A stretch of 64,000 nucleotides of DNA. Origin: a virus. Within the stretch, counting starts at the first letter, position 1. Each line of letters begins with the position of its first letter. The DNA lies in the IMG/VR virus record IMGVR_UViG_3300037851_000500, positions 1 to 64,000 of that record. One strand, 5' to 3'. This document shows, piece after piece, positions 1 through 64,000 of this stretch. The notes beneath the pieces were generated by a model. That model saw only the letters and a list, made by a program, of their open reading frames with translations, searched no databases and was not told where the DNA came from. Both the position numbers and the translations under genes were made by a program.

Positions 1-2
1 CC

Positions 3-164
3 AATAGGTGGGTAAATAAGTGGGAAACTAAAAACAATAAAATTAATCCTTTAATTGGAGTTTTAATTGAAGATCGTTGCCCACAATGCGGAGCAAGAAC
101 TTGGCTAAATGCAAAAGGCAATCAATGGTGCTGGAATTGTAATTGGGAAACCCTTATTAACTAA
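3..164 (+). CDS. 5'-truncated small Zn-ribbon protein
   Basis: Frame open from the window edge, not in the ORF track: ...EDRCPQCGARTWLNAKGNQWCWNCNWETLIN*; two CxxC pairs. Confidence 0.6.
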   Translation, partial: NRWVNKWETKNNKINPLIGVLIEDRCPQCGARTWLNAKGNQWCWNCNWETLIN

Positions 165-181
165 ACGAAAGGAGCAAAATT

Positions 182-913
182 ATGAGTGAAATAGTTGAAA
201 CAATTGACTACAAGAGCTATCAAATTAATATTCACCAAGATATTGATCCAATTGATCCTGTCAGGGAATTTGATCAATTGGGAACAATGATTTGTTTTCA
301 CCGCAGGTATAATCTTGGGCATAAACACAATTATGATAGTCCAAAGGAAATGTTGTTTGATTTGGTAAAAGAAGCAGATCCATATGTAGTTGATAAATTG
401 GATCATTGGGAATCAGGTAAAGGTTGGGCTTCAATTGCTAAATTAGATGATGCTGTTAAAATATCTAATAATAAGCAAAAAGCAATTATAGAAAAAACAA
501 TTGAAAAGTATTATATTATATTGCCTTTATATTTGTATGATCATTCTGGAATTACAATTAGCACTGGCCCATTTAGTTGCCCTTGGGATTCTGGTCAAGT
601 TGGGTATATTTTTATTTCAAAAGAAAAAGCTAAAAAAGAGTATAGCTGGAAAAATATGTCAAAATCACGAATTGAAAAGGTAATTGGTTATTTGAAAAAT
701 GAAGTCGAAACATACGATCAATTTTTAACAGGTGATGTTTATGGTTATATAATTAGCAATGAAGAAGATGATCATATTGATTCCTGTTGGGGATTTTTTG
801 GACATAATTGGAAAGAAAATGGATTACTTGAAATGGCGGAAAATGCCATTGATTGTGAATTGAAACGGGAATTTGATGTTCTTGAATTTGAAAAAAATTG
901 CTTTGCACTCTAA
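182..913 (+). CDS. Conserved phage hypothetical protein
   Basis: 243-aa ORF with AAGGAG RBS; YLYDHSGITIS...CPWDSGQVG...DSCWGF motifs that I recall from uncharacterised phage early proteins. Confidence 0.7.
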   Translation: MSEIVETIDYKSYQINIHQDIDPIDPVREFDQLGTMICFHRRYNLGHKHNYDSPKEMLFDLVKEADPYVVDKLDHWESGKGWASIAKLDDAVKISNNKQKAIIEKTIEKYYIILPLYLYDHSGITISTGPFSCPWDSGQVGYIFISKEKAKKEYSWKNMSKSRIEKVIGYLKNEVETYDQFLTGDVYGYIISNEEDDHIDSCWGFFGHNWKENGLLEMAENAIDCELKREFDVLEFEKNCFAL

Positions 914-929
914 TTAAAGGAGGAAAATC

Positions 930-1124
930 ATAGCTGATTTAGTTATTACTTATAAAATTATATGCGGAAAGTGTTGTGAAAGTATTGATTTTACTATACA
1001 TGATGCAACTGATCCTACAGAAATTGCAATTGTCAATTGTAAAAGATGTGAAATAGAACTAAAATTAGCTGCAAAAAGGGAATTTATGAAAGAATTGGGG
1101 GATTTTATAACTGTTAGGAGATAA
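930..1124 (+). CDS. Small Zn-binding protein with non-canonical ATA start
   Basis: AAGGAGG at 917-923, 6 nt before ATA; 64 codons (I/M)ADLVITYKIICGKCCES...NCKRCEIELK...RR*; fills the gap between neighbours. Confidence 0.6.
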   Translation: MADLVITYKIICGKCCESIDFTIHDATDPTEIAIVNCKRCEIELKLAAKREFMKELGDFITVRR

Positions 1125-1129
1125 AAATT

Positions 1130-1321
1130 ATGAAAAATAGATACCATATGGAATCAATTAATAATAGATTTTTTATTGAAGCTGAATTTCACGATGTTGG
1201 ATACAATTATTTAAAAAGAATAAGATCGACCGATTTAAGATTTAAAAGGTGTAGAATTAAATCTGTAATTCAAACAGAACCAACTAAAATTCCACTTTAT
1301 GAAATTATAGAAAGGACTTAA
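1130..1321 (+). CDS. Hypothetical protein
   Basis: 63-aa ORF, AGGAG RBS, tight packing. Confidence 0.55.
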   Translation: MKNRYHMESINNRFFIEAEFHDVGYNYLKRIRSTDLRFKRCRIKSVIQTEPTKIPLYEIIERT

Positions 1322-1323
1322 TT

Positions 1324-1587
1324 ATGCCTGGATGCCCTATTTGTGACGATGAAATGGAAAAATGTGATTTTTGTAAACAGACTACATATTGTCTCAATTG
1401 CGGTTGTCAATCAAATACATGCCAAAATATAAAAATAAATAGGAATAAAAAATCAGAAACAATTACATTTAGACTTACAAAATCACTATTAAAGCAAGTT
1501 GATACTTATTCTAAGAGGTACAAATTAAATAGAACTACTGCGATTGAGGAATTAATTAAAAGTGGGTTAAGTAATGTTAATTATTAA
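1324..1587 (+). CDS. Zn-finger plus ribbon-helix-helix (CopG-like) DNA-binding protein
   Basis: CPIC/CDFC/CLNCGC N-terminus; C-terminal TITFRLTKSLLKQVDTYSKRYKLNRTTAIEELIKSGL fits the RHH pattern. Confidence 0.65.
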   Translation: MPGCPICDDEMEKCDFCKQTTYCLNCGCQSNTCQNIKINRNKKSETITFRLTKSLLKQVDTYSKRYKLNRTTAIEELIKSGLSNVNY

Positions 1588-1599
1588 TAATTTCATCAC

Positions 1600-1628
1600 T
1601 TGACAAATCAATCCAAGTTTAGTATATT
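1600..1628 (+). promoter_or_regulatory. Sigma70-type promoter
   Basis: TTGACA (1600-1605), 17-bp spacer, TATATT (1623-1628), intergenic, upstream of the RBS of 1682. Confidence 0.75.
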
Positions 1629-1681
1629 TATAAACAGGTGCTACACCCATGTAAATCGACTATTAAAGGAAGGAGGAAATT

Positions 1682-2095
1682 ATGCCCAGACCCAAAAAAG
1701 CAATGGCAATTCAAAAGAAAAATGAGGATGTAAAAAAGTGGTTTAAATCTGGTCCGGTGCAGGAAATTACAAGAGAAGATTGGTTTAAAATGCACCCAAT
1801 TCATAGGCACCTTTATAATGCCTATAAGAGAAAGGAACAACTGGAAAAAGAACTGGAAATTGTTACAGGCGAAATCAAATCCATGTCTGTCCCAATTATG
1901 GAAGCAATTAAAAATGATCCTAACAGCATTTTTAATGATTGGGCATGGATTGAAACCATGCATCAGTCCAAACCTAAATGGAAAGAAATTGCAATATCCA
2001 TTAATGAGAAAAAGGCTCTGAAATTAGCAAAAGAATACCTCTCCAAGAAGTTCCCATTCCTTAGAATCAAATTTATTCACCCAAATAAAGATTAA
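1682..2095 (+). CDS. Hypothetical protein
   Basis: 137-aa ORF with strong AAGGAGG RBS, directly after the promoter. Confidence 0.7.
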   Translation: MPRPKKAMAIQKKNEDVKKWFKSGPVQEITREDWFKMHPIHRHLYNAYKRKEQLEKELEIVTGEIKSMSVPIMEAIKNDPNSIFNDWAWIETMHQSKPKWKEIAISINEKKALKLAKEYLSKKFPFLRIKFIHPNKD

Positions 2096-2098
2096 TTT

Positions 2099-3769
2099 AT
2101 GTTTGTTGTAAAAATTCCTTTATGGAAAGCGTATCTCTATTCCTTAATGGAGAGAATCCGAATTTATAGGTCTATTAATATTAATTACTATAGATTTGGA
2201 TTCAATCTAAATGAAAAATTTTTATTAAAGAGTATGTTTAAAAAATATACTCAGAAAGGAGGGTATAAACAAGGTTACAGAGAATTAAGATCAGTTTTAT
2301 ATTCTAAATTAGTAAAAGCAGTCAAAAATCAGGCAGTAATAGCAACACCAGAGGAAATGGAAATAATAAACAAAATATCAATCGTAAACAAACTAAATGT
2401 GGAGGATCTTATGAACTTTGAAATTAAGACACTTAAAGAATTTGCTAAAGAAGTTGGAATCAATGCAATTGCAGCAGCTAAAATGAAACCAGAGGAGTTG
2501 GCTAAGGAAATCATTAAAGCAGTTGACCCTAAGAAGGGCTATTCTACTGATTTTGTAAAGTGGTATGACTCAATTGATGATTCTTTTATTAATTCAATTG
2601 AGGTTGAGGGTGGCGCTGAAAATGTTGCTACTGGTGAAGATAATTCTGAATTGATTGAGATTATCAATGGCTGTACTAAAATGGGAGAATTGAAAGAACT
2701 AATTGCTGATGAGTCTGTTAAGGATAAATTCAAAGGCTTTGACATTAGCCAATTTAAATTGGCTGGACCTACTAAAAAAGCCTTGGTTGAATTTCTGAAT
2801 AGTGATAAATCAGCCGGTTCTGACAATTCCGATGATAAAATGGAAATTGCTAAGGCTGTTATGGAAGCTGCAACCGATGACGATTTGGTTGCTGTAATTG
2901 AGGCATCAAATGATTATTTTACCGATTTTGATCCTGGTGAAGTAACCGATTTGGATGCTATGAAACAGGCAATTATTAAACACCTGGGAGTTGAATTGGA
3001 AGCTCCTAAAGCGGAAAAGAAAATGAGCCTAAAGGATAAGATTAAAGCTAAAAGCAAAACTGAGCCTGCTACTGAGGCTGTTACTATGGTAGTTGATTTT
3101 GATCCTACTCCTGGCAATTTCGATCCTGAAGTAGTTTATGAGGGCGCGGATAAACTCAAAATTGGGGATTTGAAGAAATTCTATTCCCAATTGAGCAAAA
3201 TCACCAGAATTGAAATGGCATCCAATAAGCCTGGAATTACCAAAGATGCGCTTATGGATAACATTGGTAATGCCCTTATGGATTTGTCTGAAAATGGTCC
3301 TAAAGAAGTTGTTTGTGAATGCCCCCCTGCTGCTGAAGAAGGGGAATTGGAAATTACCAGAAAAGTAGTTGAAGATGCCGCTAAAGCAGAAGATAAGGAT
3401 ACGCTTGCTGCAATGTGTGAGAAAATGGGAATCAGCCTTAATGCACTTGAAAAGCGTAATGTCAATCGCATGAAAGACAAATTGCTTGCTAAATTGCCCG
3501 CTGAAGAAGCTCCCGCAAAGGGTAAATTGGGGCTTCTAAAGAAAAAGGCAGAAGTAAAGGAAGAACCTGCTACACCCCCTTCCGAATCCAAATTGGTAGA
3601 AATTTTCTCCGTAATTGAAAAAATGGTTTTGGAAGAAACAGAAGAAAAGGCAATTGTGGATGCTGTTACGCCACTTTATAAGGCTAATGGTGTTTCCCCG
3701 CTGCTTATTAAGAAACGGGTAAAGATTTTGATTGAAGTTATTCAGGTAGAGCATGGAATCAAGAAGTAA
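2099..3769 (+). CDS. Acidic protein with several helix-extension-helix (Rho-N/SAP-like) modules; probable main start at 2411
   Basis: Repeated units such as IKTLKEFAKEVGINA..KPEELAKEII, IGDLKKFYSQL..TKDALMDNI and KDTLAAMCEKMGI..MKDKLL separated by acidic or Pro/Ala linkers; GGAGG at 2401 precedes ATG 2411. Confidence 0.55.
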   Translation: MFVVKIPLWKAYLYSLMERIRIYRSININYYRFGFNLNEKFLLKSMFKKYTQKGGYKQGYRELRSVLYSKLVKAVKNQAVIATPEEMEIINKISIVNKLNVEDLMNFEIKTLKEFAKEVGINAIAAAKMKPEELAKEIIKAVDPKKGYSTDFVKWYDSIDDSFINSIEVEGGAENVATGEDNSELIEIINGCTKMGELKELIADESVKDKFKGFDISQFKLAGPTKKALVEFLNSDKSAGSDNSDDKMEIAKAVMEAATDDDLVAVIEASNDYFTDFDPGEVTDLDAMKQAIIKHLGVELEAPKAEKKMSLKDKIKAKSKTEPATEAVTMVVDFDPTPGNFDPEVVYEGADKLKIGDLKKFYSQLSKITRIEMASNKPGITKDALMDNIGNALMDLSENGPKEVVCECPPAAEEGELEITRKVVEDAAKAEDKDTLAAMCEKMGISLNALEKRNVNRMKDKLLAKLPAEEAPAKGKLGLLKKKAEVKEEPATPPSESKLVEIFSVIEKMVLEETEEKAIVDAVTPLYKANGVSPLLIKKRVKILIEVIQVEHGIKK

Positions 3770-3781
3770 TTAACCAATTAA

Positions 3782-3852
3782 ATTGGTCGAGCGAACGGTA
3801 ACGCAATATACTCGAAATGTAAGGGTCGCGCTGTCCGGTATATTGGACCAAT
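3782..3852 (+). ncRNA. Candidate structured RNA in the polymerase 5' leader
   Basis: GC-rich intergenic island; ATTGGTC(3782-88) pairs with GACCAAT(3846-52) and CAATATAC(3804-11) with GTATATTG(3838-45). Confidence 0.45.
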
Positions 3853-3875
3853 GTACAAACAATTAAGGATTCATA

Positions 3876-5483
3876 ATGACTAAATTCTATTATCCAATAC
3901 CAGAAAAAGGATATAGAGCCGAAACATACAATTGCGAGAAATGTGGAATCAGGAACAAACGTGAATTAGAAACACCCAACATGAAACCAGTAATTGGTTC
4001 TAAATATGATGGGTTTTTAATTGTTACTGAAAATCTTACAAAAGAGGATGACCGTAAAGGAATGCCTCTTATGAATAAAAAAGCTGTTGAGTATTTTCGT
4101 TTACCCTGCCTAAAAAATCGTTTTAATATAGTTGATAATGCTGCAATTGTTCCCCTGGTTGGTTGTCAAATTGGTAAAGTCACTGATACTTATGCCCGAT
4201 GTTGCTTTGAAAATTTTGCTAATAAATGGATTACAGAATTAAAACCCAAAGTAATTGTGACCTTGGGGGAATTACCTTTTAAATTTATAATGCATAATGC
4301 CACTAAATTAGGAGCAAAAAAAATCAGAGGTAGAATTATACCTAATTATTATTACAATGCGGTTGTAATGCCAGTATTTAATCCAAATGAAATTGATTCA
4401 TATCATTATCGGGATGCTCTTAAATGGGATTTAAAAAAGATAATCAAAAAATATCAGGGAAAGTATAATAAAAGAAAAGAAGTTAATAATTTTTTAGAGC
4501 GTAGAAAAATCCTTGAAAACATTACAATCAAGGAAATAACCAGTAAAGAAGAATTGGTTGAATTGTTTAAAACATTAAATAGCTTAAAAGAATTTTCTTT
4601 AGATTATGAAACAACTAATACCAAACCATATGATGACGATTTTGAAATTGTTTTAGTTCAATTTGGTATAAAAAGCATAGCATGGTGTATTTATGAAAAC
4701 ACATTTAAACCAAATTGGACATATTTTAAGGAACAAATGAAATCCCTTTTATTAAACCCTAATATAAAAAAGATAATTCAAAACTCTAAATTTGAAGATT
4801 TATGTTCTCGAAGGGTATTTGGAATTGACTATATACGAAATACAGAATGTACCATGTTAGCAACTCATGTAATTGATGAGCGTAGAGGTTGTACCAGTTT
4901 GGATTTTCAAAATTTGGTTAGATTTGGAATTCCAGCCTACAGTGCCAAAGTAAAATCACTTCTTAAAATCAAGGAAGAAGATGATGTAATTGTAAAAACT
5001 AATAGAGTAAAAGAAATTAAAAAAGAGGATCTAATTCAATACGGTGCCCTGGATGTAATTACAACATTTAATAATTGGAAGCTACTTGAAAAAATACTCC
5101 CACAAAAATACCCAAAAGCACAGGAAAATTATGAATTTCTTAAATCTGGACATTGGGCATTTGCTAATATGAGCCAAAGAGGAATCACAATTGATCTAAA
5201 TGAACAACAAAGATTAATTTCTCTCTTTGAAAAAGAAATGGAAAAAATATTAATTAGGATTTTAGAAATACCAGAATTTGCTGAGTTCAATGAGTTTATA
5301 CGAAAAACAAAACACCCTGAGAAAAAATCAATGGAATCCATTAGAGAAAAATTGAGTAAGGTGTCCAATGGAAGAATACGGAATAGACTTCTCAAATCAA
5401 ATGGCGGATCTGACAAATCTGGCAGTTTATCACCTATCAAACGACATAGGCTTCAGGTTATACCTAATAGACCTGGAAGATAA
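3876..5483 (+). CDS. polA: DNA polymerase A, N-terminal part (family-4 UDG-like domain + 3'-5' exonuclease + start of thumb)
   Basis: CEKC and later Cys residues, KPKVIVTLGE (UDG-like); ExoI SLDYETT, ExoII QNSKFE, ExoIII YGALDV; MSQRGITID thumb-base motif. Confidence 0.85.
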   Translation: MTKFYYPIPEKGYRAETYNCEKCGIRNKRELETPNMKPVIGSKYDGFLIVTENLTKEDDRKGMPLMNKKAVEYFRLPCLKNRFNIVDNAAIVPLVGCQIGKVTDTYARCCFENFANKWITELKPKVIVTLGELPFKFIMHNATKLGAKKIRGRIIPNYYYNAVVMPVFNPNEIDSYHYRDALKWDLKKIIKKYQGKYNKRKEVNNFLERRKILENITIKEITSKEELVELFKTLNSLKEFSLDYETTNTKPYDDDFEIVLVQFGIKSIAWCIYENTFKPNWTYFKEQMKSLLLNPNIKKIIQNSKFEDLCSRRVFGIDYIRNTECTMLATHVIDERRGCTSLDFQNLVRFGIPAYSAKVKSLLKIKEEDDVIVKTNRVKEIKKEDLIQYGALDVITTFNNWKLLEKILPQKYPKAQENYEFLKSGHWAFANMSQRGITIDLNEQQRLISLFEKEMEKILIRILEIPEFAEFNEFIRKTKHPEKKSMESIREKLSKVSNGRIRNRLLKSNGGSDKSGSLSPIKRHRLQVIPNRPGR

Positions 5484-5637
5484 AAGGCTGCAACAAGAAA
5501 GAGTTGATATTTTTAATAGAGCAATTAAATCTATTACTGGGGAATATAAAAAGAAAGGGAAAAAATCAAATGGACAAATTACCAAAAGAAGTTTTAGAGA
5601 AAACAGCTTACCTGATAGAAAAATATCATTTAGTTGA
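5368..5637 (+). CDS. Hypothetical protein between the polymerase halves
   Basis: 89-aa ORF, AAGGTG RBS, overlaps both neighbours, ends RKISFS. Confidence 0.55.
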   Translation: MEEYGIDFSNQMADLTNLAVYHLSNDIGFRLYLIDLEDKRLQQERVDIFNRAIKSITGEYKKKGKKSNGQITKRSFRENSLPDRKISFS

Positions 5638-6229
5638 AAACAGGGGAGAAACGAGCATTATTGTTTTAGGCACTACTTTAATATTTAAAAATTTCGTTAT
5701 AAAAGAAATTATGGAAAAATTAGCTCCAATATATATTGCTATGCGTGGTACTCTCCAGCATTTAATGAGAGATATGGATAATTATGAAGGAAAAGACGTT
5801 GTAGAACCATTTATAAAATTATCTGATGCATTTTTTGCGCTATTATTTTTATGTATCAATGTAGAAAAATCCCAATTAGATATTTTTATTAGAAAATTTA
5901 CAAATTTAATGAAAGATGAAATGTTTGACTCAAAATCAGGTAATAAGGATATTTTTGAATCTTTTCAAATTTTTGTAGATTTAATTTGTACTTGTGATTA
6001 TATATTTTACAGAGGAATAGAATTATCAATGTTAATGATGAAAACAATTGAAAGTGGTGATTTAGAACAAATTAAAAATCTACCAAAAATTGTTCCATAT
6101 GACATTATTACAGCTAATTCTAAAGAAGAATTAGAATATAAATTAAAACAAAAGGGGGAAAAGGAAGAAATTAAAAAGCAAGAACAACAATATGATTTAT
6201 CAACAATGAATATAATTGGAGAAGCATAA
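5570..6229 (+). CDS. Hypothetical helical protein between the polymerase halves
   Basis: ORF track 5504-6229; likelier ATG at 5570 after AAGGGA; stop overlaps the ATG of the polymerase C-half (TAATG); no nuclease motifs. Confidence 0.65.
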   Translation: MDKLPKEVLEKTAYLIEKYHLVENRGETSIIVLGTTLIFKNFVIKEIMEKLAPIYIAMRGTLQHLMRDMDNYEGKDVVEPFIKLSDAFFALLFLCINVEKSQLDIFIRKFTNLMKDEMFDSKSGNKDIFESFQIFVDLICTCDYIFYRGIELSMLMMKTIESGDLEQIKNLPKIVPYDIITANSKEELEYKLKQKGEKEEIKKQEQQYDLSTMNIIGEA

Positions 6230-7455
6230 TGCCGGGAATAAAGGATCAAATATATGTAAATTTAAGATCTAACCCACAATTACAGGAATTCTTATTTGAA
6301 TTTCTTAAATTAAAACCTGTACGTGAACAAAATCAAAAGACAGGTAACTTTTCTACTGATGAAGCTGTTTTAACTCATTATGCAGAAAAAGAAAATGTGG
6401 AATTTTGTAAATTACTTTTGTCTTATAGGAAATTAGAAAAAGCAAGAAGTACATATTTAGAGGGCATAAGACGATTTATAGAAAAAAGTGGGTGTATAAT
6501 TCACCCTGATTTATGGCTAAATGTAGCAGAGACATATAGATCAAGCTCAACAGACCCAAATTTCCAAAATCAGCCTAAACACGGTGAAATAATTCCTGGT
6601 GTTAATTGGTCCGTAATTAGAAAGATGTACACTAAATTGGGGCCAAAATGGTTATTTGCAGAATGTGATTATGAGGGGGCGGAAGTAAAATCAGCAGCAA
6701 TGGAATCTCAAGACCAGCAATTAATAGATGATTTAAATAATGACATGGATATGCATTCACATTGGTCCAGGCCATTATTTGGATTACAGGGAATGGAATA
6801 TACCCAAGTAAAAACAGAACATAAAGAGGAACGCTTTTTAACTAAAAATAATTTTACTTTTGCAACCATGTTTGGAGCATCAAATATGAGTGTTGCAGAA
6901 GAAATGCGTAAACAAGAATTTTTTAGAAAATATGTTTATGAAAAGTTTTATAGGCAATCGGCTAAACCCATTGATTGGGAACAATATTTTGTAGAATTTA
7001 GTGAAAAATTAGTATTAGATTGTCAAAATCAATTTTTTGATCGTTATAAAGGATTAAAAAGATTCTATGATGCAATTCTAAAAATATATTGGGAATATGG
7101 TTATGTAGAAAATTTGCTTGGATTTAGACGTAATTACCCTTTAAAAAGAAATGAAATTATTAATTTTAGAATTCAATCAACATCATTTCTTTTGTTATTA
7201 GATTCAATTATTCAAATTGAAAAATGGCTTGAGCGCAATCCAATGAAATCCAGGCCGATTTCTCAAATCCATGATTCAATGGAAAACAACATCTATATTC
7301 CAGAAGCAGGTGAATATATTGAAATGGTAGATTACTTTATGATTAATAAGCCGCATTTACCATTTACGCATAAAATTAAAATGGGGACAGAATGGGAGGT
7401 GGGGCGGAATTGGGAATCTATGTTTGTTATTAAAAATTATAAAATGGCCGCTTGA
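6229..7455 (+). CDS. polA: DNA polymerase A, C-terminal polymerase part
   Basis: NLRSNPQLQEFLF thumb, STDEAVL, TYRSSSTDPNFQNQP, motif A DYEGAE, motif B RFLTKNNFTFATMFG, NFRIQS, motif C QIHDS. Confidence 0.9.
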   Translation: MPGIKDQIYVNLRSNPQLQEFLFEFLKLKPVREQNQKTGNFSTDEAVLTHYAEKENVEFCKLLLSYRKLEKARSTYLEGIRRFIEKSGCIIHPDLWLNVAETYRSSSTDPNFQNQPKHGEIIPGVNWSVIRKMYTKLGPKWLFAECDYEGAEVKSAAMESQDQQLIDDLNNDMDMHSHWSRPLFGLQGMEYTQVKTEHKEERFLTKNNFTFATMFGASNMSVAEEMRKQEFFRKYVYEKFYRQSAKPIDWEQYFVEFSEKLVLDCQNQFFDRYKGLKRFYDAILKIYWEYGYVENLLGFRRNYPLKRNEIINFRIQSTSFLLLLDSIIQIEKWLERNPMKSRPISQIHDSMENNIYIPEAGEYIEMVDYFMINKPHLPFTHKIKMGTEWEVGRNWESMFVIKNYKMAA

Positions 7456-7480
7456 CATTAATTAAAAAAAGAGATAATAT
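7452..7480 (+). promoter_or_regulatory. Sigma70-type promoter for the AAA cluster
   Basis: TTGACA (7452-7457), 17 bp, TAATAT (7475-7480). Confidence 0.65.
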
Positions 7481-7528
7481 CATCCAAGTTAATCCAACTA
7501 ACCCTCAACCAAACGAAAGGAGCAAAAC

Positions 7529-9058
7529 ATGGATCTTACCAATTACCTGCAATCTGGTTATGGCGGTGTGTTTGTGGAAACCAATGAAGTAAAAAGAGCA
7601 GTTAATACTATTAGGGTAAATTCTGGTCTTAATAAAGTTATTTGGAACTGTGTTCAAGGTATTGTCAAAGATTTTACAAATCCTGCCAAAAATATTATGT
7701 CCGACCAAAATGATATTTTGGACAAAGCAAAAGAAATGCATCAAACAATTGTAGTTCTTGAAAATTATGATTTGTTTCTAAATGATGCTGTTATTGTTCA
7801 AACCTTCCTTAACAACTATCCTTTTTATAAAGCCAATCAAGTTTGCCTTGTTATTGTAGGTACAGATAGAAACAAAATTCCAATTTTGATGAAAGAATTA
7901 GTTCCAGTATTAGATTTTAATTTGCCTGGAAATGAGGAAATTACAGAAATAGCTAACAAGATCAGTAAATACAGCAAAGCTGGATTAGATGCTGCTTACA
8001 AGGATAAAAGAATCAGCGAAGAAGATTATAAAAAAGCAGATTTTTCTGTAACAAACAAAATTGTGGAAACCTGTAAGGCTCTTACTGTTGAAGAAATTGA
8101 AAATGTACTTGCTTATTCAGCGAGAACAAATCTTAAATTTGATCGTAATACTATTCTTGAGCGTAAAAGAGATATGTTGCGTAAAACTGGATTTATGGAT
8201 TACTTTGAACCCCAACCAATTGAAGCTCTCGGTGGACTTGATATTTTTAAAGAGTTTATAGAAAGAAGAAAGGAACCATTTGATAACCCCAAATCAATTA
8301 AGCCTAAAATGAAGTCAATACTACTTGTTGGAATTCAAGGAGCAGGTAAGTCACTTGCTGGAAAAGTTTTAAGTTCCATTTTCAATTGGCCCGGAATTAT
8401 ATTTGATGTGGGGGCAGTTAAAGGTGAATACGTTGGGCAAACTGGTAAAAATATGCGAACTGCAACCAAAATCATTGATGCTATTGGTTGTGCAATTGTA
8501 GTTATGGATGAAATGGAAAAAGCATTTGAACAAACTGAATTTGGTGGTGGTAAACAATCTGGTGGTGGTCCAATTGCAGATATGATCGGTCACTTTCTTA
8601 CCTGGAGTCAGGAACGTACTTCTCCAGCTATTCTACTTGCTACTTGTAATAAAATAAATGCACTTCCGCCAGAATTTAAAAGAGCAAGACGTTGGGATCG
8701 CATATTTTTTGTTGATCTACCCAATCCTGATGAAATTAGTAAAATTATTGGAATCAAAAATAAGCAGTATAAATCTACTATTCCCGACAGCAAAGAATTT
8801 TGTTTGCGTCTTTATAATGAGGGGTGGTCTGGTGCAGAAATAGAGCAATTAGCAATAGATTTACATTATGATGATCTTGAAACTGCAATGGGGCAAATTC
8901 CGGTTTTGTACAAGCACAATAAAGATGAAATTGACAGAATCAGGGAAGAAGGTAAAAAATTTACAAGGGCAAATGCTGTTTATAATGAGACTGAAAAATT
9001 TATTGCTGTTGTTAAAAATAATTCTAAAAAGCAGGATAGAAATGTCCAATTTAATTAA
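7529..9058 (+). CDS. Ycf46-like AAA+ ATPase
   Basis: Degenerate N-terminal AAA domain; Walker A GIQGAGKS, Walker B VMDEMEK, ATCN sensor, LPPEFKRARRWDRIFFVDLP, SGAEIEQ. Confidence 0.85.
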   Translation: MDLTNYLQSGYGGVFVETNEVKRAVNTIRVNSGLNKVIWNCVQGIVKDFTNPAKNIMSDQNDILDKAKEMHQTIVVLENYDLFLNDAVIVQTFLNNYPFYKANQVCLVIVGTDRNKIPILMKELVPVLDFNLPGNEEITEIANKISKYSKAGLDAAYKDKRISEEDYKKADFSVTNKIVETCKALTVEEIENVLAYSARTNLKFDRNTILERKRDMLRKTGFMDYFEPQPIEALGGLDIFKEFIERRKEPFDNPKSIKPKMKSILLVGIQGAGKSLAGKVLSSIFNWPGIIFDVGAVKGEYVGQTGKNMRTATKIIDAIGCAIVVMDEMEKAFEQTEFGGGKQSGGGPIADMIGHFLTWSQERTSPAILLATCNKINALPPEFKRARRWDRIFFVDLPNPDEISKIIGIKNKQYKSTIPDSKEFCLRLYNEGWSGAEIEQLAIDLHYDDLETAMGQIPVLYKHNKDEIDRIREEGKKFTRANAVYNETEKFIAVVKNNSKKQDRNVQFN

Positions 9059-9068
9059 AGGGAAAAAC

Positions 9069-9203
9069 ATGAAAACAGCAATGGATAAAATTATGTTCGG
9101 TTTTTATATTGGTGTAGGAATTTATTCTTTTAATTGTTTACTTAACATTATATATAAGATTGGTTATAAATTATATATTTTGTTAAATAGAATTCCAGTA
9201 TAG
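9069..9203 (+). CDS. Small membrane protein
   Basis: AAGGG RBS, MKTAMDKIMFGFYIGVGIYSFNCLL..., 44 aa, hydrophobic. Confidence 0.45.
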   Translation: MKTAMDKIMFGFYIGVGIYSFNCLLNIIYKIGYKLYILLNRIPV

Positions 9204-9209
9204 GGGGAA

Positions 9210-9371
9210 ATGATGAACTTTTATAAAATTGGGTTAATAGTAATACTATTATTTCTAATTAAGATATTTGATATTCCATTTGCCGAAGTATTATCTGATT
9301 TCTTTTTAGTGTGTATATTTGGGATATTTTTTTCAGGAATAAAATCAGTATTAAAATTTATATTTAGATAG
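9210..9371 (+). CDS. Small two-TM membrane protein
   Basis: GGGGG RBS; 53 aa MMNFYKIGLIVILLFLIKIF...; not in the ORF track. Confidence 0.45.
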   Translation: MMNFYKIGLIVILLFLIKIFDIPFAEVLSDFFLVCIFGIFFSGIKSVLKFIFR

Positions 9372-9388
9372 AGAAGGGAGAATAAACG

Positions 9389-9832
9389 ATGAGCCATGTT
9401 GCCACCATCGAATGTGAAATTAAAGATCTTAAAGCTCTAAAATCAGCATGTAACAGACTAAATCTAATATGGAAGGAGGATCAGAAGACCTATAAATGGT
9501 TTGGTAGGCATGTTGGGGATTATCCTATTCCCGATGGATTTACCACAAATGATCTTGGTAAATGTGATCATGCAATAGGTGTTCCTGGGTGTGATTACGA
9601 AATTGGTGTAGTTAAAAATAAAATTGATAATGGTAAAACGCACAAATTACTCTGGGACTTTTGGGATAAAAATCTTAAAACAGCTATGGGTGGTGAAAAA
9701 GCGCCTAAATTAACTCAAATGATTACCATTGAACAATCTAAATTGGCAGCAAGACAAAAAGGATATTCTGTAAAAGAGCTTGTAATGGACGATAGAATCC
9801 GACTTGTTGTTAATATGTGGGGGGGGGAATAA
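9389..9832 (+). CDS. DUF1257/Ycf35-like protein
   Basis: MSHVATIECEIKDLKALKSAC...YEIGVV...LLWDFW...ARQKGYSV; family signature and usual neighbour of Ycf46-like ATPases. Confidence 0.75.
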   Translation: MSHVATIECEIKDLKALKSACNRLNLIWKEDQKTYKWFGRHVGDYPIPDGFTTNDLGKCDHAIGVPGCDYEIGVVKNKIDNGKTHKLLWDFWDKNLKTAMGGEKAPKLTQMITIEQSKLAARQKGYSVKELVMDDRIRLVVNMWGGE

Positions 9833-9834
9833 AA

Positions 9835-10065
9835 ATGAAACAAATTAAACAAATGGTAATTGATGCTTTTAATGATGGTGAAATTCACATTGAAACTCAT
9901 GGATTTACCGGAGAAGCATGTAAAGTAGAAACAGAATTTCTAAAAGAAGCAATTGGTAAGACCATAGCTGAAACCCTTAAACCAATTTTTTATGTTAAAA
10001 CCAGAGAAATTTCTGAGGAAGAAAAAATTAAAGAAGGGAGAATGTTCAAACCAATTTGCGGATAA
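9835..10065 (+). CDS. DUF2997-like protein
   Basis: DGEIHIETHGFTGEACKVETEFLKEAIG...KPIFY; ATG at 9835. Confidence 0.75.
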   Translation: MKQIKQMVIDAFNDGEIHIETHGFTGEACKVETEFLKEAIGKTIAETLKPIFYVKTREISEEEKIKEGRMFKPICG

Positions 10066-10152
10066 AATAAAATGACAACAAAAAGATTAGATATTTCAAT
10101 TCCTATGGAAATTTGAAAAAATAAACAATTAACTAAAGAAAGGAGGATTAAC

Positions 10153-11109
10153 ATGAGCTTTAAATACAAACTGACCAGAAAAGCAGATGGTAAGATTGAA
10201 ATTATTAAAAGCAAAAAGGAAACTAAAAACAAGAATAGTGAAATTAACATTTTTAATCTTGGGACTCTTGTAAATTTTGAAACTCATGCTTGGAGGGCAA
10301 GTATTAGGCTTCCTAAAGAAATTGCAGCTAAAATTTCCACAAAAAAGCAAGAAGATTGGTATAAAGCTACTAAGAACCTAATTGATAGAACTCATTTAAC
10401 TGACATTTATTCTCATTTGACTACTGCATATAATTTGGTTTGTAGTTTAAGCACACCATTTCCAATTAAGGGGATACATTTTATTTCTGCTGATAATGTG
10501 GGGCTTCTTAATAATGGTCTTATTGAGATTAATTCTAAATTGATTTCTGCTGTTGAGGAATTTAGTAAAAATTACCAAAAATATATTAAAGAGGCTAAGG
10601 AAATTTTAGAGCCTGATGGTCTGTTTAATAAAGCCGATTACCCAGATAATATTAAACAACTATTTTCTATTCATTGGAGATTTTTTGATATTTCAATTCC
10701 AGAGCAATTGAGTGATGAATTAAAAGAACAGGAACGTGAACAATTTAATAATATTATGGAGCAAACTAAAAATCTTGGAATTCATGCTCTCCGCAAATCA
10801 TTCCAGGATATTGTTTCTGATCTTGCGGATACCCTTACCGGAAAATTAGACGGTGAGAAAAAACGCATGAATCAAACCAAATTGGATAAAATTTCAGAAT
10901 TTCTTGATTCATTTAAAAGGAAAAATGTATTTAAGGATAAGGATCTTGAAAATATAATTGAAGAAGCAAAGGAATTAGTTACTGGTTTAAATTATAAAGA
11001 CATTGTTAAAGATAAAGAATTGACAGAAGCATTATCTGAAGAAATGAACAGAATTGGTGAAACTCTTAATGGTATGGTAGAAACTTATGAGCGTAAAATC
11101 AGTTTTTAA
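10153..11109 (+). CDS. DUF3150-like helical protein
   Basis: Strong RBS; TKNLID, PFPIKGIHFI, FNKADYP, helical C-terminus ending RKISF; context next to AAA/DUF1257/DUF2997. Confidence 0.55.
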   Translation: MSFKYKLTRKADGKIEIIKSKKETKNKNSEINIFNLGTLVNFETHAWRASIRLPKEIAAKISTKKQEDWYKATKNLIDRTHLTDIYSHLTTAYNLVCSLSTPFPIKGIHFISADNVGLLNNGLIEINSKLISAVEEFSKNYQKYIKEAKEILEPDGLFNKADYPDNIKQLFSIHWRFFDISIPEQLSDELKEQEREQFNNIMEQTKNLGIHALRKSFQDIVSDLADTLTGKLDGEKKRMNQTKLDKISEFLDSFKRKNVFKDKDLENIIEEAKELVTGLNYKDIVKDKELTEALSEEMNRIGETLNGMVETYERKISF

Positions 11110-11410
11110 TATTATTAAACATTTTTTCGATGGGGGACCAATAGAAATGATTTCACATAAATCTAAAGATGGGGAAATAATTAATTTAAATAAAAATTTA
11201 ACAATGCTTCCATTAAATACTTATGATGCTAAAATTACTTTTGCTAAACCAACTTCAAATGTAACTGGGTCAGTTATACGCATACACATAAAAATACCAA
11301 CTATTAATAAAAAAGAAAAACTTCATGTTATTACAGAAATGTCCCTAAATGATTTTGCTGATGGAATTACAGGTTTAGCAGAAAGACCATGTAAAGCAAC
11401 AATAGAATAA
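11087..11410 (+). CDS. Hypothetical protein (start possibly 11146)
   Basis: ORF fills the gap; GGGGG precedes the internal ATG. Confidence 0.5.
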   Translation: MSVKSVFNIIKHFFDGGPIEMISHKSKDGEIINLNKNLTMLPLNTYDAKITFAKPTSNVTGSVIRIHIKIPTINKKEKLHVITEMSLNDFADGITGLAERPCKATIE

Positions 11411-11423
11411 AAGGAAATTTGAA

Positions 11424-11804
11424 ATGAATATAACAGAACAATTAATTATTACATCAGCAATACTCTTATTTGTTGCATTTATATCTTATTTAATTTGTAA
11501 AAAGTGGTTTTGGAATTATGAGGGGGGACTTAAAGAAATTGATCGTCTTAAACAAATAAATAACCCAGTATGGCCCGCACCAGGACCACCTCCACCACCA
11601 CCTGTACCTAAAACAATTAATGAACACAGAGTAAATATTAATCTTACTCCTATACCCGGCCATGATTATGATCAGATTCGTAAATTATGGAAAAATAAGT
11701 ATTTTACATATAAAACTAAAATTCTTTGGTTAGAGGATGTTTCCTCTAAAATAGAAAAAGAAATAAAACCAATTGAAAGAAAAATAACTTTTAATAAGGA
11801 ATAA
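11424..11804 (+). CDS. Membrane-anchored poly-proline protein
   Basis: N-terminal TM helix, PAPGPPPPPPVP, ends RKITFNKE. Confidence 0.6.
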   Translation: MNITEQLIITSAILLFVAFISYLICKKWFWNYEGGLKEIDRLKQINNPVWPAPGPPPPPPVPKTINEHRVNINLTPIPGHDYDQIRKLWKNKYFTYKTKILWLEDVSSKIEKEIKPIERKITFNKE

Positions 11805-11808
11805 TTTT

Positions 11809-12264
11809 ATGCTTGATCATAAAGAATCAGAAGATGATTTTACAATTAATAGATTCAAATTAGAAGAAGAAGCTGAAAGACAACCCGGATTAATGAGGCA
11901 TTATACTAAAAAATTATCAATTTGGTCATCTAAAGTAAAGGATCTTAAAAGAAAATTAGAATATACACAAGCTGCATGTGCAGAAATTATCAGAAACAAT
12001 CCAAAAGATTATGGAATTAAAAAAGATTCGGATAAAGTAGTTTACGCTTTAGCTTTAGAAGAACCGGATTATATAGATGCTCACAATGAGTATATACATG
12101 CTCTCCAACAGGAAGGATATTATGAATCAGCAGCACAAACTATGAAACAAAAGGGATCAATGATTAAAGAATTGGTAAGTCTTTGGTTAAATGATTATTA
12201 TGCAACGCCAATAGTTAGAAAGGGGGGATCAAAGCATAAATTAAGAGTAGTTGAAGATGATTAA
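11809..12264 (+). CDS. UvsY-like recombination mediator
   Basis: FTINRFKLEEEAERQPGL... coiled-coil of about 150 aa directly before SSB and RecA. Confidence 0.55.
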   Translation: MLDHKESEDDFTINRFKLEEEAERQPGLMRHYTKKLSIWSSKVKDLKRKLEYTQAACAEIIRNNPKDYGIKKDSDKVVYALALEEPDYIDAHNEYIHALQQEGYYESAAQTMKQKGSMIKELVSLWLNDYYATPIVRKGGSKHKLRVVEDD

Positions 12265-12295
12265 TAATAAACAAAATAATTAAGGAGAATGAAAA

Positions 12296-13471
12296 ATGGT
12301 TGATTTCAGCAAATTGCGTAACAAACTACAGGCAAATCCAAATCCAGGGAACAAAGGCGTAGATATTCGTTCACGTTTTCAAAAAAGATCAGAACAGACT
12401 CTTGAAACAACTTATTTGGAAAAGGATAAAAGATCCAAAGCTGGATCTTTAGGAAAATCTATTTTTAAGAAAGATCTATTGGAAAAATTTAATTTTACTG
12501 AAGTTGTAATTAGAGCAGGAACATATTTTTTTGATCTACTTCCTTTAAGTTTTGATGCTTCTGCTAAATATTACCGTGAGCTTCAAGTACATTTTGGAGT
12601 CGGTTTCTCTCAAGATGCGTTTATTTGTATTCACAGGTATAAATCAGAAAGATGTTATCGGTGTGAAGTTCAACAAAAACTTTATAGAGAAAATAATAAA
12701 GTCACTGATGAAATTAAAGCACTTTATCCATCTGACCGTGTAATTTACTTGGTGCTTGATAGAACTGCTGAATTAGCTAATGGGGAATCCCCCAATTTGC
12801 GTATTCAAGTTTGGAATGCACCTAAAAAGAAGGTACATAATGAAATTCACACCAGAACCAGGGATAAACTGACCCATAAAAATCTCGATATTTCTGATCT
12901 TCAAATTGGTGGGGAAGGTAGGCACGTAGGCTTTGAAGTTGAAATACAAAAAAATTTCCCACTATACAAAGGTTTTGATTTGTATAAACGAGATTCACCT
13001 GTTCCTGATAATGTAGTACTTAGCCTTGCGGAATTTATTGAAGAAGCTGAAGCAAATGGGTTCACTGGAGAAAGAACAATTGATTATTTGCTTCATATCC
13101 CTGAATACGACGAATTAAAAGAATCAATGGCAACAGAATCAATGCAGGAAGAAGAAGAAAATCAACAATCATCTGAAAATGGAGCAAGTTTAACTCCTAC
13201 TCAACAGAGGCTTGCAGCACTAAAAAGCAAAAGTGCAGCACCCCAAGAAAAATCACAAGATGAACTTTTGGCAGAAATCGTGGGAAAGTATGAAAGGCTA
13301 CAAGCCGAATTAGAAGCAATGAACGTGCTTAAATGGAAATCATGGTTAAATGGGGAAGGTAAAAATTATAAAGAGGATTGTTCTTCATTAGCTAAAGAAG
13401 AAGCAATTCCCCTGATTATTGAAGATCTAATGGGAAATGAGGTTCAAAAATTGGGGCTTAAATTAGAGTAA
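12296..13471 (+). CDS. gp32-like single-stranded DNA-binding protein with C-terminal HEH-like domain
   Basis: VHFGVG..FICI..RCYRCE Zn motif, IQVWNAP, DISD..EGRHVGF; acidic linker; position between UvsY-like and RecA genes. Confidence 0.65.
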   Translation: MVDFSKLRNKLQANPNPGNKGVDIRSRFQKRSEQTLETTYLEKDKRSKAGSLGKSIFKKDLLEKFNFTEVVIRAGTYFFDLLPLSFDASAKYYRELQVHFGVGFSQDAFICIHRYKSERCYRCEVQQKLYRENNKVTDEIKALYPSDRVIYLVLDRTAELANGESPNLRIQVWNAPKKKVHNEIHTRTRDKLTHKNLDISDLQIGGEGRHVGFEVEIQKNFPLYKGFDLYKRDSPVPDNVVLSLAEFIEEAEANGFTGERTIDYLLHIPEYDELKESMATESMQEEEENQQSSENGASLTPTQQRLAALKSKSAAPQEKSQDELLAEIVGKYERLQAELEAMNVLKWKSWLNGEGKNYKEDCSSLAKEEAIPLIIEDLMGNEVQKLGLKLE

Positions 13472-13485
13472 ACTTTATACTTTGG

Positions 13486-13572
13486 GGCCGGGTGGCAGAA
13501 TTGGCATATGCAAAGGACTTAAAATCCTTCGCCCGAAAGGGATTGAGGGTTCAAATCCCTCCCCGGCTACCA
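13486..13572 (+). tRNA. trnL: tRNA-Leu(UAA)
   Basis: Acceptor GGCCGGG/CCCGGCT, anticodon arm AAGGA-CTTAAAA-TCCTT, long variable arm, T-arm GAGGG-TTCAAAT-CCCTC, discriminator A, encoded CCA. Confidence 0.95.
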
Positions 13573-13588
13573 ATTTAAAAAGGAAAAA

Positions 13589-13753
13589 ATGGAATTCCAT
13601 CTAAGTAAAACAGGAATTTTAATTTTAGGTATTTTTTTAGGATGGGAACTTTTTAAATTATTTAATATATTAAAAAGAAAAATGTATAGAAACTATATTA
13701 GGAGAAAGTATGAAAAGGGTGAAACTAAAATTAATACCCACTTCAGCGATTAA
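13589..13753 (+). CDS. Small membrane protein
   Basis: AAGGA RBS, 54 aa MEFHLSKTGILILGIFLGWELF...; overlaps the recA start. Confidence 0.4.
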   Translation: MEFHLSKTGILILGIFLGWELFKLFNILKRKMYRNYIRRKYEKGETKINTHFSD

Positions 13754-14873
13754 TAGAAGTAAATCAAAATTGGAATTGGCTAAGGAAAAATTATCTAAAG
13801 TAAATCTTATTCCAGAAGAAAAGCAATTAACTAAATTTATAAATTCAGGATCATGGGGATTAAATCTCGCTTTAACAAACGATATTAGATATGGCTATCC
13901 CATTGGAAGGGTAATCAACCCAGTAGGAGATTACTCAGTAGGCAAAACTTTAATGGCTTGTGAAGCTATAAACAGTATTTATTACATTGAACATTTAATG
14001 AAAAAGAAAAAAATAAAAATGTATTATGATGAACCAGAATATGCATTTGATTTTGATTTGGGGTTTAAATTCAATATGCCCTTGGAATTAATTTATGGAC
14101 TTAGAGAAAGATTGCCAACACATAAACCAGATAAAAAAGATTTTAAAACAAGTAAAACTGTTGAGGATCTTTATAATAATTTAGATTTTATAACAAAACA
14201 CGAAAGCAATGATTATGATATTATCATTTATATTGTTGATTCATTAGATGCTCTTAGAGATGCAAGGGAAATCACTCACCTTGAAGAAAAAGGAATTGAA
14301 AAACAAGATTATGGCGGTGGAAAGGCAAGAGTATTATCTCAACTATTTAGAAACTGTATTGAGGGAGTTTATAATTCAAATATTATTCTTTTTATTGTTT
14401 CCCAAATCAGAACAAACTTTGGAGTTACATTTGGAAATAAATACACCAGAGCAGGTGGTAAGGCTTTAGATCATTATGCTTCACAAATATTCTGGATGAG
14501 AGAAGTTGGTAAAATTACTCATCCTAAAACTAAAATGAACCAGGGAATGGAAGTTGAAGTACAAATTACTAAAAACAAATTAGGAGATCGTTATAATAGG
14601 CTCAATTTTAATATTATAAACGGTCATGGGGTAGATAACATTGGATCGGCTATAGATTTTTTAAAAGAATATAAAATCATTGAACAAAATGGGGCATATT
14701 TAAAATATCAGGGAGAAAATATTTTAAGAGATAATTTAATTGATCTTGCTTTAACCGATGATTCTGTTGCAGAAGATATTAGAAATCAATGGCAAAATAC
14801 TTGGTTGAATTTAGTTGAAATGAGCAAACCTAATAGACCTGCGAAATGGTCAGAAGGAAGGAAAATTGTCTAA
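13710..14873 (+). CDS. recA: RecA/UvsX-like recombinase
   Basis: GYPIGRV, Walker A GDYSVGKT, IVDSLDAL, KARVLSQ, SQIR, GGKALDHYAS, KNK. Confidence 0.92.
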   Translation: MKRVKLKLIPTSAINRSKSKLELAKEKLSKVNLIPEEKQLTKFINSGSWGLNLALTNDIRYGYPIGRVINPVGDYSVGKTLMACEAINSIYYIEHLMKKKKIKMYYDEPEYAFDFDLGFKFNMPLELIYGLRERLPTHKPDKKDFKTSKTVEDLYNNLDFITKHESNDYDIIIYIVDSLDALRDAREITHLEEKGIEKQDYGGGKARVLSQLFRNCIEGVYNSNIILFIVSQIRTNFGVTFGNKYTRAGGKALDHYASQIFWMREVGKITHPKTKMNQGMEVEVQITKNKLGDRYNRLNFNIINGHGVDNIGSAIDFLKEYKIIEQNGAYLKYQGENILRDNLIDLALTDDSVAEDIRNQWQNTWLNLVEMSKPNRPAKWSEGRKIV

Positions 14874-15279
14874 ACTACTATCTTTTTTATTAAGTAAAAA
14901 TTCTAATAATAAAGGTTTACTTCGTAAATCTGGGGATATGCAGTTTGTAAATCAATCTGAAATCATGCGGGTATTTTTAAATCTGTTTTATAAAAATGAT
15001 GTAGTTGTTGTTTTATACAATTGCCCCAAACATTGTGAGGAAATACCAAAACTACAAATTCTTAAAAGAGATAATTGGGGAGCTTGGTGGTGGGCAACGC
15101 ATAATGATACGGTAATTATTAAATTTGAGTCTGTACCTAAAGCCGAAGATTGGGTTTTTTCAATATCCAGAAAAGCACAGGCCAAATGGGAATTATTCAA
15201 TAAAACAGTTTTAATTAGAAATGAAACTGGTGTAGTTAAATTAAAAACAGATAATTCAGGAGAATTAAATGAAGGCTAA
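14866..15279 (+). CDS. Hypothetical protein
   Basis: TTG start with AAGGA RBS; overlaps the recA stop. Confidence 0.55.
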   Translation: MSKLLSFLLSKNSNNKGLLRKSGDMQFVNQSEIMRVFLNLFYKNDVVVVLYNCPKHCEEIPKLQILKRDNWGAWWWATHNDTVIIKFESVPKAEDWVFSISRKAQAKWELFNKTVLIRNETGVVKLKTDNSGELNEG

Positions 15280-15460
15280 AGAACTTATTAGAAAATTAGA
15301 AAAATTAGTAAAAAAACATGGAAATGCCCCTGTTTATTTTCCTTATTCTGATTTCGGTCAAGAAGATGTCCTTGATGTTACAGAAATTAATACATGCTTT
15401 GAAGATGAGGCTTGTACAAAGGCAATGTTTTATTGCATAGATTACTCTGAAAATAAATAA
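15269..15460 (+). CDS. Hypothetical protein
   Basis: MKAKELIRKLEKL..HGNAPV, a common small phage protein pattern; AGGAG RBS. Confidence 0.6.
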   Translation: MKAKELIRKLEKLVKKHGNAPVYFPYSDFGQEDVLDVTEINTCFEDEACTKAMFYCIDYSENK

Positions 15461-15481
15461 TCTTTTGAAAAGGAAAAATAT

Positions 15482-16663
15482 ATGAAACTATTTTTATGTA
15501 CACCACACAACCGCAAAATAGAACCGGAGTATAATATCTCTGTAATGGGAATGAGCAAAGCAGCCCAAATGTTGGGTTTAGGGTTTGAAATTTTACAGCA
15601 AGAATCAAATATGATCCCCTTTTCAAGAAATGAATTGTGCCAATTAGCATTAAAATTTGGTGCGGATAAAATTTTATTCGTAGATTCAGATATAGAATTT
15701 TCACCATTTGATGTTACTGCCTTATTAGACTCCCATAAAGACATTATTGGTGGGGTTTATGTTCTAAGGGCAGATCCAATGATTTTTCATGTTTATAATG
15801 CAGCAACAGATGACCCAGAATCAGAAAATTATGAAACATTTGTTAATATACGAAAATTACCAGAGGATACATTTCAATGTGATGCTTTAGGAGCAGGATT
15901 TTTACTAATTGATTATAAAGTTATAAAACATATGTTTTCACCAGAAATTAAAAAAGAATTTGGGGCACCCTTTAATCTTTGGCAAAGAAAAAATGGTAAT
16001 CAATTAAGTGAGGATCTTTCTTTTTGTTTAAGAGCTAAAAGATTAGGATACGAAATTTGGGCAGATCCAAATTTAAATCTTGGACATTTTGGAGTTAAAA
16101 AATATACAAAATTAGATTATTTTATTAGCCAGGGATATTATTATTGTAATGACATTCCTGGATGGATGAGTGTTGAAGAACTAAATTGGCTCCATAATAC
16201 TGCAAAAAAGATGGGGTCTATTATAGAGCTTGGTTCCTGGAAAGGAAGAAGTACCCATGCCCTTGCTTCTGGGTGTCCAGGAATAGTAACAGCTATAGAC
16301 CATTTTAAAGGAAGTGTTGGGGAAACAGAGGGGCCGCATAAAGAAGCAGAATATGGTGGAATTAAAGAAACATTTTTTAAAAATATTATGAGTAAATTTT
16401 TAAATGTAGAATGGCTTGAAGAAAAGCATAAAATCAGTAAAATTCTATATCCAAATAAACAAGTTGATATGATCTTTATTGATGGAGGGCATACCTATGA
16501 AGAAGTAAAATCAGATATTGAGTTTTTTAAACCATACGCTAAAAAAATACTTTGTGGACATGACTTTAAATGGCCGTCTGTAAACAAAGCAGTTGAAGAT
16601 ACAATTGGTTTGCACAATGTTGAAACTTGTGGATCAATATGGATTAAGAGAATGGGGGAATAA
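15482..16663 (+). CDS. GT-A glycosyltransferase-like domain fused to a class I SAM methyltransferase
   Basis: SRNEL, FVDSD (DxD), GAGFLLI, SEDLSFC, GH; then IPGWM, IELGSWKGRS, IDHF, IFIDGGHTYE, GHDF. Confidence 0.8.
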   Translation: MKLFLCTPHNRKIEPEYNISVMGMSKAAQMLGLGFEILQQESNMIPFSRNELCQLALKFGADKILFVDSDIEFSPFDVTALLDSHKDIIGGVYVLRADPMIFHVYNAATDDPESENYETFVNIRKLPEDTFQCDALGAGFLLIDYKVIKHMFSPEIKKEFGAPFNLWQRKNGNQLSEDLSFCLRAKRLGYEIWADPNLNLGHFGVKKYTKLDYFISQGYYYCNDIPGWMSVEELNWLHNTAKKMGSIIELGSWKGRSTHALASGCPGIVTAIDHFKGSVGETEGPHKEAEYGGIKETFFKNIMSKFLNVEWLEEKHKISKILYPNKQVDMIFIDGGHTYEEVKSDIEFFKPYAKKILCGHDFKWPSVNKAVEDTIGLHNVETCGSIWIKRMGE

Positions 16664-17292
16664 TGGCTAAAGGTGGAACATATGAAAATGAAATTGCTCA
16701 AAAATTATCTTTGTGGTTAACCAACGGAAAAAGTGATGAGTGCGTAAGAAGAACAGAAGCATCGGGAGCAAAAGCTACACAAAGAAGCAAAAAGAAAAAG
16801 GTTAAGGATACTATGTTTGGGGATGTTTGTGCCTCTGACCCCTCTGTTCAAGGATTTTTTAACCTTATTAGTATTGAATTAAAAAGTGGTTATCCTGCAT
16901 CCAAAACTAAAAAGAAATCTGGAAACTGTACTGTTACCAACTGGTCTTTTAATGACATCATTGATTCTAATCAAGCCATGAATCAATTTTTTAAATTTTG
17001 GGAACAGTGTGAAAATGATGCTTTTAAATCTAATCGTGAACCTATTTTGATTTTTAGAAGAAATAGCAGAAAATCATGTATTGCCATGAAATCAGATCTA
17101 TTTGATGCATTTCAAAAATTTAGCGGATTTGGTTTTGGAAACTTCTACATAGATATTAAAATGCCTATGCCACAAGGAGTAGAAAGCCTTACAGTATGTA
17201 ATTTAGACAATTTTTTTAAATGGTTTGTTTACAGCAAGGCTCTATTACATGGACCTATTACTAAAACTATTTTGAAACGGAGGATGAAATAA
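16663..17292 (+). CDS. Holliday junction resolvase-like PD-(D/E)XK nuclease
   Basis: AKGGTYENEIAQKLS, SGA, GDV, IELK, FWEQ, PILIFRRN. Confidence 0.75.
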   Translation: MAKGGTYENEIAQKLSLWLTNGKSDECVRRTEASGAKATQRSKKKKVKDTMFGDVCASDPSVQGFFNLISIELKSGYPASKTKKKSGNCTVTNWSFNDIIDSNQAMNQFFKFWEQCENDAFKSNREPILIFRRNSRKSCIAMKSDLFDAFQKFSGFGFGNFYIDIKMPMPQGVESLTVCNLDNFFKWFVYSKALLHGPITKTILKRRMK

Positions 17293-17293
17293 A

Positions 17294-17818
17294 ATGTCTG
17301 GGTTTATTCCACATGCTATTGAACGATTTTTTGAAAGAACTGATCTGGAAGTTACCCGAAATCAAATTATTAAAGCAATTGAAAACGGAAACATAGTTTA
17401 TGCCAAACGTCTTACAGCCAGTAAATCTCTTGCTTATGCTTTAGTCGGGGAAAACGTAATTAAACTCATTGTTTCAAAAAATACTAAAAAGGTTATGAGT
17501 ATTATTCCCTGGAAATCAGTTTTTAAATACACTGTTACAACTAATATTCACGAAGATATTTATAAAATAATTGTTTTTCCAGATTGTTATATGGAAACTG
17601 GATGCCCCCATGCACTTACAAAAATATATAAAATTCATAGTGATGGGGCAAAGGAACCCATTCCCTATAATCATCCAAATTTTAATAGTTTATTTAATGG
17701 GGCCTGGGAAATTGTTAAAAATGTTGAAAAGCATAAAATTATTGTAAAGGAGAGAAATTCTGGAAATGAAAAGATTAAAACTGAAATGTATAGAATCAGA
17801 GGAGAAGCCACAGCTTAA
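17294..17818 (+). CDS. Hypothetical protein, N-terminus resembling DUF4258/RelE-like fold
   Basis: PHAIERFFER...IIKAIENG pattern. Confidence 0.4.
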   Translation: MSGFIPHAIERFFERTDLEVTRNQIIKAIENGNIVYAKRLTASKSLAYALVGENVIKLIVSKNTKKVMSIIPWKSVFKYTVTTNIHEDIYKIIVFPDCYMETGCPHALTKIYKIHSDGAKEPIPYNHPNFNSLFNGAWEIVKNVEKHKIIVKERNSGNEKIKTEMYRIRGEATA

Positions 17819-18122
17819 AGAAGACTATTTTAAAAAATTTGATATAGAGTTAAAAAAGTATTGTTTATTACCTAAAAATAAAAATGTATTACCTTATAAA
17901 TGGTATCACACTAAAGAACAATGGCCTCCAGATATTAATGAAGAAATTTTAGTTTTTGAAGATGGTAATTTTAAAATTGAAAGATCCTTTGTTGCTTTAC
18001 AAAATCTTATATATAGACTTAAAGTTATAAACATAGATATGTTTACTGATTACTATTGGATGAGAATAAAAACACCATCAGGAAATCCCCAATATGAAGA
18101 TAACCGACTTAGCATTAAATAA
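17766..18122 (+). CDS. Hypothetical protein (DUF551-like segment)
   Basis: AAGGAG RBS; WYHTKEQWPP..EEILVF...YWM. Confidence 0.5.
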   Translation: MKRLKLKCIESEEKPQLKEDYFKKFDIELKKYCLLPKNKNVLPYKWYHTKEQWPPDINEEILVFEDGNFKIERSFVALQNLIYRLKVINIDMFTDYYWMRIKTPSGNPQYEDNRLSIK

Positions 18123-19152
18123 TTTTCAAATACACAAGGAGCTAATACTCTCTTTTTCTGGGGGTATAAATGTTTTAGTGGGAGAATCCGATGTTGGAAA
18201 ATCTGCTATAATACGAGCATTAAATTTACTTGTTAACAATCAGCCAAAAGGGGGAATACAGCTTTTTCAAAATGACTCAACAGATAAACCATTAAAAATA
18301 GAATTATTAGATGATAATAGCAATTATATTACACGCGAAGGTAATACATATACGATAAATAATAAAGAAATAACAACTTTTGGTAATACTGTTCCAGAAC
18401 AAATTCAAGAAATTTTACCATTTAAAGATATTAATTTTCAATTTCAATTAGATTCACATTTTCTTGTTTTAGAAACAGGGGGGAAAGCAGCGGAAATTAT
18501 AAATCAAGCTACAGGACTTGAAGATCAAGAATTAATAGTAGATATAATCAAAGAACAAATATCCGATAGTAAAAAAACATTAAAAGGGCATATAAAGGAC
18601 AAAGAAGCAACAATTAATAAAATTGAACAATTAAAATCAGTTCCACATTTTTTAATGAAGTCTACAGCCATTTTAAACCTTGAAACAGAATATAAAAATA
18701 TAGTAACTACTATCGAATTAATAGAAAATAATGCGTCTGATCTTTTAGAAATAGAAAAAGTATTAAAGAAATATTCTAACTTGGATGATTACAAAATAAA
18801 TTTGGAAAAAATTTGTGAAGATGAAATTGAACTAAAAAAAACATTATCAAATATAAATGAATTAAAAAAATCCTCAGAAAAACTACAGTTTATAAAAAAC
18901 AAAGTAGGCTCCTATGCATCTGCTTCAAAATATATAAAACCCATCACTGAAATTCTCTCTGTTAATAAAGATCTTTTAGAAATAGATTCTGGAATAATGA
19001 GCATAAAAAAATCACTTGAAAAGCTGATCCATTTAGATCAGCAGATAATGCATAAAGAAATGGTTATAGATGAACTTCGTTCAAAATTAGATGACACCCT
19101 AATATCACTTGGAAAATGCCCATTATGTGGCTCTATTATAAAAGGAAAATAA
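18094..19152 (+). CDS. sbcC: Rad50/SbcC N-terminal half
   Basis: LNNFQIH, Walker A GESDVGKS, Q-loop FQFQLD, coiled coil, terminal Zn-hook CPLCG. Confidence 0.85.
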   Translation: MKITDLALNNFQIHKELILSFSGGINVLVGESDVGKSAIIRALNLLVNNQPKGGIQLFQNDSTDKPLKIELLDDNSNYITREGNTYTINNKEITTFGNTVPEQIQEILPFKDINFQFQLDSHFLVLETGGKAAEIINQATGLEDQELIVDIIKEQISDSKKTLKGHIKDKEATINKIEQLKSVPHFLMKSTAILNLETEYKNIVTTIELIENNASDLLEIEKVLKKYSNLDDYKINLEKICEDEIELKKTLSNINELKKSSEKLQFIKNKVGSYASASKYIKPITEILSVNKDLLEIDSGIMSIKKSLEKLIHLDQQIMHKEMVIDELRSKLDDTLISLGKCPLCGSIIKGK

Positions 19153-19153
19153 T

Positions 19154-20125
19154 ATGGATGTTTTAATAATTGGGGATATTCATTTATCTGGTAAAAATCC
19201 ACCTAATAGGATAGATGATGTAACAGAAATTCAATTTAATAAAATTGAAGAAATTGTAAACATAGCAAATACAACCGATACACCCATCATTTGTACCGGG
19301 GATATTTTTCATACCCCCATTGTTTCAAACCAAATACTTTCCAAATTTGGTAAATTAATAAACAAATTAAAAAGGGAATTCTATTTCGTATTTGGAAACC
19401 ACGATCTTCAATACCATGATATAATTAGAGTAGATAGAACATCCATTGGAGTAATACGATCTAATAATTATAAAATTAGACATATATCAGAATTTCACAA
19501 GTTTTATGGAAGTCGAATGAGGTGGGCTTATATTGATTACGGTGCGGCATTTACCAATAATTATTTAAATACTGAATTTAATAAAGCAAATTTTCTACTG
19601 TCTCATAAAGCAATAGTTAATGACAATTTAATTAATACGGAATCATGGATAGCTAATGATGTTAATTTTTGTCAATCTGTTTCTAATTTTGAAGGAATGT
19701 TTAAACTTATAATATGCGGCCATTGGCATAAACCATATATATATAGATATAAAAATTCATTGATAATCAATCCTGGTCCCGTTATTCGCAGACAAATTAC
19801 AGAAAAAGAAATTCCAAGAATAATTTACATTGATTTAGAAACTTTAAAATATGATGAAATACACTTATCTACAGCCCCACCAACCGAATTAGTTTTAAGA
19901 GAAGAATCAATTGATAAAGAATTAAGACCTGTTGAAGATAGAATAATCCATTTTATTAATAACATTAAGCATAAAAAGGGTTTTGCACAAAAACTTAAAT
20001 TCAAAGATGCTTTAAATGTACTTATTAATGATGCAGGTACAGACAAAAAAGTAGTTAATAAATTAAAAGAAATAATGTCAATTCTTTCTGAAAGAAAGGG
20101 TGAAGAATTAAATGTTGACAATTAA
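19154..20125 (+). CDS. sbcD: Mre11/SbcD metallophosphoesterase nuclease
   Basis: GDIH, GDIFH, GNHD, LSH, GHWH, NPG. Confidence 0.9.
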   Translation: MDVLIIGDIHLSGKNPPNRIDDVTEIQFNKIEEIVNIANTTDTPIICTGDIFHTPIVSNQILSKFGKLINKLKREFYFVFGNHDLQYHDIIRVDRTSIGVIRSNNYKIRHISEFHKFYGSRMRWAYIDYGAAFTNNYLNTEFNKANFLLSHKAIVNDNLINTESWIANDVNFCQSVSNFEGMFKLIICGHWHKPYIYRYKNSLIINPGPVIRRQITEKEIPRIIYIDLETLKYDEIHLSTAPPTELVLREESIDKELRPVEDRIIHFINNIKHKKGFAQKLKFKDALNVLINDAGTDKKVVNKLKEIMSILSERKGEELNVDN

Positions 20126-20360
20126 TGATCTTGAACAAATAAAAAATGAATTAGAAGCCCATACTAAAAGAAGAATACAATTAGAAACAGAGGAAAAATT
20201 AATAAAAAAAGATATGAAAGAAAAATTTGGTATAGATACAGTTGATGATGCTGGTGTTCTTATAGAGGAATTACAAGTTGAAGCAGGTAAAATAAAAAAT
20301 ACTATTGAAACAAAAAAAGAAAAACTAATTGAATCCATGAAAAAAGACGGTTTATTATGA
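20112..20360 (+). CDS. Small coiled-coil protein, probable third piece of the Rad50-like complex
   Basis: 82-aa heptad-rich ORF overlapping both neighbours. Confidence 0.6.
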   Translation: MLTINDLEQIKNELEAHTKRRIQLETEEKLIKKDMKEKFGIDTVDDAGVLIEELQVEAGKIKNTIETKKEKLIESMKKDGLL

Positions 20361-20968
20361 ACACACAAAACATACATAACCTTTTAATACAAAAACAAAG
20401 TCAGTTAGAGTGGGAACAAAATTCTTATAAAGAAACATTAAGTTTAATACAGCAAGAAAAAGATGAAATAGAGTTATTAGAAAAATGTAAATCATTGGTT
20501 ATGGAATTAGGTAAATCTACCCAGAAACAAATCAAACAATATATAGATGATACCGTCACTCTGGCTCTGCAACCTGTCTATGGACATTTATACAAATTCG
20601 TTGTAAAATTTGAGTATAACAAACGTGGTCGATCTGAGGTTTATTTTTTTATTGACAAGGGGGGTAAGTTATTAGAATTACGGAAAAATACCACTGGGGG
20701 AGGGGTGGTTGACCTTTGTGCTTTTTCATTAAGAATGATCCTTTGGACCTTAGATGACTCAAAAAAAGCGCCACCAATTATGATTATGGATGAACCTTTT
20801 AAAAATGTTTCCTGGAAATTTTTACCAGATGTTACTAAAGTTGTTAAAAAAATATCTGAACTTTTAGAAATTCAATTTATAATTGCTACACATAAACACA
20901 ATAAAGCAATTATAGAAACGGCTGATACAGCATATTATATTGGTGGAGAACCGGATGATGAATATTAG
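20357..20968 (+). CDS. sbcC: Rad50/SbcC C-terminal half
   Basis: Short coiled coil, signature-like TGGGVVD, Walker B IMDEPF, H-loop IATH. Confidence 0.85.
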   Translation: MNTQNIHNLLIQKQSQLEWEQNSYKETLSLIQQEKDEIELLEKCKSLVMELGKSTQKQIKQYIDDTVTLALQPVYGHLYKFVVKFEYNKRGRSEVYFFIDKGGKLLELRKNTTGGGVVDLCAFSLRMILWTLDDSKKAPPIMIMDEPFKNVSWKFLPDVTKVVKKISELLEIQFIIATHKHNKAIIETADTAYYIGGEPDDEY

Positions 20969-21506
20969 AAAAATAATGTATATGACTAAAGATGAAGTTC
21001 TCAGCATACCAGAAAAAGATTTACCCCTTGCTGTTTTAAGCTCCTCTGCTGCAAATATCTTTGCATTTGGAATAATCAATATTAGAAAATCAATTTATAA
21101 TCATTTTATGTGGATGCATAAACCTGGATTTTTTGCATCTCAAGATCTGTTTTATTCTGAAGTTCCAGCAGAAAAATATTTAAAATTTGATAACAGATTA
21201 AAATTTTGGTATAACCCAAATTGGGAAATATATGAAAAAGAAGCTATTAAACATGAAATACAAAGATGGTTAAATAAACCAAAATTCAGTACAAGGTATG
21301 ATTGGATGGCAATATTAGGACAAGCATTAAATTTAGTTTGGATTCAAAATCCTATAACAAGAATATGTTCAGATTATGGATCTATTTTAAGAGAAAGTGG
21401 TGTAGACCCCGAATATAATTTAAAGAACCCCGCCCCAGATCAAGTAGATAATTGGTTTAGTAAAAATATAAAATATAATATTTACGGAAGATACGCAGGA
21501 GAATAA
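20955..21506 (+). CDS. Permuted papain-like (YiiX/NlpC-P60) peptidase/amidase
   Basis: His before Cys: YNHF...YDWMAILG...ICSDY...P; likely ATG 20955. Confidence 0.6.
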   Translation: MMNIRKIMYMTKDEVLSIPEKDLPLAVLSSSAANIFAFGIINIRKSIYNHFMWMHKPGFFASQDLFYSEVPAEKYLKFDNRLKFWYNPNWEIYEKEAIKHEIQRWLNKPKFSTRYDWMAILGQALNLVWIQNPITRICSDYGSILRESGVDPEYNLKNPAPDQVDNWFSKNIKYNIYGRYAGE

Positions 21507-21597
21507 AAATGGACACGCTAATTCTATATTCCTGGATTACTATGCTGTTTATCTTGTTACTCCCACTATTTATAACACTTACAGGAGGAATTTTGAA

Positions 21598-22116
21598 ATG
21601 CAATGTCCAGTACATGGAACGACAATCTCACCAGACATATGCATTAAAAGACAGGAGATTGCAAAGAGGGGGTATCTAACTAAAAAAACTGTAACTAAAG
21701 AAAAAGAAGAAAAAATATTTCAATCAGAATTACCTGATTCTTTTAACTTTTGTTGTAATTGTACCACTGGTAAAATGGTAAGATTATTTCCTGGTAGGTA
21801 TATAAAAAAAGATTGTCTGTTGTTAATAAAAGAACAAACAAAAATATTAAAAGAAAGGGGGTATGTTTTCAAACAAGATTCTGATTTATTAAGTTTAATA
21901 ATAGCTGCACACAATGAAGGTTTAAACCCAGAGGAAAGAACAGTTTTAATAGATTACATTGCAGAAGTATCAAAAAAAATGGTAATGGAGAGGAGGATCA
22001 ATGGAAAAACGATCAGGGTGTTATCAACTACAGGGTGCAGAATTGCTAGATACCTTAGAAAACAAAGGGGTGCGAAACGAAATAAACAGAACAATTCTTC
22101 ATCCATTGGGGCTTGA
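21598..22116 (+). CDS. Cys-rich hypothetical protein
   Basis: AGGAGG RBS; CPVH..C..CCNC. Confidence 0.6.
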   Translation: MQCPVHGTTISPDICIKRQEIAKRGYLTKKTVTKEKEEKIFQSELPDSFNFCCNCTTGKMVRLFPGRYIKKDCLLLIKEQTKILKERGYVFKQDSDLLSLIIAAHNEGLNPEERTVLIDYIAEVSKKMVMERRINGKTIRVLSTTGCRIARYLRKQRGAKRNKQNNSSSIGA

Positions 22117-22615
22117 ATTAGATTATGGTGAAGGTGAATTAATTTTAATGTCTACAGATGCCCCTCAAGGAATACTTACAGAAAGAATTGATAATTTTAA
22201 AAGAAAAGCCTTTCTCCAATTTTCTGGAAAACAGCACCAAAGAAGACTTGAACATTGTGGTTTTATAATTCAAACTAAACCTATATTTAATGCAGATAAA
22301 ATAGATGGTCCTATTGCAGATCCAAGAACACAAAGATTGGGGGCTATTATTGGTCTATTGGAACAGGTTTTTCATCTATGCAAAAGACGTTTAATGGAAA
22401 ACAGTTCAGAAAAAGATGAAGAATATTGGAAAAAGATAGAAGAATCAGAATTAATTAAAGGTATGTATAAATCAATTGAGAAAGGAGATTTTATAAATCT
22501 AATTAACTTTGCTGCTATTTTAATTTCTAAAGATAATCTTGATAAAGTTATTTCAAAATTAGAAATCACCTATCCTCCTGAAAAATTCAAAAAAGTAAAA
22601 AGGGATAACAGATGA
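22001..22615 (+). CDS. Hypothetical protein
   Basis: GGAGG RBS; EINRTILHPLGLEL motif; helical C-terminal domain. Confidence 0.6.
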   Translation: MEKRSGCYQLQGAELLDTLENKGVRNEINRTILHPLGLELDYGEGELILMSTDAPQGILTERIDNFKRKAFLQFSGKQHQRRLEHCGFIIQTKPIFNADKIDGPIADPRTQRLGAIIGLLEQVFHLCKRRLMENSSEKDEEYWKKIEESELIKGMYKSIEKGDFINLINFAAILISKDNLDKVISKLEITYPPEKFKKVKRDNR

Positions 22616-23100
22616 AATTAAAACTTCAGGTAAAAGGAATAAAAGCAAAATCACAAATAATAAAAAAGAGTGTAAAAAACGATAATTTTGAAGAAATGAG
22701 TCGTTTTTTATCTCCACTACCTGAAGATTTACCATTATTAAAAACACACTATCCTGGGGAATGGTTTCAAAGGATAGATAAACAATCTGTTGTTCAAAGA
22801 TGGAAAGATGATGCCGGAAATGAACAACACAATTTTATGTTTTACCCATCTACATCAATGATAGAAGAATTAAATCAGATGGAAATTGATTGGCGCGTAA
22901 GAGATAATTATTTTTTATTACTTTGGAAACGTTTACAAAAATTTGGAATAGCACGGTATAAAGATATTCCCTCCAATGTAACTGCATATGATTTTGAAAA
23001 ATATTTAAATAAAGAAAAACCAATAGTAAAATTTAATTTAAAAATAAAAAATGAATGTAAAACACATTGTACCCGACTTAAATTAAAGGTAAAAAAATGA
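22612..23100 (+). CDS. Hypothetical protein with KLKL-type motifs at both ends
   Basis: MKLKLQVK...RLKLKVKK*; ATGA overlaps on both sides. Confidence 0.6.
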   Translation: MKLKLQVKGIKAKSQIIKKSVKNDNFEEMSRFLSPLPEDLPLLKTHYPGEWFQRIDKQSVVQRWKDDAGNEQHNFMFYPSTSMIEELNQMEIDWRVRDNYFLLLWKRLQKFGIARYKDIPSNVTAYDFEKYLNKEKPIVKFNLKIKNECKTHCTRLKLKVKK

Positions 23101-23993
23101 GACATAAATTAATTCCATTAGAATTAACTCAAGCACCAGATTATCCAGCATTATTATTAGATGGTAAATATTTAGCTTATCGAACACAGTACAGTAAAAC
23201 TGGAAGTCTCAGCTATTCTGGTATTAAAACAGGATTGTACTATGGATTTTTTAACACAGTTCAACAACTAATGAATAAATTTTATCCTATATACCTCTGT
23301 ATTATGTGGGATTCTCCTGGGAAAAAATCTATTAGGAAAAAAGAATTTCCTGGGTATAAAAACAGGGATAATTGGGATAAGATGACTGAAGAACAAAAAA
23401 GAGATAAAATTGAATTTAATGATGCCTATGAAAATTTAATAGTTATTTGTGAAGAATTAGGATTTGCTTCTTATATCATGGATGGGTATGAAGCTGATGA
23501 TCTTTTTGCTTTGTGGATTAACAGATACCCATCTTATAAACCAATAATTATAATCACCCGCGATGAAGATATGTTTCAACTGCTTTCAGATAGTATTTCA
23601 ATTTATAATCCTGATGATAAAAAAATAAAAGATTTAAAATGGTTTAAAAAAGAATATAAAATAGACCCCAATGTATGGGCAAATGTAAAAGCAATGGGTG
23701 GGTGTAAATCAGATACAGTTCCAGGACTTCCAGGTGTAGGGGAAGAAACTGCTTTAAAATATTATCGTAATGAACATGTAAAAAAGAAAGGAATAGACTC
23801 AGAAGAAAATATTGCCTTAGTAAATAAATATTATAATTTAACTGTACTTCCACATCCAAATCTAAAAAATTTCCATTTACCTTTTAAATCAACCAAAGTA
23901 GATAAAGATAAATTCTTTTCTTTTTGCCAGGAAATGGGATTCAGATCTTTTATAGATGATCTGGATAAATTTGAACCATTATTTGATCTATAG
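23097..23993 (+). CDS. 5'-3' exonuclease / flap endonuclease (T4 RNase H/T5 D15-like)
   Basis: LLDG, WDS, RK..FPGYK.NR, YEADD, RDEDMFQL, GCKSDTVPGLPGVGEETA. Confidence 0.92.
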   Translation: MRHKLIPLELTQAPDYPALLLDGKYLAYRTQYSKTGSLSYSGIKTGLYYGFFNTVQQLMNKFYPIYLCIMWDSPGKKSIRKKEFPGYKNRDNWDKMTEEQKRDKIEFNDAYENLIVICEELGFASYIMDGYEADDLFALWINRYPSYKPIIIITRDEDMFQLLSDSISIYNPDDKKIKDLKWFKKEYKIDPNVWANVKAMGGCKSDTVPGLPGVGEETALKYYRNEHVKKKGIDSEENIALVNKYYNLTVLPHPNLKNFHLPFKSTKVDKDKFFSFCQEMGFRSFIDDLDKFEPLFDL

Positions 23994-24003
23994 GAGGAAA
24001 TCA

Positions 24004-24723
24004 ATGACAGAAAAAATCAATTTTAAACAAGCAATGGAAGAAGATCCAATGTTTTATTTTAAGTATGCTCATAGTAGGGGGGTAGATTATAATTTTTATG
24101 GTGATTGGCAAAAGCAATATGCAAAAATGATTATAAATATTTGTGAAATTGTTAGACGTACAGAAAAAGCAAAGCCAGTACTATTAGATGTGGGATGCGC
24201 TTGTGGTGTAAACACAAGGGCATTTAAAGAAATTGGTCTTTTTAAATTATGTATGGGTTGTGATCTTTCAAAATTTATGATTGATCTTGGTAAAAAAACT
24301 CATGGATTTTCAGATGAGGAATTGTTTGTTGCTTCAGCACAACAGTTAAATGGAGTAAAAACAAAATCAGTTGATTTTATTCATTGCACCAGTGTCCTTG
24401 AACACTGTACTGATGGAGAAATTCATAGAACACTAGGAGAATTCAATCGTGTTCTTACAGATGAAGGAATTATTTTTATAAACGTACCTGCTTTAAAACC
24501 AGATCAAGATAAAGAAACAGTAGAACGTATGGAATCGGATATTACGCATGTAACTATTAAACCTTATTCTTGGTGGGAAAAACTATTAGGAAAAAGATTT
24601 GAAATAGAACCTGGTATATACGAAATGTTTGAAAATGATAAACACTCACCAGATAATTCAGGTAAATCATTTTTTGACTATTACAATAAAGAGTGGACAT
24701 TTTTCCTGTTGAGCAGGGGGTAA
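24004..24723 (+). CDS. Class I SAM-dependent methyltransferase
   Basis: LLDVGCACG, GCDLS, SVDFIHCTSVLEH, RVLTDEG; GGAGG RBS before ATG 24004. Confidence 0.8.
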   Translation: MTEKINFKQAMEEDPMFYFKYAHSRGVDYNFYGDWQKQYAKMIINICEIVRRTEKAKPVLLDVGCACGVNTRAFKEIGLFKLCMGCDLSKFMIDLGKKTHGFSDEELFVASAQQLNGVKTKSVDFIHCTSVLEHCTDGEIHRTLGEFNRVLTDEGIIFINVPALKPDQDKETVERMESDITHVTIKPYSWWEKLLGKRFEIEPGIYEMFENDKHSPDNSGKSFFDYYNKEWTFFLLSRG

Positions 24724-24727
24724 AATA

Positions 24728-27379
24728 ATGGATTTACAAGGAAGCGAACAAAAAATAGCTTTCCTTGAATTCAACAATCATTTTCAAAATCAAATTATTT
24801 ATCATGCCATATTCATAGACGAATTTTTATCTAAAATAAGAATGGTCGTTTCTCCTTCAATATTTAAAACGAAGGAGAAACGACTTTTCATTGAATGGAT
24901 CTATGAATATTACGATGAATTTAAAAAAGCCCCACAAGAAAACTTCTTTGACATATTCGATTTTCGTAAAGATTCATTATCAGAAGATGTTTATAATCGT
25001 TGCGTTGATCTTATAAATTTACTTTCTGATATAACTGGATCAAATTGGGAATATGTTCTTCAAAGAATTAAAGATGCAATTATGCATTATCAAATGGAAG
25101 AAGCCATTGTAGAATGTGCAACAAGGGTTAAAACTGGGGAATATGATCTTGTAAAAGGGATCATATTAAAAGCATTAAAAGAACCAGAAAATTTTAATCC
25201 AGCATACTATGACTTCTTCCAAGACTTTACCTGGATGCATACTCGCTCACAGGGCAATATTTATCGCATGATAAGTAATATCCCTGAACTGGATAAAATG
25301 ATTGGTGGGTTCAAAAGTAAATGGCTAATTACTTTATTAGGTGCTACTAAAGGAGGGAAGTGCATTAAATACGACTCTCCTATTGTGATGCACAATGGAG
25401 AAATTTTAACTATTGAAGAAGTATATAATCAAAAACGGAGGGATATATTTACATTAGAAGAATCTATAGGAAAAATAATTCCAAGAAATGTTATTAAACA
25501 CTTTAACAATGGGGTTAAACCTTGTTATCGTGTCACTACAAGGGCGGGTAGAACAGTTGAAACTACTTTAAACCACCCGTTTCTAACTATTAATGGATGG
25601 AAGGAATTATCACATTTAAAAATTGGTAACTTTATAGGAGTACCAATGTCTTTACCAGTTGAAGGTAAAGATAGTTGGGAAATCCATAAAATAAAACTGT
25701 TAGCATACCTAATAGCAGAGGGGGGATTAACAAAAGTAGGTCAAACATCATTTACAAATGTAGATAAGGAAATAGTAACAGACTTCAAACAATGTGTTTT
25801 AAAAATGGGGGATAAAATATCTCCATGTAAGCATGATCCAATAAGTTATTTGATTACAAACAATGGAAAAAAATCAAATATCAGAAAGTGGTTATCAGAA
25901 TTGGGACTAAATAGAAAAAAATCTAAAGACAAATTTATTCCCAAAGAAGTATTTACACTCAATAATAAATGTCTTAAAGAATTTTTATCTGTTTTATTTA
26001 CCTGTGATGGGTCTATTTTTAAATCCAAAGGAAAGAATGTTCAAGGAATTAGTTACAGTTCCACCAGCAAATTTTTAATAGATGGTGTATCCCATTTACT
26101 ATTACGATTTGGAATAGTTCATAGAAAAAGAACAAAAGAAGAAGGGTATTCATATGAAATAGAAATAAAAAGCACAGAAGAAGTTAATAAATTTATTCAG
26201 AGAATAGGTTTTAAATTTTCAAAAGAAAGAAAAAGTAATAATCAAAGTCAAACTAATAAACAGGGGTATATAAAATCATTTCCACCAGAATATTCTATTA
26301 GAGTAGATAATGAACTTCATCATTTCATAAAAACTTATGGAGAAAGAAGTAGGACATGGTGGAGTTTGCCCTGTTTAAAATCTCTAAGATCATCTTTAAA
26401 AAGAGGATCATGTCTTCAAAGAAACACCGTAAATACTATCGGGGAATTAATTCAAAGTGAACAATTAATAAAAGATGCAAATTCCGATATACTTTGGGAT
26501 AAAATAGTATCAATTGAGTATATAGGGGAACATCAAACTTATGATTTAACAATTCCCGGTTCACATAATTTTATCTCATCGGATATTATTGTTCACAATA
26601 CTTGGTGGCTTATTGAAATAGCAATACAAGCAGTTTTTCAGGGATTAAATGTTTTATTTGTATCTTTAGAAATGGGAAAAGAAATAATAGATGAGCGCTT
26701 TGATATGGCTATTTCTTTTGCCACAAGTAATACCAGCCCCAAAACAGAAATTATGAGACAAATTAATGGTAATTGGGTTTGTACTGAAGAAAATGTACCC
26801 AATATTTATGATTTAGATTACATAGCAAATGAAAGAAGAAAGTTTAAAAAGATTTCAGGTGGAAATTTAAAAGTAATGGCTTTTGATCGCGGAAGATTAA
26901 ACTATAGGGACATTGAAGTGATCTTAGATGAATTAGAGCAAAGGGAAGGTTGGATTTGTGATGTGCTTATTGTAGATTACTTAGGAATAATGAAAGAAAC
27001 AACACCGGGTCAAAATAAAAAAGAAAGAATATCTGAAAATTGTTTAGGATTAAAAGAAATGTGCAGTAAAAGAAATATAGTTTCGTTTTCAGCTATGCAG
27101 GGAAATAGAAAAGCAATGACGGCTGAAATTTTTCATTCTTATTTAGTTGCTGATGACATTGACACCATATTTAATTCAGATTTAGTTTTAGCTTTATGCC
27201 AAACAAAATTAGAAGAATCACAAAATAAATGTAGAATGTATATTGCTAATTTTAGACATGGTAAACAGCATGGAACAATAGGTATGATTAGAGATCTTTC
27301 AATAGGACAAGTTTGTGTTGGTACATATGAAATAAAAGAAATTAAAAATGAAGAAGGTGAAGCAGGAGAAGACTTCTAA
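24728..27379 (+). CDS. dnaB: DnaB-like replicative helicase containing an intein
   Basis: LDKMIGG, Walker A GATKGGK|T interrupted, SLEM, IVDYLG, AMQGNR, RHG. Confidence 0.88.
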   Translation: MDLQGSEQKIAFLEFNNHFQNQIIYHAIFIDEFLSKIRMVVSPSIFKTKEKRLFIEWIYEYYDEFKKAPQENFFDIFDFRKDSLSEDVYNRCVDLINLLSDITGSNWEYVLQRIKDAIMHYQMEEAIVECATRVKTGEYDLVKGIILKALKEPENFNPAYYDFFQDFTWMHTRSQGNIYRMISNIPELDKMIGGFKSKWLITLLGATKGGKCIKYDSPIVMHNGEILTIEEVYNQKRRDIFTLEESIGKIIPRNVIKHFNNGVKPCYRVTTRAGRTVETTLNHPFLTINGWKELSHLKIGNFIGVPMSLPVEGKDSWEIHKIKLLAYLIAEGGLTKVGQTSFTNVDKEIVTDFKQCVLKMGDKISPCKHDPISYLITNNGKKSNIRKWLSELGLNRKKSKDKFIPKEVFTLNNKCLKEFLSVLFTCDGSIFKSKGKNVQGISYSSTSKFLIDGVSHLLLRFGIVHRKRTKEEGYSYEIEIKSTEEVNKFIQRIGFKFSKERKSNNQSQTNKQGYIKSFPPEYSIRVDNELHHFIKTYGERSRTWWSLPCLKSLRSSLKRGSCLQRNTVNTIGELIQSEQLIKDANSDILWDKIVSIEYIGEHQTYDLTIPGSHNFISSDIIVHNTWWLIEIAIQAVFQGLNVLFVSLEMGKEIIDERFDMAISFATSNTSPKTEIMRQINGNWVCTEENVPNIYDLDYIANERRKFKKISGGNLKVMAFDRGRLNYRDIEVILDELEQREGWICDVLIVDYLGIMKETTPGQNKKERISENCLGLKEMCSKRNIVSFSAMQGNRKAMTAEIFHSYLVADDIDTIFNSDLVLALCQTKLEESQNKCRMYIANFRHGKQHGTIGMIRDLSIGQVCVGTYEIKEIKNEEGEAGEDF
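25361..26599 (+). mobile_element. Intein (413 aa) with LAGLIDADG endonuclease in the helicase P-loop
   Basis: Starts CIKYDSPI, block B TLNHPF, LAYLIAEG / LFTCDGS, ends IIVHN followed by +1 Thr. Confidence 0.92.
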
Positions 27380-29583
27380 TGGCATTATTAATTTTTGAAC
27401 AGGTAGATGCCAATTGGATTAAAGGGAAAGGGGATATGGCCCAAGCTGTTGCCTATTATGCCCTGTCATACCAAAAAAAAATCAAATTGCCAGGAATGGA
27501 ACATGCTGAATGGACAATGTACAGTCTCTTTGACAAAAGGAGAAGGGCTTTTCCTTTAGGATTGTGGTCTGTGGTAAAGGATAAGGCCCGAAATAAAGGT
27601 TTTACCTCTTTCTGTAAAATGATGTCCCCTGCGCCCCTCTCAGTAAATATAAATTATGATTTACCAGGGATTACCTATGAGCCATATCAAAAATCTATTC
27701 TAAATAATTTAAGGGTATATAAGCGTGGGATTATAGTAGCTTCAACTGGGTGTATTGCCAAAGGAACTGTGGTCAATATAAATAGATGCTCTTTAGGTAA
27801 AAAAATTAAAATAGAAACTGTATATAAGCATTTTAACCAGATGGGGGACAAAAAGTTTAATTGGGATTTATCAAAAAAGTCCTATGTACGATCTTATAGA
27901 AACATTGAAAATATTATAAGGTTAAACAAAATTGAAAATGTAATATATAGTGGTATTAAAAAAGTTTTTAAACTTACTCTTGAAAATGGTAAAAATATTA
28001 TAGCAACACCGGAACATCGTATTATGACCAAAAATGGGTGGAAAGAATTAATAAATTTAGATGAAAATGACTATGTAATGTGCGATCAACTTCATGCAAA
28101 GTCTATTGGTAAAGAAAAAAAGAAAAAACAAACAGCATCATACTATGGTAAATTGTGGTTTCATCCTTATGCAAGAGTAATACAAAATAAAGAAAAGGGG
28201 AAAGATAAAACAATAGAAGTTCATAGAATAATATATGAAGCATTTGAAAATAAAATGAATGTAAACTATTATTTAAATATTCTTAGAACAAACCCACAAA
28301 AATCAAAAACCTTAAAATTTATTAATCCAAAGGAGTATCATATACATCATATTGATAAAAACTGCAAAAATAATAATATAAAAAATTTAATAAAATTAAA
28401 AGTAGTGGATCACTTAAAATTACACGCAGATTATACTCAATTTAATCAGGGGATACCAAGTTTTTCAAAAGTAAAATCTATTGAGTATACTGGATTTAAA
28501 AAAACATATGACATTCAATGTAAAGATCCTCATAATAATTTTGTAGCTAATGGTATCGTAGTTCACAATTCGGGGAAGTCCATTATAATAGGGGGAATCA
28601 TAAAAAGATTTGGTGTTCCAAAAACGCTTATAATCGTTATAAATAAATCAATTTTTCAACAAATTTTAAATTCATTAACAGAATGGTTCCCTAATTATTC
28701 AATAGGGTATATTGGTGACGGTCAATTTTCTATTGGACATATAACCATATCACTATTTCAGTCTTTAAATAGAATAAATAAAAATGATTTTAAACTTGTT
28801 ATTTTAGATGAAGTACAAAGAATAAATGATTCTATTACTAATTGGTTAAATCATTTTGGAAAACAAATTCATTACCGTTTTGGATTAACAGCCACACCAC
28901 AAAAAGAAAAAAGTAATCCAGGAAAAACAATGAATATGCATGGATATTTTGGAAACATTATTAAAGAATTAAAAGATGAAGAAGTTTCTACAAGGGTTAT
29001 CCCTGTAAAAGTATATATGATAAAATTTAAAAATCAAAAACCAACAGAAAAAGAATATGCTCAAAGCTACAGACATGATGTTCTATTAAATGCAGAAAGA
29101 AATACATTACTATTAAAAGCAGCTAAAAAATTATTATTGGACAAAGGTTTATCTTGTTTGGTCCTACTTGATGAAATTCGCCAAGCTGAAATGATGGGGA
29201 AAATAGCCCACAAGTTAGGGCTTTCCCCTACTCTTGCTCACTCTGATAATCAAAAGGGACTAAATGAAAAAATCAAGAATGATCTTAACAACGGAAAAAT
29301 CAATTTGGTTATTGCCACTCAAGTATTTGGTATTGGAACGGACATACCCAATGTCAACGGGGTCGTTCTTGCTTCAGCAAGGAAATCGGAAATTGATACC
29401 TTACAAAAAATTGGTAGAGGTAGGAGAAAAACAAAGGAAAAAGAAACAATGATTTTAATTGATAGTATAGACATGCTCATTAGTTCCAAAAGAGTTCATA
29501 AACATTTTTATTCTTACTCTCTTGAAAGAATGAGGATATATGAGGAAAAAGGATGGGAAATAAACCGACTACTAATTTTATAG
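27379..29583 (+). CDS. Superfamily 2 (UvsW-like) helicase containing an intein
   Basis: YQ, ASTG|SGKS, ILDEVQ, GLTATP, GTDIP, QKIGRGRR. Confidence 0.88.
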   Translation: MALLIFEQVDANWIKGKGDMAQAVAYYALSYQKKIKLPGMEHAEWTMYSLFDKRRRAFPLGLWSVVKDKARNKGFTSFCKMMSPAPLSVNINYDLPGITYEPYQKSILNNLRVYKRGIIVASTGCIAKGTVVNINRCSLGKKIKIETVYKHFNQMGDKKFNWDLSKKSYVRSYRNIENIIRLNKIENVIYSGIKKVFKLTLENGKNIIATPEHRIMTKNGWKELINLDENDYVMCDQLHAKSIGKEKKKKQTASYYGKLWFHPYARVIQNKEKGKDKTIEVHRIIYEAFENKMNVNYYLNILRTNPQKSKTLKFINPKEYHIHHIDKNCKNNNIKNLIKLKVVDHLKLHADYTQFNQGIPSFSKVKSIEYTGFKKTYDIQCKDPHNNFVANGIVVHNSGKSIIIGGIIKRFGVPKTLIIVINKSIFQQILNSLTEWFPNYSIGYIGDGQFSIGHITISLFQSLNRINKNDFKLVILDEVQRINDSITNWLNHFGKQIHYRFGLTATPQKEKSNPGKTMNMHGYFGNIIKELKDEEVSTRVIPVKVYMIKFKNQKPTEKEYAQSYRHDVLLNAERNTLLLKAAKKLLLDKGLSCLVLLDEIRQAEMMGKIAHKLGLSPTLAHSDNQKGLNEKIKNDLNNGKINLVIATQVFGIGTDIPNVNGVVLASARKSEIDTLQKIGRGRRKTKEKETMILIDSIDMLISSKRVHKHFYSYSLERMRIYEEKGWEINRLLIL
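27751..28569 (+). mobile_element. Intein (273 aa) with HNH endonuclease in the SF2 Walker A
   Basis: Starts CIAKGTVV, TPEHRI, VHRII...IHHIDKNCKNNNIKNL, ends VVHN followed by +1 Ser. Confidence 0.9.
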
Positions 29584-31622
29584 ATTTTAAAGATCCACGC
29601 TTAGAAATGGCAATAGAAAATTGGAATCTTGTTTCTTTTTTAGATGATTATAATGTAGATTATTCATTGGAAGGAAAAAACATAGGTAGGAATTTCATTG
29701 GGGTAAACCCCTGCCCGTATTGTTTTACAGGGGATACCCTTATTTTAACTGAAAATGGGTTAATACCAATTGAAAATTTAAAAAATAAAAACATTAAAAT
29801 TTTATCTCAAAATGGTAATTTTAATCAAGTTATGCACTTTTGGGAAAGAGAATTAAAAAATACAAATATGGTGGAATATTTTGCATATGGTATGGTAAAA
29901 CCTGCTATATGCACACCTAACCACGCAATTTTTTGTGCAGAAGTAATAAAAGGAAAACATTTACATGGTATACATGAATTTCAAAGTGAATCTCATAGTT
30001 GCCGTACATATCAAACTTGGCAATTTGATAAAATTCCAGCAGAAGAATTAACAGGTAATGCTTTTAATAAAAATAATATATGGGTTGAACTACCAACAAT
30101 AAATCCAAAATTTAATAAAGAAATAAAAGATGCTTATTTTTTAGGGGTATATTGTGGTGATGGGTCTATATCAGGGGGTAAAAATTTAAGATCTATTACT
30201 TTTGCTTTAAATGATACAAGTAAAGTACATATTATAGAAAAAATAATTAATTTTTATGGGAATAAATATATACTTCCATCAAAAACAGGTCATGGTGTAA
30301 TAGTTCAAATACATTCAACAAATTTAGTTAATAATAGATTTTTACAATGCGGGAGAGGAAGTCATAATAAAATAGTTCCAAATGAAATTTTATTTAATTC
30401 AAATGAAAAAACATTAAAAGATTTTATTCAAGGAATAGAAGATACTGATGGAAGCAAAAGAGAAGATGGAAATACATCTATTGTAACCACAAGTTTACAG
30501 TTGGCTTTGCAAATCTCAATTATATTGCGACGTTTAAATTGCCCTGCATCAATTAGTACATATACACCAGAACAAACAGGAAAGGACGGTATTAAAAGAA
30601 AAGAACATACAATGGTAAACTATAATTATGAATCAACTAAAAAACACCCATATATAAAATTTATAAATAATAAATGGTATGGAAAATTAAAATATGCAAA
30701 AACTTTAAGAAAGCATAAAAAATTTAATGTATACAATTTAACCGTTCATAATGATAGAACTTATTGTGCTAATGGGTCTATAGTAAAAAATTGTGGGGAT
30801 AATAGAAATCATTTTGCAGTACATGAAGAAGAAAAATTTGGATCTTGTTTTATTTGTAAAGGATATGCACATCCTATAAAATTAATATCATATTTTGGAA
30901 GAATGTCCTTTAAAAAAGCGTTTGATTATCTTCTTAGTCAAACTCCAGAACAACAGGATATAATTAATAGAGTAGAAATAATACTTAAAAACAAAAGAAA
31001 ACAAATAAAAAGAGAGGAAATAACTTTAGATGTTTTACCACGAAATAAATTAATAACATATGCAGACTTAAAAAATACACATTTAAAAAACTTTTTTATA
31101 AAAAGAAAATTACATTTATGGCATATTAAAAGATACCAGTTAAGATTATGCACAGACAAAGAATTTAATGGTTATATTATTTTTCCTATGTTAATTTCAA
31201 ATCATCCTGTAGCTTATCAACTTAGACATTTAATAAGAAAAAAATATCATAACTCTACTAATCTTGATAAATTTATTTATAATGAAGAAAATATTATTAA
31301 TAAAAAACCAATTATTTTAGTAGAGGGATTTCTTGATTTTGTTAATGTAGATTCTTTTATACGTTGCTATTACCCAGGAAAAATAACTGTTGTTACAGGC
31401 GGGCTTAAATCCATATCAAGGTATCAAATCGACCGATTAAGATCTTATTCACCATCCCAATTAATAGTCATGTTTGATGGAGACTCATGGTTTGATTATT
31501 ACAGAATAAAAAATTCAATTGGGTATGATGTAAATTATATTATATTAAACAAGGAGAAAGATCCTAATGATCTTACCTGGAAGGAACTAAATAAAATATT
31601 TACAAAAGAAATTTTTAAATAG
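29553..31622 (+). CDS. DnaG-like primase containing an intein
   Basis: Zn finger CPY|C..H..CFIC, IIFP, TOPRIM LVEGFLD, MFDGD, KDPND. Confidence 0.82.
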   Translation: MGNKPTTNFIDFKDPRLEMAIENWNLVSFLDDYNVDYSLEGKNIGRNFIGVNPCPYCFTGDTLILTENGLIPIENLKNKNIKILSQNGNFNQVMHFWERELKNTNMVEYFAYGMVKPAICTPNHAIFCAEVIKGKHLHGIHEFQSESHSCRTYQTWQFDKIPAEELTGNAFNKNNIWVELPTINPKFNKEIKDAYFLGVYCGDGSISGGKNLRSITFALNDTSKVHIIEKIINFYGNKYILPSKTGHGVIVQIHSTNLVNNRFLQCGRGSHNKIVPNEILFNSNEKTLKDFIQGIEDTDGSKREDGNTSIVTTSLQLALQISIILRRLNCPASISTYTPEQTGKDGIKRKEHTMVNYNYESTKKHPYIKFINNKWYGKLKYAKTLRKHKKFNVYNLTVHNDRTYCANGSIVKNCGDNRNHFAVHEEEKFGSCFICKGYAHPIKLISYFGRMSFKKAFDYLLSQTPEQQDIINRVEIILKNKRKQIKREEITLDVLPRNKLITYADLKNTHLKNFFIKRKLHLWHIKRYQLRLCTDKEFNGYIIFPMLISNHPVAYQLRHLIRKKYHNSTNLDKFIYNEENIINKKPIILVEGFLDFVNVDSFIRCYYPGKITVVTGGLKSISRYQIDRLRSYSPSQLIVMFDGDSWFDYYRIKNSIGYDVNYIILNKEKDPNDLTWKELNKIFTKEIFK
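29721..30791 (+). mobile_element. Intein (357 aa) with LAGLIDADG endonuclease inside the primase Zn finger
   Basis: Starts CFTGDTLI, TPNHAI, LGVYCGDG / GIEDTDG, ends IVKN followed by +1 Cys. Confidence 0.9.
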
Positions 31623-31635
31623 GTGAGAAATAACA

Positions 31636-32406
31636 TTAATTAAAAAAACTTTTCTGTAAAAATTTAAAATTATCCTCTTTAAAAAAACTATCTGATAGTT
31701 TTTTTCTTTTATTTTTTACCCATAAAGGTGCATTAATTTTATCAGTGAAATCCTCCCAAGGAAATTTACACATGGGGAACTGTGGTAATCCCAGGTTCCC
31801 CATTCTTTTTTTAAAAAGATCTATATCATGATCAACAATTTCTTTTTCTAAAACCCTATAATAATATGAATCCCACACGCCTAAAGGAGAACCATTACGA
31901 TCACAACATAAAGGATGATTATGTTTAACAACAGAATCAAAAGATAATTTATATCGTTTAATAGCCCTGGATCTTATAAATAATTCATACGCACCATCAT
32001 GTAAATATCCTGTATAAAAAATCTCCCCATCTAAATGATCCAACATTTTTCTGTGAATCATAAAATGCGGAGCAATGTACATATTAATATTTGGGAAAAA
32101 AGAAAGAGCAGAATAATCCTGAAATCCTACCAGCCCCCACTTCCCAGGAAATGAATTCATTACCCTCCAAGCAGATTTCAAAAATCCAAATAATGGTTCT
32201 GTATCATCCCCAAGATATATCAATAAATCATAAGTTGATAGGCTCACTAATTTAGATAGTGTCTTTGGACATCCAACTAAATCCTTATCCTCAAGAGTTA
32301 AAATTTCTATAAATTTATTTGAAATTCCAGAATTCTTGAGAATATTTTTAGTGAGCCTATCAACTTTATTCCTACGAACAACCGGGATTAATATAGAAAC
32401 TTTCAT
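31636..32406 (-). CDS. GT2-like glycosyltransferase
   Basis: KVSILIPV, YLGDD, GLVG, VVKHNHP. Confidence 0.65.
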   Translation of the reverse strand: MKVSILIPVVRRNKVDRLTKNILKNSGISNKFIEILTLEDKDLVGCPKTLSKLVSLSTYDLLIYLGDDTEPLFGFLKSAWRVMNSFPGKWGLVGFQDYSALSFFPNINMYIAPHFMIHRKMLDHLDGEIFYTGYLHDGAYELFIRSRAIKRYKLSFDSVVKHNHPLCCDRNGSPLGVWDSYYYRVLEKEIVDHDIDLFKKRMGNLGLPQFPMCKFPWEDFTDKINAPLWVKNKRKKLSDSFFKEDNFKFLQKSFFN

Positions 32407-32417
32407 TATAAATCAAT

Positions 32418-32801
32418 TTATTTTTCACTTGGTATTAAAACTTCAGTTTTACCGTCTAATCTTTTAATTTTAACAACATCACCATCTTCAAGGCGTTTAA
32501 CAATATATGGAATCCTTTTCTCTATTACCTTTTCCTGAACTACAATTCTTTGTTTTCCAATGGCTTCTCGTAATCTATAATTTAATTGATTAACTGCACC
32601 CACACCAAGATTAGTAGCTGTAGCTACTTTAGAAGAAACACCAATAGCTCCAATAACCATACCAGCAGCATTGAATAACCCAGAAATCCATTTTAACCAA
32701 GGAATCCATTCTTCTACAGGGCAATCTGCAATTGCAGCACCAGCAATTTGCCCTAAAGCAAGTAAAACACCACCTAAAATAGTTTTCCATCCAAGGTTCA
32801 T
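32418..32801 (-). CDS. Holin-like membrane protein
   Basis: GWKT..two TM segments, charged C-terminal tail. Confidence 0.5.
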   Translation of the reverse strand: MNLGWKTILGGVLLALGQIAGAAIADCPVEEWIPWLKWISGLFNAAGMVIGAIGVSSKVATATNLGVGAVNQLNYRLREAIGKQRIVVQEKVIEKRIPYIVKRLEDGDVVKIKRLDGKTEVLIPSEK

Positions 32802-32814
32802 AAATCACCTCTTA

Positions 32815-33291
32815 TTATTTTTTAAGAATTAATGCTTTAACTGCACTGACCTTTTTAACAACATCTTTCTTCCCAATCAAACCAAACTCATATCCTAAAA
32901 CATATCCTTCCGCTGCTGTATCCCAATAAATTACAGGAATTTTAGATAAAGAAACCAGTGTACCAGCTTCATCAAAAATAGCCCCCATACTCTGCAAAAT
33001 AAGCATTAAATTTCCTGCCAATAATGGATTCTCAATTTTAAATTTAGCAAAAGCCTCTGATAATTCTTGTGGAGACAAAGATCCCGTTCGAGCTAATTTA
33101 TAAGCATCAGCTATTGCAATATCATCTAAATCCGTTTTACTTTTTCCAATGTAATACCCGAAATCATATCCACCAACCCTAATAATGGAAAGAATAGCTG
33201 CTTCTTCAATAGGTTTGAGTCCAGCGCAGCCACCAATAAATAAAGACAGAAAAAAGGACATAATTGATATCAAAATAATGTGTTTTTTCAT
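32815..33291 (-). CDS. Lipoprotein
   Basis: MKK + hydrophobic stretch + lipobox IGGC. Confidence 0.65.
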   Translation of the reverse strand: MKKHIILISIMSFFLSLFIGGCAGLKPIEEAAILSIIRVGGYDFGYYIGKSKTDLDDIAIADAYKLARTGSLSPQELSEAFAKFKIENPLLAGNLMLILQSMGAIFDEAGTLVSLSKIPVIYWDTAAEGYVLGYEFGLIGKKDVVKKVSAVKALILKK

Positions 33292-34115
33292 AATGCTGCC
33301 TCCATGCGTTTAATGATTTTAGTTATTTTTCCTTTTAAATACTCCCTTACAGATACTTTCTGAAAGGGTTTTGGGCAATAATAACTTATTCTTTTAAGAT
33401 TTTCAAGACCAATAATTCTATTATACCCCAATAAAGATCCAGCAAGATACAAAGGACCGGCATCAACACCAATAAAAAATCTACACTTACCTATTTCTTC
33501 TTTCATTACAGAGAGATCTGGCTGTTGATACCTCAATGTACTTTCTTTTGGTATAATAAAACATTCATCATTACCACAATCTTTATAATTAGATCTAAAA
33601 TCTGGCCGCATATGACATTCAAAAGGCTCATATCCTAAATTACTAATTTCCCCCCAAATAATCTCTGCGACTTTATTAGGACAAAACTTCTCATTTACCC
33701 CAGTATGACCAAAGAAATGAACACCAATTCTTTTAGATTTTTTATTAAAAAATTCATTATGTATTTTATATGGACTCCATGAAAATTCTTTCATTCCCAA
33801 TTCAGTATAGGCACAAATATATGGTTTAGACGGCTCAGTATGATATTCAAAAGGTGGTTTATAGTCCTGTGTATCAGGATAATATAATTTATAAATATAT
33901 GAATACCCTTTTGAATCTATTGTTTCATAAGAAATAATATCTGAACATAATTTATGGTATTGCCTTTTAGTAGGAGATGTTAATTGAACCTTATGACCGA
34001 CTTGTTTTTCAAATTCTTTGTGTACGGGTAAATAATGAATTAAATCCCCCAATCCATGATCAAAAACAAAAAGGTTTCTTCCAACAGAATTTTTAATTTT
34101 ATTAAATGGTTTCAT
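33288..34115 (-). CDS. GT9 (heptosyltransferase-like) glycosyltransferase
   Basis: HGLGDL, RIGVHF, FIGVDAGPLYLA. Confidence 0.7.
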   Translation of the reverse strand: MKPFNKIKNSVGRNLFVFDHGLGDLIHYLPVHKEFEKQVGHKVQLTSPTKRQYHKLCSDIISYETIDSKGYSYIYKLYYPDTQDYKPPFEYHTEPSKPYICAYTELGMKEFSWSPYKIHNEFFNKKSKRIGVHFFGHTGVNEKFCPNKVAEIIWGEISNLGYEPFECHMRPDFRSNYKDCGNDECFIIPKESTLRYQQPDLSVMKEEIGKCRFFIGVDAGPLYLAGSLLGYNRIIGLENLKRISYYCPKPFQKVSVREYLKGKITKIIKRMEAAL

Positions 34116-34878
34116 TTAAATACCCCCTGACCCCAACAATTGTAGATACTTGGGAGTATAAAAATGGAACTTCCTCATATATTTCACCACTATAATTAAT
34201 AAACTTAAAACCAAAATTTTTAAAGTACACCCAATATCCCGCATAAACAATATCTTCAAAAATAGAAGTTAATTCACTATCATAATAAAATATATCATCG
34301 CCACGATAAAATTTATTTTCCTCTAAAAAACAAATTCTACCGGATGAATTAAAAAATAAATTATTTGGATTATTTAAACCAGAGTAAACAACTCTATTAT
34401 TTGTAAGTTCAATAACAGAATCAGAAGTTGTTCCATACCATCTCATTTGGTGTGTACAAACAGAAAAAAAATTAGGTGGGTGTTTATAGTGTATTTGATC
34501 CCCCCAAAAATCACCAGTAATCGGAGAGAAGGAAACATTATTTAATGATTGTGTACCCCTTGAACATAAATACAATTGTCCTGGGTAAATAGAAATAATA
34601 TCAGAAATGTTATAAGAAAGAGGAAGATTTAATAAAACAGTAGTACCAGTTATAAAATTAAATAGGAGCAAATAGCTATTATTTTCATAAATGCTATTCA
34701 CCCCTATGCACAGCCAATCCCCAGAATAGGCTATTCCACCACCATTATATAATTCATTATCGTTTAAATCATCAAATATTTCTAAAAATAAATTTTTTCC
34801 CGTATTAGTATCTATTAATGAAACAATTCTATTCTTCCTCAATCCATTTGCGTCGAACAGGGTAAACAGAAGACGCAT
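34102..34878 (-). CDS. Hypothetical beta-propeller-like protein
   Basis: Beta-rich segments (GGIAY, LYLCS, SGLNNPNNL). Confidence 0.45.
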   Translation of the reverse strand: MRLLFTLFDANGLRKNRIVSLIDTNTGKNLFLEIFDDLNDNELYNGGGIAYSGDWLCIGVNSIYENNSYLLLFNFITGTTVLLNLPLSYNISDIISIYPGQLYLCSRGTQSLNNVSFSPITGDFWGDQIHYKHPPNFFSVCTHQMRWYGTTSDSVIELTNNRVVYSGLNNPNNLFFNSSGRICFLEENKFYRGDDIFYYDSELTSIFEDIVYAGYWVYFKNFGFKFINYSGEIYEEVPFLYSQVSTIVGVRGYLNETI

Positions 34879-34894
34879 AAAACCCCCTCTATTT

Positions 34895-35503
34895 TTATAT
34901 TAAAGCATTATTCAATTTTAATTCCTTTGCTATTTCCTTAGCAACGCTAATAGCTACTTTTTCAATTTCATCTAATTTATTATTGTTATGTACAGTTATA
35001 ACTTCCACCTTTTGAGCAACAGTGCTTAGTTTTTCATTAGTTTTATTTAAAGACTCATGTGTTTCTTTAATTGCATCAGCAAGATCATCAAATTTTTTAT
35101 GGTTTTCTGCCTGTTGCTCCGATCTTTTTTTATCTATTTCATTTAATACATCCACCATCCTATCCCCAACCTCATCTATTTTATTTCCAAGATGTTCTAT
35201 TAAAATATTATTTTGCCTTCCACAAAATTCTCTTACTTCTTGGCATCTCCCAATTGGTTGATAACGGGGATTACCGGATGGATCTAAATAACTTTTGAGC
35301 AAGTCATCTTTAGTAGCCATTTTATTTTGCTCCCTTTCTATTCCATCCACTATATCCGTTAACTTTTTCATATCAGATTCAAGTTTTGGAACTTTATATT
35401 TAGTAACAATTAAAACAGAAAGGGCAAAACCACCAATTATAATTGCTATTGGTAAAATTAATTTAAAACCCTCATATATAATATTATCTCCCATTATAAT
35501 CAT
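34895..35503 (-). CDS. Membrane-anchored coiled-coil protein (lysis-associated candidate)
   Basis: One N-terminal TM followed by long heptads with a CxxxxxxC pair. Confidence 0.55.
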   Translation of the reverse strand: MIIMGDNIIYEGFKLILPIAIIIGGFALSVLIVTKYKVPKLESDMKKLTDIVDGIEREQNKMATKDDLLKSYLDPSGNPRYQPIGRCQEVREFCGRQNNILIEHLGNKIDEVGDRMVDVLNEIDKKRSEQQAENHKKFDDLADAIKETHESLNKTNEKLSTVAQKVEVITVHNNNKLDEIEKVAISVAKEIAKELKLNNALI

Positions 35504-35512
35504 TACTCCATA

Positions 35513-35830
35513 TTAGGTTATATTCCTAACAGGGACATAGAGTAAATAAATGTCATAGCTAGGATCATCTACAGTTTGTAATTTCATGGTGATAACATAA
35601 TTTTTTCCATTAGTACCACCACGAACATAGGGCATTATAAATGTGCCAGAAAAAGTACACTTAGCTTGGTCTAATAAAGTATAGGAAAAATCTGTATTGG
35701 TTACTAATTCAACAGCCGTAAAATCAACATTATAAATTGTCTCTCCATCAAGCCAAGGAGCAGCATCAATTTTAGCAAACCATTTTTCATATGGATCTTT
35801 TGGCCTGGAAAGATAAAATTTTTGGCTCAT
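35513..35830 (-). CDS. Small Ig-like fibre-adaptor-type virion protein
   Basis: KDP.E...D...WL.GETI...VRGGTNG.NY.ITM pattern. Confidence 0.55.
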   Translation of the reverse strand: MSQKFYLSRPKDPYEKWFAKIDAAPWLDGETIYNVDFTAVELVTNTDFSYTLLDQAKCTFSGTFIMPYVRGGTNGKNYVITMKLQTVDDPSYDIYLLYVPVRNIT

Positions 35831-36180
35831 AAGTTTATCTCCAATTCAGGAGGAGTAACTATTACTCTCCCACTGGAAAAAACCCAAACACGATATTTAT
35901 TAGTAACACAACAATTTATATATTCTCTAAGTTTAATACCGTCACTACCCTGTTTTAAAAACCCCCGGCCAAATCTGCGAATAAATCTATCCCCTAAAGT
36001 GAGATCAATTAAAATATCATGTTTAGGTAAAATATTTATTGTGGGTATAAAAGAAACGCGCACAATTTTTTCTAATGGTAGTGTTTTCCAGGTTTGCTCT
36101 TTTTTATTTCCATCATACTGTGCGCGAATTTCACCTTCACAAGTTTCCATTTCCCAAAAATAAATTAAATTTGGTTCCAT
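35827..36180 (-). CDS. Hypothetical protein
   Basis: 117-aa ORF with AGGA RBS, overlapping the next gene by 4 nt. Confidence 0.55.
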   Translation of the reverse strand: MEPNLIYFWEMETCEGEIRAQYDGNKKEQTWKTLPLEKIVRVSFIPTINILPKHDILIDLTLGDRFIRRFGRGFLKQGSDGIKLREYINCCVTNKYRVWVFSSGRVIVTPPELEINL

Positions 36181-36208
36181 AAAATATCCTATCTAAATTT
36201 TTATTATG

Positions 36209-36240
36209 TGCTATACCCCCTTTATAAAGGGGGTATAGCA
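36209..36240. terminator. Perfect 32-bp palindrome (terminator or RNA-stabilising hairpin)
   Basis: TGCTATACCCCCTTTA|TAAAGGGGGTATAGCA, 30 nt downstream of the 163-aa gene; no clear U-tract. Confidence 0.55.
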
Positions 36241-36270
36241 ATTCATATTAAAATCAACATAAGCAAAAGT

Positions 36271-36762
36271 CTAGGTTTCATCATACGCAAATGTAGCCGT
36301 TTCAGGAGTTAATTGCCCAGGAGAAGCAGTATTCTGAACAATCATTTGCATACGCAGAAAATCACCCTTGTACCCTGTTCCGGTATGGGGTCCAGTATTA
36401 ACTGCATCCAGGTCAATAACAGCCCCGGAAGTTTTACTAAAAAAGTCAGTTCCAGAAAGATCAGTATCCACATTTGCTGCCCAAGTACCAGTTACAGTGT
36501 ATTCAACACCAATACCAGTACCAAACCCGCTGCTTCCATCAGAATAGGCCCTCAGATTTTGAATATCAACAGATGGGGCCACACTAATATAAAACCGAAG
36601 CATTTTTGTATAACTATAATCTTCACCAGCACCAGGAATTTGTAAACGATTGTTGGTGTCAACAGCCGTTTCATCTACCGATTTAAATCTGACAGTCCCA
36701 GAAGTTTTGTCCACACCTGTACTTGTACCTGTCATTTCGTGAATTTGTACTGTAGCTGCCAT
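36271..36762 (-). CDS. Small beta-rich virion protein (candidate filament subunit)
   Basis: AAGGAG RBS; Gly/Thr/Ser-rich; ends ATFAYDET; followed by the hairpin. Confidence 0.6.
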   Translation of the reverse strand: MAATVQIHEMTGTSTGVDKTSGTVRFKSVDETAVDTNNRLQIPGAGEDYSYTKMLRFYISVAPSVDIQNLRAYSDGSSGFGTGIGVEYTVTGTWAANVDTDLSGTDFFSKTSGAVIDLDAVNTGPHTGTGYKGDFLRMQMIVQNTASPGQLTPETATFAYDET

Positions 36763-36806
36763 AATTTTTTCTCCTTATAAAATAAGTAATTTTTCTGGAT
36801 TTAATT

Positions 36807-39800
36807 TCATGTAGTTGTAAAATTAAACTTTTTATTTGTCACAACAAATTGGGGTTTCTCATATGTTTTAAAATCAAATTTCTTATTGGTGACAATAAAT
36901 GAATATTTTGGATGTGCTGAAATTAAAGTGGAATAAATAATCACATCCATTAAAGTAGTTTTTGCTACATCACCAGAAAGAATTAATGCGTCCACCCCAA
37001 TCTGTCTGTAGATAGTTTCATAAAAAATACTATCAAGAGTAATTTCATTTAAAGTATAATTATACAACCACCCATCAAATCCAATAAGTTTTTGTTGAGA
37101 AATCTTCGTAAGGAGGGCATCCAGCACAACCCACGGAACAGGAGAACCAATAAGAATAGCGTCAAGTTGTTGGTTGATTACAAAAAGACTTTGTAATTGC
37201 GCTTCCAACAATGTTGTATTCATTATACCATGCTTTACCACCATAGCGTCAAGGGAAAAATTACCAATTATTGTTTTTAATAAAACAGAATCAAAAGTTA
37301 CCTGTCTTAAATTAATAATAGATAAAACTGCATCCAGGGATAAAGAAAAAGAATTTATAGTATATAAAATAGAATCTAAAGATATTTCTTTAAACATTAT
37401 TTTATCCAATAAAGCACCCAAACTAATGTTTAAAACACCTTCAGGTAAATATAAAATAGCATCTAATGATGTATATTTAGATAATAACTGCATTAAAAAA
37501 GCATCAACCGATATAGTTTTAGATTGTATTAATTTTAATAATGCATCTAAAGAAATACCTAAAATATTACCAATAGAATTTAAAAGAGAATCCAAATTTA
37601 ATGATTGTAAAATTAATTTATTAATATTAGCATCTAATTGTGTAATAACTACATTATTTATTCTTGAAATAAAAGAATCAATATCAACAGAACTATAATT
37701 TAAAAACTGAAGAAGACCATCCATTCCTACAGATTTTAAAAGGATATTAAAAATAACAGCATCTATTCCAACATAAGAAAATTCAGAAATACTTAAAATA
37801 GAATCTAAAGAAGCCTGTAATAAATTTAACTTTTGGGTATAAGCATCAATAGAAATATTTTCAAACCCCAAAGAAACCAAAAGAGCATCAACAGATAAAT
37901 TTATAGGAATGTCAATAATAGAAAGGAAAGCATCAATAGATGCTAATCTTGTTAATCCTAAAGCATTTAATAAAGAATCAAAAGAAAAAAGAATATCATT
38001 ACCGCTACCCAAAATAGCATCTAAATAACTTAAATTTGTAGCTCCTATTTTATTTAATAAAGAATCAATAGAAATTTGTTCCATACCTATCTTTTTTAAA
38101 TAAGCATCTAAACTTGGTTCAATAGCACCTATTTTGTACAAAAAAGCATTTAAAGACAGCGTTTTAAACATATTAGAATTTTGAATAAATCCATCTATTG
38201 ATACAACCTTAACAAATTCTTTAAAAACAATAGAATCAAATGATACTTCTTTAGAAAGCAACTTATAAAGAAAAGCATCTATATTTGCGCTTCTTAATTG
38301 ATCTATTTTATTCAACAAAGAATCAATAGTAACCTGTAAATCTATAGATTCGTAAACAATAGAATCCAAATTTGAAATAATATTTATATCCTGCTTATTC
38401 AATAAAGCATCAACTAATGGTGATACTATAAATAATTTTTTAATAAAAGCATCAATAGATGATGATTTAGTTAATCCAGTTTTATTTAATAATGAGTCAA
38501 TGCTTATATCTTCAGTTAAATTTAATTTATTTAATAAACTATCAATGTTTATATCTTTTGTTTCTAATAACTGAATAAAAGCATCAATAGATGATGATTT
38601 AGTTAATCCAGTTTTATTTAATAATGAGTCAATGCTTATATTTTTAGATTCTAATAACTGAATAAAAGCATCAATAGATGATGATTTAGTTAATCCAGTT
38701 TTATTTAATAAAGAATCAATAGATATTAATTTTGTAAATCCAATCTTATTCAATAAAGAATCAAAGCTCATGGAAATAAAGTTTTGTAAATAAACCAAGG
38801 CATCAATGGGAATTTCTTTTGTTGATCCTATTTTATTCAATAAACTATCAATGCTTATATTTTTAGATTCTAATAATTGAATAAAAGCGTCAATAGAAGA
38901 TGATTGTGTAAGTCCTACTTTATTTAATAATGAATCAATTGTTGAAGAAACAGTTGATACTAATAATAACCAAGCATCAAATTCACTTGTTTTTATAATA
39001 CCTGATTTATTTAACAAGGAGTCAATATTTACTGCTCTTTCTGTTAAATAAATTAATATAGCATCTAAACTTGAATCTATTGTAAATCCAATTTTATTTA
39101 ATAAAGAATCTATTTCTACAGAAGAAATATTTAATTTTCGTAATAAAGAATTCAGGGAAACATTTTTCAATAAACCAACATTTGTTAAAAATGAATCCAA
39201 TGATGCCGTTTTTGTTAATCCCATTTTATTTAATAGTGAATCAATAGTAACTGATCTTTCTATTCCCAATTTATTTAATAAAGAATCTAAATTTTGAACT
39301 TTAGTTATATTATCTTTGTTCAATAAAGAATCTAAATTGATAGATTTAAAAACTAAAGATAAAAGAAAAGAATCTAATTGTGTATTTTTAAACTGTTCTT
39401 TTAACAAAAGTGAATCCAATGAAGATTGAACAGATTCTATTGCATAAATAAAAGAATCTAATTGTGCTGATTTAGTTGTTTCCTTTAATAATAAAGCGTC
39501 TGATTGTACTTGTTTTAAAACCGCTAAAACTTTATAGGCATCTAATGATGTTATTTTAGTAATATCTACTTTATTTAATAATGAATCCAGTTGACTCTGT
39601 AATAAATTTATTTTTTGAAGTAAAGAATCAATATCAACAGATGAAATTAACCCTAACTTATTAACTAATGAATCAATATTTACATTTTTTAAAGTAGCTA
39701 ATTTTTGTACTAAAGAATCAATAGACAAAGAATTATAAATTCCTATTTTATTTAATAAAGAATCAATCGGAACATTTAAATATTTAGAAATTTGCAAAAA

Positions 39801-40535
39801 ACTATCAATAGATATACTTGCAGAAAGGGTTTTCTGAACATATGCATCATAATTAAAACCTTGGGTTAATGCTTTTTGAACAAGAGAATCTAAACTGACT
39901 GTTTTAGTCAGCCCGACTTTATTAATAAGTGCATCAACCGATAATGTTTTTGTTAACCCGGTTTTATTTAATAAAGAATCTATTGATGCTGTTTTAGTAA
40001 GATCTGCTTTGTTTAACAGAGAATCAATAGATGATGTTTTAGTTAGCCCAGTTTTATTAAGAAAAGCATCCAGTGATGCTGTTTCATCAAGACCTATTTT
40101 ATTTAATAAAGAATCAATTAATGCTGTTTTTGTTAGTCCAGATTTATTTAATAAAGAATCAATAGATGCTGTTCTATTAAGACCAACAATATTGAGATAA
40201 GCATCTAATGAAACATTTTCGTCATATGTCGTAATAGAATTCCGTAAAACAACATCCTGAATGAATAGTGCAATTTGTGAATCAAGAGATAAAGTCTTTG
40301 AATCTATTTTTTGTAGATAAGAATCTAAATCTGAAGTTTTAGTTTGATTTAATTTATTTAAAAGAGAATCTAAATCTAAAGTTTTTGAATCTATTTTTTG
40401 TAAATAAGCATCTAAATCCGAATCTATTGTAACAGAAAAATTTTCAACATCATTTGCATCTTCAAGAAGATAATAATCTCCATTCTCTAATAAGAGACTT
40501 CCACTTAAATCTTCTTTATAGATATAATTAGCCAT
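36807..40535 (-). CDS. 1242-aa repeat protein (about 80 x 14-15 aa)
   Basis: Consensus S[IL]D[SA]LLNKxGLTKT; N-terminal LLLENGDYYLLED; C-terminal duplicated F[IV]VTNKKF[DN]F. Confidence 0.8.
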   Translation of the reverse strand: MANYIYKEDLSGSLLLENGDYYLLEDANDVENFSVTIDSDLDAYLQKIDSKTLDLDSLLNKLNQTKTSDLDSYLQKIDSKTLSLDSQIALFIQDVVLRNSITTYDENVSLDAYLNIVGLNRTASIDSLLNKSGLTKTALIDSLLNKIGLDETASLDAFLNKTGLTKTSSIDSLLNKADLTKTASIDSLLNKTGLTKTLSVDALINKVGLTKTVSLDSLVQKALTQGFNYDAYVQKTLSASISIDSFLQISKYLNVPIDSLLNKIGIYNSLSIDSLVQKLATLKNVNIDSLVNKLGLISSVDIDSLLQKINLLQSQLDSLLNKVDITKITSLDAYKVLAVLKQVQSDALLLKETTKSAQLDSFIYAIESVQSSLDSLLLKEQFKNTQLDSFLLSLVFKSINLDSLLNKDNITKVQNLDSLLNKLGIERSVTIDSLLNKMGLTKTASLDSFLTNVGLLKNVSLNSLLRKLNISSVEIDSLLNKIGFTIDSSLDAILIYLTERAVNIDSLLNKSGIIKTSEFDAWLLLVSTVSSTIDSLLNKVGLTQSSSIDAFIQLLESKNISIDSLLNKIGSTKEIPIDALVYLQNFISMSFDSLLNKIGFTKLISIDSLLNKTGLTKSSSIDAFIQLLESKNISIDSLLNKTGLTKSSSIDAFIQLLETKDINIDSLLNKLNLTEDISIDSLLNKTGLTKSSSIDAFIKKLFIVSPLVDALLNKQDINIISNLDSIVYESIDLQVTIDSLLNKIDQLRSANIDAFLYKLLSKEVSFDSIVFKEFVKVVSIDGFIQNSNMFKTLSLNAFLYKIGAIEPSLDAYLKKIGMEQISIDSLLNKIGATNLSYLDAILGSGNDILFSFDSLLNALGLTRLASIDAFLSIIDIPINLSVDALLVSLGFENISIDAYTQKLNLLQASLDSILSISEFSYVGIDAVIFNILLKSVGMDGLLQFLNYSSVDIDSFISRINNVVITQLDANINKLILQSLNLDSLLNSIGNILGISLDALLKLIQSKTISVDAFLMQLLSKYTSLDAILYLPEGVLNISLGALLDKIMFKEISLDSILYTINSFSLSLDAVLSIINLRQVTFDSVLLKTIIGNFSLDAMVVKHGIMNTTLLEAQLQSLFVINQQLDAILIGSPVPWVVLDALLTKISQQKLIGFDGWLYNYTLNEITLDSIFYETIYRQIGVDALILSGDVAKTTLMDVIIYSTLISAHPKYSFIVTNKKFDFKTYEKPQFVVTNKKFNFTTT
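38442..38711. repeat. Near-identical DNA direct repeats inside the repeat gene
   Basis: AATAAAAGCATCAATAGATGATGATTTAGTTAATCCAGTTTTATTTAATAA starts at 38442, 38574 and 38661. Confidence 0.85.
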
Positions 40536-40538
40536 TAG

Positions 40539-41312
40539 TTATCCCAAAAATTCAATCATATAAATTATTCCAATAGTACCATTTGCGCCGTTTCGGTTTG
40601 TCGTAGATGATGCATGACCACCGCCGCCGCCAGCGCCATAACCTGTTCCAACTGTTCCAGCAGTATTCAACGCTGGTTGCAATCCATTTTTACCAAGCAA
40701 CGAACAGCCTCCCGCCCCTCCCCATCCGGTAGTTCCACTATAAATTACCCCCGCTTCTCCGGGAGATCCTTTTATATTTAGATCGCCAAGAGTGCCTATT
40801 CCGCCAGATCCACCAACAACCCTATCACCAACCGCTACATAAGCAGTACCATCCGTACCTGCACCACCACCAGTTGCTTTCAAGATTTCAGACCCAATGG
40901 CACCTATATATGAATCCCCACCAGCGGTAGCATTTGCTCCTGTGCTGCCAGAACCAGCGCCACCAATAGTAAATGCTTTGCTTGATCCAATATTAGCAGC
41001 AGTAAATAATTTAATTGCCGCACCACCACCGCCCCCTCCACTGCCGGCTGAATCGGTATTAATTCCGCCACCACCACCACCCCCACCGGCAACAAGTATT
41101 GCAAGACATTTTTTCATACCTGTTGTTGGAGTATAAGTACCACTTGCAGTTAGAACTTGAACAACTACATTTGAAACAAAAAGTGTAAGTAAATTAGCAA
41201 TAGTTATTTTTTGCGACACCGCACTTCCACCAGGATTATCTATAATAGGCAAAATATCCGTAACCAACGGAGCTTCATTTAATGGTAATCTGGTAATTCT
41301 GCTTCCAGGCAT
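40539..41312 (-). CDS. Glycine-rich fibre/tip protein (paralog 2)
   Basis: N-terminal RITRLP...TDILPIIDNPGG...QKI; YTPTTGMKK; poly-Gly motifs. Confidence 0.7.
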   Translation of the reverse strand: MPGSRITRLPLNEAPLVTDILPIIDNPGGSAVSQKITIANLLTLFVSNVVVQVLTASGTYTPTTGMKKCLAILVAGGGGGGGGINTDSAGSGGGGGGAAIKLFTAANIGSSKAFTIGGAGSGSTGANATAGGDSYIGAIGSEILKATGGGAGTDGTAYVAVGDRVVGGSGGIGTLGDLNIKGSPGEAGVIYSGTTGWGGAGGCSLLGKNGLQPALNTAGTVGTGYGAGGGGGHASSTTNRNGANGTIGIIYMIEFLG

Positions 41313-41320
41313 TTTTTCAC

Positions 41321-42058
41321 CTACACATTTAAAAATTCAATAAAATAAGCTACTCCATTTGCACCAGCACCACCGGCTCTATCTGTTCCTTCAGAACAGG
41401 CCCCCCCGCCACCGCCACCGCCATATGGACCACCATCAGAACCAGCAGCATTTGGACCACCCCCGGCCCCGCCGCCCCCAAATACTGAGTTTCCACCATC
41501 GCCCCCAAGACTAGCAGAGGTTGAATAAATTATTCCGCGCCGTCCACCCTGACCAGGAACATTAATATCTCCACCTGAAGCAGCCCCGCCAGCCCCGCCA
41601 GCACCCAAAGTACCAAGAGTTGTGCTATCCGCGCTTGACGATCCACCAGAACCGGAGCCAGCAGACATTGAATTAACATTTAATGTCGTTGCATTCCCAG
41701 GAGTACCGACAACATAGGCTTTACTTGACCCAATTTCCGCTGCGGTACAAAGACGAATACAAGTTCCTCCACCACCACCTCCACCACCAGCGCAATCCAC
41801 ACCTGTTACCGATCCACCAGCACCGCCAGGACCAACTAAAATAACAAGTACTTTTTTCATCCCGGTTGTAGGTGTATAATTTCCAGATCCAGCCGTAAGT
41901 GTTTGGATGGTAACATTAGTAACAGCCATTGCCAAAAGAGATGAAATTTCCATTTTTTGTAAAACGGCTGTTCCCCCTGGATCATCTACAATAGGCAATA
42001 AATCTGTAGCCAATGGGGTAGTATTTGCATCAAGCCCAGTAATTTTTGAATCTGCCAT
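41321..42058 (-). CDS. Glycine-rich fibre/tip protein (paralog 1)
   Basis: MADSKITGL...TDLLPIVDDPGG...QKM; YTPTTGMKK; ends FIEFL like its neighbour. Confidence 0.7.
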   Translation of the reverse strand: MADSKITGLDANTTPLATDLLPIVDDPGGTAVLQKMEISSLLAMAVTNVTIQTLTAGSGNYTPTTGMKKVLVILVGPGGAGGSVTGVDCAGGGGGGGGTCIRLCTAAEIGSSKAYVVGTPGNATTLNVNSMSAGSGSGGSSSADSTTLGTLGAGGAGGAASGGDINVPGQGGRRGIIYSTSASLGGDGGNSVFGGGGAGGGPNAAGSDGGPYGGGGGGGACSEGTDRAGGAGANGVAYFIEFLNV

Positions 42059-43357
42059 CTATGCCTCCACTCTTAATTGCACAACACCTAAAGCCTCAAA
42101 TGGTACTGTATAAGTTATAAAACTTGCAGCTTCACAAGCTGTTTGATTTGCGCCAGTACGGTATTTTAAAGTAGCAGGTTTTCCGCCGGATGCATAAACA
42201 TCTAAAGCGGATTCAACCATTCCTGATTTTGTAATAAATGGTGAATTCATATATTCACCCGATAACAATTCAAGTCTTTCTGAATCCCCACTTCCAACAA
42301 CGGTTCCGGTTCCGGTCCAGGTTGAAAATGGTTCCGCGTTTTCTTCTGTTACTCCTGTAACATGACCAAAGCAAACGGTGCCTGTGATCCCGCTAACTGC
42401 TACATATTCAAACGCACCAATATCCCAACTCGCGCCATCGCCGCCTCGGTCGGTGCCGATGATGTCATCTTGGAATGGGTAGGTAGCGTCATTGTAAAGG
42501 TTTAAGCCAGATCCAACACATACTGAATCAGAATTTAAATTAAGATTTCCATTTTCATAATCTACAAAACATGCATCCCAATCTGCTGATTCTGTTCCTC
42601 CTGGTGATAAATCAACAGCATTTGTTCCATCAACATCATCGGATGCACAGTAATCTATCGTTATTGTCCCATAAAAATCATCTGTGTTATTACCAGATAT
42701 ACAATTCTTACAAACAAATGTTCCAACAGTTTGTCTATACCCAAATCTGACACCAAAAACTGTGCAATTGTAGACATATAGATCTGGAGTAGAAATTGAT
42801 CCAGTTCTAATACCAGCACTGTATGCTTTAGTTCCATTAGAGAAAAAAATACAATTTGTTATATAAACAGGAGTTGTTCCATAATCAGGACAAATACCAA
42901 CTGAATCATTACCAAGTTTAAATAAACATTTATCAATATATAAATATGAACAACCAGTTGTTGTTCTCAAAAAATAAATGGTGTCACCATATACCGCTTC
43001 GTGTTTTAAAGCTAGTCCCTGAATATATACATATGATTCTCTAACATTAAAAGCATTTGCAACATTAGACTCAAATCTATAAACATTCCCTGATGGATAG
43101 ACTATTCCATTATGACGATATGATTCCGTGGGATCAGTCCAAATTTTAATATATTGTGTTGCTGATGTTGTCCAACCATCTATAGTAAAATATGTTGTAT
43201 CTGCCGTTCCGCCAGTACAACGACATTTAGCAACAGCAATTTCATTCCGCGCTCCAGTTAAATCTCCTTGTTCACCGGCTTCCCAATCGTAGAGCGAGTC
43301 GTAGTTGTAGCCTGAGCCACTATCAGGGTCGATAACTTTGACGACTTCTGTTGCCAT
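42059..43357 (-). CDS. Pectin-lyase-like beta-helix virion protein
   Basis: YITNCIF, YVYNCTV, CKNCIS repeats; WDIGAFEY motif. Confidence 0.65.
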   Translation of the reverse strand: MATEVVKVIDPDSGSGYNYDSLYDWEAGEQGDLTGARNEIAVAKCRCTGGTADTTYFTIDGWTTSATQYIKIWTDPTESYRHNGIVYPSGNVYRFESNVANAFNVRESYVYIQGLALKHEAVYGDTIYFLRTTTGCSYLYIDKCLFKLGNDSVGICPDYGTTPVYITNCIFFSNGTKAYSAGIRTGSISTPDLYVYNCTVFGVRFGYRQTVGTFVCKNCISGNNTDDFYGTITIDYCASDDVDGTNAVDLSPGGTESADWDACFVDYENGNLNLNSDSVCVGSGLNLYNDATYPFQDDIIGTDRGGDGASWDIGAFEYVAVSGITGTVCFGHVTGVTEENAEPFSTWTGTGTVVGSGDSERLELLSGEYMNSPFITKSGMVESALDVYASGGKPATLKYRTGANQTACEAASFITYTVPFEALGVVQLRVEA

Positions 43358-43573
43358 TTAATTAATCCAATAGGTCCAAAATTGTTTTTCTTCTGGTCCA
43401 ACCCGTTCACCATTTGGTCCAAGCCAATCATGTTTTATTTGACCAATAACTTTATCAGATGTATTAGTAGTAAATGTTGTCAGTGGTGGTTCACAAATTC
43501 TATGTAAGATTTTTTTACAATTCGGAAACCTTTTAATAAAATTATCAAATTCTTCTTTTGAAACTTGTTTCAT
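43358..43573 (-). CDS. Hypothetical protein
   Basis: 71-aa ORF abutting both neighbours, GGAG RBS. Confidence 0.55.
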   Translation of the reverse strand: MKQVSKEEFDNFIKRFPNCKKILHRICEPPLTTFTTNTSDKVIGQIKHDWLGPNGERVGPEEKQFWTYWIN

Positions 43574-43574
43574 T

Positions 43575-44396
43575 TTAATTCTCCAAATGATTAATTAGTT
43601 TGCCAAGTAATTCAGTTTTGCTCATTGTGACAATCCCACCTTGAGATTCGATAACATCAACTTCAGTCGTGCTAATGCTATATTGATGACGCTTATAAAC
43701 GATTTGCATTTTATTTTTAACATCTTGCTTAAAACGTCTCAAAATATCAGGGCGTTCAATTTGAAAAGTAATTACATTTTCATTTTCATTTGTAATCGTT
43801 CCGCCGTTTGAAGTGATTTTGTTTTTTGCTTCTCTAATAAGACTTTCAGGCACAGTTATTCTAACCGTCCCTATCTCGGTCGCGCCTGAATAAGATACAA
43901 GTTCGAATGAAATTTGCGCCAACATTTCAGGTCCAACGTCCCAAAGGTTTGCCGACCGAATAGCATTCCACAAACTAAATGTAAAAGTAGCGTCTGTCTC
44001 AGACATACTAAAATTAGAACATCCCCACGCCTGGAGATAATTTCTTATTTTCATTGCCTTGACGCCCGCTATGCTATTTTGGTTAATAGCTCCAATATTC
44101 TTTTCAAAGACTCGAACATCATATTCACCTTGCGCGGGCCGAGATGCTACAATTTCATAATCCAAATCATCTTGCCACGGCTTTCGGTAATCAAACGCTT
44201 TGGCTTCAGCAAAATCAATTTCAGGGCATTTTATAACAATAAATTTTTGAGGATAACTTGATTCCGCCCACCCTGGCTTAGATGACCAGCCATCAGGCTT
44301 ATAGTTTATACAGTCTCCCTTTTTATGAACTCCGCGTCGGTCTTTTTCAAGATCAGAATTTACATAGTCGGATTTTTTATAAATAAATTCAGTCAT
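43575..44396 (-). CDS. Hypothetical (probable virion) protein
   Basis: 273-aa ORF with AAGGA RBS; GC-richer than its flanks. Confidence 0.6.
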   Translation of the reverse strand: MTEFIYKKSDYVNSDLEKDRRGVHKKGDCINYKPDGWSSKPGWAESSYPQKFIVIKCPEIDFAEAKAFDYRKPWQDDLDYEIVASRPAQGEYDVRVFEKNIGAINQNSIAGVKAMKIRNYLQAWGCSNFSMSETDATFTFSLWNAIRSANLWDVGPEMLAQISFELVSYSGATEIGTVRITVPESLIREAKNKITSNGGTITNENENVITFQIERPDILRRFKQDVKNKMQIVYKRHQYSISTTEVDVIESQGGIVTMSKTELLGKLINHLEN

Positions 44397-44410
44397 TACA
44401 TTGTCCTTTG

Positions 44411-44815
44411 TTAAAAATATAAATTTAAATCTTCAGAAAATGCATTCTTATATTCTGGATCACTCAACAAATTTTTAAGTGGAATAATTCTCCACAATTT
44501 AGGTTTTTTACCAGTAATTTGTAAATCAAATTCAATAGTATCAGCCCCACCCACATTATTAGTTGGTGTAATTTTTATTCTATATTTACCATTAGATAAT
44601 TTAAGAGGATATAAATTAAAATACAAATAACCATCATCTTCTGCCTGGGTTAAAACAGATTGATTATTAATATTAACAACAAAAATTTCACAGTATTTGG
44701 AATACCCCTTTATTACTGGGCCATTCTCCTGCAATAAAAGATATATACTTGAAGTAGCAAAACAAAAATTTACAGTGCTAAAAAATAAAAAAATTATAAA
44801 TATTATAATTTTCAT
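44411..44815 (-). CDS. Secreted Ig-like protein
   Basis: Signal peptide ending CFA; LSNGKYRIKIT..N..G beta pattern. Confidence 0.55.
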   Translation of the reverse strand: MKIIIFIIFLFFSTVNFCFATSSIYLLLQENGPVIKGYSKYCEIFVVNINNQSVLTQAEDDGYLYFNLYPLKLSNGKYRIKITPTNNVGGADTIEFDLQITGKKPKLWRIIPLKNLLSDPEYKNAFSEDLNLYF

Positions 44816-45219
44816 TCTGGATATATCCCTAACCCCGTCATTGATGCTGGTATTTCCCCAATATTACCATCGGCCCTTTTAATAAATATAACAACAGGTG
44901 TAGCCGGTGATAATTGTTCATTTCCATCAGATCCATAATTAATTGCATACCCAACAAAATAATAAGTTGTATTATCAATAAATATTCCAGTTAAAATCAA
45001 TTGACAATCATAAGTTACCCCCTCCACAACTACTAAAGTACAAGCAGATTTTAACATTTCCTGACTTTGGGGATATGTACCTTGTGTTGTTCCCCAAGAT
45101 ATTTTATATTTAAAAACAGAAGATGTTGCTGAATGATTCCAAATAGCCCTTACTGCGTGAGCAACACCAAATGAGTTTAAAAGTATTAAAAATAAAATAC
45201 TAAAAAATATTTTTTTCAT
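44812..45219 (-). CDS. Secreted fibronectin type III-like protein
   Basis: Signal peptide ending AHA; W...YKISWGTTQGTY...TTYYFVGYA. Confidence 0.65.
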   Translation of the reverse strand: MKKIFFSILFLILLNSFGVAHAVRAIWNHSATSSVFKYKISWGTTQGTYPQSQEMLKSACTLVVVEGVTYDCQLILTGIFIDNTTYYFVGYAINYGSDGNEQLSPATPVVIFIKRADGNIGEIPASMTGLGIYPE

Positions 45220-45249
45220 GTTTATAAATCCTTTAATTATTATAATAAA

Positions 45250-45278
45250 ATTATACTATAAACTAAGATACAAATCAA
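45250..45278 (-). promoter_or_regulatory. Sigma70-type promoter for the two secreted proteins
   Basis: Minus strand TTGATT (45278-45273), 17 bp, TATAAT (45255-45250). Confidence 0.6.
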
Positions 45279-45286
45279 TAAACATT

Positions 45287-46147
45287 TTAATAAGATAAAA
45301 CAGAAGAAATCACATTCTTAGGAGGAATAAGGTTATAACAAAAAGGCCCAAATTCCGTTAAATTTTCACACTCATTTAATTGAGTTTTCCAACACCCAGA
45401 CCTATCACAACAAGGTAATTTTCCTATTGTATGCAAAAACGACTGATCTGGATATTTTTCCCATATATAATTTTCTCTGCCTCCACCTATAACTATACAT
45501 GGTTTATGAAAAGCAGCAGCTATATGCATTGGAAAAGATACATGACAAATTACACCAATAGAATGATAAATTAAAGAAAAATAATCTCTAATATTATCTG
45601 TTTTACCAATTAAATTTTTAACTGATTTTAAGGGAGGATGATTATGATGAGAATGACCAGTTTGAACTATATTAAAAGCATTAAAAATATTTAATTCATT
45701 TACTATTTGCTGCCAATAAATTGCAGGGTATTGCTTTAAAGGCATATCATTTTTAAATCCAGCATTTATTACACAATAAGGTTTATTAATACCGAGTCTA
45801 TTTAAAATTTCTAAACTTTTTTCTTTTTCAGTTAAAAATATTTCTGGGTATATTGATGTTCTTTCTATTTTTACATTTAAATATTTTTCCAATAAAATAT
45901 AATATGATTCAGAATAATGATAATTTTTATTATGATTCTCATATTTCCATTCAAAAGGATTTAATTCTATAATAAGATCACATTTATAATTACTAATATT
46001 TGGATTATTATAAAATATTTCAGGATAACAACTTTGAACAGATATTTGAAACTCAAAAGGATAACTTAAATGCAGATCTCTTAAAGCAGAGGTAAATACT
46101 AAACAATCTCCTGGGGCATAGAAGTTCTTAAATGTAATACATTTCAT
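45287..46147 (-). CDS. GT9-like glycosyltransferase
   Basis: APGDCL..TSALRDL, EIFYNNPNI, NLIGKT, FPMHIAAAFHKPCIVI, Cys-rich end. Confidence 0.75.
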   Translation of the reverse strand: MKCITFKNFYAPGDCLVFTSALRDLHLSYPFEFQISVQSCYPEIFYNNPNISNYKCDLIIELNPFEWKYENHNKNYHYSESYYILLEKYLNVKIERTSIYPEIFLTEKEKSLEILNRLGINKPYCVINAGFKNDMPLKQYPAIYWQQIVNELNIFNAFNIVQTGHSHHNHPPLKSVKNLIGKTDNIRDYFSLIYHSIGVICHVSFPMHIAAAFHKPCIVIGGGRENYIWEKYPDQSFLHTIGKLPCCDRSGCWKTQLNECENLTEFGPFCYNLIPPKNVISSVLSY

Positions 46148-47344
46148 TTATTTTACCTTTATATATTTTCCCATCCCAGACATATTTGAAAGTAACCTTG
46201 GAAGTTGAAAATGGGTTGTATAATCATAATGTGTATATTTTAATCTCCCCAATTTATTTCTAACATATGTTGTTTCTGTGGATAAACCACTATTATAAAT
46301 TGCAAATATCCCTTTTTCTTTACTTACAAAAACAGCATCATCAATTGAATAAGCATTAAATAAACTATTTCTTGCATAAAAATTAATACCATCTGGACTT
46401 AACCAATTAGAATACCCACTCCCATCAAAAAAGATAATTTCCTCACCCGTATATACATTCCCATACCACTGATAAAAATATTCTCCCTTTAGGGCCATAT
46501 TAATAACTGGAACCATTTCAACTGTATCAAAAGCATCAGAAGAAGTAATAAAAAACGGGAATGAGTTATTATCTCCGACCCACCATTTCCCATTTAAAAA
46601 TACAAAATAATTTAACCATTCCGGGGTATATTCACAAAAATAAAATGGATTTGAAGTAACACTAAAAGAAGTTCCATTATTAGTTTTTCTAAATTTATAA
46701 TCTGTACTATAAAAAACAAAGTATCCATTACTATCACAATTTGCACACCCCCCGCACATTACAGAAACATCAGATCCAAAAGTTGCTCCAGTATTCCAAT
46801 TATACCCATCAGATGAATAATAAAATTGACAATTAGCCCCACTCAATGATGATGCTATAAATACAGTTCCATTCCAACCTAAAAATTTCCAATTAACTGT
46901 TGCCGGTGCTGTAAATCCTGTCCATGATATACCATCAGAAGAATATGCCCCGGCATTTGAACCAGATCTAAGAGCAACAAAAATAGTTCCATTAGTTACT
47001 ACCGGACTCCAATATCCAGAGGAGGGTAGGACATCCCCGGTTAATTGCCATGTATCCCCACTGTCTGTAGAATAAAATACTTTTCTACTATTTAACGGAG
47101 TAGCTATAATTGTTGTTCCCTTTTTACATAATTTTACTAAATTAACAGTATTATTTTCAAATTCTACTTGTGACCATGATTGCGGATGTAATTCAAAGTT
47201 GGTAGACCCCGCAACATAGTTTGGATAGTCTGCCTGTAATAAAACAGAACCGTCACATTTTTTCCATTTAAAATCTGGGGCACAAAAGGAAGTTATAATA
47301 CTTCCAACCTTCATAGATGATGGTGAAACAGATAATAGTGTCAT
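46148..47344 (-). CDS. Tail-collar-type fibre protein with beta-propeller insert (paralog 2)
   Basis: VGSII..WKKCDGSVLLQADYP; S.DG..W repeats; THFQLP..YIKVK. Confidence 0.7.
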   Translation of the reverse strand: MTLLSVSPSSMKVGSIITSFCAPDFKWKKCDGSVLLQADYPNYVAGSTNFELHPQSWSQVEFENNTVNLVKLCKKGTTIIATPLNSRKVFYSTDSGDTWQLTGDVLPSSGYWSPVVTNGTIFVALRSGSNAGAYSSDGISWTGFTAPATVNWKFLGWNGTVFIASSLSGANCQFYYSSDGYNWNTGATFGSDVSVMCGGCANCDSNGYFVFYSTDYKFRKTNNGTSFSVTSNPFYFCEYTPEWLNYFVFLNGKWWVGDNNSFPFFITSSDAFDTVEMVPVINMALKGEYFYQWYGNVYTGEEIIFFDGSGYSNWLSPDGINFYARNSLFNAYSIDDAVFVSKEKGIFAIYNSGLSTETTYVRNKLGRLKYTHYDYTTHFQLPRLLSNMSGMGKYIKVK

Positions 47345-48520
47345 TTATCTAACCCTTATATACCAGTGTCTTCCAGTTTCTTGTCTATGACCACCAGCAA
47401 CTATAGGAAATTGAAAATGGGTAGCACTATTATAATTAAATTCACTAATCCTAATAGTAGATCCTTCACCAGAAATAACAAACCATAAACTATTAGAAGA
47501 ATCCCATACCCCAGAAACCCAAGAATAATCAGATCCTAAAGGTTTAAATATTGGATAAAAATTAATTAAATCATAAGAGTACATTAAATAACCCATAGAA
47601 CTGGAAGGGTCAAAAAATAAATACATGCCATTATCATAAACAACATAGTGAAACCCACCTGAATAGGCAGAATAATAGTAAAACATATCATCATAATCAC
47701 CACTACAAAACATTTGAACCCAATCCCAATTAATACCATCTTCAGAAATTTTTAAAATTCCATTATCTAATAAAATAATAAATTTTCCGTTAACATAAAA
47801 AATACCACCATTATAATTATTTGATGTTTGTACCGTCCATGTAGCACCGGAATCACTACTTGTTCCTAACATACCTGAATTGTGAAGAACTACTATAGTT
47901 CCAGCACCATCTGAAGCTATTCCTTTGTACCCAACATAACCTGAAGTTGAAGGGGTAACTGTATCTATTTCAGACCAACTTGCACCATCTGTTGATCTTG
48001 TCAGTTTATTATAATTGGTAGCACCAACATAAAAATAAGTACCGTCCCAACAAGAATATTTCCAATATTTACTTGCAGATAATGTTCTTAATGTCCAATT
48101 AATTCCATCTGTAGAAGTTGCAGCAGCCGTTCCAGTATCCCCAACCAACAAGCATATAGTTCCATTAGAACAACCATTTAACCAATTTCCAGTAGGAGAA
48201 GTTGCTAATGCCCATTCAGTAGAAGGAAATAAATTAGTTGCATAATAAATTTTACTATTAGTCCCGGCAGCTATATAAGTAGAACCAAGTTTTAATAAAA
48301 TTGACAAACTTAAATAATTAAAATATTCATTATCAAATATTAAATTATTCCATCTATTAGGATGAGGATTATCCAATATACTGTATAATAAAGGATAATC
48401 CGCCTGCAAAACTATTTGACCATAACACTTCACCCACTTATTACTTGGTGGTTGAGTTGCTTCAATTACAGAACCAATCGGATATATTTCCTGTGTTTGT
48501 GGATACAGTAACATTAGCAA
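47345..48520 (-). CDS. Tail-collar-type fibre protein with beta-propeller insert (paralog 1)
   Basis: PIGSVI..WVKCYGQIVLQADYP; STDGINW repeats; THFQFP..YIRVR. Confidence 0.7.
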   Translation of the reverse strand: MLMLLYPQTQEIYPIGSVIEATQPPSNKWVKCYGQIVLQADYPLLYSILDNPHPNRWNNLIFDNEYFNYLSLSILLKLGSTYIAAGTNSKIYYATNLFPSTEWALATSPTGNWLNGCSNGTICLLVGDTGTAAATSTDGINWTLRTLSASKYWKYSCWDGTYFYVGATNYNKLTRSTDGASWSEIDTVTPSTSGYVGYKGIASDGAGTIVVLHNSGMLGTSSDSGATWTVQTSNNYNGGIFYVNGKFIILLDNGILKISEDGINWDWVQMFCSGDYDDMFYYYSAYSGGFHYVVYDNGMYLFFDPSSSMGYLMYSYDLINFYPIFKPLGSDYSWVSGVWDSSNSLWFVISGEGSTIRISEFNYNSATHFQFPIVAGGHRQETGRHWYIRVR

Positions 48521-48975
48521 ACTCCTGCATAAATTGTTACATCCCCAGTAAAATCTATTAATTTTATTTTAAAACTTTTAGCACAAAAAACATTAGCAAA
48601 GACTATTGGAATTCCATAATATCTAGCAGGACTTCCACCATCAGATTCACCAGTATTATCTATATTTAATTCTTCAGAATATCCAATTATAGCATCAGCA
48701 GAATCATAAAATAAAAATCTAAAAGAAGCTATAATACTATCACTTGCATCAAAAGTAGATTTTAAAATTATATAATATCTTCCCTGAACGTCTATCGCAG
48801 CCACAGGGTAAGTCCCAGGCGTATCCTCTGCACTAATTTGTGCGCTTGGCAAAGTAACTACCCCAACACCCATCATTGATCGTTCTGTATGAACAGTTTG
48901 AGAATCAATTGTCATTGATTGGGTAGAAACCTTCTTACCCGATCCTTCCGTTACATCTATGTAGGCTTCACTCAT
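48514..48975 (-). CDS. Hypothetical virion protein
   Basis: Beta-rich 153-aa ORF with GGAG RBS in the tail cluster. Confidence 0.55.
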   Translation of the reverse strand: MSEAYIDVTEGSGKKVSTQSMTIDSQTVHTERSMMGVGVVTLPSAQISAEDTPGTYPVAAIDVQGRYYIILKSTFDASDSIIASFRFLFYDSADAIIGYSEELNIDNTGESDGGSPARYYGIPIVFANVFCAKSFKIKLIDFTGDVTIYAGVC

Positions 48976-49496
48976 AGCGTATCTCCAAAGTTTAAACGCG
49001 CAAATTCACCAAAGTATTTTTTAGCAGCAGAGTCATACGCTTTAGCCGCTGCAACCTCAGACTCAAAAACACCCAAATGCGTCTGACATTTATTAATACA
49101 TATATTAGATTGCCATTTATTTAAAACTTTATTAAAACATACACCTCTATACTTAGAACTTTTTTCCTTATTCTTATATTTTGTTTTAATAGAATTTATA
49201 TTATTTTGAGTAATACTACAAAATCTCAAATTTTCTTTTCTACAATCTAAACCATTACCATTAATATGATCCAAAATTTCTCCGCTTTTAGCACCCATAA
49301 TCACACGATGTAAATATTTTAATTTAGATATTTTAGTATTTTTATCCCAAAACTGCCCCATAGCATAATGTGTTTTAGATCTATTATTTGTTTTCCTTTT
49401 AAACCAGCATCTACCCTCTACTTTATAAAAATCCTCACAATCAATGATTGCAAATCCTCCGGTGCTCAACGATAAATAATATTTTGACAGATTCAT
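48972..49496 (-). CDS. HNH-AP2 homing endonuclease
   Basis: YLHRVIM, DHINGNGLDCRKENLR, SSKYRGV, HLGVF..E..AAKAYD.AA..YFGEFA. Confidence 0.9.
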   Translation of the reverse strand: MNLSKYYLSLSTGGFAIIDCEDFYKVEGRCWFKRKTNNRSKTHYAMGQFWDKNTKISKLKYLHRVIMGAKSGEILDHINGNGLDCRKENLRFCSITQNNINSIKTKYKNKEKSSKYRGVCFNKVLNKWQSNICINKCQTHLGVFESEVAAAKAYDSAAKKYFGEFARLNFGDTL

Positions 49497-49506
49497 AAAA
49501 CACCAA

Positions 49507-50076
49507 TTATACAGACTGTGCTGTAATTGAATAGACTATATTTATTTCCTCTGTTTCCTGAAATGGTCTTGCAGTTCCAAATCGTGTAGCACAAAATAAT
49601 TTACCAGATCCACTTGCACCATCTCCTTTAGTACTGATATTTACCATTCCAGACCCATAAATCGTTGTATTTACTCCTGTAGAAGCTGTAAATGATGCCG
49701 GATTAGCAGAATTTGTAATTTGTCTAGAAGAAACTCCAGCTTCCTGCCAAGTTGGTCTTGCAGCTTCATCATAATCAGTAAATTCATCCCATGAAGTTCC
49801 ACCTGTACCACCCTCCGTATATATCCATGAACTTGCAGGAGTAGAATTACTTTCATATAAAAAAATATAATGATTAGCAAAAGCAGTACCACCAGAAAAA
49901 TATACATCTAAAACATCATCAAGCCCCTCATAGGTGATTAAATTAAAAATATACTCTTTCCATTTTATTTCTTTAGTTATTTTATCTCTACAAACAATCC
50001 CCCAATACCCTTTCAAACCAAACTTGTTTTTAATTCCAAATTGCTTTTCAATAAATTTTTTAATAATACGATTCAT
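49507..50076 (-). CDS. Virion fibre subunit-like protein
   Basis: AAGGAGG before ATG 50076; NLITYEGLDDVL...EFTDY...RPTW...ITNSANPASF. Confidence 0.6.
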   Translation of the reverse strand: MNRIIKKFIEKQFGIKNKFGLKGYWGIVCRDKITKEIKWKEYIFNLITYEGLDDVLDVYFSGGTAFANHYIFLYESNSTPASSWIYTEGGTGGTSWDEFTDYDEAARPTWQEAGVSSRQITNSANPASFTASTGVNTTIYGSGMVNISTKGDGASGSGKLFCATRFGTARPFQETEEINIVYSITAQSV

Positions 50077-50093
50077 TTTAAGAGTTCCTCCTT

Positions 50094-50345
50094 TTAAGTA
50101 AATGTGTGTACAACTTGCCAAGATCCATTATAATAAACTTTTTCCTGATCATTTCCAGTATCTATCCATCTCATTCCGGTTACTGGAGTAACATTTGGGT
50201 AATTTTCTGGATCTCCTGGGGGGTATTCACTTGGAAACCCCAATAAGGCAGCTTCAATCAAATCCATATTATCATTTAATTCCAAATCATATCTTTGAGT
50301 AGCTTGTGCTGGTTTAGATAAATAAAAATATGTTGTGAATGCCAT
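50094..50345 (-). CDS. Small fibre-associated protein
   Basis: TTYFYLSKP..LNDNMDLIE..GMRWIDT..YYNGSW. Confidence 0.6.
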   Translation of the reverse strand: MAFTTYFYLSKPAQATQRYDLELNDNMDLIEAALLGFPSEYPPGDPENYPNVTPVTGMRWIDTGNDQEKVYYNGSWQVVHTFT

Positions 50346-50356
50346 ATTAGCCTCTC

Positions 50357-51556
50357 TTAAATGGGCATGGGTTCTATATCAATATATGCAACGGGGGATT
50401 CAACACCAGCCTCTATATAAAGATATATCTCGGCAATTGAAACACGCGCATCCCCATTATTAAGTGTAACATTAATTCTAAAATATCTATAGGCTGTATC
50501 TGCAACATCACAAACAAAGTCTCTTTTTTCTCCACTTCCCCATGAAATTTGATCGGTAACTGAATCAAGCTCATACCAAATGGAATCATCATTACTTCCA
50601 TACAACGTCCAATTTCTTGGCTGTCTATTTGGTTCAGGAATAGAATTACTTACTAAAGAATAACTACTTATTAGTTTGGCATTATCAACTCCAAGATCTA
50701 TTTTTACCCAACCAGTAGATATAGATGCAACCCAATAATGCCCAGAACCAAAAAGTGTGGAACTATCAAAACATTTCCATCCCCTATAAGAAGAAGTGTA
50801 ATAAGAACTTTCTGTAACCACACATGGGTAAGTATTATACACCACCATATTATGTGGGGCAACATCAATACTGGAATCACTATTATCCACCTGAGTAATT
50901 TCAAATCTTATATTTGGTTGAAAAGTTGTATTATCTGCAATATTAAAAGCAGAAGTATAAATATATTCAGCATCATCATCTGGATTTAAAGTATCTACTA
51001 TTGGAATAAATACAGTTCTTCTTAATGAATTGGTTAAAGCATTATACACACGCACAATAAACATTCCTAAATCAGAACAATCCCCGTCACCATAATCATG
51101 TTCTATACCATAACCTGCTTTTCCGTAACCTACCCCTGGTACTCTTGTCCTTGCCCTCCATGTCACTTTATAATCCACCAATGCTAAATTATATGTTCCA
51201 GATTCTACAAACCCTATACCCTCATTTAAACTTATAGAATAAACCATTCTTTGAGAAGTAGTATCTTGTAAATTTAATATTTCATCAAAATACCCCCATC
51301 CCCATCTTTCTTCTAAATCATTTAATCCCAAAATTTCTTCAAGGAATTCAGTTAATCCAAATTTATCTAATAAAGCTAAAGTCTCAGTTAATAAATAATT
51401 ATATATACTGCCGCCAATTGAGTGAAACCCAATATACTCTATAAAATGTGCTCTATAAATAATTTCATAATCAAATGAATCTGAAAATGCAACAGTTTCA
51501 GAAAAATAATAAACATCTGGAAATGGATTACTTCCTATAAATTTAAATAATTTCAT
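50357..51556 (-). CDS. Tail protein: E-x5-D repeats + FN3-like domain with inserted discoidin (F5/8C) domain
   Basis: ETVAFSD/ETLALLD/EILGLND/EILNLQD; TWRARTR; WVKIDLG..PRNWTLYGSND..YRYFRI..IAEI. Confidence 0.7.
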   Translation of the reverse strand: MKLFKFIGSNPFPDVYYFSETVAFSDSFDYEIIYRAHFIEYIGFHSIGGSIYNYLLTETLALLDKFGLTEFLEEILGLNDLEERWGWGYFDEILNLQDTTSQRMVYSISLNEGIGFVESGTYNLALVDYKVTWRARTRVPGVGYGKAGYGIEHDYGDGDCSDLGMFIVRVYNALTNSLRRTVFIPIVDTLNPDDDAEYIYTSAFNIADNTTFQPNIRFEITQVDNSDSSIDVAPHNMVVYNTYPCVVTESSYYTSSYRGWKCFDSSTLFGSGHYWVASISTGWVKIDLGVDNAKLISSYSLVSNSIPEPNRQPRNWTLYGSNDDSIWYELDSVTDQISWGSGEKRDFVCDVADTAYRYFRINVTLNNGDARVSIAEIYLYIEAGVESPVAYIDIEPMPI

Positions 51557-54500
51557 TCTTCCACCAATCGTAAAGATTCCGGGAAATATGGTCTATAACC
51601 ATATAATTGTATATTTATAGTAAAAGAAACAGCACTATTAAAGTTAAACATCGGAGAAGAACTATATATTAAAGGAACAACCCTAAAGGTCTGACTACCC
51701 AACCAAGTAGAAGCAATATCAACAAATATTGTTGGTTCATAAAAAGTTATTAAACTACCAGAAGCATGAGCAGCAGCATAAGTATCCCTTTGTTGGCGAA
51801 CAATATTCATTAATCTATTATTATCTGCATCAATACCATTATAACTTATTAATTCCTCCCCAATAAAAATTAATCCTGATGTTGGAAGTACACCAGACAA
51901 GTCTGAATATTCTATATAAGAATTATCAAAAATTGAATCGGTTAAAGAATTAACAAGTACCATTGTTATTGGCATAGGAGCAATATTACCAACAACATCC
52001 CAAGTAGTTCCATTAAATCTATAAACCCTTCCACCAATAATATTACTTTGAACAACATCAGAATTAAATCCAAAATAAAGATAAGGAAATTCTCTACTTT
52101 CAAAAATGTTTAAATTGGAAAATTGTGAAACTGGAGTCATATCATTAGTAATTCCTGGAAATCCATTAAAACTATTAGATATTAATAAATTTGATCCCTG
52201 ATCATGGTAAACATAAGGATTATATTCTTCACACTCTAATCTAACTTCAAAAGAATCTCCTACTTCTTCTAAAGACATAATTCTAAAATATTTTCCATTC
52301 CACCCGGTAATTTCATGGGACACTGTAATTATTTCACCAGGGCATAAATAAAGACCAGAAACATCAGCCTCAAAAGCGCAAGACCATTCTACAAATTCAT
52401 TATAATCCATTAATTGCTGTGCTAATCTATTAGCTTGGGAACTTCTCTTTACTCCCCGCATTTTATATGTTTGTATTTTATCATATTCATCAGACAATCT
52501 CAAATAATCTGATTGTGATTCTGCTATTTCATTAACATACTCCTGCAACCTATCCTTATATTCTACTCTAACTAAATTTGGACGTTTAAGCCTTGATTTT
52601 TGTGAAAATACAAAAGTTCCTTCTTTAATATTATCCTTTGGGTTAATATAAAAAGAGCTTCCAGAAATATTTAATCCATGCCAATATGCATCTTCACATA
52701 AAAGATTAAAAGTAGAATCTCCAATTATTTTTAATTGAGTAGTTGACATATGTTCTGTTACTATCACTTCATAAGTTATAAGATTAAAAGTAAATAATCC
52801 ACTTTCACCTTTAAAATAATTTATTGGGTAAGCACTTAAATCCAATGTTAAAATCATAAAATGTGTATCTTTTCCTGTCCAATTGTATGCCACATAAGCA
52901 GTAGACTGTGGATAAGTTGGAATATTCCCTTGAACTGTAAATAAATGCCCAGAACTTTCTTTACCAAAGGAAAATACAGGTGTTTCAGTTGAAGTAGGAA
53001 CTACATATCTTACTTTTTTACCACATTGAAAAATCCAACCCATACATGAATTCATTATATCCCTGGCAATATCCATCACGCTTTCTCTAGCATCCATGCA
53101 CAGAGAATATTGGTATCTTGGTTCCAAAAAATTAATATAATTATTACCAATAACTGCTGTTACAGTTACAGGCTCATTACAAGTGGACGTAGCAGGAGTA
53201 ACACTTGTAACATCTATTAAAGGAATACTGCCCTGTTGAAAATAATCACCAAAAACATCATTTTTAAAAAGAATATCTAGTGCCGATATAGGATTTTCAT
53301 CTCTATGATAAGAATAAGCACTACCTTGATAATACCCACTTAGCAATGTAGTAAAACTACTTGTTAAATTCCAATCAATTGTGGCATAACCACAGGTCCA
53401 TGCTGCTCCTGATTGAGCTACACATCTTAAAACTCCATTAGGATTAAGAGTTGTTGGTGCATTAAGAACCCAAAATTCTCCATAACCACCAAAAGAATAA
53501 TAACCACCATCATAAGCATGATTTAAATATATAAATAACTTATTTTCTATACCCACTTTTCCTATAGACATATCCTCATTAAAAGTTTCACCAGTAAACC
53601 ACCAACCATTATATAGTGGGCCTGTATATACAGTTTCCCTAACTAAAATCTTAATTAACCCACTAGAAAATCTATTATCCCTTAATCTACCAAATCTAAT
53701 TTGGTAATTTGGATAATCATAGCGAAGGGCATACCATTGTTTTATAAGTTCACCAGTATTAGGATTAGTTACCCATAACCATGCTGTAGCATGATAATTT
53801 ATTCCCCAAGCATGACCACACCCATTAGGATTTGACTCCCAAAGACCACGCTCATCCCATGTATCATTACCACCGGAGGAAAAATGATCAAAACTCAAAG
53901 TATCAGAATCTATTGCATATTGACAAATTTTTCCACAAGTTGGGATTTGCATACAAGCATAATATACCCAAATTTCTTCTTCAGTAGCACAAGTAGCTAT
54001 TAAATCTGAAAAGGAACAACAATACTGCAACCCCCACAAAGAATAAAAATAAGGAGCTAAAGTTTTATTTAAAATACCTTCAAATTCCCCTGTTTCTTTA
54101 TCAAATTGCAAAACAGCACATATATTAGGACCACCAATACTAGATATATCACTATATCTCCAAGGATCTCCGTCATTAACTTCATCAGTATATGCATCAT
54201 AGGGTAATTCTGGATTTACCACATCTTGATCATATGCAACTGACGGACTACCCTCAAAAACAAGATAATAATTTTGCCCAGGAACAGGGGCCACAGGTAA
54301 TGGATCTGTTAATGTAATATTCCCTCCAACAAAACTTTCACTCTGATCAATAGTAAAAGCCACATTATAATTATACCCAATTATTACAACTGCATCAAAT
54401 TTTCCATCACGATTAGTTGAAATTAAAGATGGTTTATAATTAGTAATTAAATGTGTAGTTGTACTTCCATAATCAACAGTTATAAATTCCTGTTCATATC

Positions 54501-56094
54501 TTTGAGCATAATCAAGATGCATATATGCCCCTGTAACTGGATTTCTACCCATTTCCTGATCAATATCAACATAAGTTTGTGTTTGAGCTACTATTCTTCT
54601 TGGAACTCCCTTACCACCAAAACTTAAATTACTTATAGATTCCCAAATATATTTATTCACCCACCAACCATCAGGATACCCGGAAAGATCTAAATAAATT
54701 CTTGTTCCTGGTGCTACAGTATCTTGGGTGCATCTTAAATTATCTTGTAAAGGAAAAGCATCTTGTACTAACTGACCAAATACTAATATTTTACCACTTC
54801 TTGTTACTTCCATTGATTTTGCTACAAAGGCACAATTCCCAGAATCAAAATGATTTAACCCATAAATAGGTTCATCCAATTTTAAAGATACTGGGTTTAA
54901 AGTATCTTCTCTATCAATATAAAATAAACTATATTTTAAAGAATATTGAGCGTGGTGCTTACTTTCTGGGTCAGTATCCAACCAATGGTTTTCTCCTGAT
55001 ACTATTTTTCCATGAAAAAAATATATTCTGTTATCCCACTCATCTGTACGAGATAAACTCATATCATTATTCCAACCAGCAGTTATATCATAAATATTCA
55101 TTGGATAGGTAACATTATTAACTGTAGTTGGATAATTAGCAATTACAGTTTCACCATAAAAAGGATGAATTCTTGAAAATCTAAATTGATTTACAAGATT
55201 AATAAAACCTGATTGAAAAGTATACCAATAATCATGTAAACCATCTCTGGAACTATGTCTTTGTACGGAAGATATAAAACTTGGTTGCGGTTTAAATGAT
55301 TCACCAGCATAAATAGAAAAACAAGATGTTACTTCTCCAGTTATGTCTGGAAATTGGGTTAGTCTTATAGCATCTCTAAAATTAAATTCATCAGCATTAT
55401 ATGTATCATCAATTCCAAGGTCCTCGACTATGGAAAAATCCCCAAACCACCCATCATAACTAAACCAGTTGTACCATTTATAAGGAACATCTGGATCTGG
55501 TTCTCTTAAAAGATAAGAAGTTGAATCCGTATAACCTGCATCTTTCCTAATCCATATTGGGTGAACACCAGCACCAATATTATAGTCTTCTAACATTCCC
55601 TCCATTTTAATAGCGTCACTTAACCACAACCCCCAAAACCAAATGTCTTTAGTATTAAAAAACAATCTATCAATATTATGTCTAAGACCAGCACCATAAT
55701 AAGGACCAATTTTTTGAGCAAAAGCAATAGCAAATTTAGAATTTGTAGGTCTGTAATATGAACCAAAATAAGAAGATCCCTGACTATATACTCCCTGTGC
55801 TCTTAATTCAGCAGAATCATACAAACTCAATTGCCCAAACCAAACAATTGAACCGGGGCAAATATCAGAACCAATTAAATATGGAACAGCATCCAATTTA
55901 GTAGATAAGTTAATATCCCTTGTTTCATTATTATATGGTTTATGATTTTTACCACCAATAATACCAAATATCCAAGCCCCCAACATTGAGCCAATCCAAC
56001 CACCCACCATAGAACCAATTGGCCCCCAGTAAGAACCAATTATGGAACCGAGTGTTCCACCAGCAGAACTACCTGTAGAAACATCCACTGACAT
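51553..56094 (-). CDS. Large J-like/GTA-type tail tip protein (paralog 2)
   Basis: Gly-rich N-terminus, VPYLIG, DNIKEG, PNLVRVEY, GVKRSSQANRLA, PGEIITVSH, EEYNPYVY. Confidence 0.8.
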   Translation of the reverse strand: MSVDVSTGSSAGGTLGSIIGSYWGPIGSMVGGWIGSMLGAWIFGIIGGKNHKPYNNETRDINLSTKLDAVPYLIGSDICPGSIVWFGQLSLYDSAELRAQGVYSQGSSYFGSYYRPTNSKFAIAFAQKIGPYYGAGLRHNIDRLFFNTKDIWFWGLWLSDAIKMEGMLEDYNIGAGVHPIWIRKDAGYTDSTSYLLREPDPDVPYKWYNWFSYDGWFGDFSIVEDLGIDDTYNADEFNFRDAIRLTQFPDITGEVTSCFSIYAGESFKPQPSFISSVQRHSSRDGLHDYWYTFQSGFINLVNQFRFSRIHPFYGETVIANYPTTVNNVTYPMNIYDITAGWNNDMSLSRTDEWDNRIYFFHGKIVSGENHWLDTDPESKHHAQYSLKYSLFYIDREDTLNPVSLKLDEPIYGLNHFDSGNCAFVAKSMEVTRSGKILVFGQLVQDAFPLQDNLRCTQDTVAPGTRIYLDLSGYPDGWWVNKYIWESISNLSFGGKGVPRRIVAQTQTYVDIDQEMGRNPVTGAYMHLDYAQRYEQEFITVDYGSTTTHLITNYKPSLISTNRDGKFDAVVIIGYNYNVAFTIDQSESFVGGNITLTDPLPVAPVPGQNYYLVFEGSPSVAYDQDVVNPELPYDAYTDEVNDGDPWRYSDISSIGGPNICAVLQFDKETGEFEGILNKTLAPYFYSLWGLQYCCSFSDLIATCATEEEIWVYYACMQIPTCGKICQYAIDSDTLSFDHFSSGGNDTWDERGLWESNPNGCGHAWGINYHATAWLWVTNPNTGELIKQWYALRYDYPNYQIRFGRLRDNRFSSGLIKILVRETVYTGPLYNGWWFTGETFNEDMSIGKVGIENKLFIYLNHAYDGGYYSFGGYGEFWVLNAPTTLNPNGVLRCVAQSGAAWTCGYATIDWNLTSSFTTLLSGYYQGSAYSYHRDENPISALDILFKNDVFGDYFQQGSIPLIDVTSVTPATSTCNEPVTVTAVIGNNYINFLEPRYQYSLCMDARESVMDIARDIMNSCMGWIFQCGKKVRYVVPTSTETPVFSFGKESSGHLFTVQGNIPTYPQSTAYVAYNWTGKDTHFMILTLDLSAYPINYFKGESGLFTFNLITYEVIVTEHMSTTQLKIIGDSTFNLLCEDAYWHGLNISGSSFYINPKDNIKEGTFVFSQKSRLKRPNLVRVEYKDRLQEYVNEIAESQSDYLRLSDEYDKIQTYKMRGVKRSSQANRLAQQLMDYNEFVEWSCAFEADVSGLYLCPGEIITVSHEITGWNGKYFRIMSLEEVGDSFEVRLECEEYNPYVYHDQGSNLLISNSFNGFPGITNDMTPVSQFSNLNIFESREFPYLYFGFNSDVVQSNIIGGRVYRFNGTTWDVVGNIAPMPITMVLVNSLTDSIFDNSYIEYSDLSGVLPTSGLIFIGEELISYNGIDADNNRLMNIVRQQRDTYAAAHASGSLITFYEPTIFVDIASTWLGSQTFRVVPLIYSSSPMFNFNSAVSFTINIQLYGYRPYFPESLRLVEE

Positions 56095-56100
56095 GAGTAT

Positions 56101-58398
56101 TTATACCAAAATTAATATATCATTTGGTGTGGTATTATCATTCGGAGCAACAATACCATCTGCACTATAGGATACTATTCTGATTGTCCACTGATTACCA
56201 ACATCAGTATCCTCAAAAGTAATAAAGGGAGTATCAATTTGCTTTAAACTACAATATTTATCGGCTGTATGTGCTACTCTAATTCCGACAGTTCTAACAC
56301 ATCCCTCAAACTCAAAATTAACAGCATCAATACTTGTATAAGTAATGTATTCTTCATCAATCCAAAAACCACCAGATGATGGAAATGCCCCATACAAAGT
56401 AGAATTATCAAACGGAATTACGGTTTGAACATCTGTTATATCTGAAGCCAGTTTAACACTTGGGGTAGTAATAGAAACAAGTGTGATATATTGAAATTCT
56501 GCATCAACCCCATTTTGAACATAAACACGAACACCATACCAATAAGGTTCATCTTCTGGTCTTTTAAAGCACAACCAAATTTTATTTTCAGTATAATCTT
56601 GAATAGCGTTAAATCTTTCTGTTTGCGCCGGAATATCCCATCTTGATGGGGTGGCATTATACGTTGTTCTAAACGGAGAAACTATGCTATCACTATAAAC
56701 ATTAGAATTATATTCCAATAATCCTAATTGAATTTCATCTTCCTCTTTTTCTTCAATATTAACTACTCTAAAGGATTTTTTATCCCACCCTGTTTGTGCA
56801 TGTGAAACACCAACAATATCACCTACTGCATGTTGATACCCCTCTACCCCAGTAATAAATACACAAGTTTGTCTCGCATAAGTAGTGGCATCAGAAAAAA
56901 ATTGGGCCATTCTCATTGCCTGAGTTTTTCTTTTAACTCCACCAAATCTAATAGTCTTTATTTTTCTAAAATTAGTAGTAATACTGGAAGTGCTATTTGC
57001 TTTAGAATAATATTCTGGAGTTTCATGTTCAATAACATCATTGCCATATTCATTAACCCAGGCATTATTTTCCTCATCCCACATTACCCTATTTATAAAT
57101 TCTATCCTGTATATATTAGGAATACTATACTCAGGAATAGATTTAAAAGTAAATGATCCTTCTTTAATATTATCCTTTAATAAAGATATAGTTATTCCAG
57201 AAGAAAAAGCAGAATCAAGATCATCACATAAATCAATATAAGTACTTGTTTGATTATATATAAAAAATTCTATAACTACACCATCTTCATCCGTATATGT
57301 TCCAGAAGCACCTTTCCAAAATTGATCTGGATAATCAGAAAAATCAGAAAATATTCTATTTACTGTACACCCACCGGATGTAACAAAATCAACTTGTAAT
57401 CTATCTGAATAATAATATTCTGGAACTTCACCAGCCTTTTCTATTAATGGTTCCAAAAGCCCCTGCTTATATCTAAGCAAACTTCTACAAGAAGAAAATA
57501 AATCTGTTAATATATCAAAACCTTTGTTTCTATCAGATATATATCGAGAATATCTAAAACGTGGTTCTTGTTGAGTTACACCATTAGCATCTATATAACT
57601 AACAAGCTCATCACAATAATCTGCTTCTATTTTCCAGGGAGAACCAACAGTATCAGGATCACCATTAAATTCTTCAGGATTTATGCCCATTCCATATCTT
57701 TTATTGGTCAAAAAATCATAAGCACATCTTATTGGATTAGCATCCAATTCATCTTCTTCTACACAAAAACCTCTTAATTCAACAGCTATATTTGGAACAG
57801 TCGCAGTAGAAGATCCCTCAACACGAAGCTCCATTGTTGACCAACAGGTGTATTTTAATTTTGGAAATGGGTAAACATTCCCTGAGTACAATGATTCAAA
57901 ATATGAATCCCCAACAGGAACAGCTTCACCAGAATGAAATACTCTTAAATTAATATGATACCCCTCTATATCATCTTCAGCTTGTTCAAATAATTTATCA
58001 TTTGCCCAACGTCTATAAGGATAAGCCATTGTTACTGGGCCTTCACAATGAGCTACAGCCCAAAAAGCATCAAGTTCAACTAAAAATGTTTCTGGCCCCT
58101 CCTTACCACCACCCTCCCTGTCAACATCAATATCGAAATCTCCTTTAGCAATTACACCACCACCACATTTATCTTGCCCATATAAAACTGGTAATGGCGC
58201 ATTTCTTACATAAGAATTAAAAGTTAAATCTCCTTGTGGGTTTGGCTTTTTAGGACTATCTGGGGGGTCAATTAACCTACCTAAGAATCCACCAATTGCC
58301 ATCCCAATCATTGCACCAGGGTATCCACCAATGTACCCACCTATGGCACCACCTATAACAGTACCTATAGTTCCACCAAGAGATCCACCTATATTCAT
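56101..58398 (-). CDS. J-like/GTA-type tail tip protein (paralog 1)
   Basis: Gly-rich N-terminus, PLPVLYG, ANPI..YDFLTN.RYGMG, DNIKEG, GVKRKTQAMRMA, LEYNSNVY. Confidence 0.82.
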   Translation of the reverse strand: MNIGGSLGGTIGTVIGGAIGGYIGGYPGAMIGMAIGGFLGRLIDPPDSPKKPNPQGDLTFNSYVRNAPLPVLYGQDKCGGGVIAKGDFDIDVDREGGGKEGPETFLVELDAFWAVAHCEGPVTMAYPYRRWANDKLFEQAEDDIEGYHINLRVFHSGEAVPVGDSYFESLYSGNVYPFPKLKYTCWSTMELRVEGSSTATVPNIAVELRGFCVEEDELDANPIRCAYDFLTNKRYGMGINPEEFNGDPDTVGSPWKIEADYCDELVSYIDANGVTQQEPRFRYSRYISDRNKGFDILTDLFSSCRSLLRYKQGLLEPLIEKAGEVPEYYYSDRLQVDFVTSGGCTVNRIFSDFSDYPDQFWKGASGTYTDEDGVVIEFFIYNQTSTYIDLCDDLDSAFSSGITISLLKDNIKEGSFTFKSIPEYSIPNIYRIEFINRVMWDEENNAWVNEYGNDVIEHETPEYYSKANSTSSITTNFRKIKTIRFGGVKRKTQAMRMAQFFSDATTYARQTCVFITGVEGYQHAVGDIVGVSHAQTGWDKKSFRVVNIEEKEEDEIQLGLLEYNSNVYSDSIVSPFRTTYNATPSRWDIPAQTERFNAIQDYTENKIWLCFKRPEDEPYWYGVRVYVQNGVDAEFQYITLVSITTPSVKLASDITDVQTVIPFDNSTLYGAFPSSGGFWIDEEYITYTSIDAVNFEFEGCVRTVGIRVAHTADKYCSLKQIDTPFITFEDTDVGNQWTIRIVSYSADGIVAPNDNTTPNDILILV

Positions 58399-58847
58399 TG
58401 TGTATACCCTTTATATCTAAAATAAGATCCTAATCTTTTTTTATAAGAATCAGAAATAATGTCTATTTTTACAACTTTATCTTTAGATGATCCAGAACCA
58501 CGAACATGAATCATATAATTTTCAGAAATAATAAACCCACAATGATGCGCGGGGTACTTATTACCAAATAATTTAAAAGTAATAACATCCCCTTTTTGTG
58601 GGTTTCTTACTTCATCAAAACCATATTTTAATAAATGATTATGCAGCCTATCCTCATTCCTTTTCCACCATGTAGGGATATAACCATTTCCATCATCTGA
58701 AGGTATATGAATTCCACACCTTTTAAAAGAAACTATTATTAATCCTAAACAATCTATACCAAGTATTGATCTTCCTTTATGATAAAATGGCGCACCCAAA
58801 AATTTTCTGGATTCTATTAAAATACGATCTGGGGTAATTTCTGTCAT
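58395..58847 (-). CDS. NlpC/P60 tail-associated peptidase
   Basis: GAPFYHKGR..GIDCLGL, GDVI.F, HHCG, MIH. Confidence 0.88.
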   Translation of the reverse strand: MTEITPDRILIESRKFLGAPFYHKGRSILGIDCLGLIIVSFKRCGIHIPSDDGNGYIPTWWKRNEDRLHNHLLKYGFDEVRNPQKGDVITFKLFGNKYPAHHCGFIISENYMIHVRGSGSSKDKVVKIDIISDSYKKRLGSYFRYKGYTQ

Positions 58848-58849
58848 AA

Positions 58850-59377
58850 TTAAAAATTTGTAATACGTTCAAATTTAAAACCTTTATGATGTCTGCGATT
58901 CCCAGAAACGCAAGAATAACAATGGGAATAATTTAAATTATGATCTTTTGCAAATTGATTTAAATTTTTTCTAAATATAACCCCACCAATTGGAGTTGTA
59001 ATTTTAAACCAACTAAATTCTTTTTGTTTATTTTTCCACTGATCCCTCATAGGTATAAAAATACAATTATCAAAGCAATAATTTCCATTTACATTTATAC
59101 GTTCTATAGAAAGATCCTCAGTTCTGTATTGCCACTTTTTAGCATACAAAAATTTAAAATACATATCTGCTTTAAAACCAACAAAATCATTCCATCTTGA
59201 GTCAATTGTAATACCCCTACCACCATAATTTTTCCATTTAGGTGAATTTGGGTTAGTACACCTATTTTTCATTGATTTCCAAATCCTATAAAATTTAGTC
59301 CCATGTTCCCCATGCTTAAAATTTCTTTCAGAAAGATCTGGTCTAATATTGCCGGTATTTCCATGTTTCCTTTTCAT
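58850..59377 (-). CDS. HNH-type homing endonuclease
   Basis: KHG..YRIWKSMKNRC.NPN..NYGGRGI..SIERINVNGNY..NC; C-terminal NUMOD1-like segment. Confidence 0.85.
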   Translation of the reverse strand: MKRKHGNTGNIRPDLSERNFKHGEHGTKFYRIWKSMKNRCTNPNSPKWKNYGGRGITIDSRWNDFVGFKADMYFKFLYAKKWQYRTEDLSIERINVNGNYCFDNCIFIPMRDQWKNKQKEFSWFKITTPIGGVIFRKNLNQFAKDHNLNYSHCYSCVSGNRRHHKGFKFERITNF

Positions 59378-59420
59378 AATTCCTCCTATGATTTCAATAA
59401 GTTACAATATCATGGGAAGA

Positions 59421-59449
59421 ATTATAACATAGTTCATTGTCCATGTCAA
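59421..59449 (-). promoter_or_regulatory. Perfect-consensus sigma70 promoter upstream of the HNH gene
   Basis: Minus strand TTGACA (59449-59444), 17 bp, TATAAT (59426-59421); AGGAGG RBS follows. Confidence 0.85.
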
Positions 59450-59463
59450 GTGATTGAAATTGT

Positions 59464-60306
59464 TTATAATAATGGTGCTTTAGGTGTATGCGGGAACCCA
59501 CCGTAATTAACATAATTATTAAATACATCAATACATGCTGTTGGATTTCTAGCACACATTTTTACAACTTTAAGGGATGTACCAATAGGAATAGTAAATC
59601 CAAAAGGAACTCTAAGAGTAACAGAAGAAGTATCATTAGCAAGAATTGGTCTATATAAATCTATATAAGTACCACTTGTTATTTTTACATACCCAGGAAC
59701 AAAATAATTTGCAACCTGACCATGACTACACGCTAAAACAGCCCCATTTGATTCAGAATCCAAAGTTGTATTTACTGTATAATCATTTATATCTAGTGTA
59801 CAAAGATCATCGCAAAATGACCAATTACACCCGACTTGAAAAATTCTATTTGGAAATTCTCTTTCAAAAATACTAAATGGGCGCATTTGAAAAGTAATCC
59901 AATGCTCATCTCCTTTTGGTTCATCCAAATACCCCTCAAATAAATCCATATACCCTAAAGCAGTTGTACTTTTAGGATTAACAAATATCAAACTAACTGT
60001 ACATCTTCTATTAGTGTATTTCCCCATCATAACATCATTTTTAAAAGATAAATCCGCATTATCCAAACCAATTTCTAATTCATTTAAAATAGTACCTTCT
60101 TCACTCTTAATTGTAGATCGTTTAATAGCTAAAGCTGTAAATGTTTTATTTATTAATCTCTGATAAGGATTAACTACAATATTTTTATTATTTGCCACAT
60201 AACAATAATCATATGAGGTTGATAAAGAAAAAGCGTAACCTGTTAACAGTGTGATCCCAGGTTTAAAAAGGTATTTAACATAATTAACATCAATATCTTT
60301 GGGCAT
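59464..60306 (-). CDS. DUF2163/BR0599-type (gpL-like) tail hub protein
   Basis: CNWSFCDDLC, C.R....C...FNN..NYGGFP. Confidence 0.82.
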   Translation of the reverse strand: MPKDIDVNYVKYLFKPGITLLTGYAFSLSTSYDYCYVANNKNIVVNPYQRLINKTFTALAIKRSTIKSEEGTILNELEIGLDNADLSFKNDVMMGKYTNRRCTVSLIFVNPKSTTALGYMDLFEGYLDEPKGDEHWITFQMRPFSIFEREFPNRIFQVGCNWSFCDDLCTLDINDYTVNTTLDSESNGAVLACSHGQVANYFVPGYVKITSGTYIDLYRPILANDTSSVTLRVPFGFTIPIGTSLKVVKMCARNPTACIDVFNNYVNYGGFPHTPKAPLL

Positions 60307-60665
60307 TAAATAATCTCCTCAACAAAAACAATATTAAAATGCCAAATGTTACCCATTCCCTCTGGATTTTCATATGTAAATTCTTTATACCTAACATAAT
60401 AAGTGATGGGTGTGCCCCCAGAAAAAAAATTAGGAGTAACAATCCAATTAAAAGGAATATTAAAACCATTTTGTCCATCATAATGTGCAAGGATTAAATC
60501 TTTTTCAGTATTTGTTTGCCCCCTAATTTCAATTGTCCACGTTCTTCGTGGATGAGTGGATTTCAAACGCGATTTAACCTTCCACCCCTCCATAGGAGTA
60601 GAAAGGACATTATATTCTGGTTTGCCAGGGGTGCATCTATGAATCTCGAATGTAAAATCCGCCAT
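60306..60665 (-). CDS. Distal tail protein (DUF2460/gpM-like)
   Basis: PRRTW, G...PFNW, VRY, F.E; position right after the tape measure. Confidence 0.7.
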   Translation of the reverse strand: MADFTFEIHRCTPGKPEYNVLSTPMEGWKVKSRLKSTHPRRTWTIEIRGQTNTEKDLILAHYDGQNGFNIPFNWIVTPNFFSGGTPITYYVRYKEFTYENPEGMGNIWHFNIVFVEEII

Positions 60666-60680
60666 TATATATTATTCCTT

Positions 60681-63600
60681 TTAATAATTTCTCATAGCAT
60701 CTCTAATTCTACGATTACTACGAATCATTCTAACAATATTTCCTTCTAATACAGCAGTATTCTTCATCAAAAAGTCAACACCAGATTGAGTATCAATAGC
60801 ACTTAAATTAATAGGCATATGAACTGTAAACTTATTTCCGCTATCACTTGTTTTAATCATCTTAGATAATTTATCTACTGGGGACACTATTTCATTTTGA
60901 CCATAAGGAGTTTTTTCACCAAAAGTATATGCTTGTCCAGATTTTAATCCTCTACCAATAATTGGTTCTGAAATAGTTCCACCCTCTGCCATAGCAATAT
61001 AACGCTCAGAACCAGAAGCAGCAGCCATACCAGAACCACCGGAGGCCATACCAGAACCACCGGAGGCCATACCAGAACCACCGGAGGCCATTCCGCTTTC
61101 ACCGCCACTAAATAAACCACCAATCATATCAAAAATACTACCAAGCATACCTCCGCTTTTACCAGCAGCTTGAGCATATTGTCCAGACGCAAGTAATGTA
61201 GCAATTTCTCCCAATTTAGAAAGAAATGAAGAAGTACCAGCATTTACCGCTTCTTTAGTTGCATTTACTGCATCCGTAGTTTTCTGAGCCTGATCAACTG
61301 CCCCCTGAGTAGCTTCTTTTACTGCTTGTTGCACACCTTCTGGTTTACCAACTATAAAAACACCAATTGGTCTGGTGCCTTCTAAAACCTGCTTCATTAA
61401 AACTTGATTCTGTTGCTGCAATGCTTCCATAGCTTTATTCATAGATGTAGCGGCAGGAGTCCCACCTTTACCAAATGCTTTTTGTAAAAATGTGGGAGAT
61501 CCAGGCTCACCAGATCCAAGAAAATCCATTAAAGGTTCCGTTATAGTTTTCTTAATGGTTGCTCTAAGAACATCCCTTTGGACAGTATTCATTAAATCTG
61601 TAAGTGCTTCTTTAGCTGTTTTAGTTTGGTCAACAAAATCTGCCATAGCATCTGTCATGCTATCTGCCCATGATTTGGACATATCTATCATTTCAGCCCA
61701 AAGAGGATGCAACTCTCTCCAAACAAGTCTTTCAGTTTCCAGGCGCATTATTTCAAGCTGGTCTACATAATTCTTTTTCATTTGTTCAAAAAATGGTCTA
61801 GAATCATCTTTTATATTTTCTAATTGTGTTTCAATTTCTTTAATTTTAAGAATTATATCAACGGTGTCTTTATTAAATTGTGCCGTAGCAGAATTTAATC
61901 TAGCCTGTCTTTGAATTAATGGTGAATATGCCCCCTCCCAGTATTTCATTGTTCTTATAACCAAATCAGCTTGATCACTATAATTTTTTTGCATTAAATT
62001 TAGTGTAGTTAACTCCATGCGTGTTTTCCGCATAGCTGCTACCATTAAATTCCACTTTTCTGCTACTTTATTAGTATGATCATCCAATTCTTCAAATTGA
62101 GATAACATTTTATCAATATCATTATAAAGTTTTTGAGCGTCCAATTCAATTTCAGCAAATGGAGATTTAAACGCTGCCCCCATTATTTTTTCTTTTAAAT
62201 CTTTTTGTGCATCGGTATACTCTTTTTGTATTTTAATTACTCTATTATAAATACCCTCTGTATAAGCAATTTCAGCATCAGAATTATCATAAAAACCACC
62301 CCTCCTTTTACTATTTTCAATCTGTAATCTTTTGATAGTTTCTTCCGTTAGTAAAATCCATTTTTGCAGCTTTTGCCATTCATTAGTTGGTGCATCATAA
62401 GTGTTTATAAGAAAATCATTCCATTCTTTTTTCAATCGGGATATACGATTTTCTTCTCTTAAAGAGTAATCATTACTTTTTTTGTCCCGTTCCGCATTAT
62501 ATGCAAAAATTAAAGAATTAGTATGATCCAGAGCATCTTTAAATGTATTATATTGATGTTCATATCGTGCATATTGACTTTCATCGTATGCTGTTTCACC
62601 AGCTTTTACACTAGCAAAGTATTTTTCATACGCTGCCAACTGCTCTTGTAACTGTTTTTTCTTTAATTGCGCTTCTTCTGTTTGGAGTCTATGTTCTTCT
62701 GCAAATTTTGCATAACCTTCCAAAGAAGCTGTTTTTGCTTGTTGTAACTGTTTTTTAGTTGAAAGTGCATACTCCAACAAAGCAATGCTATCATGTGGCA
62801 ATTTAAACATCGGCCCAAGATCTACTTGTTTTCTACCAGCTTCAGAAAGTTTTTCAGTTATTCCGTTAATTATATCTTGAATAGATTTTAATCGTTCTTC
62901 AGCAGATTTACTACCATCCCTAAAATTTTGCATAGCTTTAGCTAATTTTTTATCCAACTTATCTGCTTCTTTATTAGTAGCAGAAATATCATCTGTAAAA
63001 CCATGCATAATATCTACTGCATTAGCTGCATTAGTATCATATTTATCAACCCAAGCAGACATAACATCTAAAGATGCGGCTACAAAAGCAGTTATATTTT
63101 CAATAGCTACAAAAACACGCATAATAGCATATGAAAGATTCAAAATACCTTTTAATGAGGTGCTCATATTCTCAAGTTGTAAATTACTACCACCAAATAA
63201 ATCAGAAAAACCACCAATTATATTACCAATATTAGATAATGTATTAAATAAAGATTCAGCAACAATACCAATAGTTGATATTGTGGCACCAAATCCAGCA
63301 GCAATTTCTTTACCAAAATTTGTTAATTCCCCCTTAACATTAATTAACTTATCAGTAAAATCCATTAATTTTTTAGAAAATATGTTTGTAAATTCCTCTG
63401 CACCCACCCGTTTAATAATTTTCCAAACTTCAGTTATTCTATTTTTAGCATGTAACCATGAACCTTCTAATTTTTTATTCATTTCATCAAATGGCATAAG
63501 AGCATCAGACAAAACCACCAGTAAGTCCTTACCTTCTTTTTTTGCGTCTTCTAATACTTTCTTTAAATTAACCCCCATAAATTTAAACATCATAGCCAAC

Positions 63601-64000
63601 TGATCAGAAGCCCGCTGTCTGCCCAAAATAACAGCATTTAATTCTTGTCGCATTTGAGTACCGGCATTAGCCATACCCTCAGTTACAGCCCTAACTGCTG
63701 TTCCAATAGCAGCTATTTTTCTAACATCCTCTTTAGTCTCAGGTACAATTCCTGCTTGAACAAAAGTTTTTGTCAGCATCGTAAGATCTTCAAGAGAAAG
63801 CACAGTTTCAGTAGCTACCAACTGCAATCTATCCATCAACCCACGACTATAATCATAAGCGTGTTGAAAATTATCCTTTACGTTCCCAAACATACGCATT
63901 GAAAGAACGGTAGCTAAAGACATAGCATCTTTTTGAAATTGCCCGATTTCATCCATTGTTTTTGTAAAAAATCCAGCAACCCTACCAATAATATTCTGCA
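60681..64000 (-). CDS. Tape measure protein (5' end outside the window)
   Basis: More than 1091 aa, helical; C-terminal MAEGG..GE...E...P and INLSAIDTQS; frame open to the window edge. Confidence 0.88.
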   Translation of the reverse strand, partial: QNIIGRVAGFFTKTMDEIGQFQKDAMSLATVLSMRMFGNVKDNFQHAYDYSRGLMDRLQLVATETVLSLEDLTMLTKTFVQAGIVPETKEDVRKIAAIGTAVRAVTEGMANAGTQMRQELNAVILGRQRASDQLAMMFKFMGVNLKKVLEDAKKEGKDLLVVLSDALMPFDEMNKKLEGSWLHAKNRITEVWKIIKRVGAEEFTNIFSKKLMDFTDKLINVKGELTNFGKEIAAGFGATISTIGIVAESLFNTLSNIGNIIGGFSDLFGGSNLQLENMSTSLKGILNLSYAIMRVFVAIENITAFVAASLDVMSAWVDKYDTNAANAVDIMHGFTDDISATNKEADKLDKKLAKAMQNFRDGSKSAEERLKSIQDIINGITEKLSEAGRKQVDLGPMFKLPHDSIALLEYALSTKKQLQQAKTASLEGYAKFAEEHRLQTEEAQLKKKQLQEQLAAYEKYFASVKAGETAYDESQYARYEHQYNTFKDALDHTNSLIFAYNAERDKKSNDYSLREENRISRLKKEWNDFLINTYDAPTNEWQKLQKWILLTEETIKRLQIENSKRRGGFYDNSDAEIAYTEGIYNRVIKIQKEYTDAQKDLKEKIMGAAFKSPFAEIELDAQKLYNDIDKMLSQFEELDDHTNKVAEKWNLMVAAMRKTRMELTTLNLMQKNYSDQADLVIRTMKYWEGAYSPLIQRQARLNSATAQFNKDTVDIILKIKEIETQLENIKDDSRPFFEQMKKNYVDQLEIMRLETERLVWRELHPLWAEMIDMSKSWADSMTDAMADFVDQTKTAKEALTDLMNTVQRDVLRATIKKTITEPLMDFLGSGEPGSPTFLQKAFGKGGTPAATSMNKAMEALQQQNQVLMKQVLEGTRPIGVFIVGKPEGVQQAVKEATQGAVDQAQKTTDAVNATKEAVNAGTSSFLSKLGEIATLLASGQYAQAAGKSGGMLGSIFDMIGGLFSGGESGMASGGSGMASGGSGMASGGSGMAAASGSERYIAMAEGGTISEPIIGRGLKSGQAYTFGEKTPYGQNEIVSPVDKLSKMIKTSDSGNKFTVHMPINLSAIDTQSGVDFLMKNTAVLEGNIVRMIRSNRRIRDAMRNY
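61024..61091. repeat. 21-bp tandem repeat x3 (SGGSGMA) in the tape measure gene
   Basis: GCCATACCAGAACCACCGGAG at 61024, 61045 and 61066, plus a partial copy. Confidence 0.92.

Follow-up and report, generated by a model that had tools for sequence, protein, structure and literature searches.

A terminal basic-hydrophobic peptide common to unrelated replication and recombination proteins of a phage clade: a probable docking motif

The peptide and the proteins that bear it

The DNA analysed, a stretch of 64,000 nucleotides referred to here as the window, originates from an uncultured 112-kb phage with a genome GC content of 30%. Short peptides of basic and hydrophobic residues lie at free, flexible ends of about a dozen unrelated replication and recombination proteins of this phage and its relatives; in the window these proteins are encoded in the plus-strand replication arm (Table 1). 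A sequence-only reading of the window had listed eight such peptides, and all of them were found in their places. Its consensus, [KR][HVL][KR][LI].[VLIC], matches eight times in the 20,676 residues of the ORFs called in the window. Each of the eight matches is no more than 25 residues away from a protein end and belongs to the replication arm, and the structural ORFs, 32 in the window and 48 in the whole genome, contain none, so the equal frequency in virion proteins that would have spoken against the motif was not found.

Table 1. Tags and candidate receptors in the window. "New" marks tags missed by the sequence-only reading.
Feature	Peptide	Coordinates	Strand	Location and remarks	Same end in orthologues
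PolA exonuclease half	KRHRLQVIP	5439..5465	+	End of low-complexity C-terminal tail, ORF 3876-5483	..KPIRRKLSF or ..KIKRKIQF after variable linker
Ycf46-like type-II AAA ATPase		7529..9058	+	Pfam AAA; homologues named Ycf46; tag-bearer and rival candidate reader	
AAA ATPase tag	DRNVQFN	9035..9055	+	C-terminus, ORF 7529-9058; new	..KPRKLKL[KNQ] or ..KDRKMAFN
147-aa protein	DRIRLVVN	9791..9814	+	C-end, ORF 9389-9832; new	..EKRRLVINV
DUF3150 protein	ERKISF-COOH	11089..11106	+	C-terminus, ORF 10153-11109; new	[YF]KRKL[TS]F, codons synonymously varied
Small membrane protein	ERKITF	11775..11792	+	Near C-terminus (ERKITFNKE), ORF 11424-11804; new	L001 and L002 neighbours: ..PKRKITY, ..QRKITF, ..LKRKITFK
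UvsY-like protein	KHKLRVV	12232..12252	+	C-terminal extension, ORF 11809-12264	..KPKRIxLKED
gp32-like SSB, 391 aa		12296..13471	+	Between UvsY-like gene and RecA; leading candidate receptor	
SSB C-terminal tail, tag-like	KLGLKLE	13445-13468	+	New	
RecA/UvsX-like recombinase	KRVKLKLIP	13713..13739	+	N-terminus, ORF 13710-14873; ATG preceded by AGGAG	M-x-[KR]-[IVL]-x-L
ORF 17294-17818, doubtful	KHKIIVK	17729..17749	+	23 residues before the end	C-ends not conserved
ORF 17766-18122	KRLKLKCI	17769..17792	+	N-terminus	MKRLKLK(A/E/V); second copy KPKRLSL in some
ORF 22612-23100, N-terminal	KLKLQVK	22615..22635	+		MARLSLQTK or MPKINLQIK (positional orthologues upstream of FEN)
ORF 22612-23100, C-terminal	RLKLKVKK-COOH	23074..23097	+		..RVKLNLRLS, ..RPKRMKLECKD or ..KPKRMQLECND
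5'-3' exonuclease/FEN	RHKLIP	23100..23117	+	N-terminus, ORF 23097-23993	MQRLKLIPN, MPKLKLHW or ..RRRLIPQ

Two ends need comment on the count. The N-end of the FEN, MRHKLIP, misses the expression solely through the proline at its last position, and one match outside the earlier list, KRVKILIEV at the C-end of ORF 2099-3769, is conserved and was counted as a weak instance; it is probably part of a fold helix. The peptide KHKIIVK of ORF 17294 is present as proposed, but its distance from the end and the variable orthologues leave it a weak instance too.

Lysine makes up 10.8% of the residues of the replication arm and N-termini often begin with MK, as would be expected if the tags were a chance product of Lys/Leu-rich termini in an AT-rich genome. 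However, whole-protein shuffles of the arm give an expectation of 0.24 terminal and 1.2 interior matches, while shuffles within each 25-residue terminal segment give 0.36 against seven observed, and none of 5000 such shuffles reached seven. Seven to eight matches where 0.24–0.36 are expected bear out the claim of a terminal, linear, protein-level motif common to non-homologous replication and recombination proteins.

The placement of the peptide outside the catalytic folds also holds. Pfam domains begin after the tag or stop before it, as in RecA, where the match begins downstream of the N-terminal tag, and in the FEN, where the nuclease domain begins at residue 18. The best PDB matches of the UvsY-like family profile are T4 UvsY structures (4zwt and 4zws, E 0.014–0.018) and span residues 4–118, which leaves the tag past the end of the UvsY fold. 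In the AF2 models of the AAA ATPase (pLDDT 88) and the SSB (pLDDT 78.8), residues 501–509 of the former and the tag residues of the latter have pLDDT below 50. In some instances, such as the 147-aa protein and ORF 2099, the peptide may simply belong to a fold as an ordinary strand or helix at its end; in the 147-aa protein it may be a terminal beta-strand instead of a free tag, since conserved sequence runs directly into it. The observation is thus confirmed, and it is larger than the sequence-only reading reported.

Conservation and clade specificity

The window was compared with 25 related metagenomic phage loci, and 28 distant phage loci of low GC content (<0.36) served as a control. The same protein ends keep the peptide in the related loci, namely those of the PolA exonuclease half, the AAA ATPase, DUF3150, the UvsY-like protein, RecA, the FEN and several small ORFs, including ORF 17766 and ORF 22612, while the linkers that precede it vary in length and sequence. 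SbcD is also tagged in L026 and L094. Out of sample, the initial expression gives eight matches in the related loci, seven of them terminal. It captures a real pattern but is too narrow: the clade consensus is basic-basic-hydrophobic-x-[L/F], as in ..KRKLSF-COOH, ..KPRKLKLN-COOH and M-KRLKLK.., and takes in the 'RKISF' type that had been kept separate. The clade-derived expression [KR][KR][LIVMF].[LF] has 122 terminal and 59 interior matches, an 18-fold difference in rate (p 1e-76, with orthologues that are not independent).

In the distant low-GC loci the ratio of terminal to interior rates is 0.9–1.1, so composition is not the cause of the enrichment. Conserved tag positions are encoded by synonymous codons (CGT, CGC, CGA, AGA and AGG for Arg; TTA, CTA, CTT, CTG and TTG for Leu; TTT and TTC for Phe), and selection on the tag, as judged from these codons, acts at the protein level. 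The terminal shuffles, the flat ratio in distant phages and the retention of the tag through synonymous change refute a compositional artefact, which we regard as scarcely credible.

The tag also separates the clade from its outgroups. The RecA start M-x-[KR]-[IVL]-x-L occurs in 37 of 47 clade homologues versus 11 of 62 outgroup RecAs, and the C-terminal core of the AAA tag in 33 of 46 versus 3 of 57 cellular Ycf46 proteins. Two flavours of the tag swap between orthologues: the PolA exonuclease half ends with RRKLSF in relatives and KRHRLQVIP in this phage. In the lineage of the window and L001, the first basic position has changed to Asp/Glu in step in DUF3150, the AAA ATPase, the 147-aa protein and the membrane protein.

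These patterns bear on the possibility that the tags bind nucleic acid directly, as small tethers on an AT-rich genome comparable to KRKTS in the ssDNA trough of T4 gp32. The tags are net positive and occur on DNA-handling proteins only, and in T4 the N-domain of gp32 and its DNA trough both contain the LAST sequence (PMC12893549). Nevertheless, conservation of the hydrophobic positions and of the terminal Phe is strict, as is the restriction to protein ends, and several tags of the window lineage (ERKISF, DRNVQF) keep the hydrophobic pattern without a net charge, which makes such tethering quite unlikely.

Candidate partners in the replication module

The 391-aa protein is, by its modelled structure, a T4 gp32-like SSB; the top Foldseek matches are RB69 and T4 gp32 (probability 1.0), and H99, C111, C120 and C123 are invariant. 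It comprises a disordered tag-like N-terminal peptide ([KR]KKL[TI] in the clade), a Zn-containing OB core, a linker, an acidic four-helix C-terminal domain (residues about 318–385) and the C-tail KLGLKLE. The helical domain is clade-specific, seen only in tag-bearing lineages, and has a net charge of −10 to −12. Across three lineages, the charge of this domain weakens together with that of the tags: it is about −11, −8 and −6 where the tags have a mean charge of +3.2, +2.3 and +0.5–1.3, respectively; over all loci, the Spearman correlation between the two is not significant. In single-chain AF2 models, the N-terminal peptide and C-tail of the SSB are not docked on the protein itself. The proteins that bind T4 gp32 match the tagged set: polymerase, FEN/RNase H, UvsX-like and UvsY-like proteins, and SbcD, the last in L026 and L094. 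The SSB seems to be the most likely candidate for a shared receptor, and it is proposed tentatively. In the window lineage, its tag-like C-tail would suit a client no less well than a hub.

The Ycf46-like AAA cluster is as clade-specific as the C-terminal domain of the SSB, so co-occurrence does not separate these two as receptors. The AAA ATPase has Foldseek matches to Rix7/Cdc48/p97 across D1 and D2 and a YVG pore loop. The tags might be handles for a protein-threading AAA+ machine, either this enzyme or host ClpX, which would grip the free basic-hydrophobic ends and either strip the replication and recombination proteins from DNA or bring about their turnover. A type-II AAA protein with an intact pore loop, encoded in the same module and restricted to tag-bearing lineages, would suit such a role, as would the disorder of the tags; AAA+ substrates are typically recognised at either free end. 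ClpX reportedly acts on MuA transposase via its basic C-terminal tail ..RRKKAI. As in that case and in other terminal degrons, hydrophobic residues here follow a basic cluster at the free end of DNA-transaction proteins, with an AAA+ protein encoded nearby; in contrast to it, no protease partner was seen beside the AAA gene. Moreover, the C-terminus of the AAA ATPase itself carries one of the most widely conserved tags, which fits docking better than self-unfolding, and the handle explanation appears unlikely.

RecA is another conceivable partner. Its tag lies at the extreme N-terminus, followed by a short helix and then the ..FIDSGSW.. core, and the inter-subunit contact of RecA-family proteins resides in that region. 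The tag could copy the polymerisation strand, and clients would then dock on the recombinase core in the manner of BRC repeats on Rad51. Tags on the UvsY-like mediator and on the SSB would agree with this, but the polymerase, FEN, AAA ATPase and membrane protein would be odd RecA clients, and we consider it highly improbable.

Known parallels and a proposed mechanism

Terminal peptides common to non-homologous replication proteins are known from sliding-clamp motifs, such as bacterial QL[SD]LF and QLxLxL and the gp45-binding tails of T4 gp43, gp33 and gp55, which unrelated polymerases, nucleases and repair proteins carry at their N- or C-ends. The likeness extends to the alternating hydrophobic positions: the pattern x-hydrophobic-x-L-x-hydrophobic, together with the tag endings KLKLIP, RLQVIP and HKLIP, is reminiscent of QLxLxL and of the MutL-type QxxLxP. 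No clamp or processivity factor is detectable in this phage, which would suit variant motifs that tether its enzymes to the host beta clamp. However, the tag has a strongly basic character, no instance retains the defining Gln, which gives way to Lys/Arg throughout, the last Phe/Leu position is absent from many tags (such as ..KRINLKED and ..KLKLN), and the client set, with RecA, SSB, the UvsY-like protein, the AAA ATPase and the membrane protein, is not the usual one. A role in clamp binding is very improbable.

One terminal linear peptide also wires several replication proteins in the T7 replisome, where the acidic C-terminal tails of gp2.5 and gp4 dock on basic patches of gp5, and in the interactome of the bacterial SSB-Ct (..DDDIPF). 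SSBs of phages of the clade carry SSB-Ct-like tips (..EEDDLPF, ..GDDIPY, ..EADINI), and DnaB ends with ..GEAGEDF. The polarity of the tag is the inverse of that in these systems; it is basic and belongs to the clients and not to the hub. In T4 gp32, the LAST peptide Lys-Arg-Lys-Ser-Thr (residues 3–7) contacts the core of the neighbouring gp32, which leads to cooperative ssDNA binding (PMC12893549). Like the tags, it is short and basic and occupies a disordered terminus, there of a gp32-type SSB, and it resembles both the clade tag [FY]KRKL[ST]F and the N-end of the clade SSB; the receptor proposed here is likewise an acidic SSB surface. Unlike the tags, LAST is known only on gp32 and lacks their obligatory hydrophobic positions.

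Taken as a whole, the evidence makes it fairly probable that the tag serves as a short linear docking motif, specific to the clade, by which unrelated replication and recombination proteins reach one shared partner. The motif would consist of five to eight residues (basic, basic, hydrophobic, any, Leu/Phe), often continuing as alternating basic and hydrophobic residues, at the extreme flexible N- or C-terminal end of at least ten unrelated proteins. All tags would plug into one acidic receptor, for which the SSB is the leading candidate, and the polymerase, flap nuclease, recombinase, mediator, AAA ATPase and accessory proteins would thereby gather at one place on the phage DNA. If the SSB is the receptor, these clients would dock on SSB-coated single-stranded DNA.

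Terminal peptides of the replication arm

Several non-homologous replication and recombination proteins of the phage carry a short basic-hydrophobic peptide (hereafter, the tag) on a free end. The virus record, the first 64 kb of which form the window, is 112,111 bp long, is rated complete by CheckV, has a GC content of ~30% and includes a replication/recombination arm and a virion arm. Neither blastn nor tblastn found a close relative among isolated phages, and no function for the tagged ORFans was obtained from PHROGs or NCBIfam.

Arms and genes of the window, with the tagged protein ends and their sequences
Feature	Position	Strand	Annotation	Tagged end	Window tag missed by the sequence-only reading	Tag in relatives
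Replication/recombination arm	1 to 31.6 kb	+				
Virion arm (structural proteins)	downstream of 31.6 kb	-				
Split family-A polymerase, exo half (PolA-N)	3876-5483	+	Pfam	C		..KPIRRKLSF / ..KIKRKIQF
Split family-A polymerase, polymerase half	6229-7455	+	Pfam			
AAA ATPase (AAA)	7529-9058	+	Pfam	C	DRNVQFN	..KPRKLKL[KNQ] (e.g. ..KPRKLKLN)
147-aa protein	9389-9832			C	DRIRLVVN	..EKRRLVINV
DUF3150	10153-11109	+	Pfam	C	ERKISF	..[YF]KRKL[TS]F
Membrane protein	11424-11804				ERKITFNKE	
UvsY-like	11809-12264			C		..KPKRIxLKED
SSB	12296-13471			C	KLGLKLE	
tRNA-Leu(UAA)	13486-13572					
RecA	13710-14873	+	Pfam	N		
ORF17766	17766-18122			N		MKRLKLK..
ORF22612	22612-23100			N and C		both ends tagged
5'-3' exonuclease (FEN)	23097-23993	+	Pfam	N		MQRLKLIPN
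PD-(D/E)XK nuclease	within window		Pfam			
Split SbcC/SbcD	within window		Pfam			
DnaB helicase, intein-bearing			Pfam			
SNF2 helicase, intein-bearing			Pfam			

The sequence-only reading had proposed that the tag is a docking or targeting signal, and each peptide that it listed was found where it had been placed. Its regular expression, [KR][HVL][KR][LI].[VLIC], gave 8 matches in 20,676 residues; all eight belong to the replication arm and are no more than 25 residues away from a protein end, and one, at the C-end of ORF 2099-3769, was absent from the list. Shuffling of whole proteins predicted 0.24 terminal and 1.2 interior matches. When shuffling was confined to each 25-residue terminal segment, which preserves the Lys-rich composition of protein ends, 0.36 matches were expected vs. 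7 observed, and none of the 5000 shuffles reached seven. None of the virion-arm proteins, 48 in the whole genome, matches, and the looser matches found there are signal-peptide-like N-termini (MKK followed by hydrophobic residues). At protein ends of the close loci, an expression derived from the clade is 18-fold enriched (122 terminal vs. 59 interior matches); distant phages with RecA or SSB show no such enrichment. The ratio of terminal to interior rates is 0.9-1.1 in 28 low-GC loci (<0.36) with 493 proteins. Chance origin of the tag is excluded, and the motif survives the three comparisons set beforehand as able to refute it, namely with background composition, with virion proteins and with homologues.

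The peptides of the window include ..SPIKRHRLQVIPNRPGR, ..ETYERKISF and MKRVKLKLIPTS. An unsupervised EM motif search of the terminal windows returned a diffuse, over-fitted model with a log-likelihood no better than that of shuffles, and a reduced-alphabet enumeration returned mainly signal-peptide and transmembrane N-termini.

The tRNA-Leu(UAA) gene lies between the SSB and RecA genes. The early arm also encodes a caspase-family protein (Peptidase_C14, E 4e-27; L126:14023-14880, genome 93723-94583). Enzymes of this type often cleave after Arg or Lys, and the gene might conceivably be linked to the basic tags. The Kyanoviridae Gp96 domain is weakly matched (L127:11705-12523, genome 110305-111126; 27.0 bits at a curated cut-off of 27), which together with the Ycf46-type genes hints at a cyanobacterial host.

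Conservation of the tag in related loci

An alignment-based scan of IMG/VR yielded 25 syntenic loci (L001-L025), and two more, L089 and L094, came from a scan based on SSB; viral contigs scanned with a single RecA sequence gave no matches. Across the related loci the tag is kept on the same end of the same proteins. Nearly all of ~50 RecA homologues (52-75% identity) start with M-x-[KR]-[IVL]-x-L-[KQE], and the tag core is present in 37 of the 47 clade members vs. 11 of the 62 outgroup RecAs. The AAA tag was found in 33 of the 46 phage-clade homologues vs. 3 of the 57 cellular Ycf46 ATPases. The linker that precedes the tag differs in both length and sequence in the PolA-N, AAA and UvsY-like tails, where the tag itself is preserved. 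In the AF2 models of AAA and SSB the tag has a pLDDT below 50, and in AAA it is a free tail (residues 501-509).

The codons of conserved tag positions vary synonymously between orthologues, which indicates that selection acts at the level of the peptide rather than of the DNA. A DNA-level repeat or regulatory signal at gene junctions was rejected, since codons differ across sites and orthologues and the residues stay constant; only two C-terminal instances overlap the ribosome-binding site of the next gene.

The clade consensus, [KR][KR][LIVMF].[LF] (basic-basic-hydrophobic-x-[L/F]), also includes the C-terminal 'RKISF' tag. PolA-N has the 'RKISF' flavour in relatives and KRHRLQVIP in the window, so both flavours represent one functional class. 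A kinase-site reading, in which R-K-L-S/T-F agrees with a basophilic kinase consensus, was rejected as a unifying explanation because Ser/Thr is missing from most tags. The consensus was also compared with the bacterial beta-clamp-binding motif (QL[SD]LF / QLxLxL). The hydrophobic residues of that motif at positions 2, 4 and 5/6 are present in RLKLKV, KLKLIP and KRIKLKV and absent in ..KRINLKED and ..KLKLN, but the defining Gln at position 1 is replaced by Lys, Arg or His in all window instances and orthologues, which argues against this reading. As for a phage clamp, PF00712, PF02768, PF09116 and PF00705 had no match in the 112-kb genome.

In most relatives (L010:3118-4332, L022:3402-4625 and others) the polymerase half of PolA has a tag-like C-end, ..MKR[VI]K[ITL]N; in the window it ends in ..FVIKNYKMAA, and the tag-like ending is lost. 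The PolA-N tail contains a second conserved basic-hydrophobic stretch ~30 residues ahead of the C-terminal tag (window 5331-5420; ..KKLKSLSIKMKGD in relatives, RIRNRLLKSNGG in the window), which may be another copy of the tag.

The gp32-like SSB and its neighbours

Neither Pfam nor PHROGs annotates the 391-aa SSB ORF, and a sequence search of the PDB gave no match. Its AF2 model (pLDDT 78.8) had RB69 and T4 gp32 (2a1k, 1gpc, 8gme) as the top six Foldseek hits, with probability 1.0 and E-values down to 6.6e-6. The core contains a His-Cys3 zinc site invariant in 23 sequences (H99, C111, C120, C123), the spacing of which we take to correspond to His64/Cys77/87/90 of T4 gp32. Judging by predicted fold and zinc ligands, the ORF is a T4 gp32-type SSB. 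The best PDB matches of the 151-aa UvsY-like family are to T4 UvsY over nearly the full length (E 0.014). The gp32-like fold, this match and RecA together indicate that the phage has a T4-type UvsY / gp32 / UvsX trio.

The N-terminal 22-44 residues of SSB are disordered, with a net charge of +3 to +9 (SLQDRLKN[KR]KKL.. in most relatives, FSKLRNKLQ in the window), and are followed by a Gly-rich linker and the core. Downstream of the core an acidic linker leads to an additional C-terminal domain of four helices, with a net charge of -10 to -12. This domain was found only in tag-bearing lineages and is missing from distant gp32-like SSBs adjoining RecA; a PDB sequence search with it returned coiled-coil noise only. 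A basic N-terminal end and an acidic C-terminal region are likewise features of T4 gp32. There, cooperativity comes from contact between the N-terminal KRKST 'LAST' peptide and an acidic part of the neighbouring core, and partners are recruited by the acidic C-domain (PMC12893549).

S-[LI]-x-[DQ]-R-[LI]-x-x-[KR], a second peptide common to RecA and SSB, comes after the RecA tag (window 13710-13830; SLRDRLK in relatives) and occurs at the SSB start (SLQDRLK; window 12296-12340) and again in the SSB linker (SSLRQRLRQK; ~13140-13250). Distant gp32-like SSBs (L027-L080) end in an acidic stretch and the same helix-like peptide (..SRLESLRNRRRS, ..ALKRKLRERVNS). It resembles ESCRT MIM1-type amphipathic helices. 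The SSB C-ends of relatives are SSB-Ct-like: ..EEDDLPF in L089, ..GDDIPY in L021 and ..EADINI in most. The tail of the DnaB-like helicase is acidic, finishes with Phe (..NEEGEAGEDF; window 27340-27376) and is comparable with the T7 gp4 tail.

AAA, in the window stretch 7529-10065, belongs to the Ycf46 family of Cdc48/Rix7-like type-II ATPases. Its D1 is degenerate, its YVG pore loop is intact, and D2 is predicted to be active. In some relatives the gene bears an intein (~780-aa homologues with PF14890). Literature on Ycf46/DUF1257/DUF2997, DUF3150 and phage SLiMs was searched, with no relevant result.

Candidate receptor of the tag

The tag has a short conserved core, variable disordered flanks and an above-composition frequency in non-homologous proteins, as expected of a SLiM. 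Its terminal position, disorder, conservation and restriction to the clade, together with the swapping of flavours between orthologues, lead us to infer that it is probably a docking motif for one shared receptor. A further reason is that four unrelated proteins of the window/L001 lineage have simultaneously gained an acidic residue in place of the first basic one. The strongest rival is that the tag would be a handle for the Cdc48-like AAA or for host ClpX. The phage does encode such an AAA with a YVG pore loop; however, that AAA itself bears one of the best-conserved tags. The tag might also bind DNA directly, which its charge fits, but the conserved hydrophobic positions and the loss of charge in the window lineage do not. 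Mimicry of RecA polymerisation is possible and fits the client list poorly.

For the docking motif, SSB is the leading putative receptor, on circumstantial grounds. The tagged proteins parallel the interactome known for gp32 (polymerase, RNase H/FEN, UvsX, UvsY and an Mre11-like nuclease), SSB itself bears a tag-like peptide, its acidic C-terminal domain is found together with the tag, and the charge of this domain falls in step with that of the tag in three lineages. Domains of the majority type, which go with tags such as KRKLTF, have a charge of -11, and those of the window type, with tags such as ERKISF, a charge of -6. Counting against SSB, the charge co-variation is not significant across all loci, the AAA cluster co-occurs with the tag as well as the SSB domain does, and in the window lineage SSB ends in the tag-like KLGLKLE, which suits a client as much as a hub. 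Single-chain AF2 models did not place the tag of SSB or AAA on its own protein in cis and gave no pointer to the receptor.

It is tentatively suggested, as a rather doubtful extension, that the clients mimic the SSB cooperativity peptide. Their LAST-like basic-hydrophobic ends would enter the acidic site meant for the N-terminus of a neighbouring SSB, possibly the clade-specific acidic C-terminal domain, and polymerase, flap nuclease, recombinase, mediator and Cdc48-like ATPase would thereby join SSB-ssDNA filaments. This would be a 'reverse SSB interactome', in which the clients bear the linear motif and SSB provides the folded reader.

Terminal peptides that wire phage replisomes are of a known kind, represented by clamp-binding motifs such as the T4 clamp-binding tails, T7 acidic tails and SSB-Ct. 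Unlike the T7 tails, the tag of the window clade is basic-hydrophobic; it is also distinctive in being carried by the clients, on either end, and in marking a client set that is unusually large, is in part uncharacterised and belongs to an uncultured clade. If docking is true, it would constitute a further docking code of opposite polarity, used by about a dozen clients and kept throughout this phage clade. The tag is a direct handle for assigning proteins to replication and recombination, among them DUF3150, the Ycf46-like AAA cluster, the small membrane protein and several ORFans, and peptide pull-downs would be a simple way to test for its receptor. Were the gp32-like SSB to be this receptor, the long-studied, structurally unresolved cooperativity contact of gp32 would be tied to the recruitment of partners.
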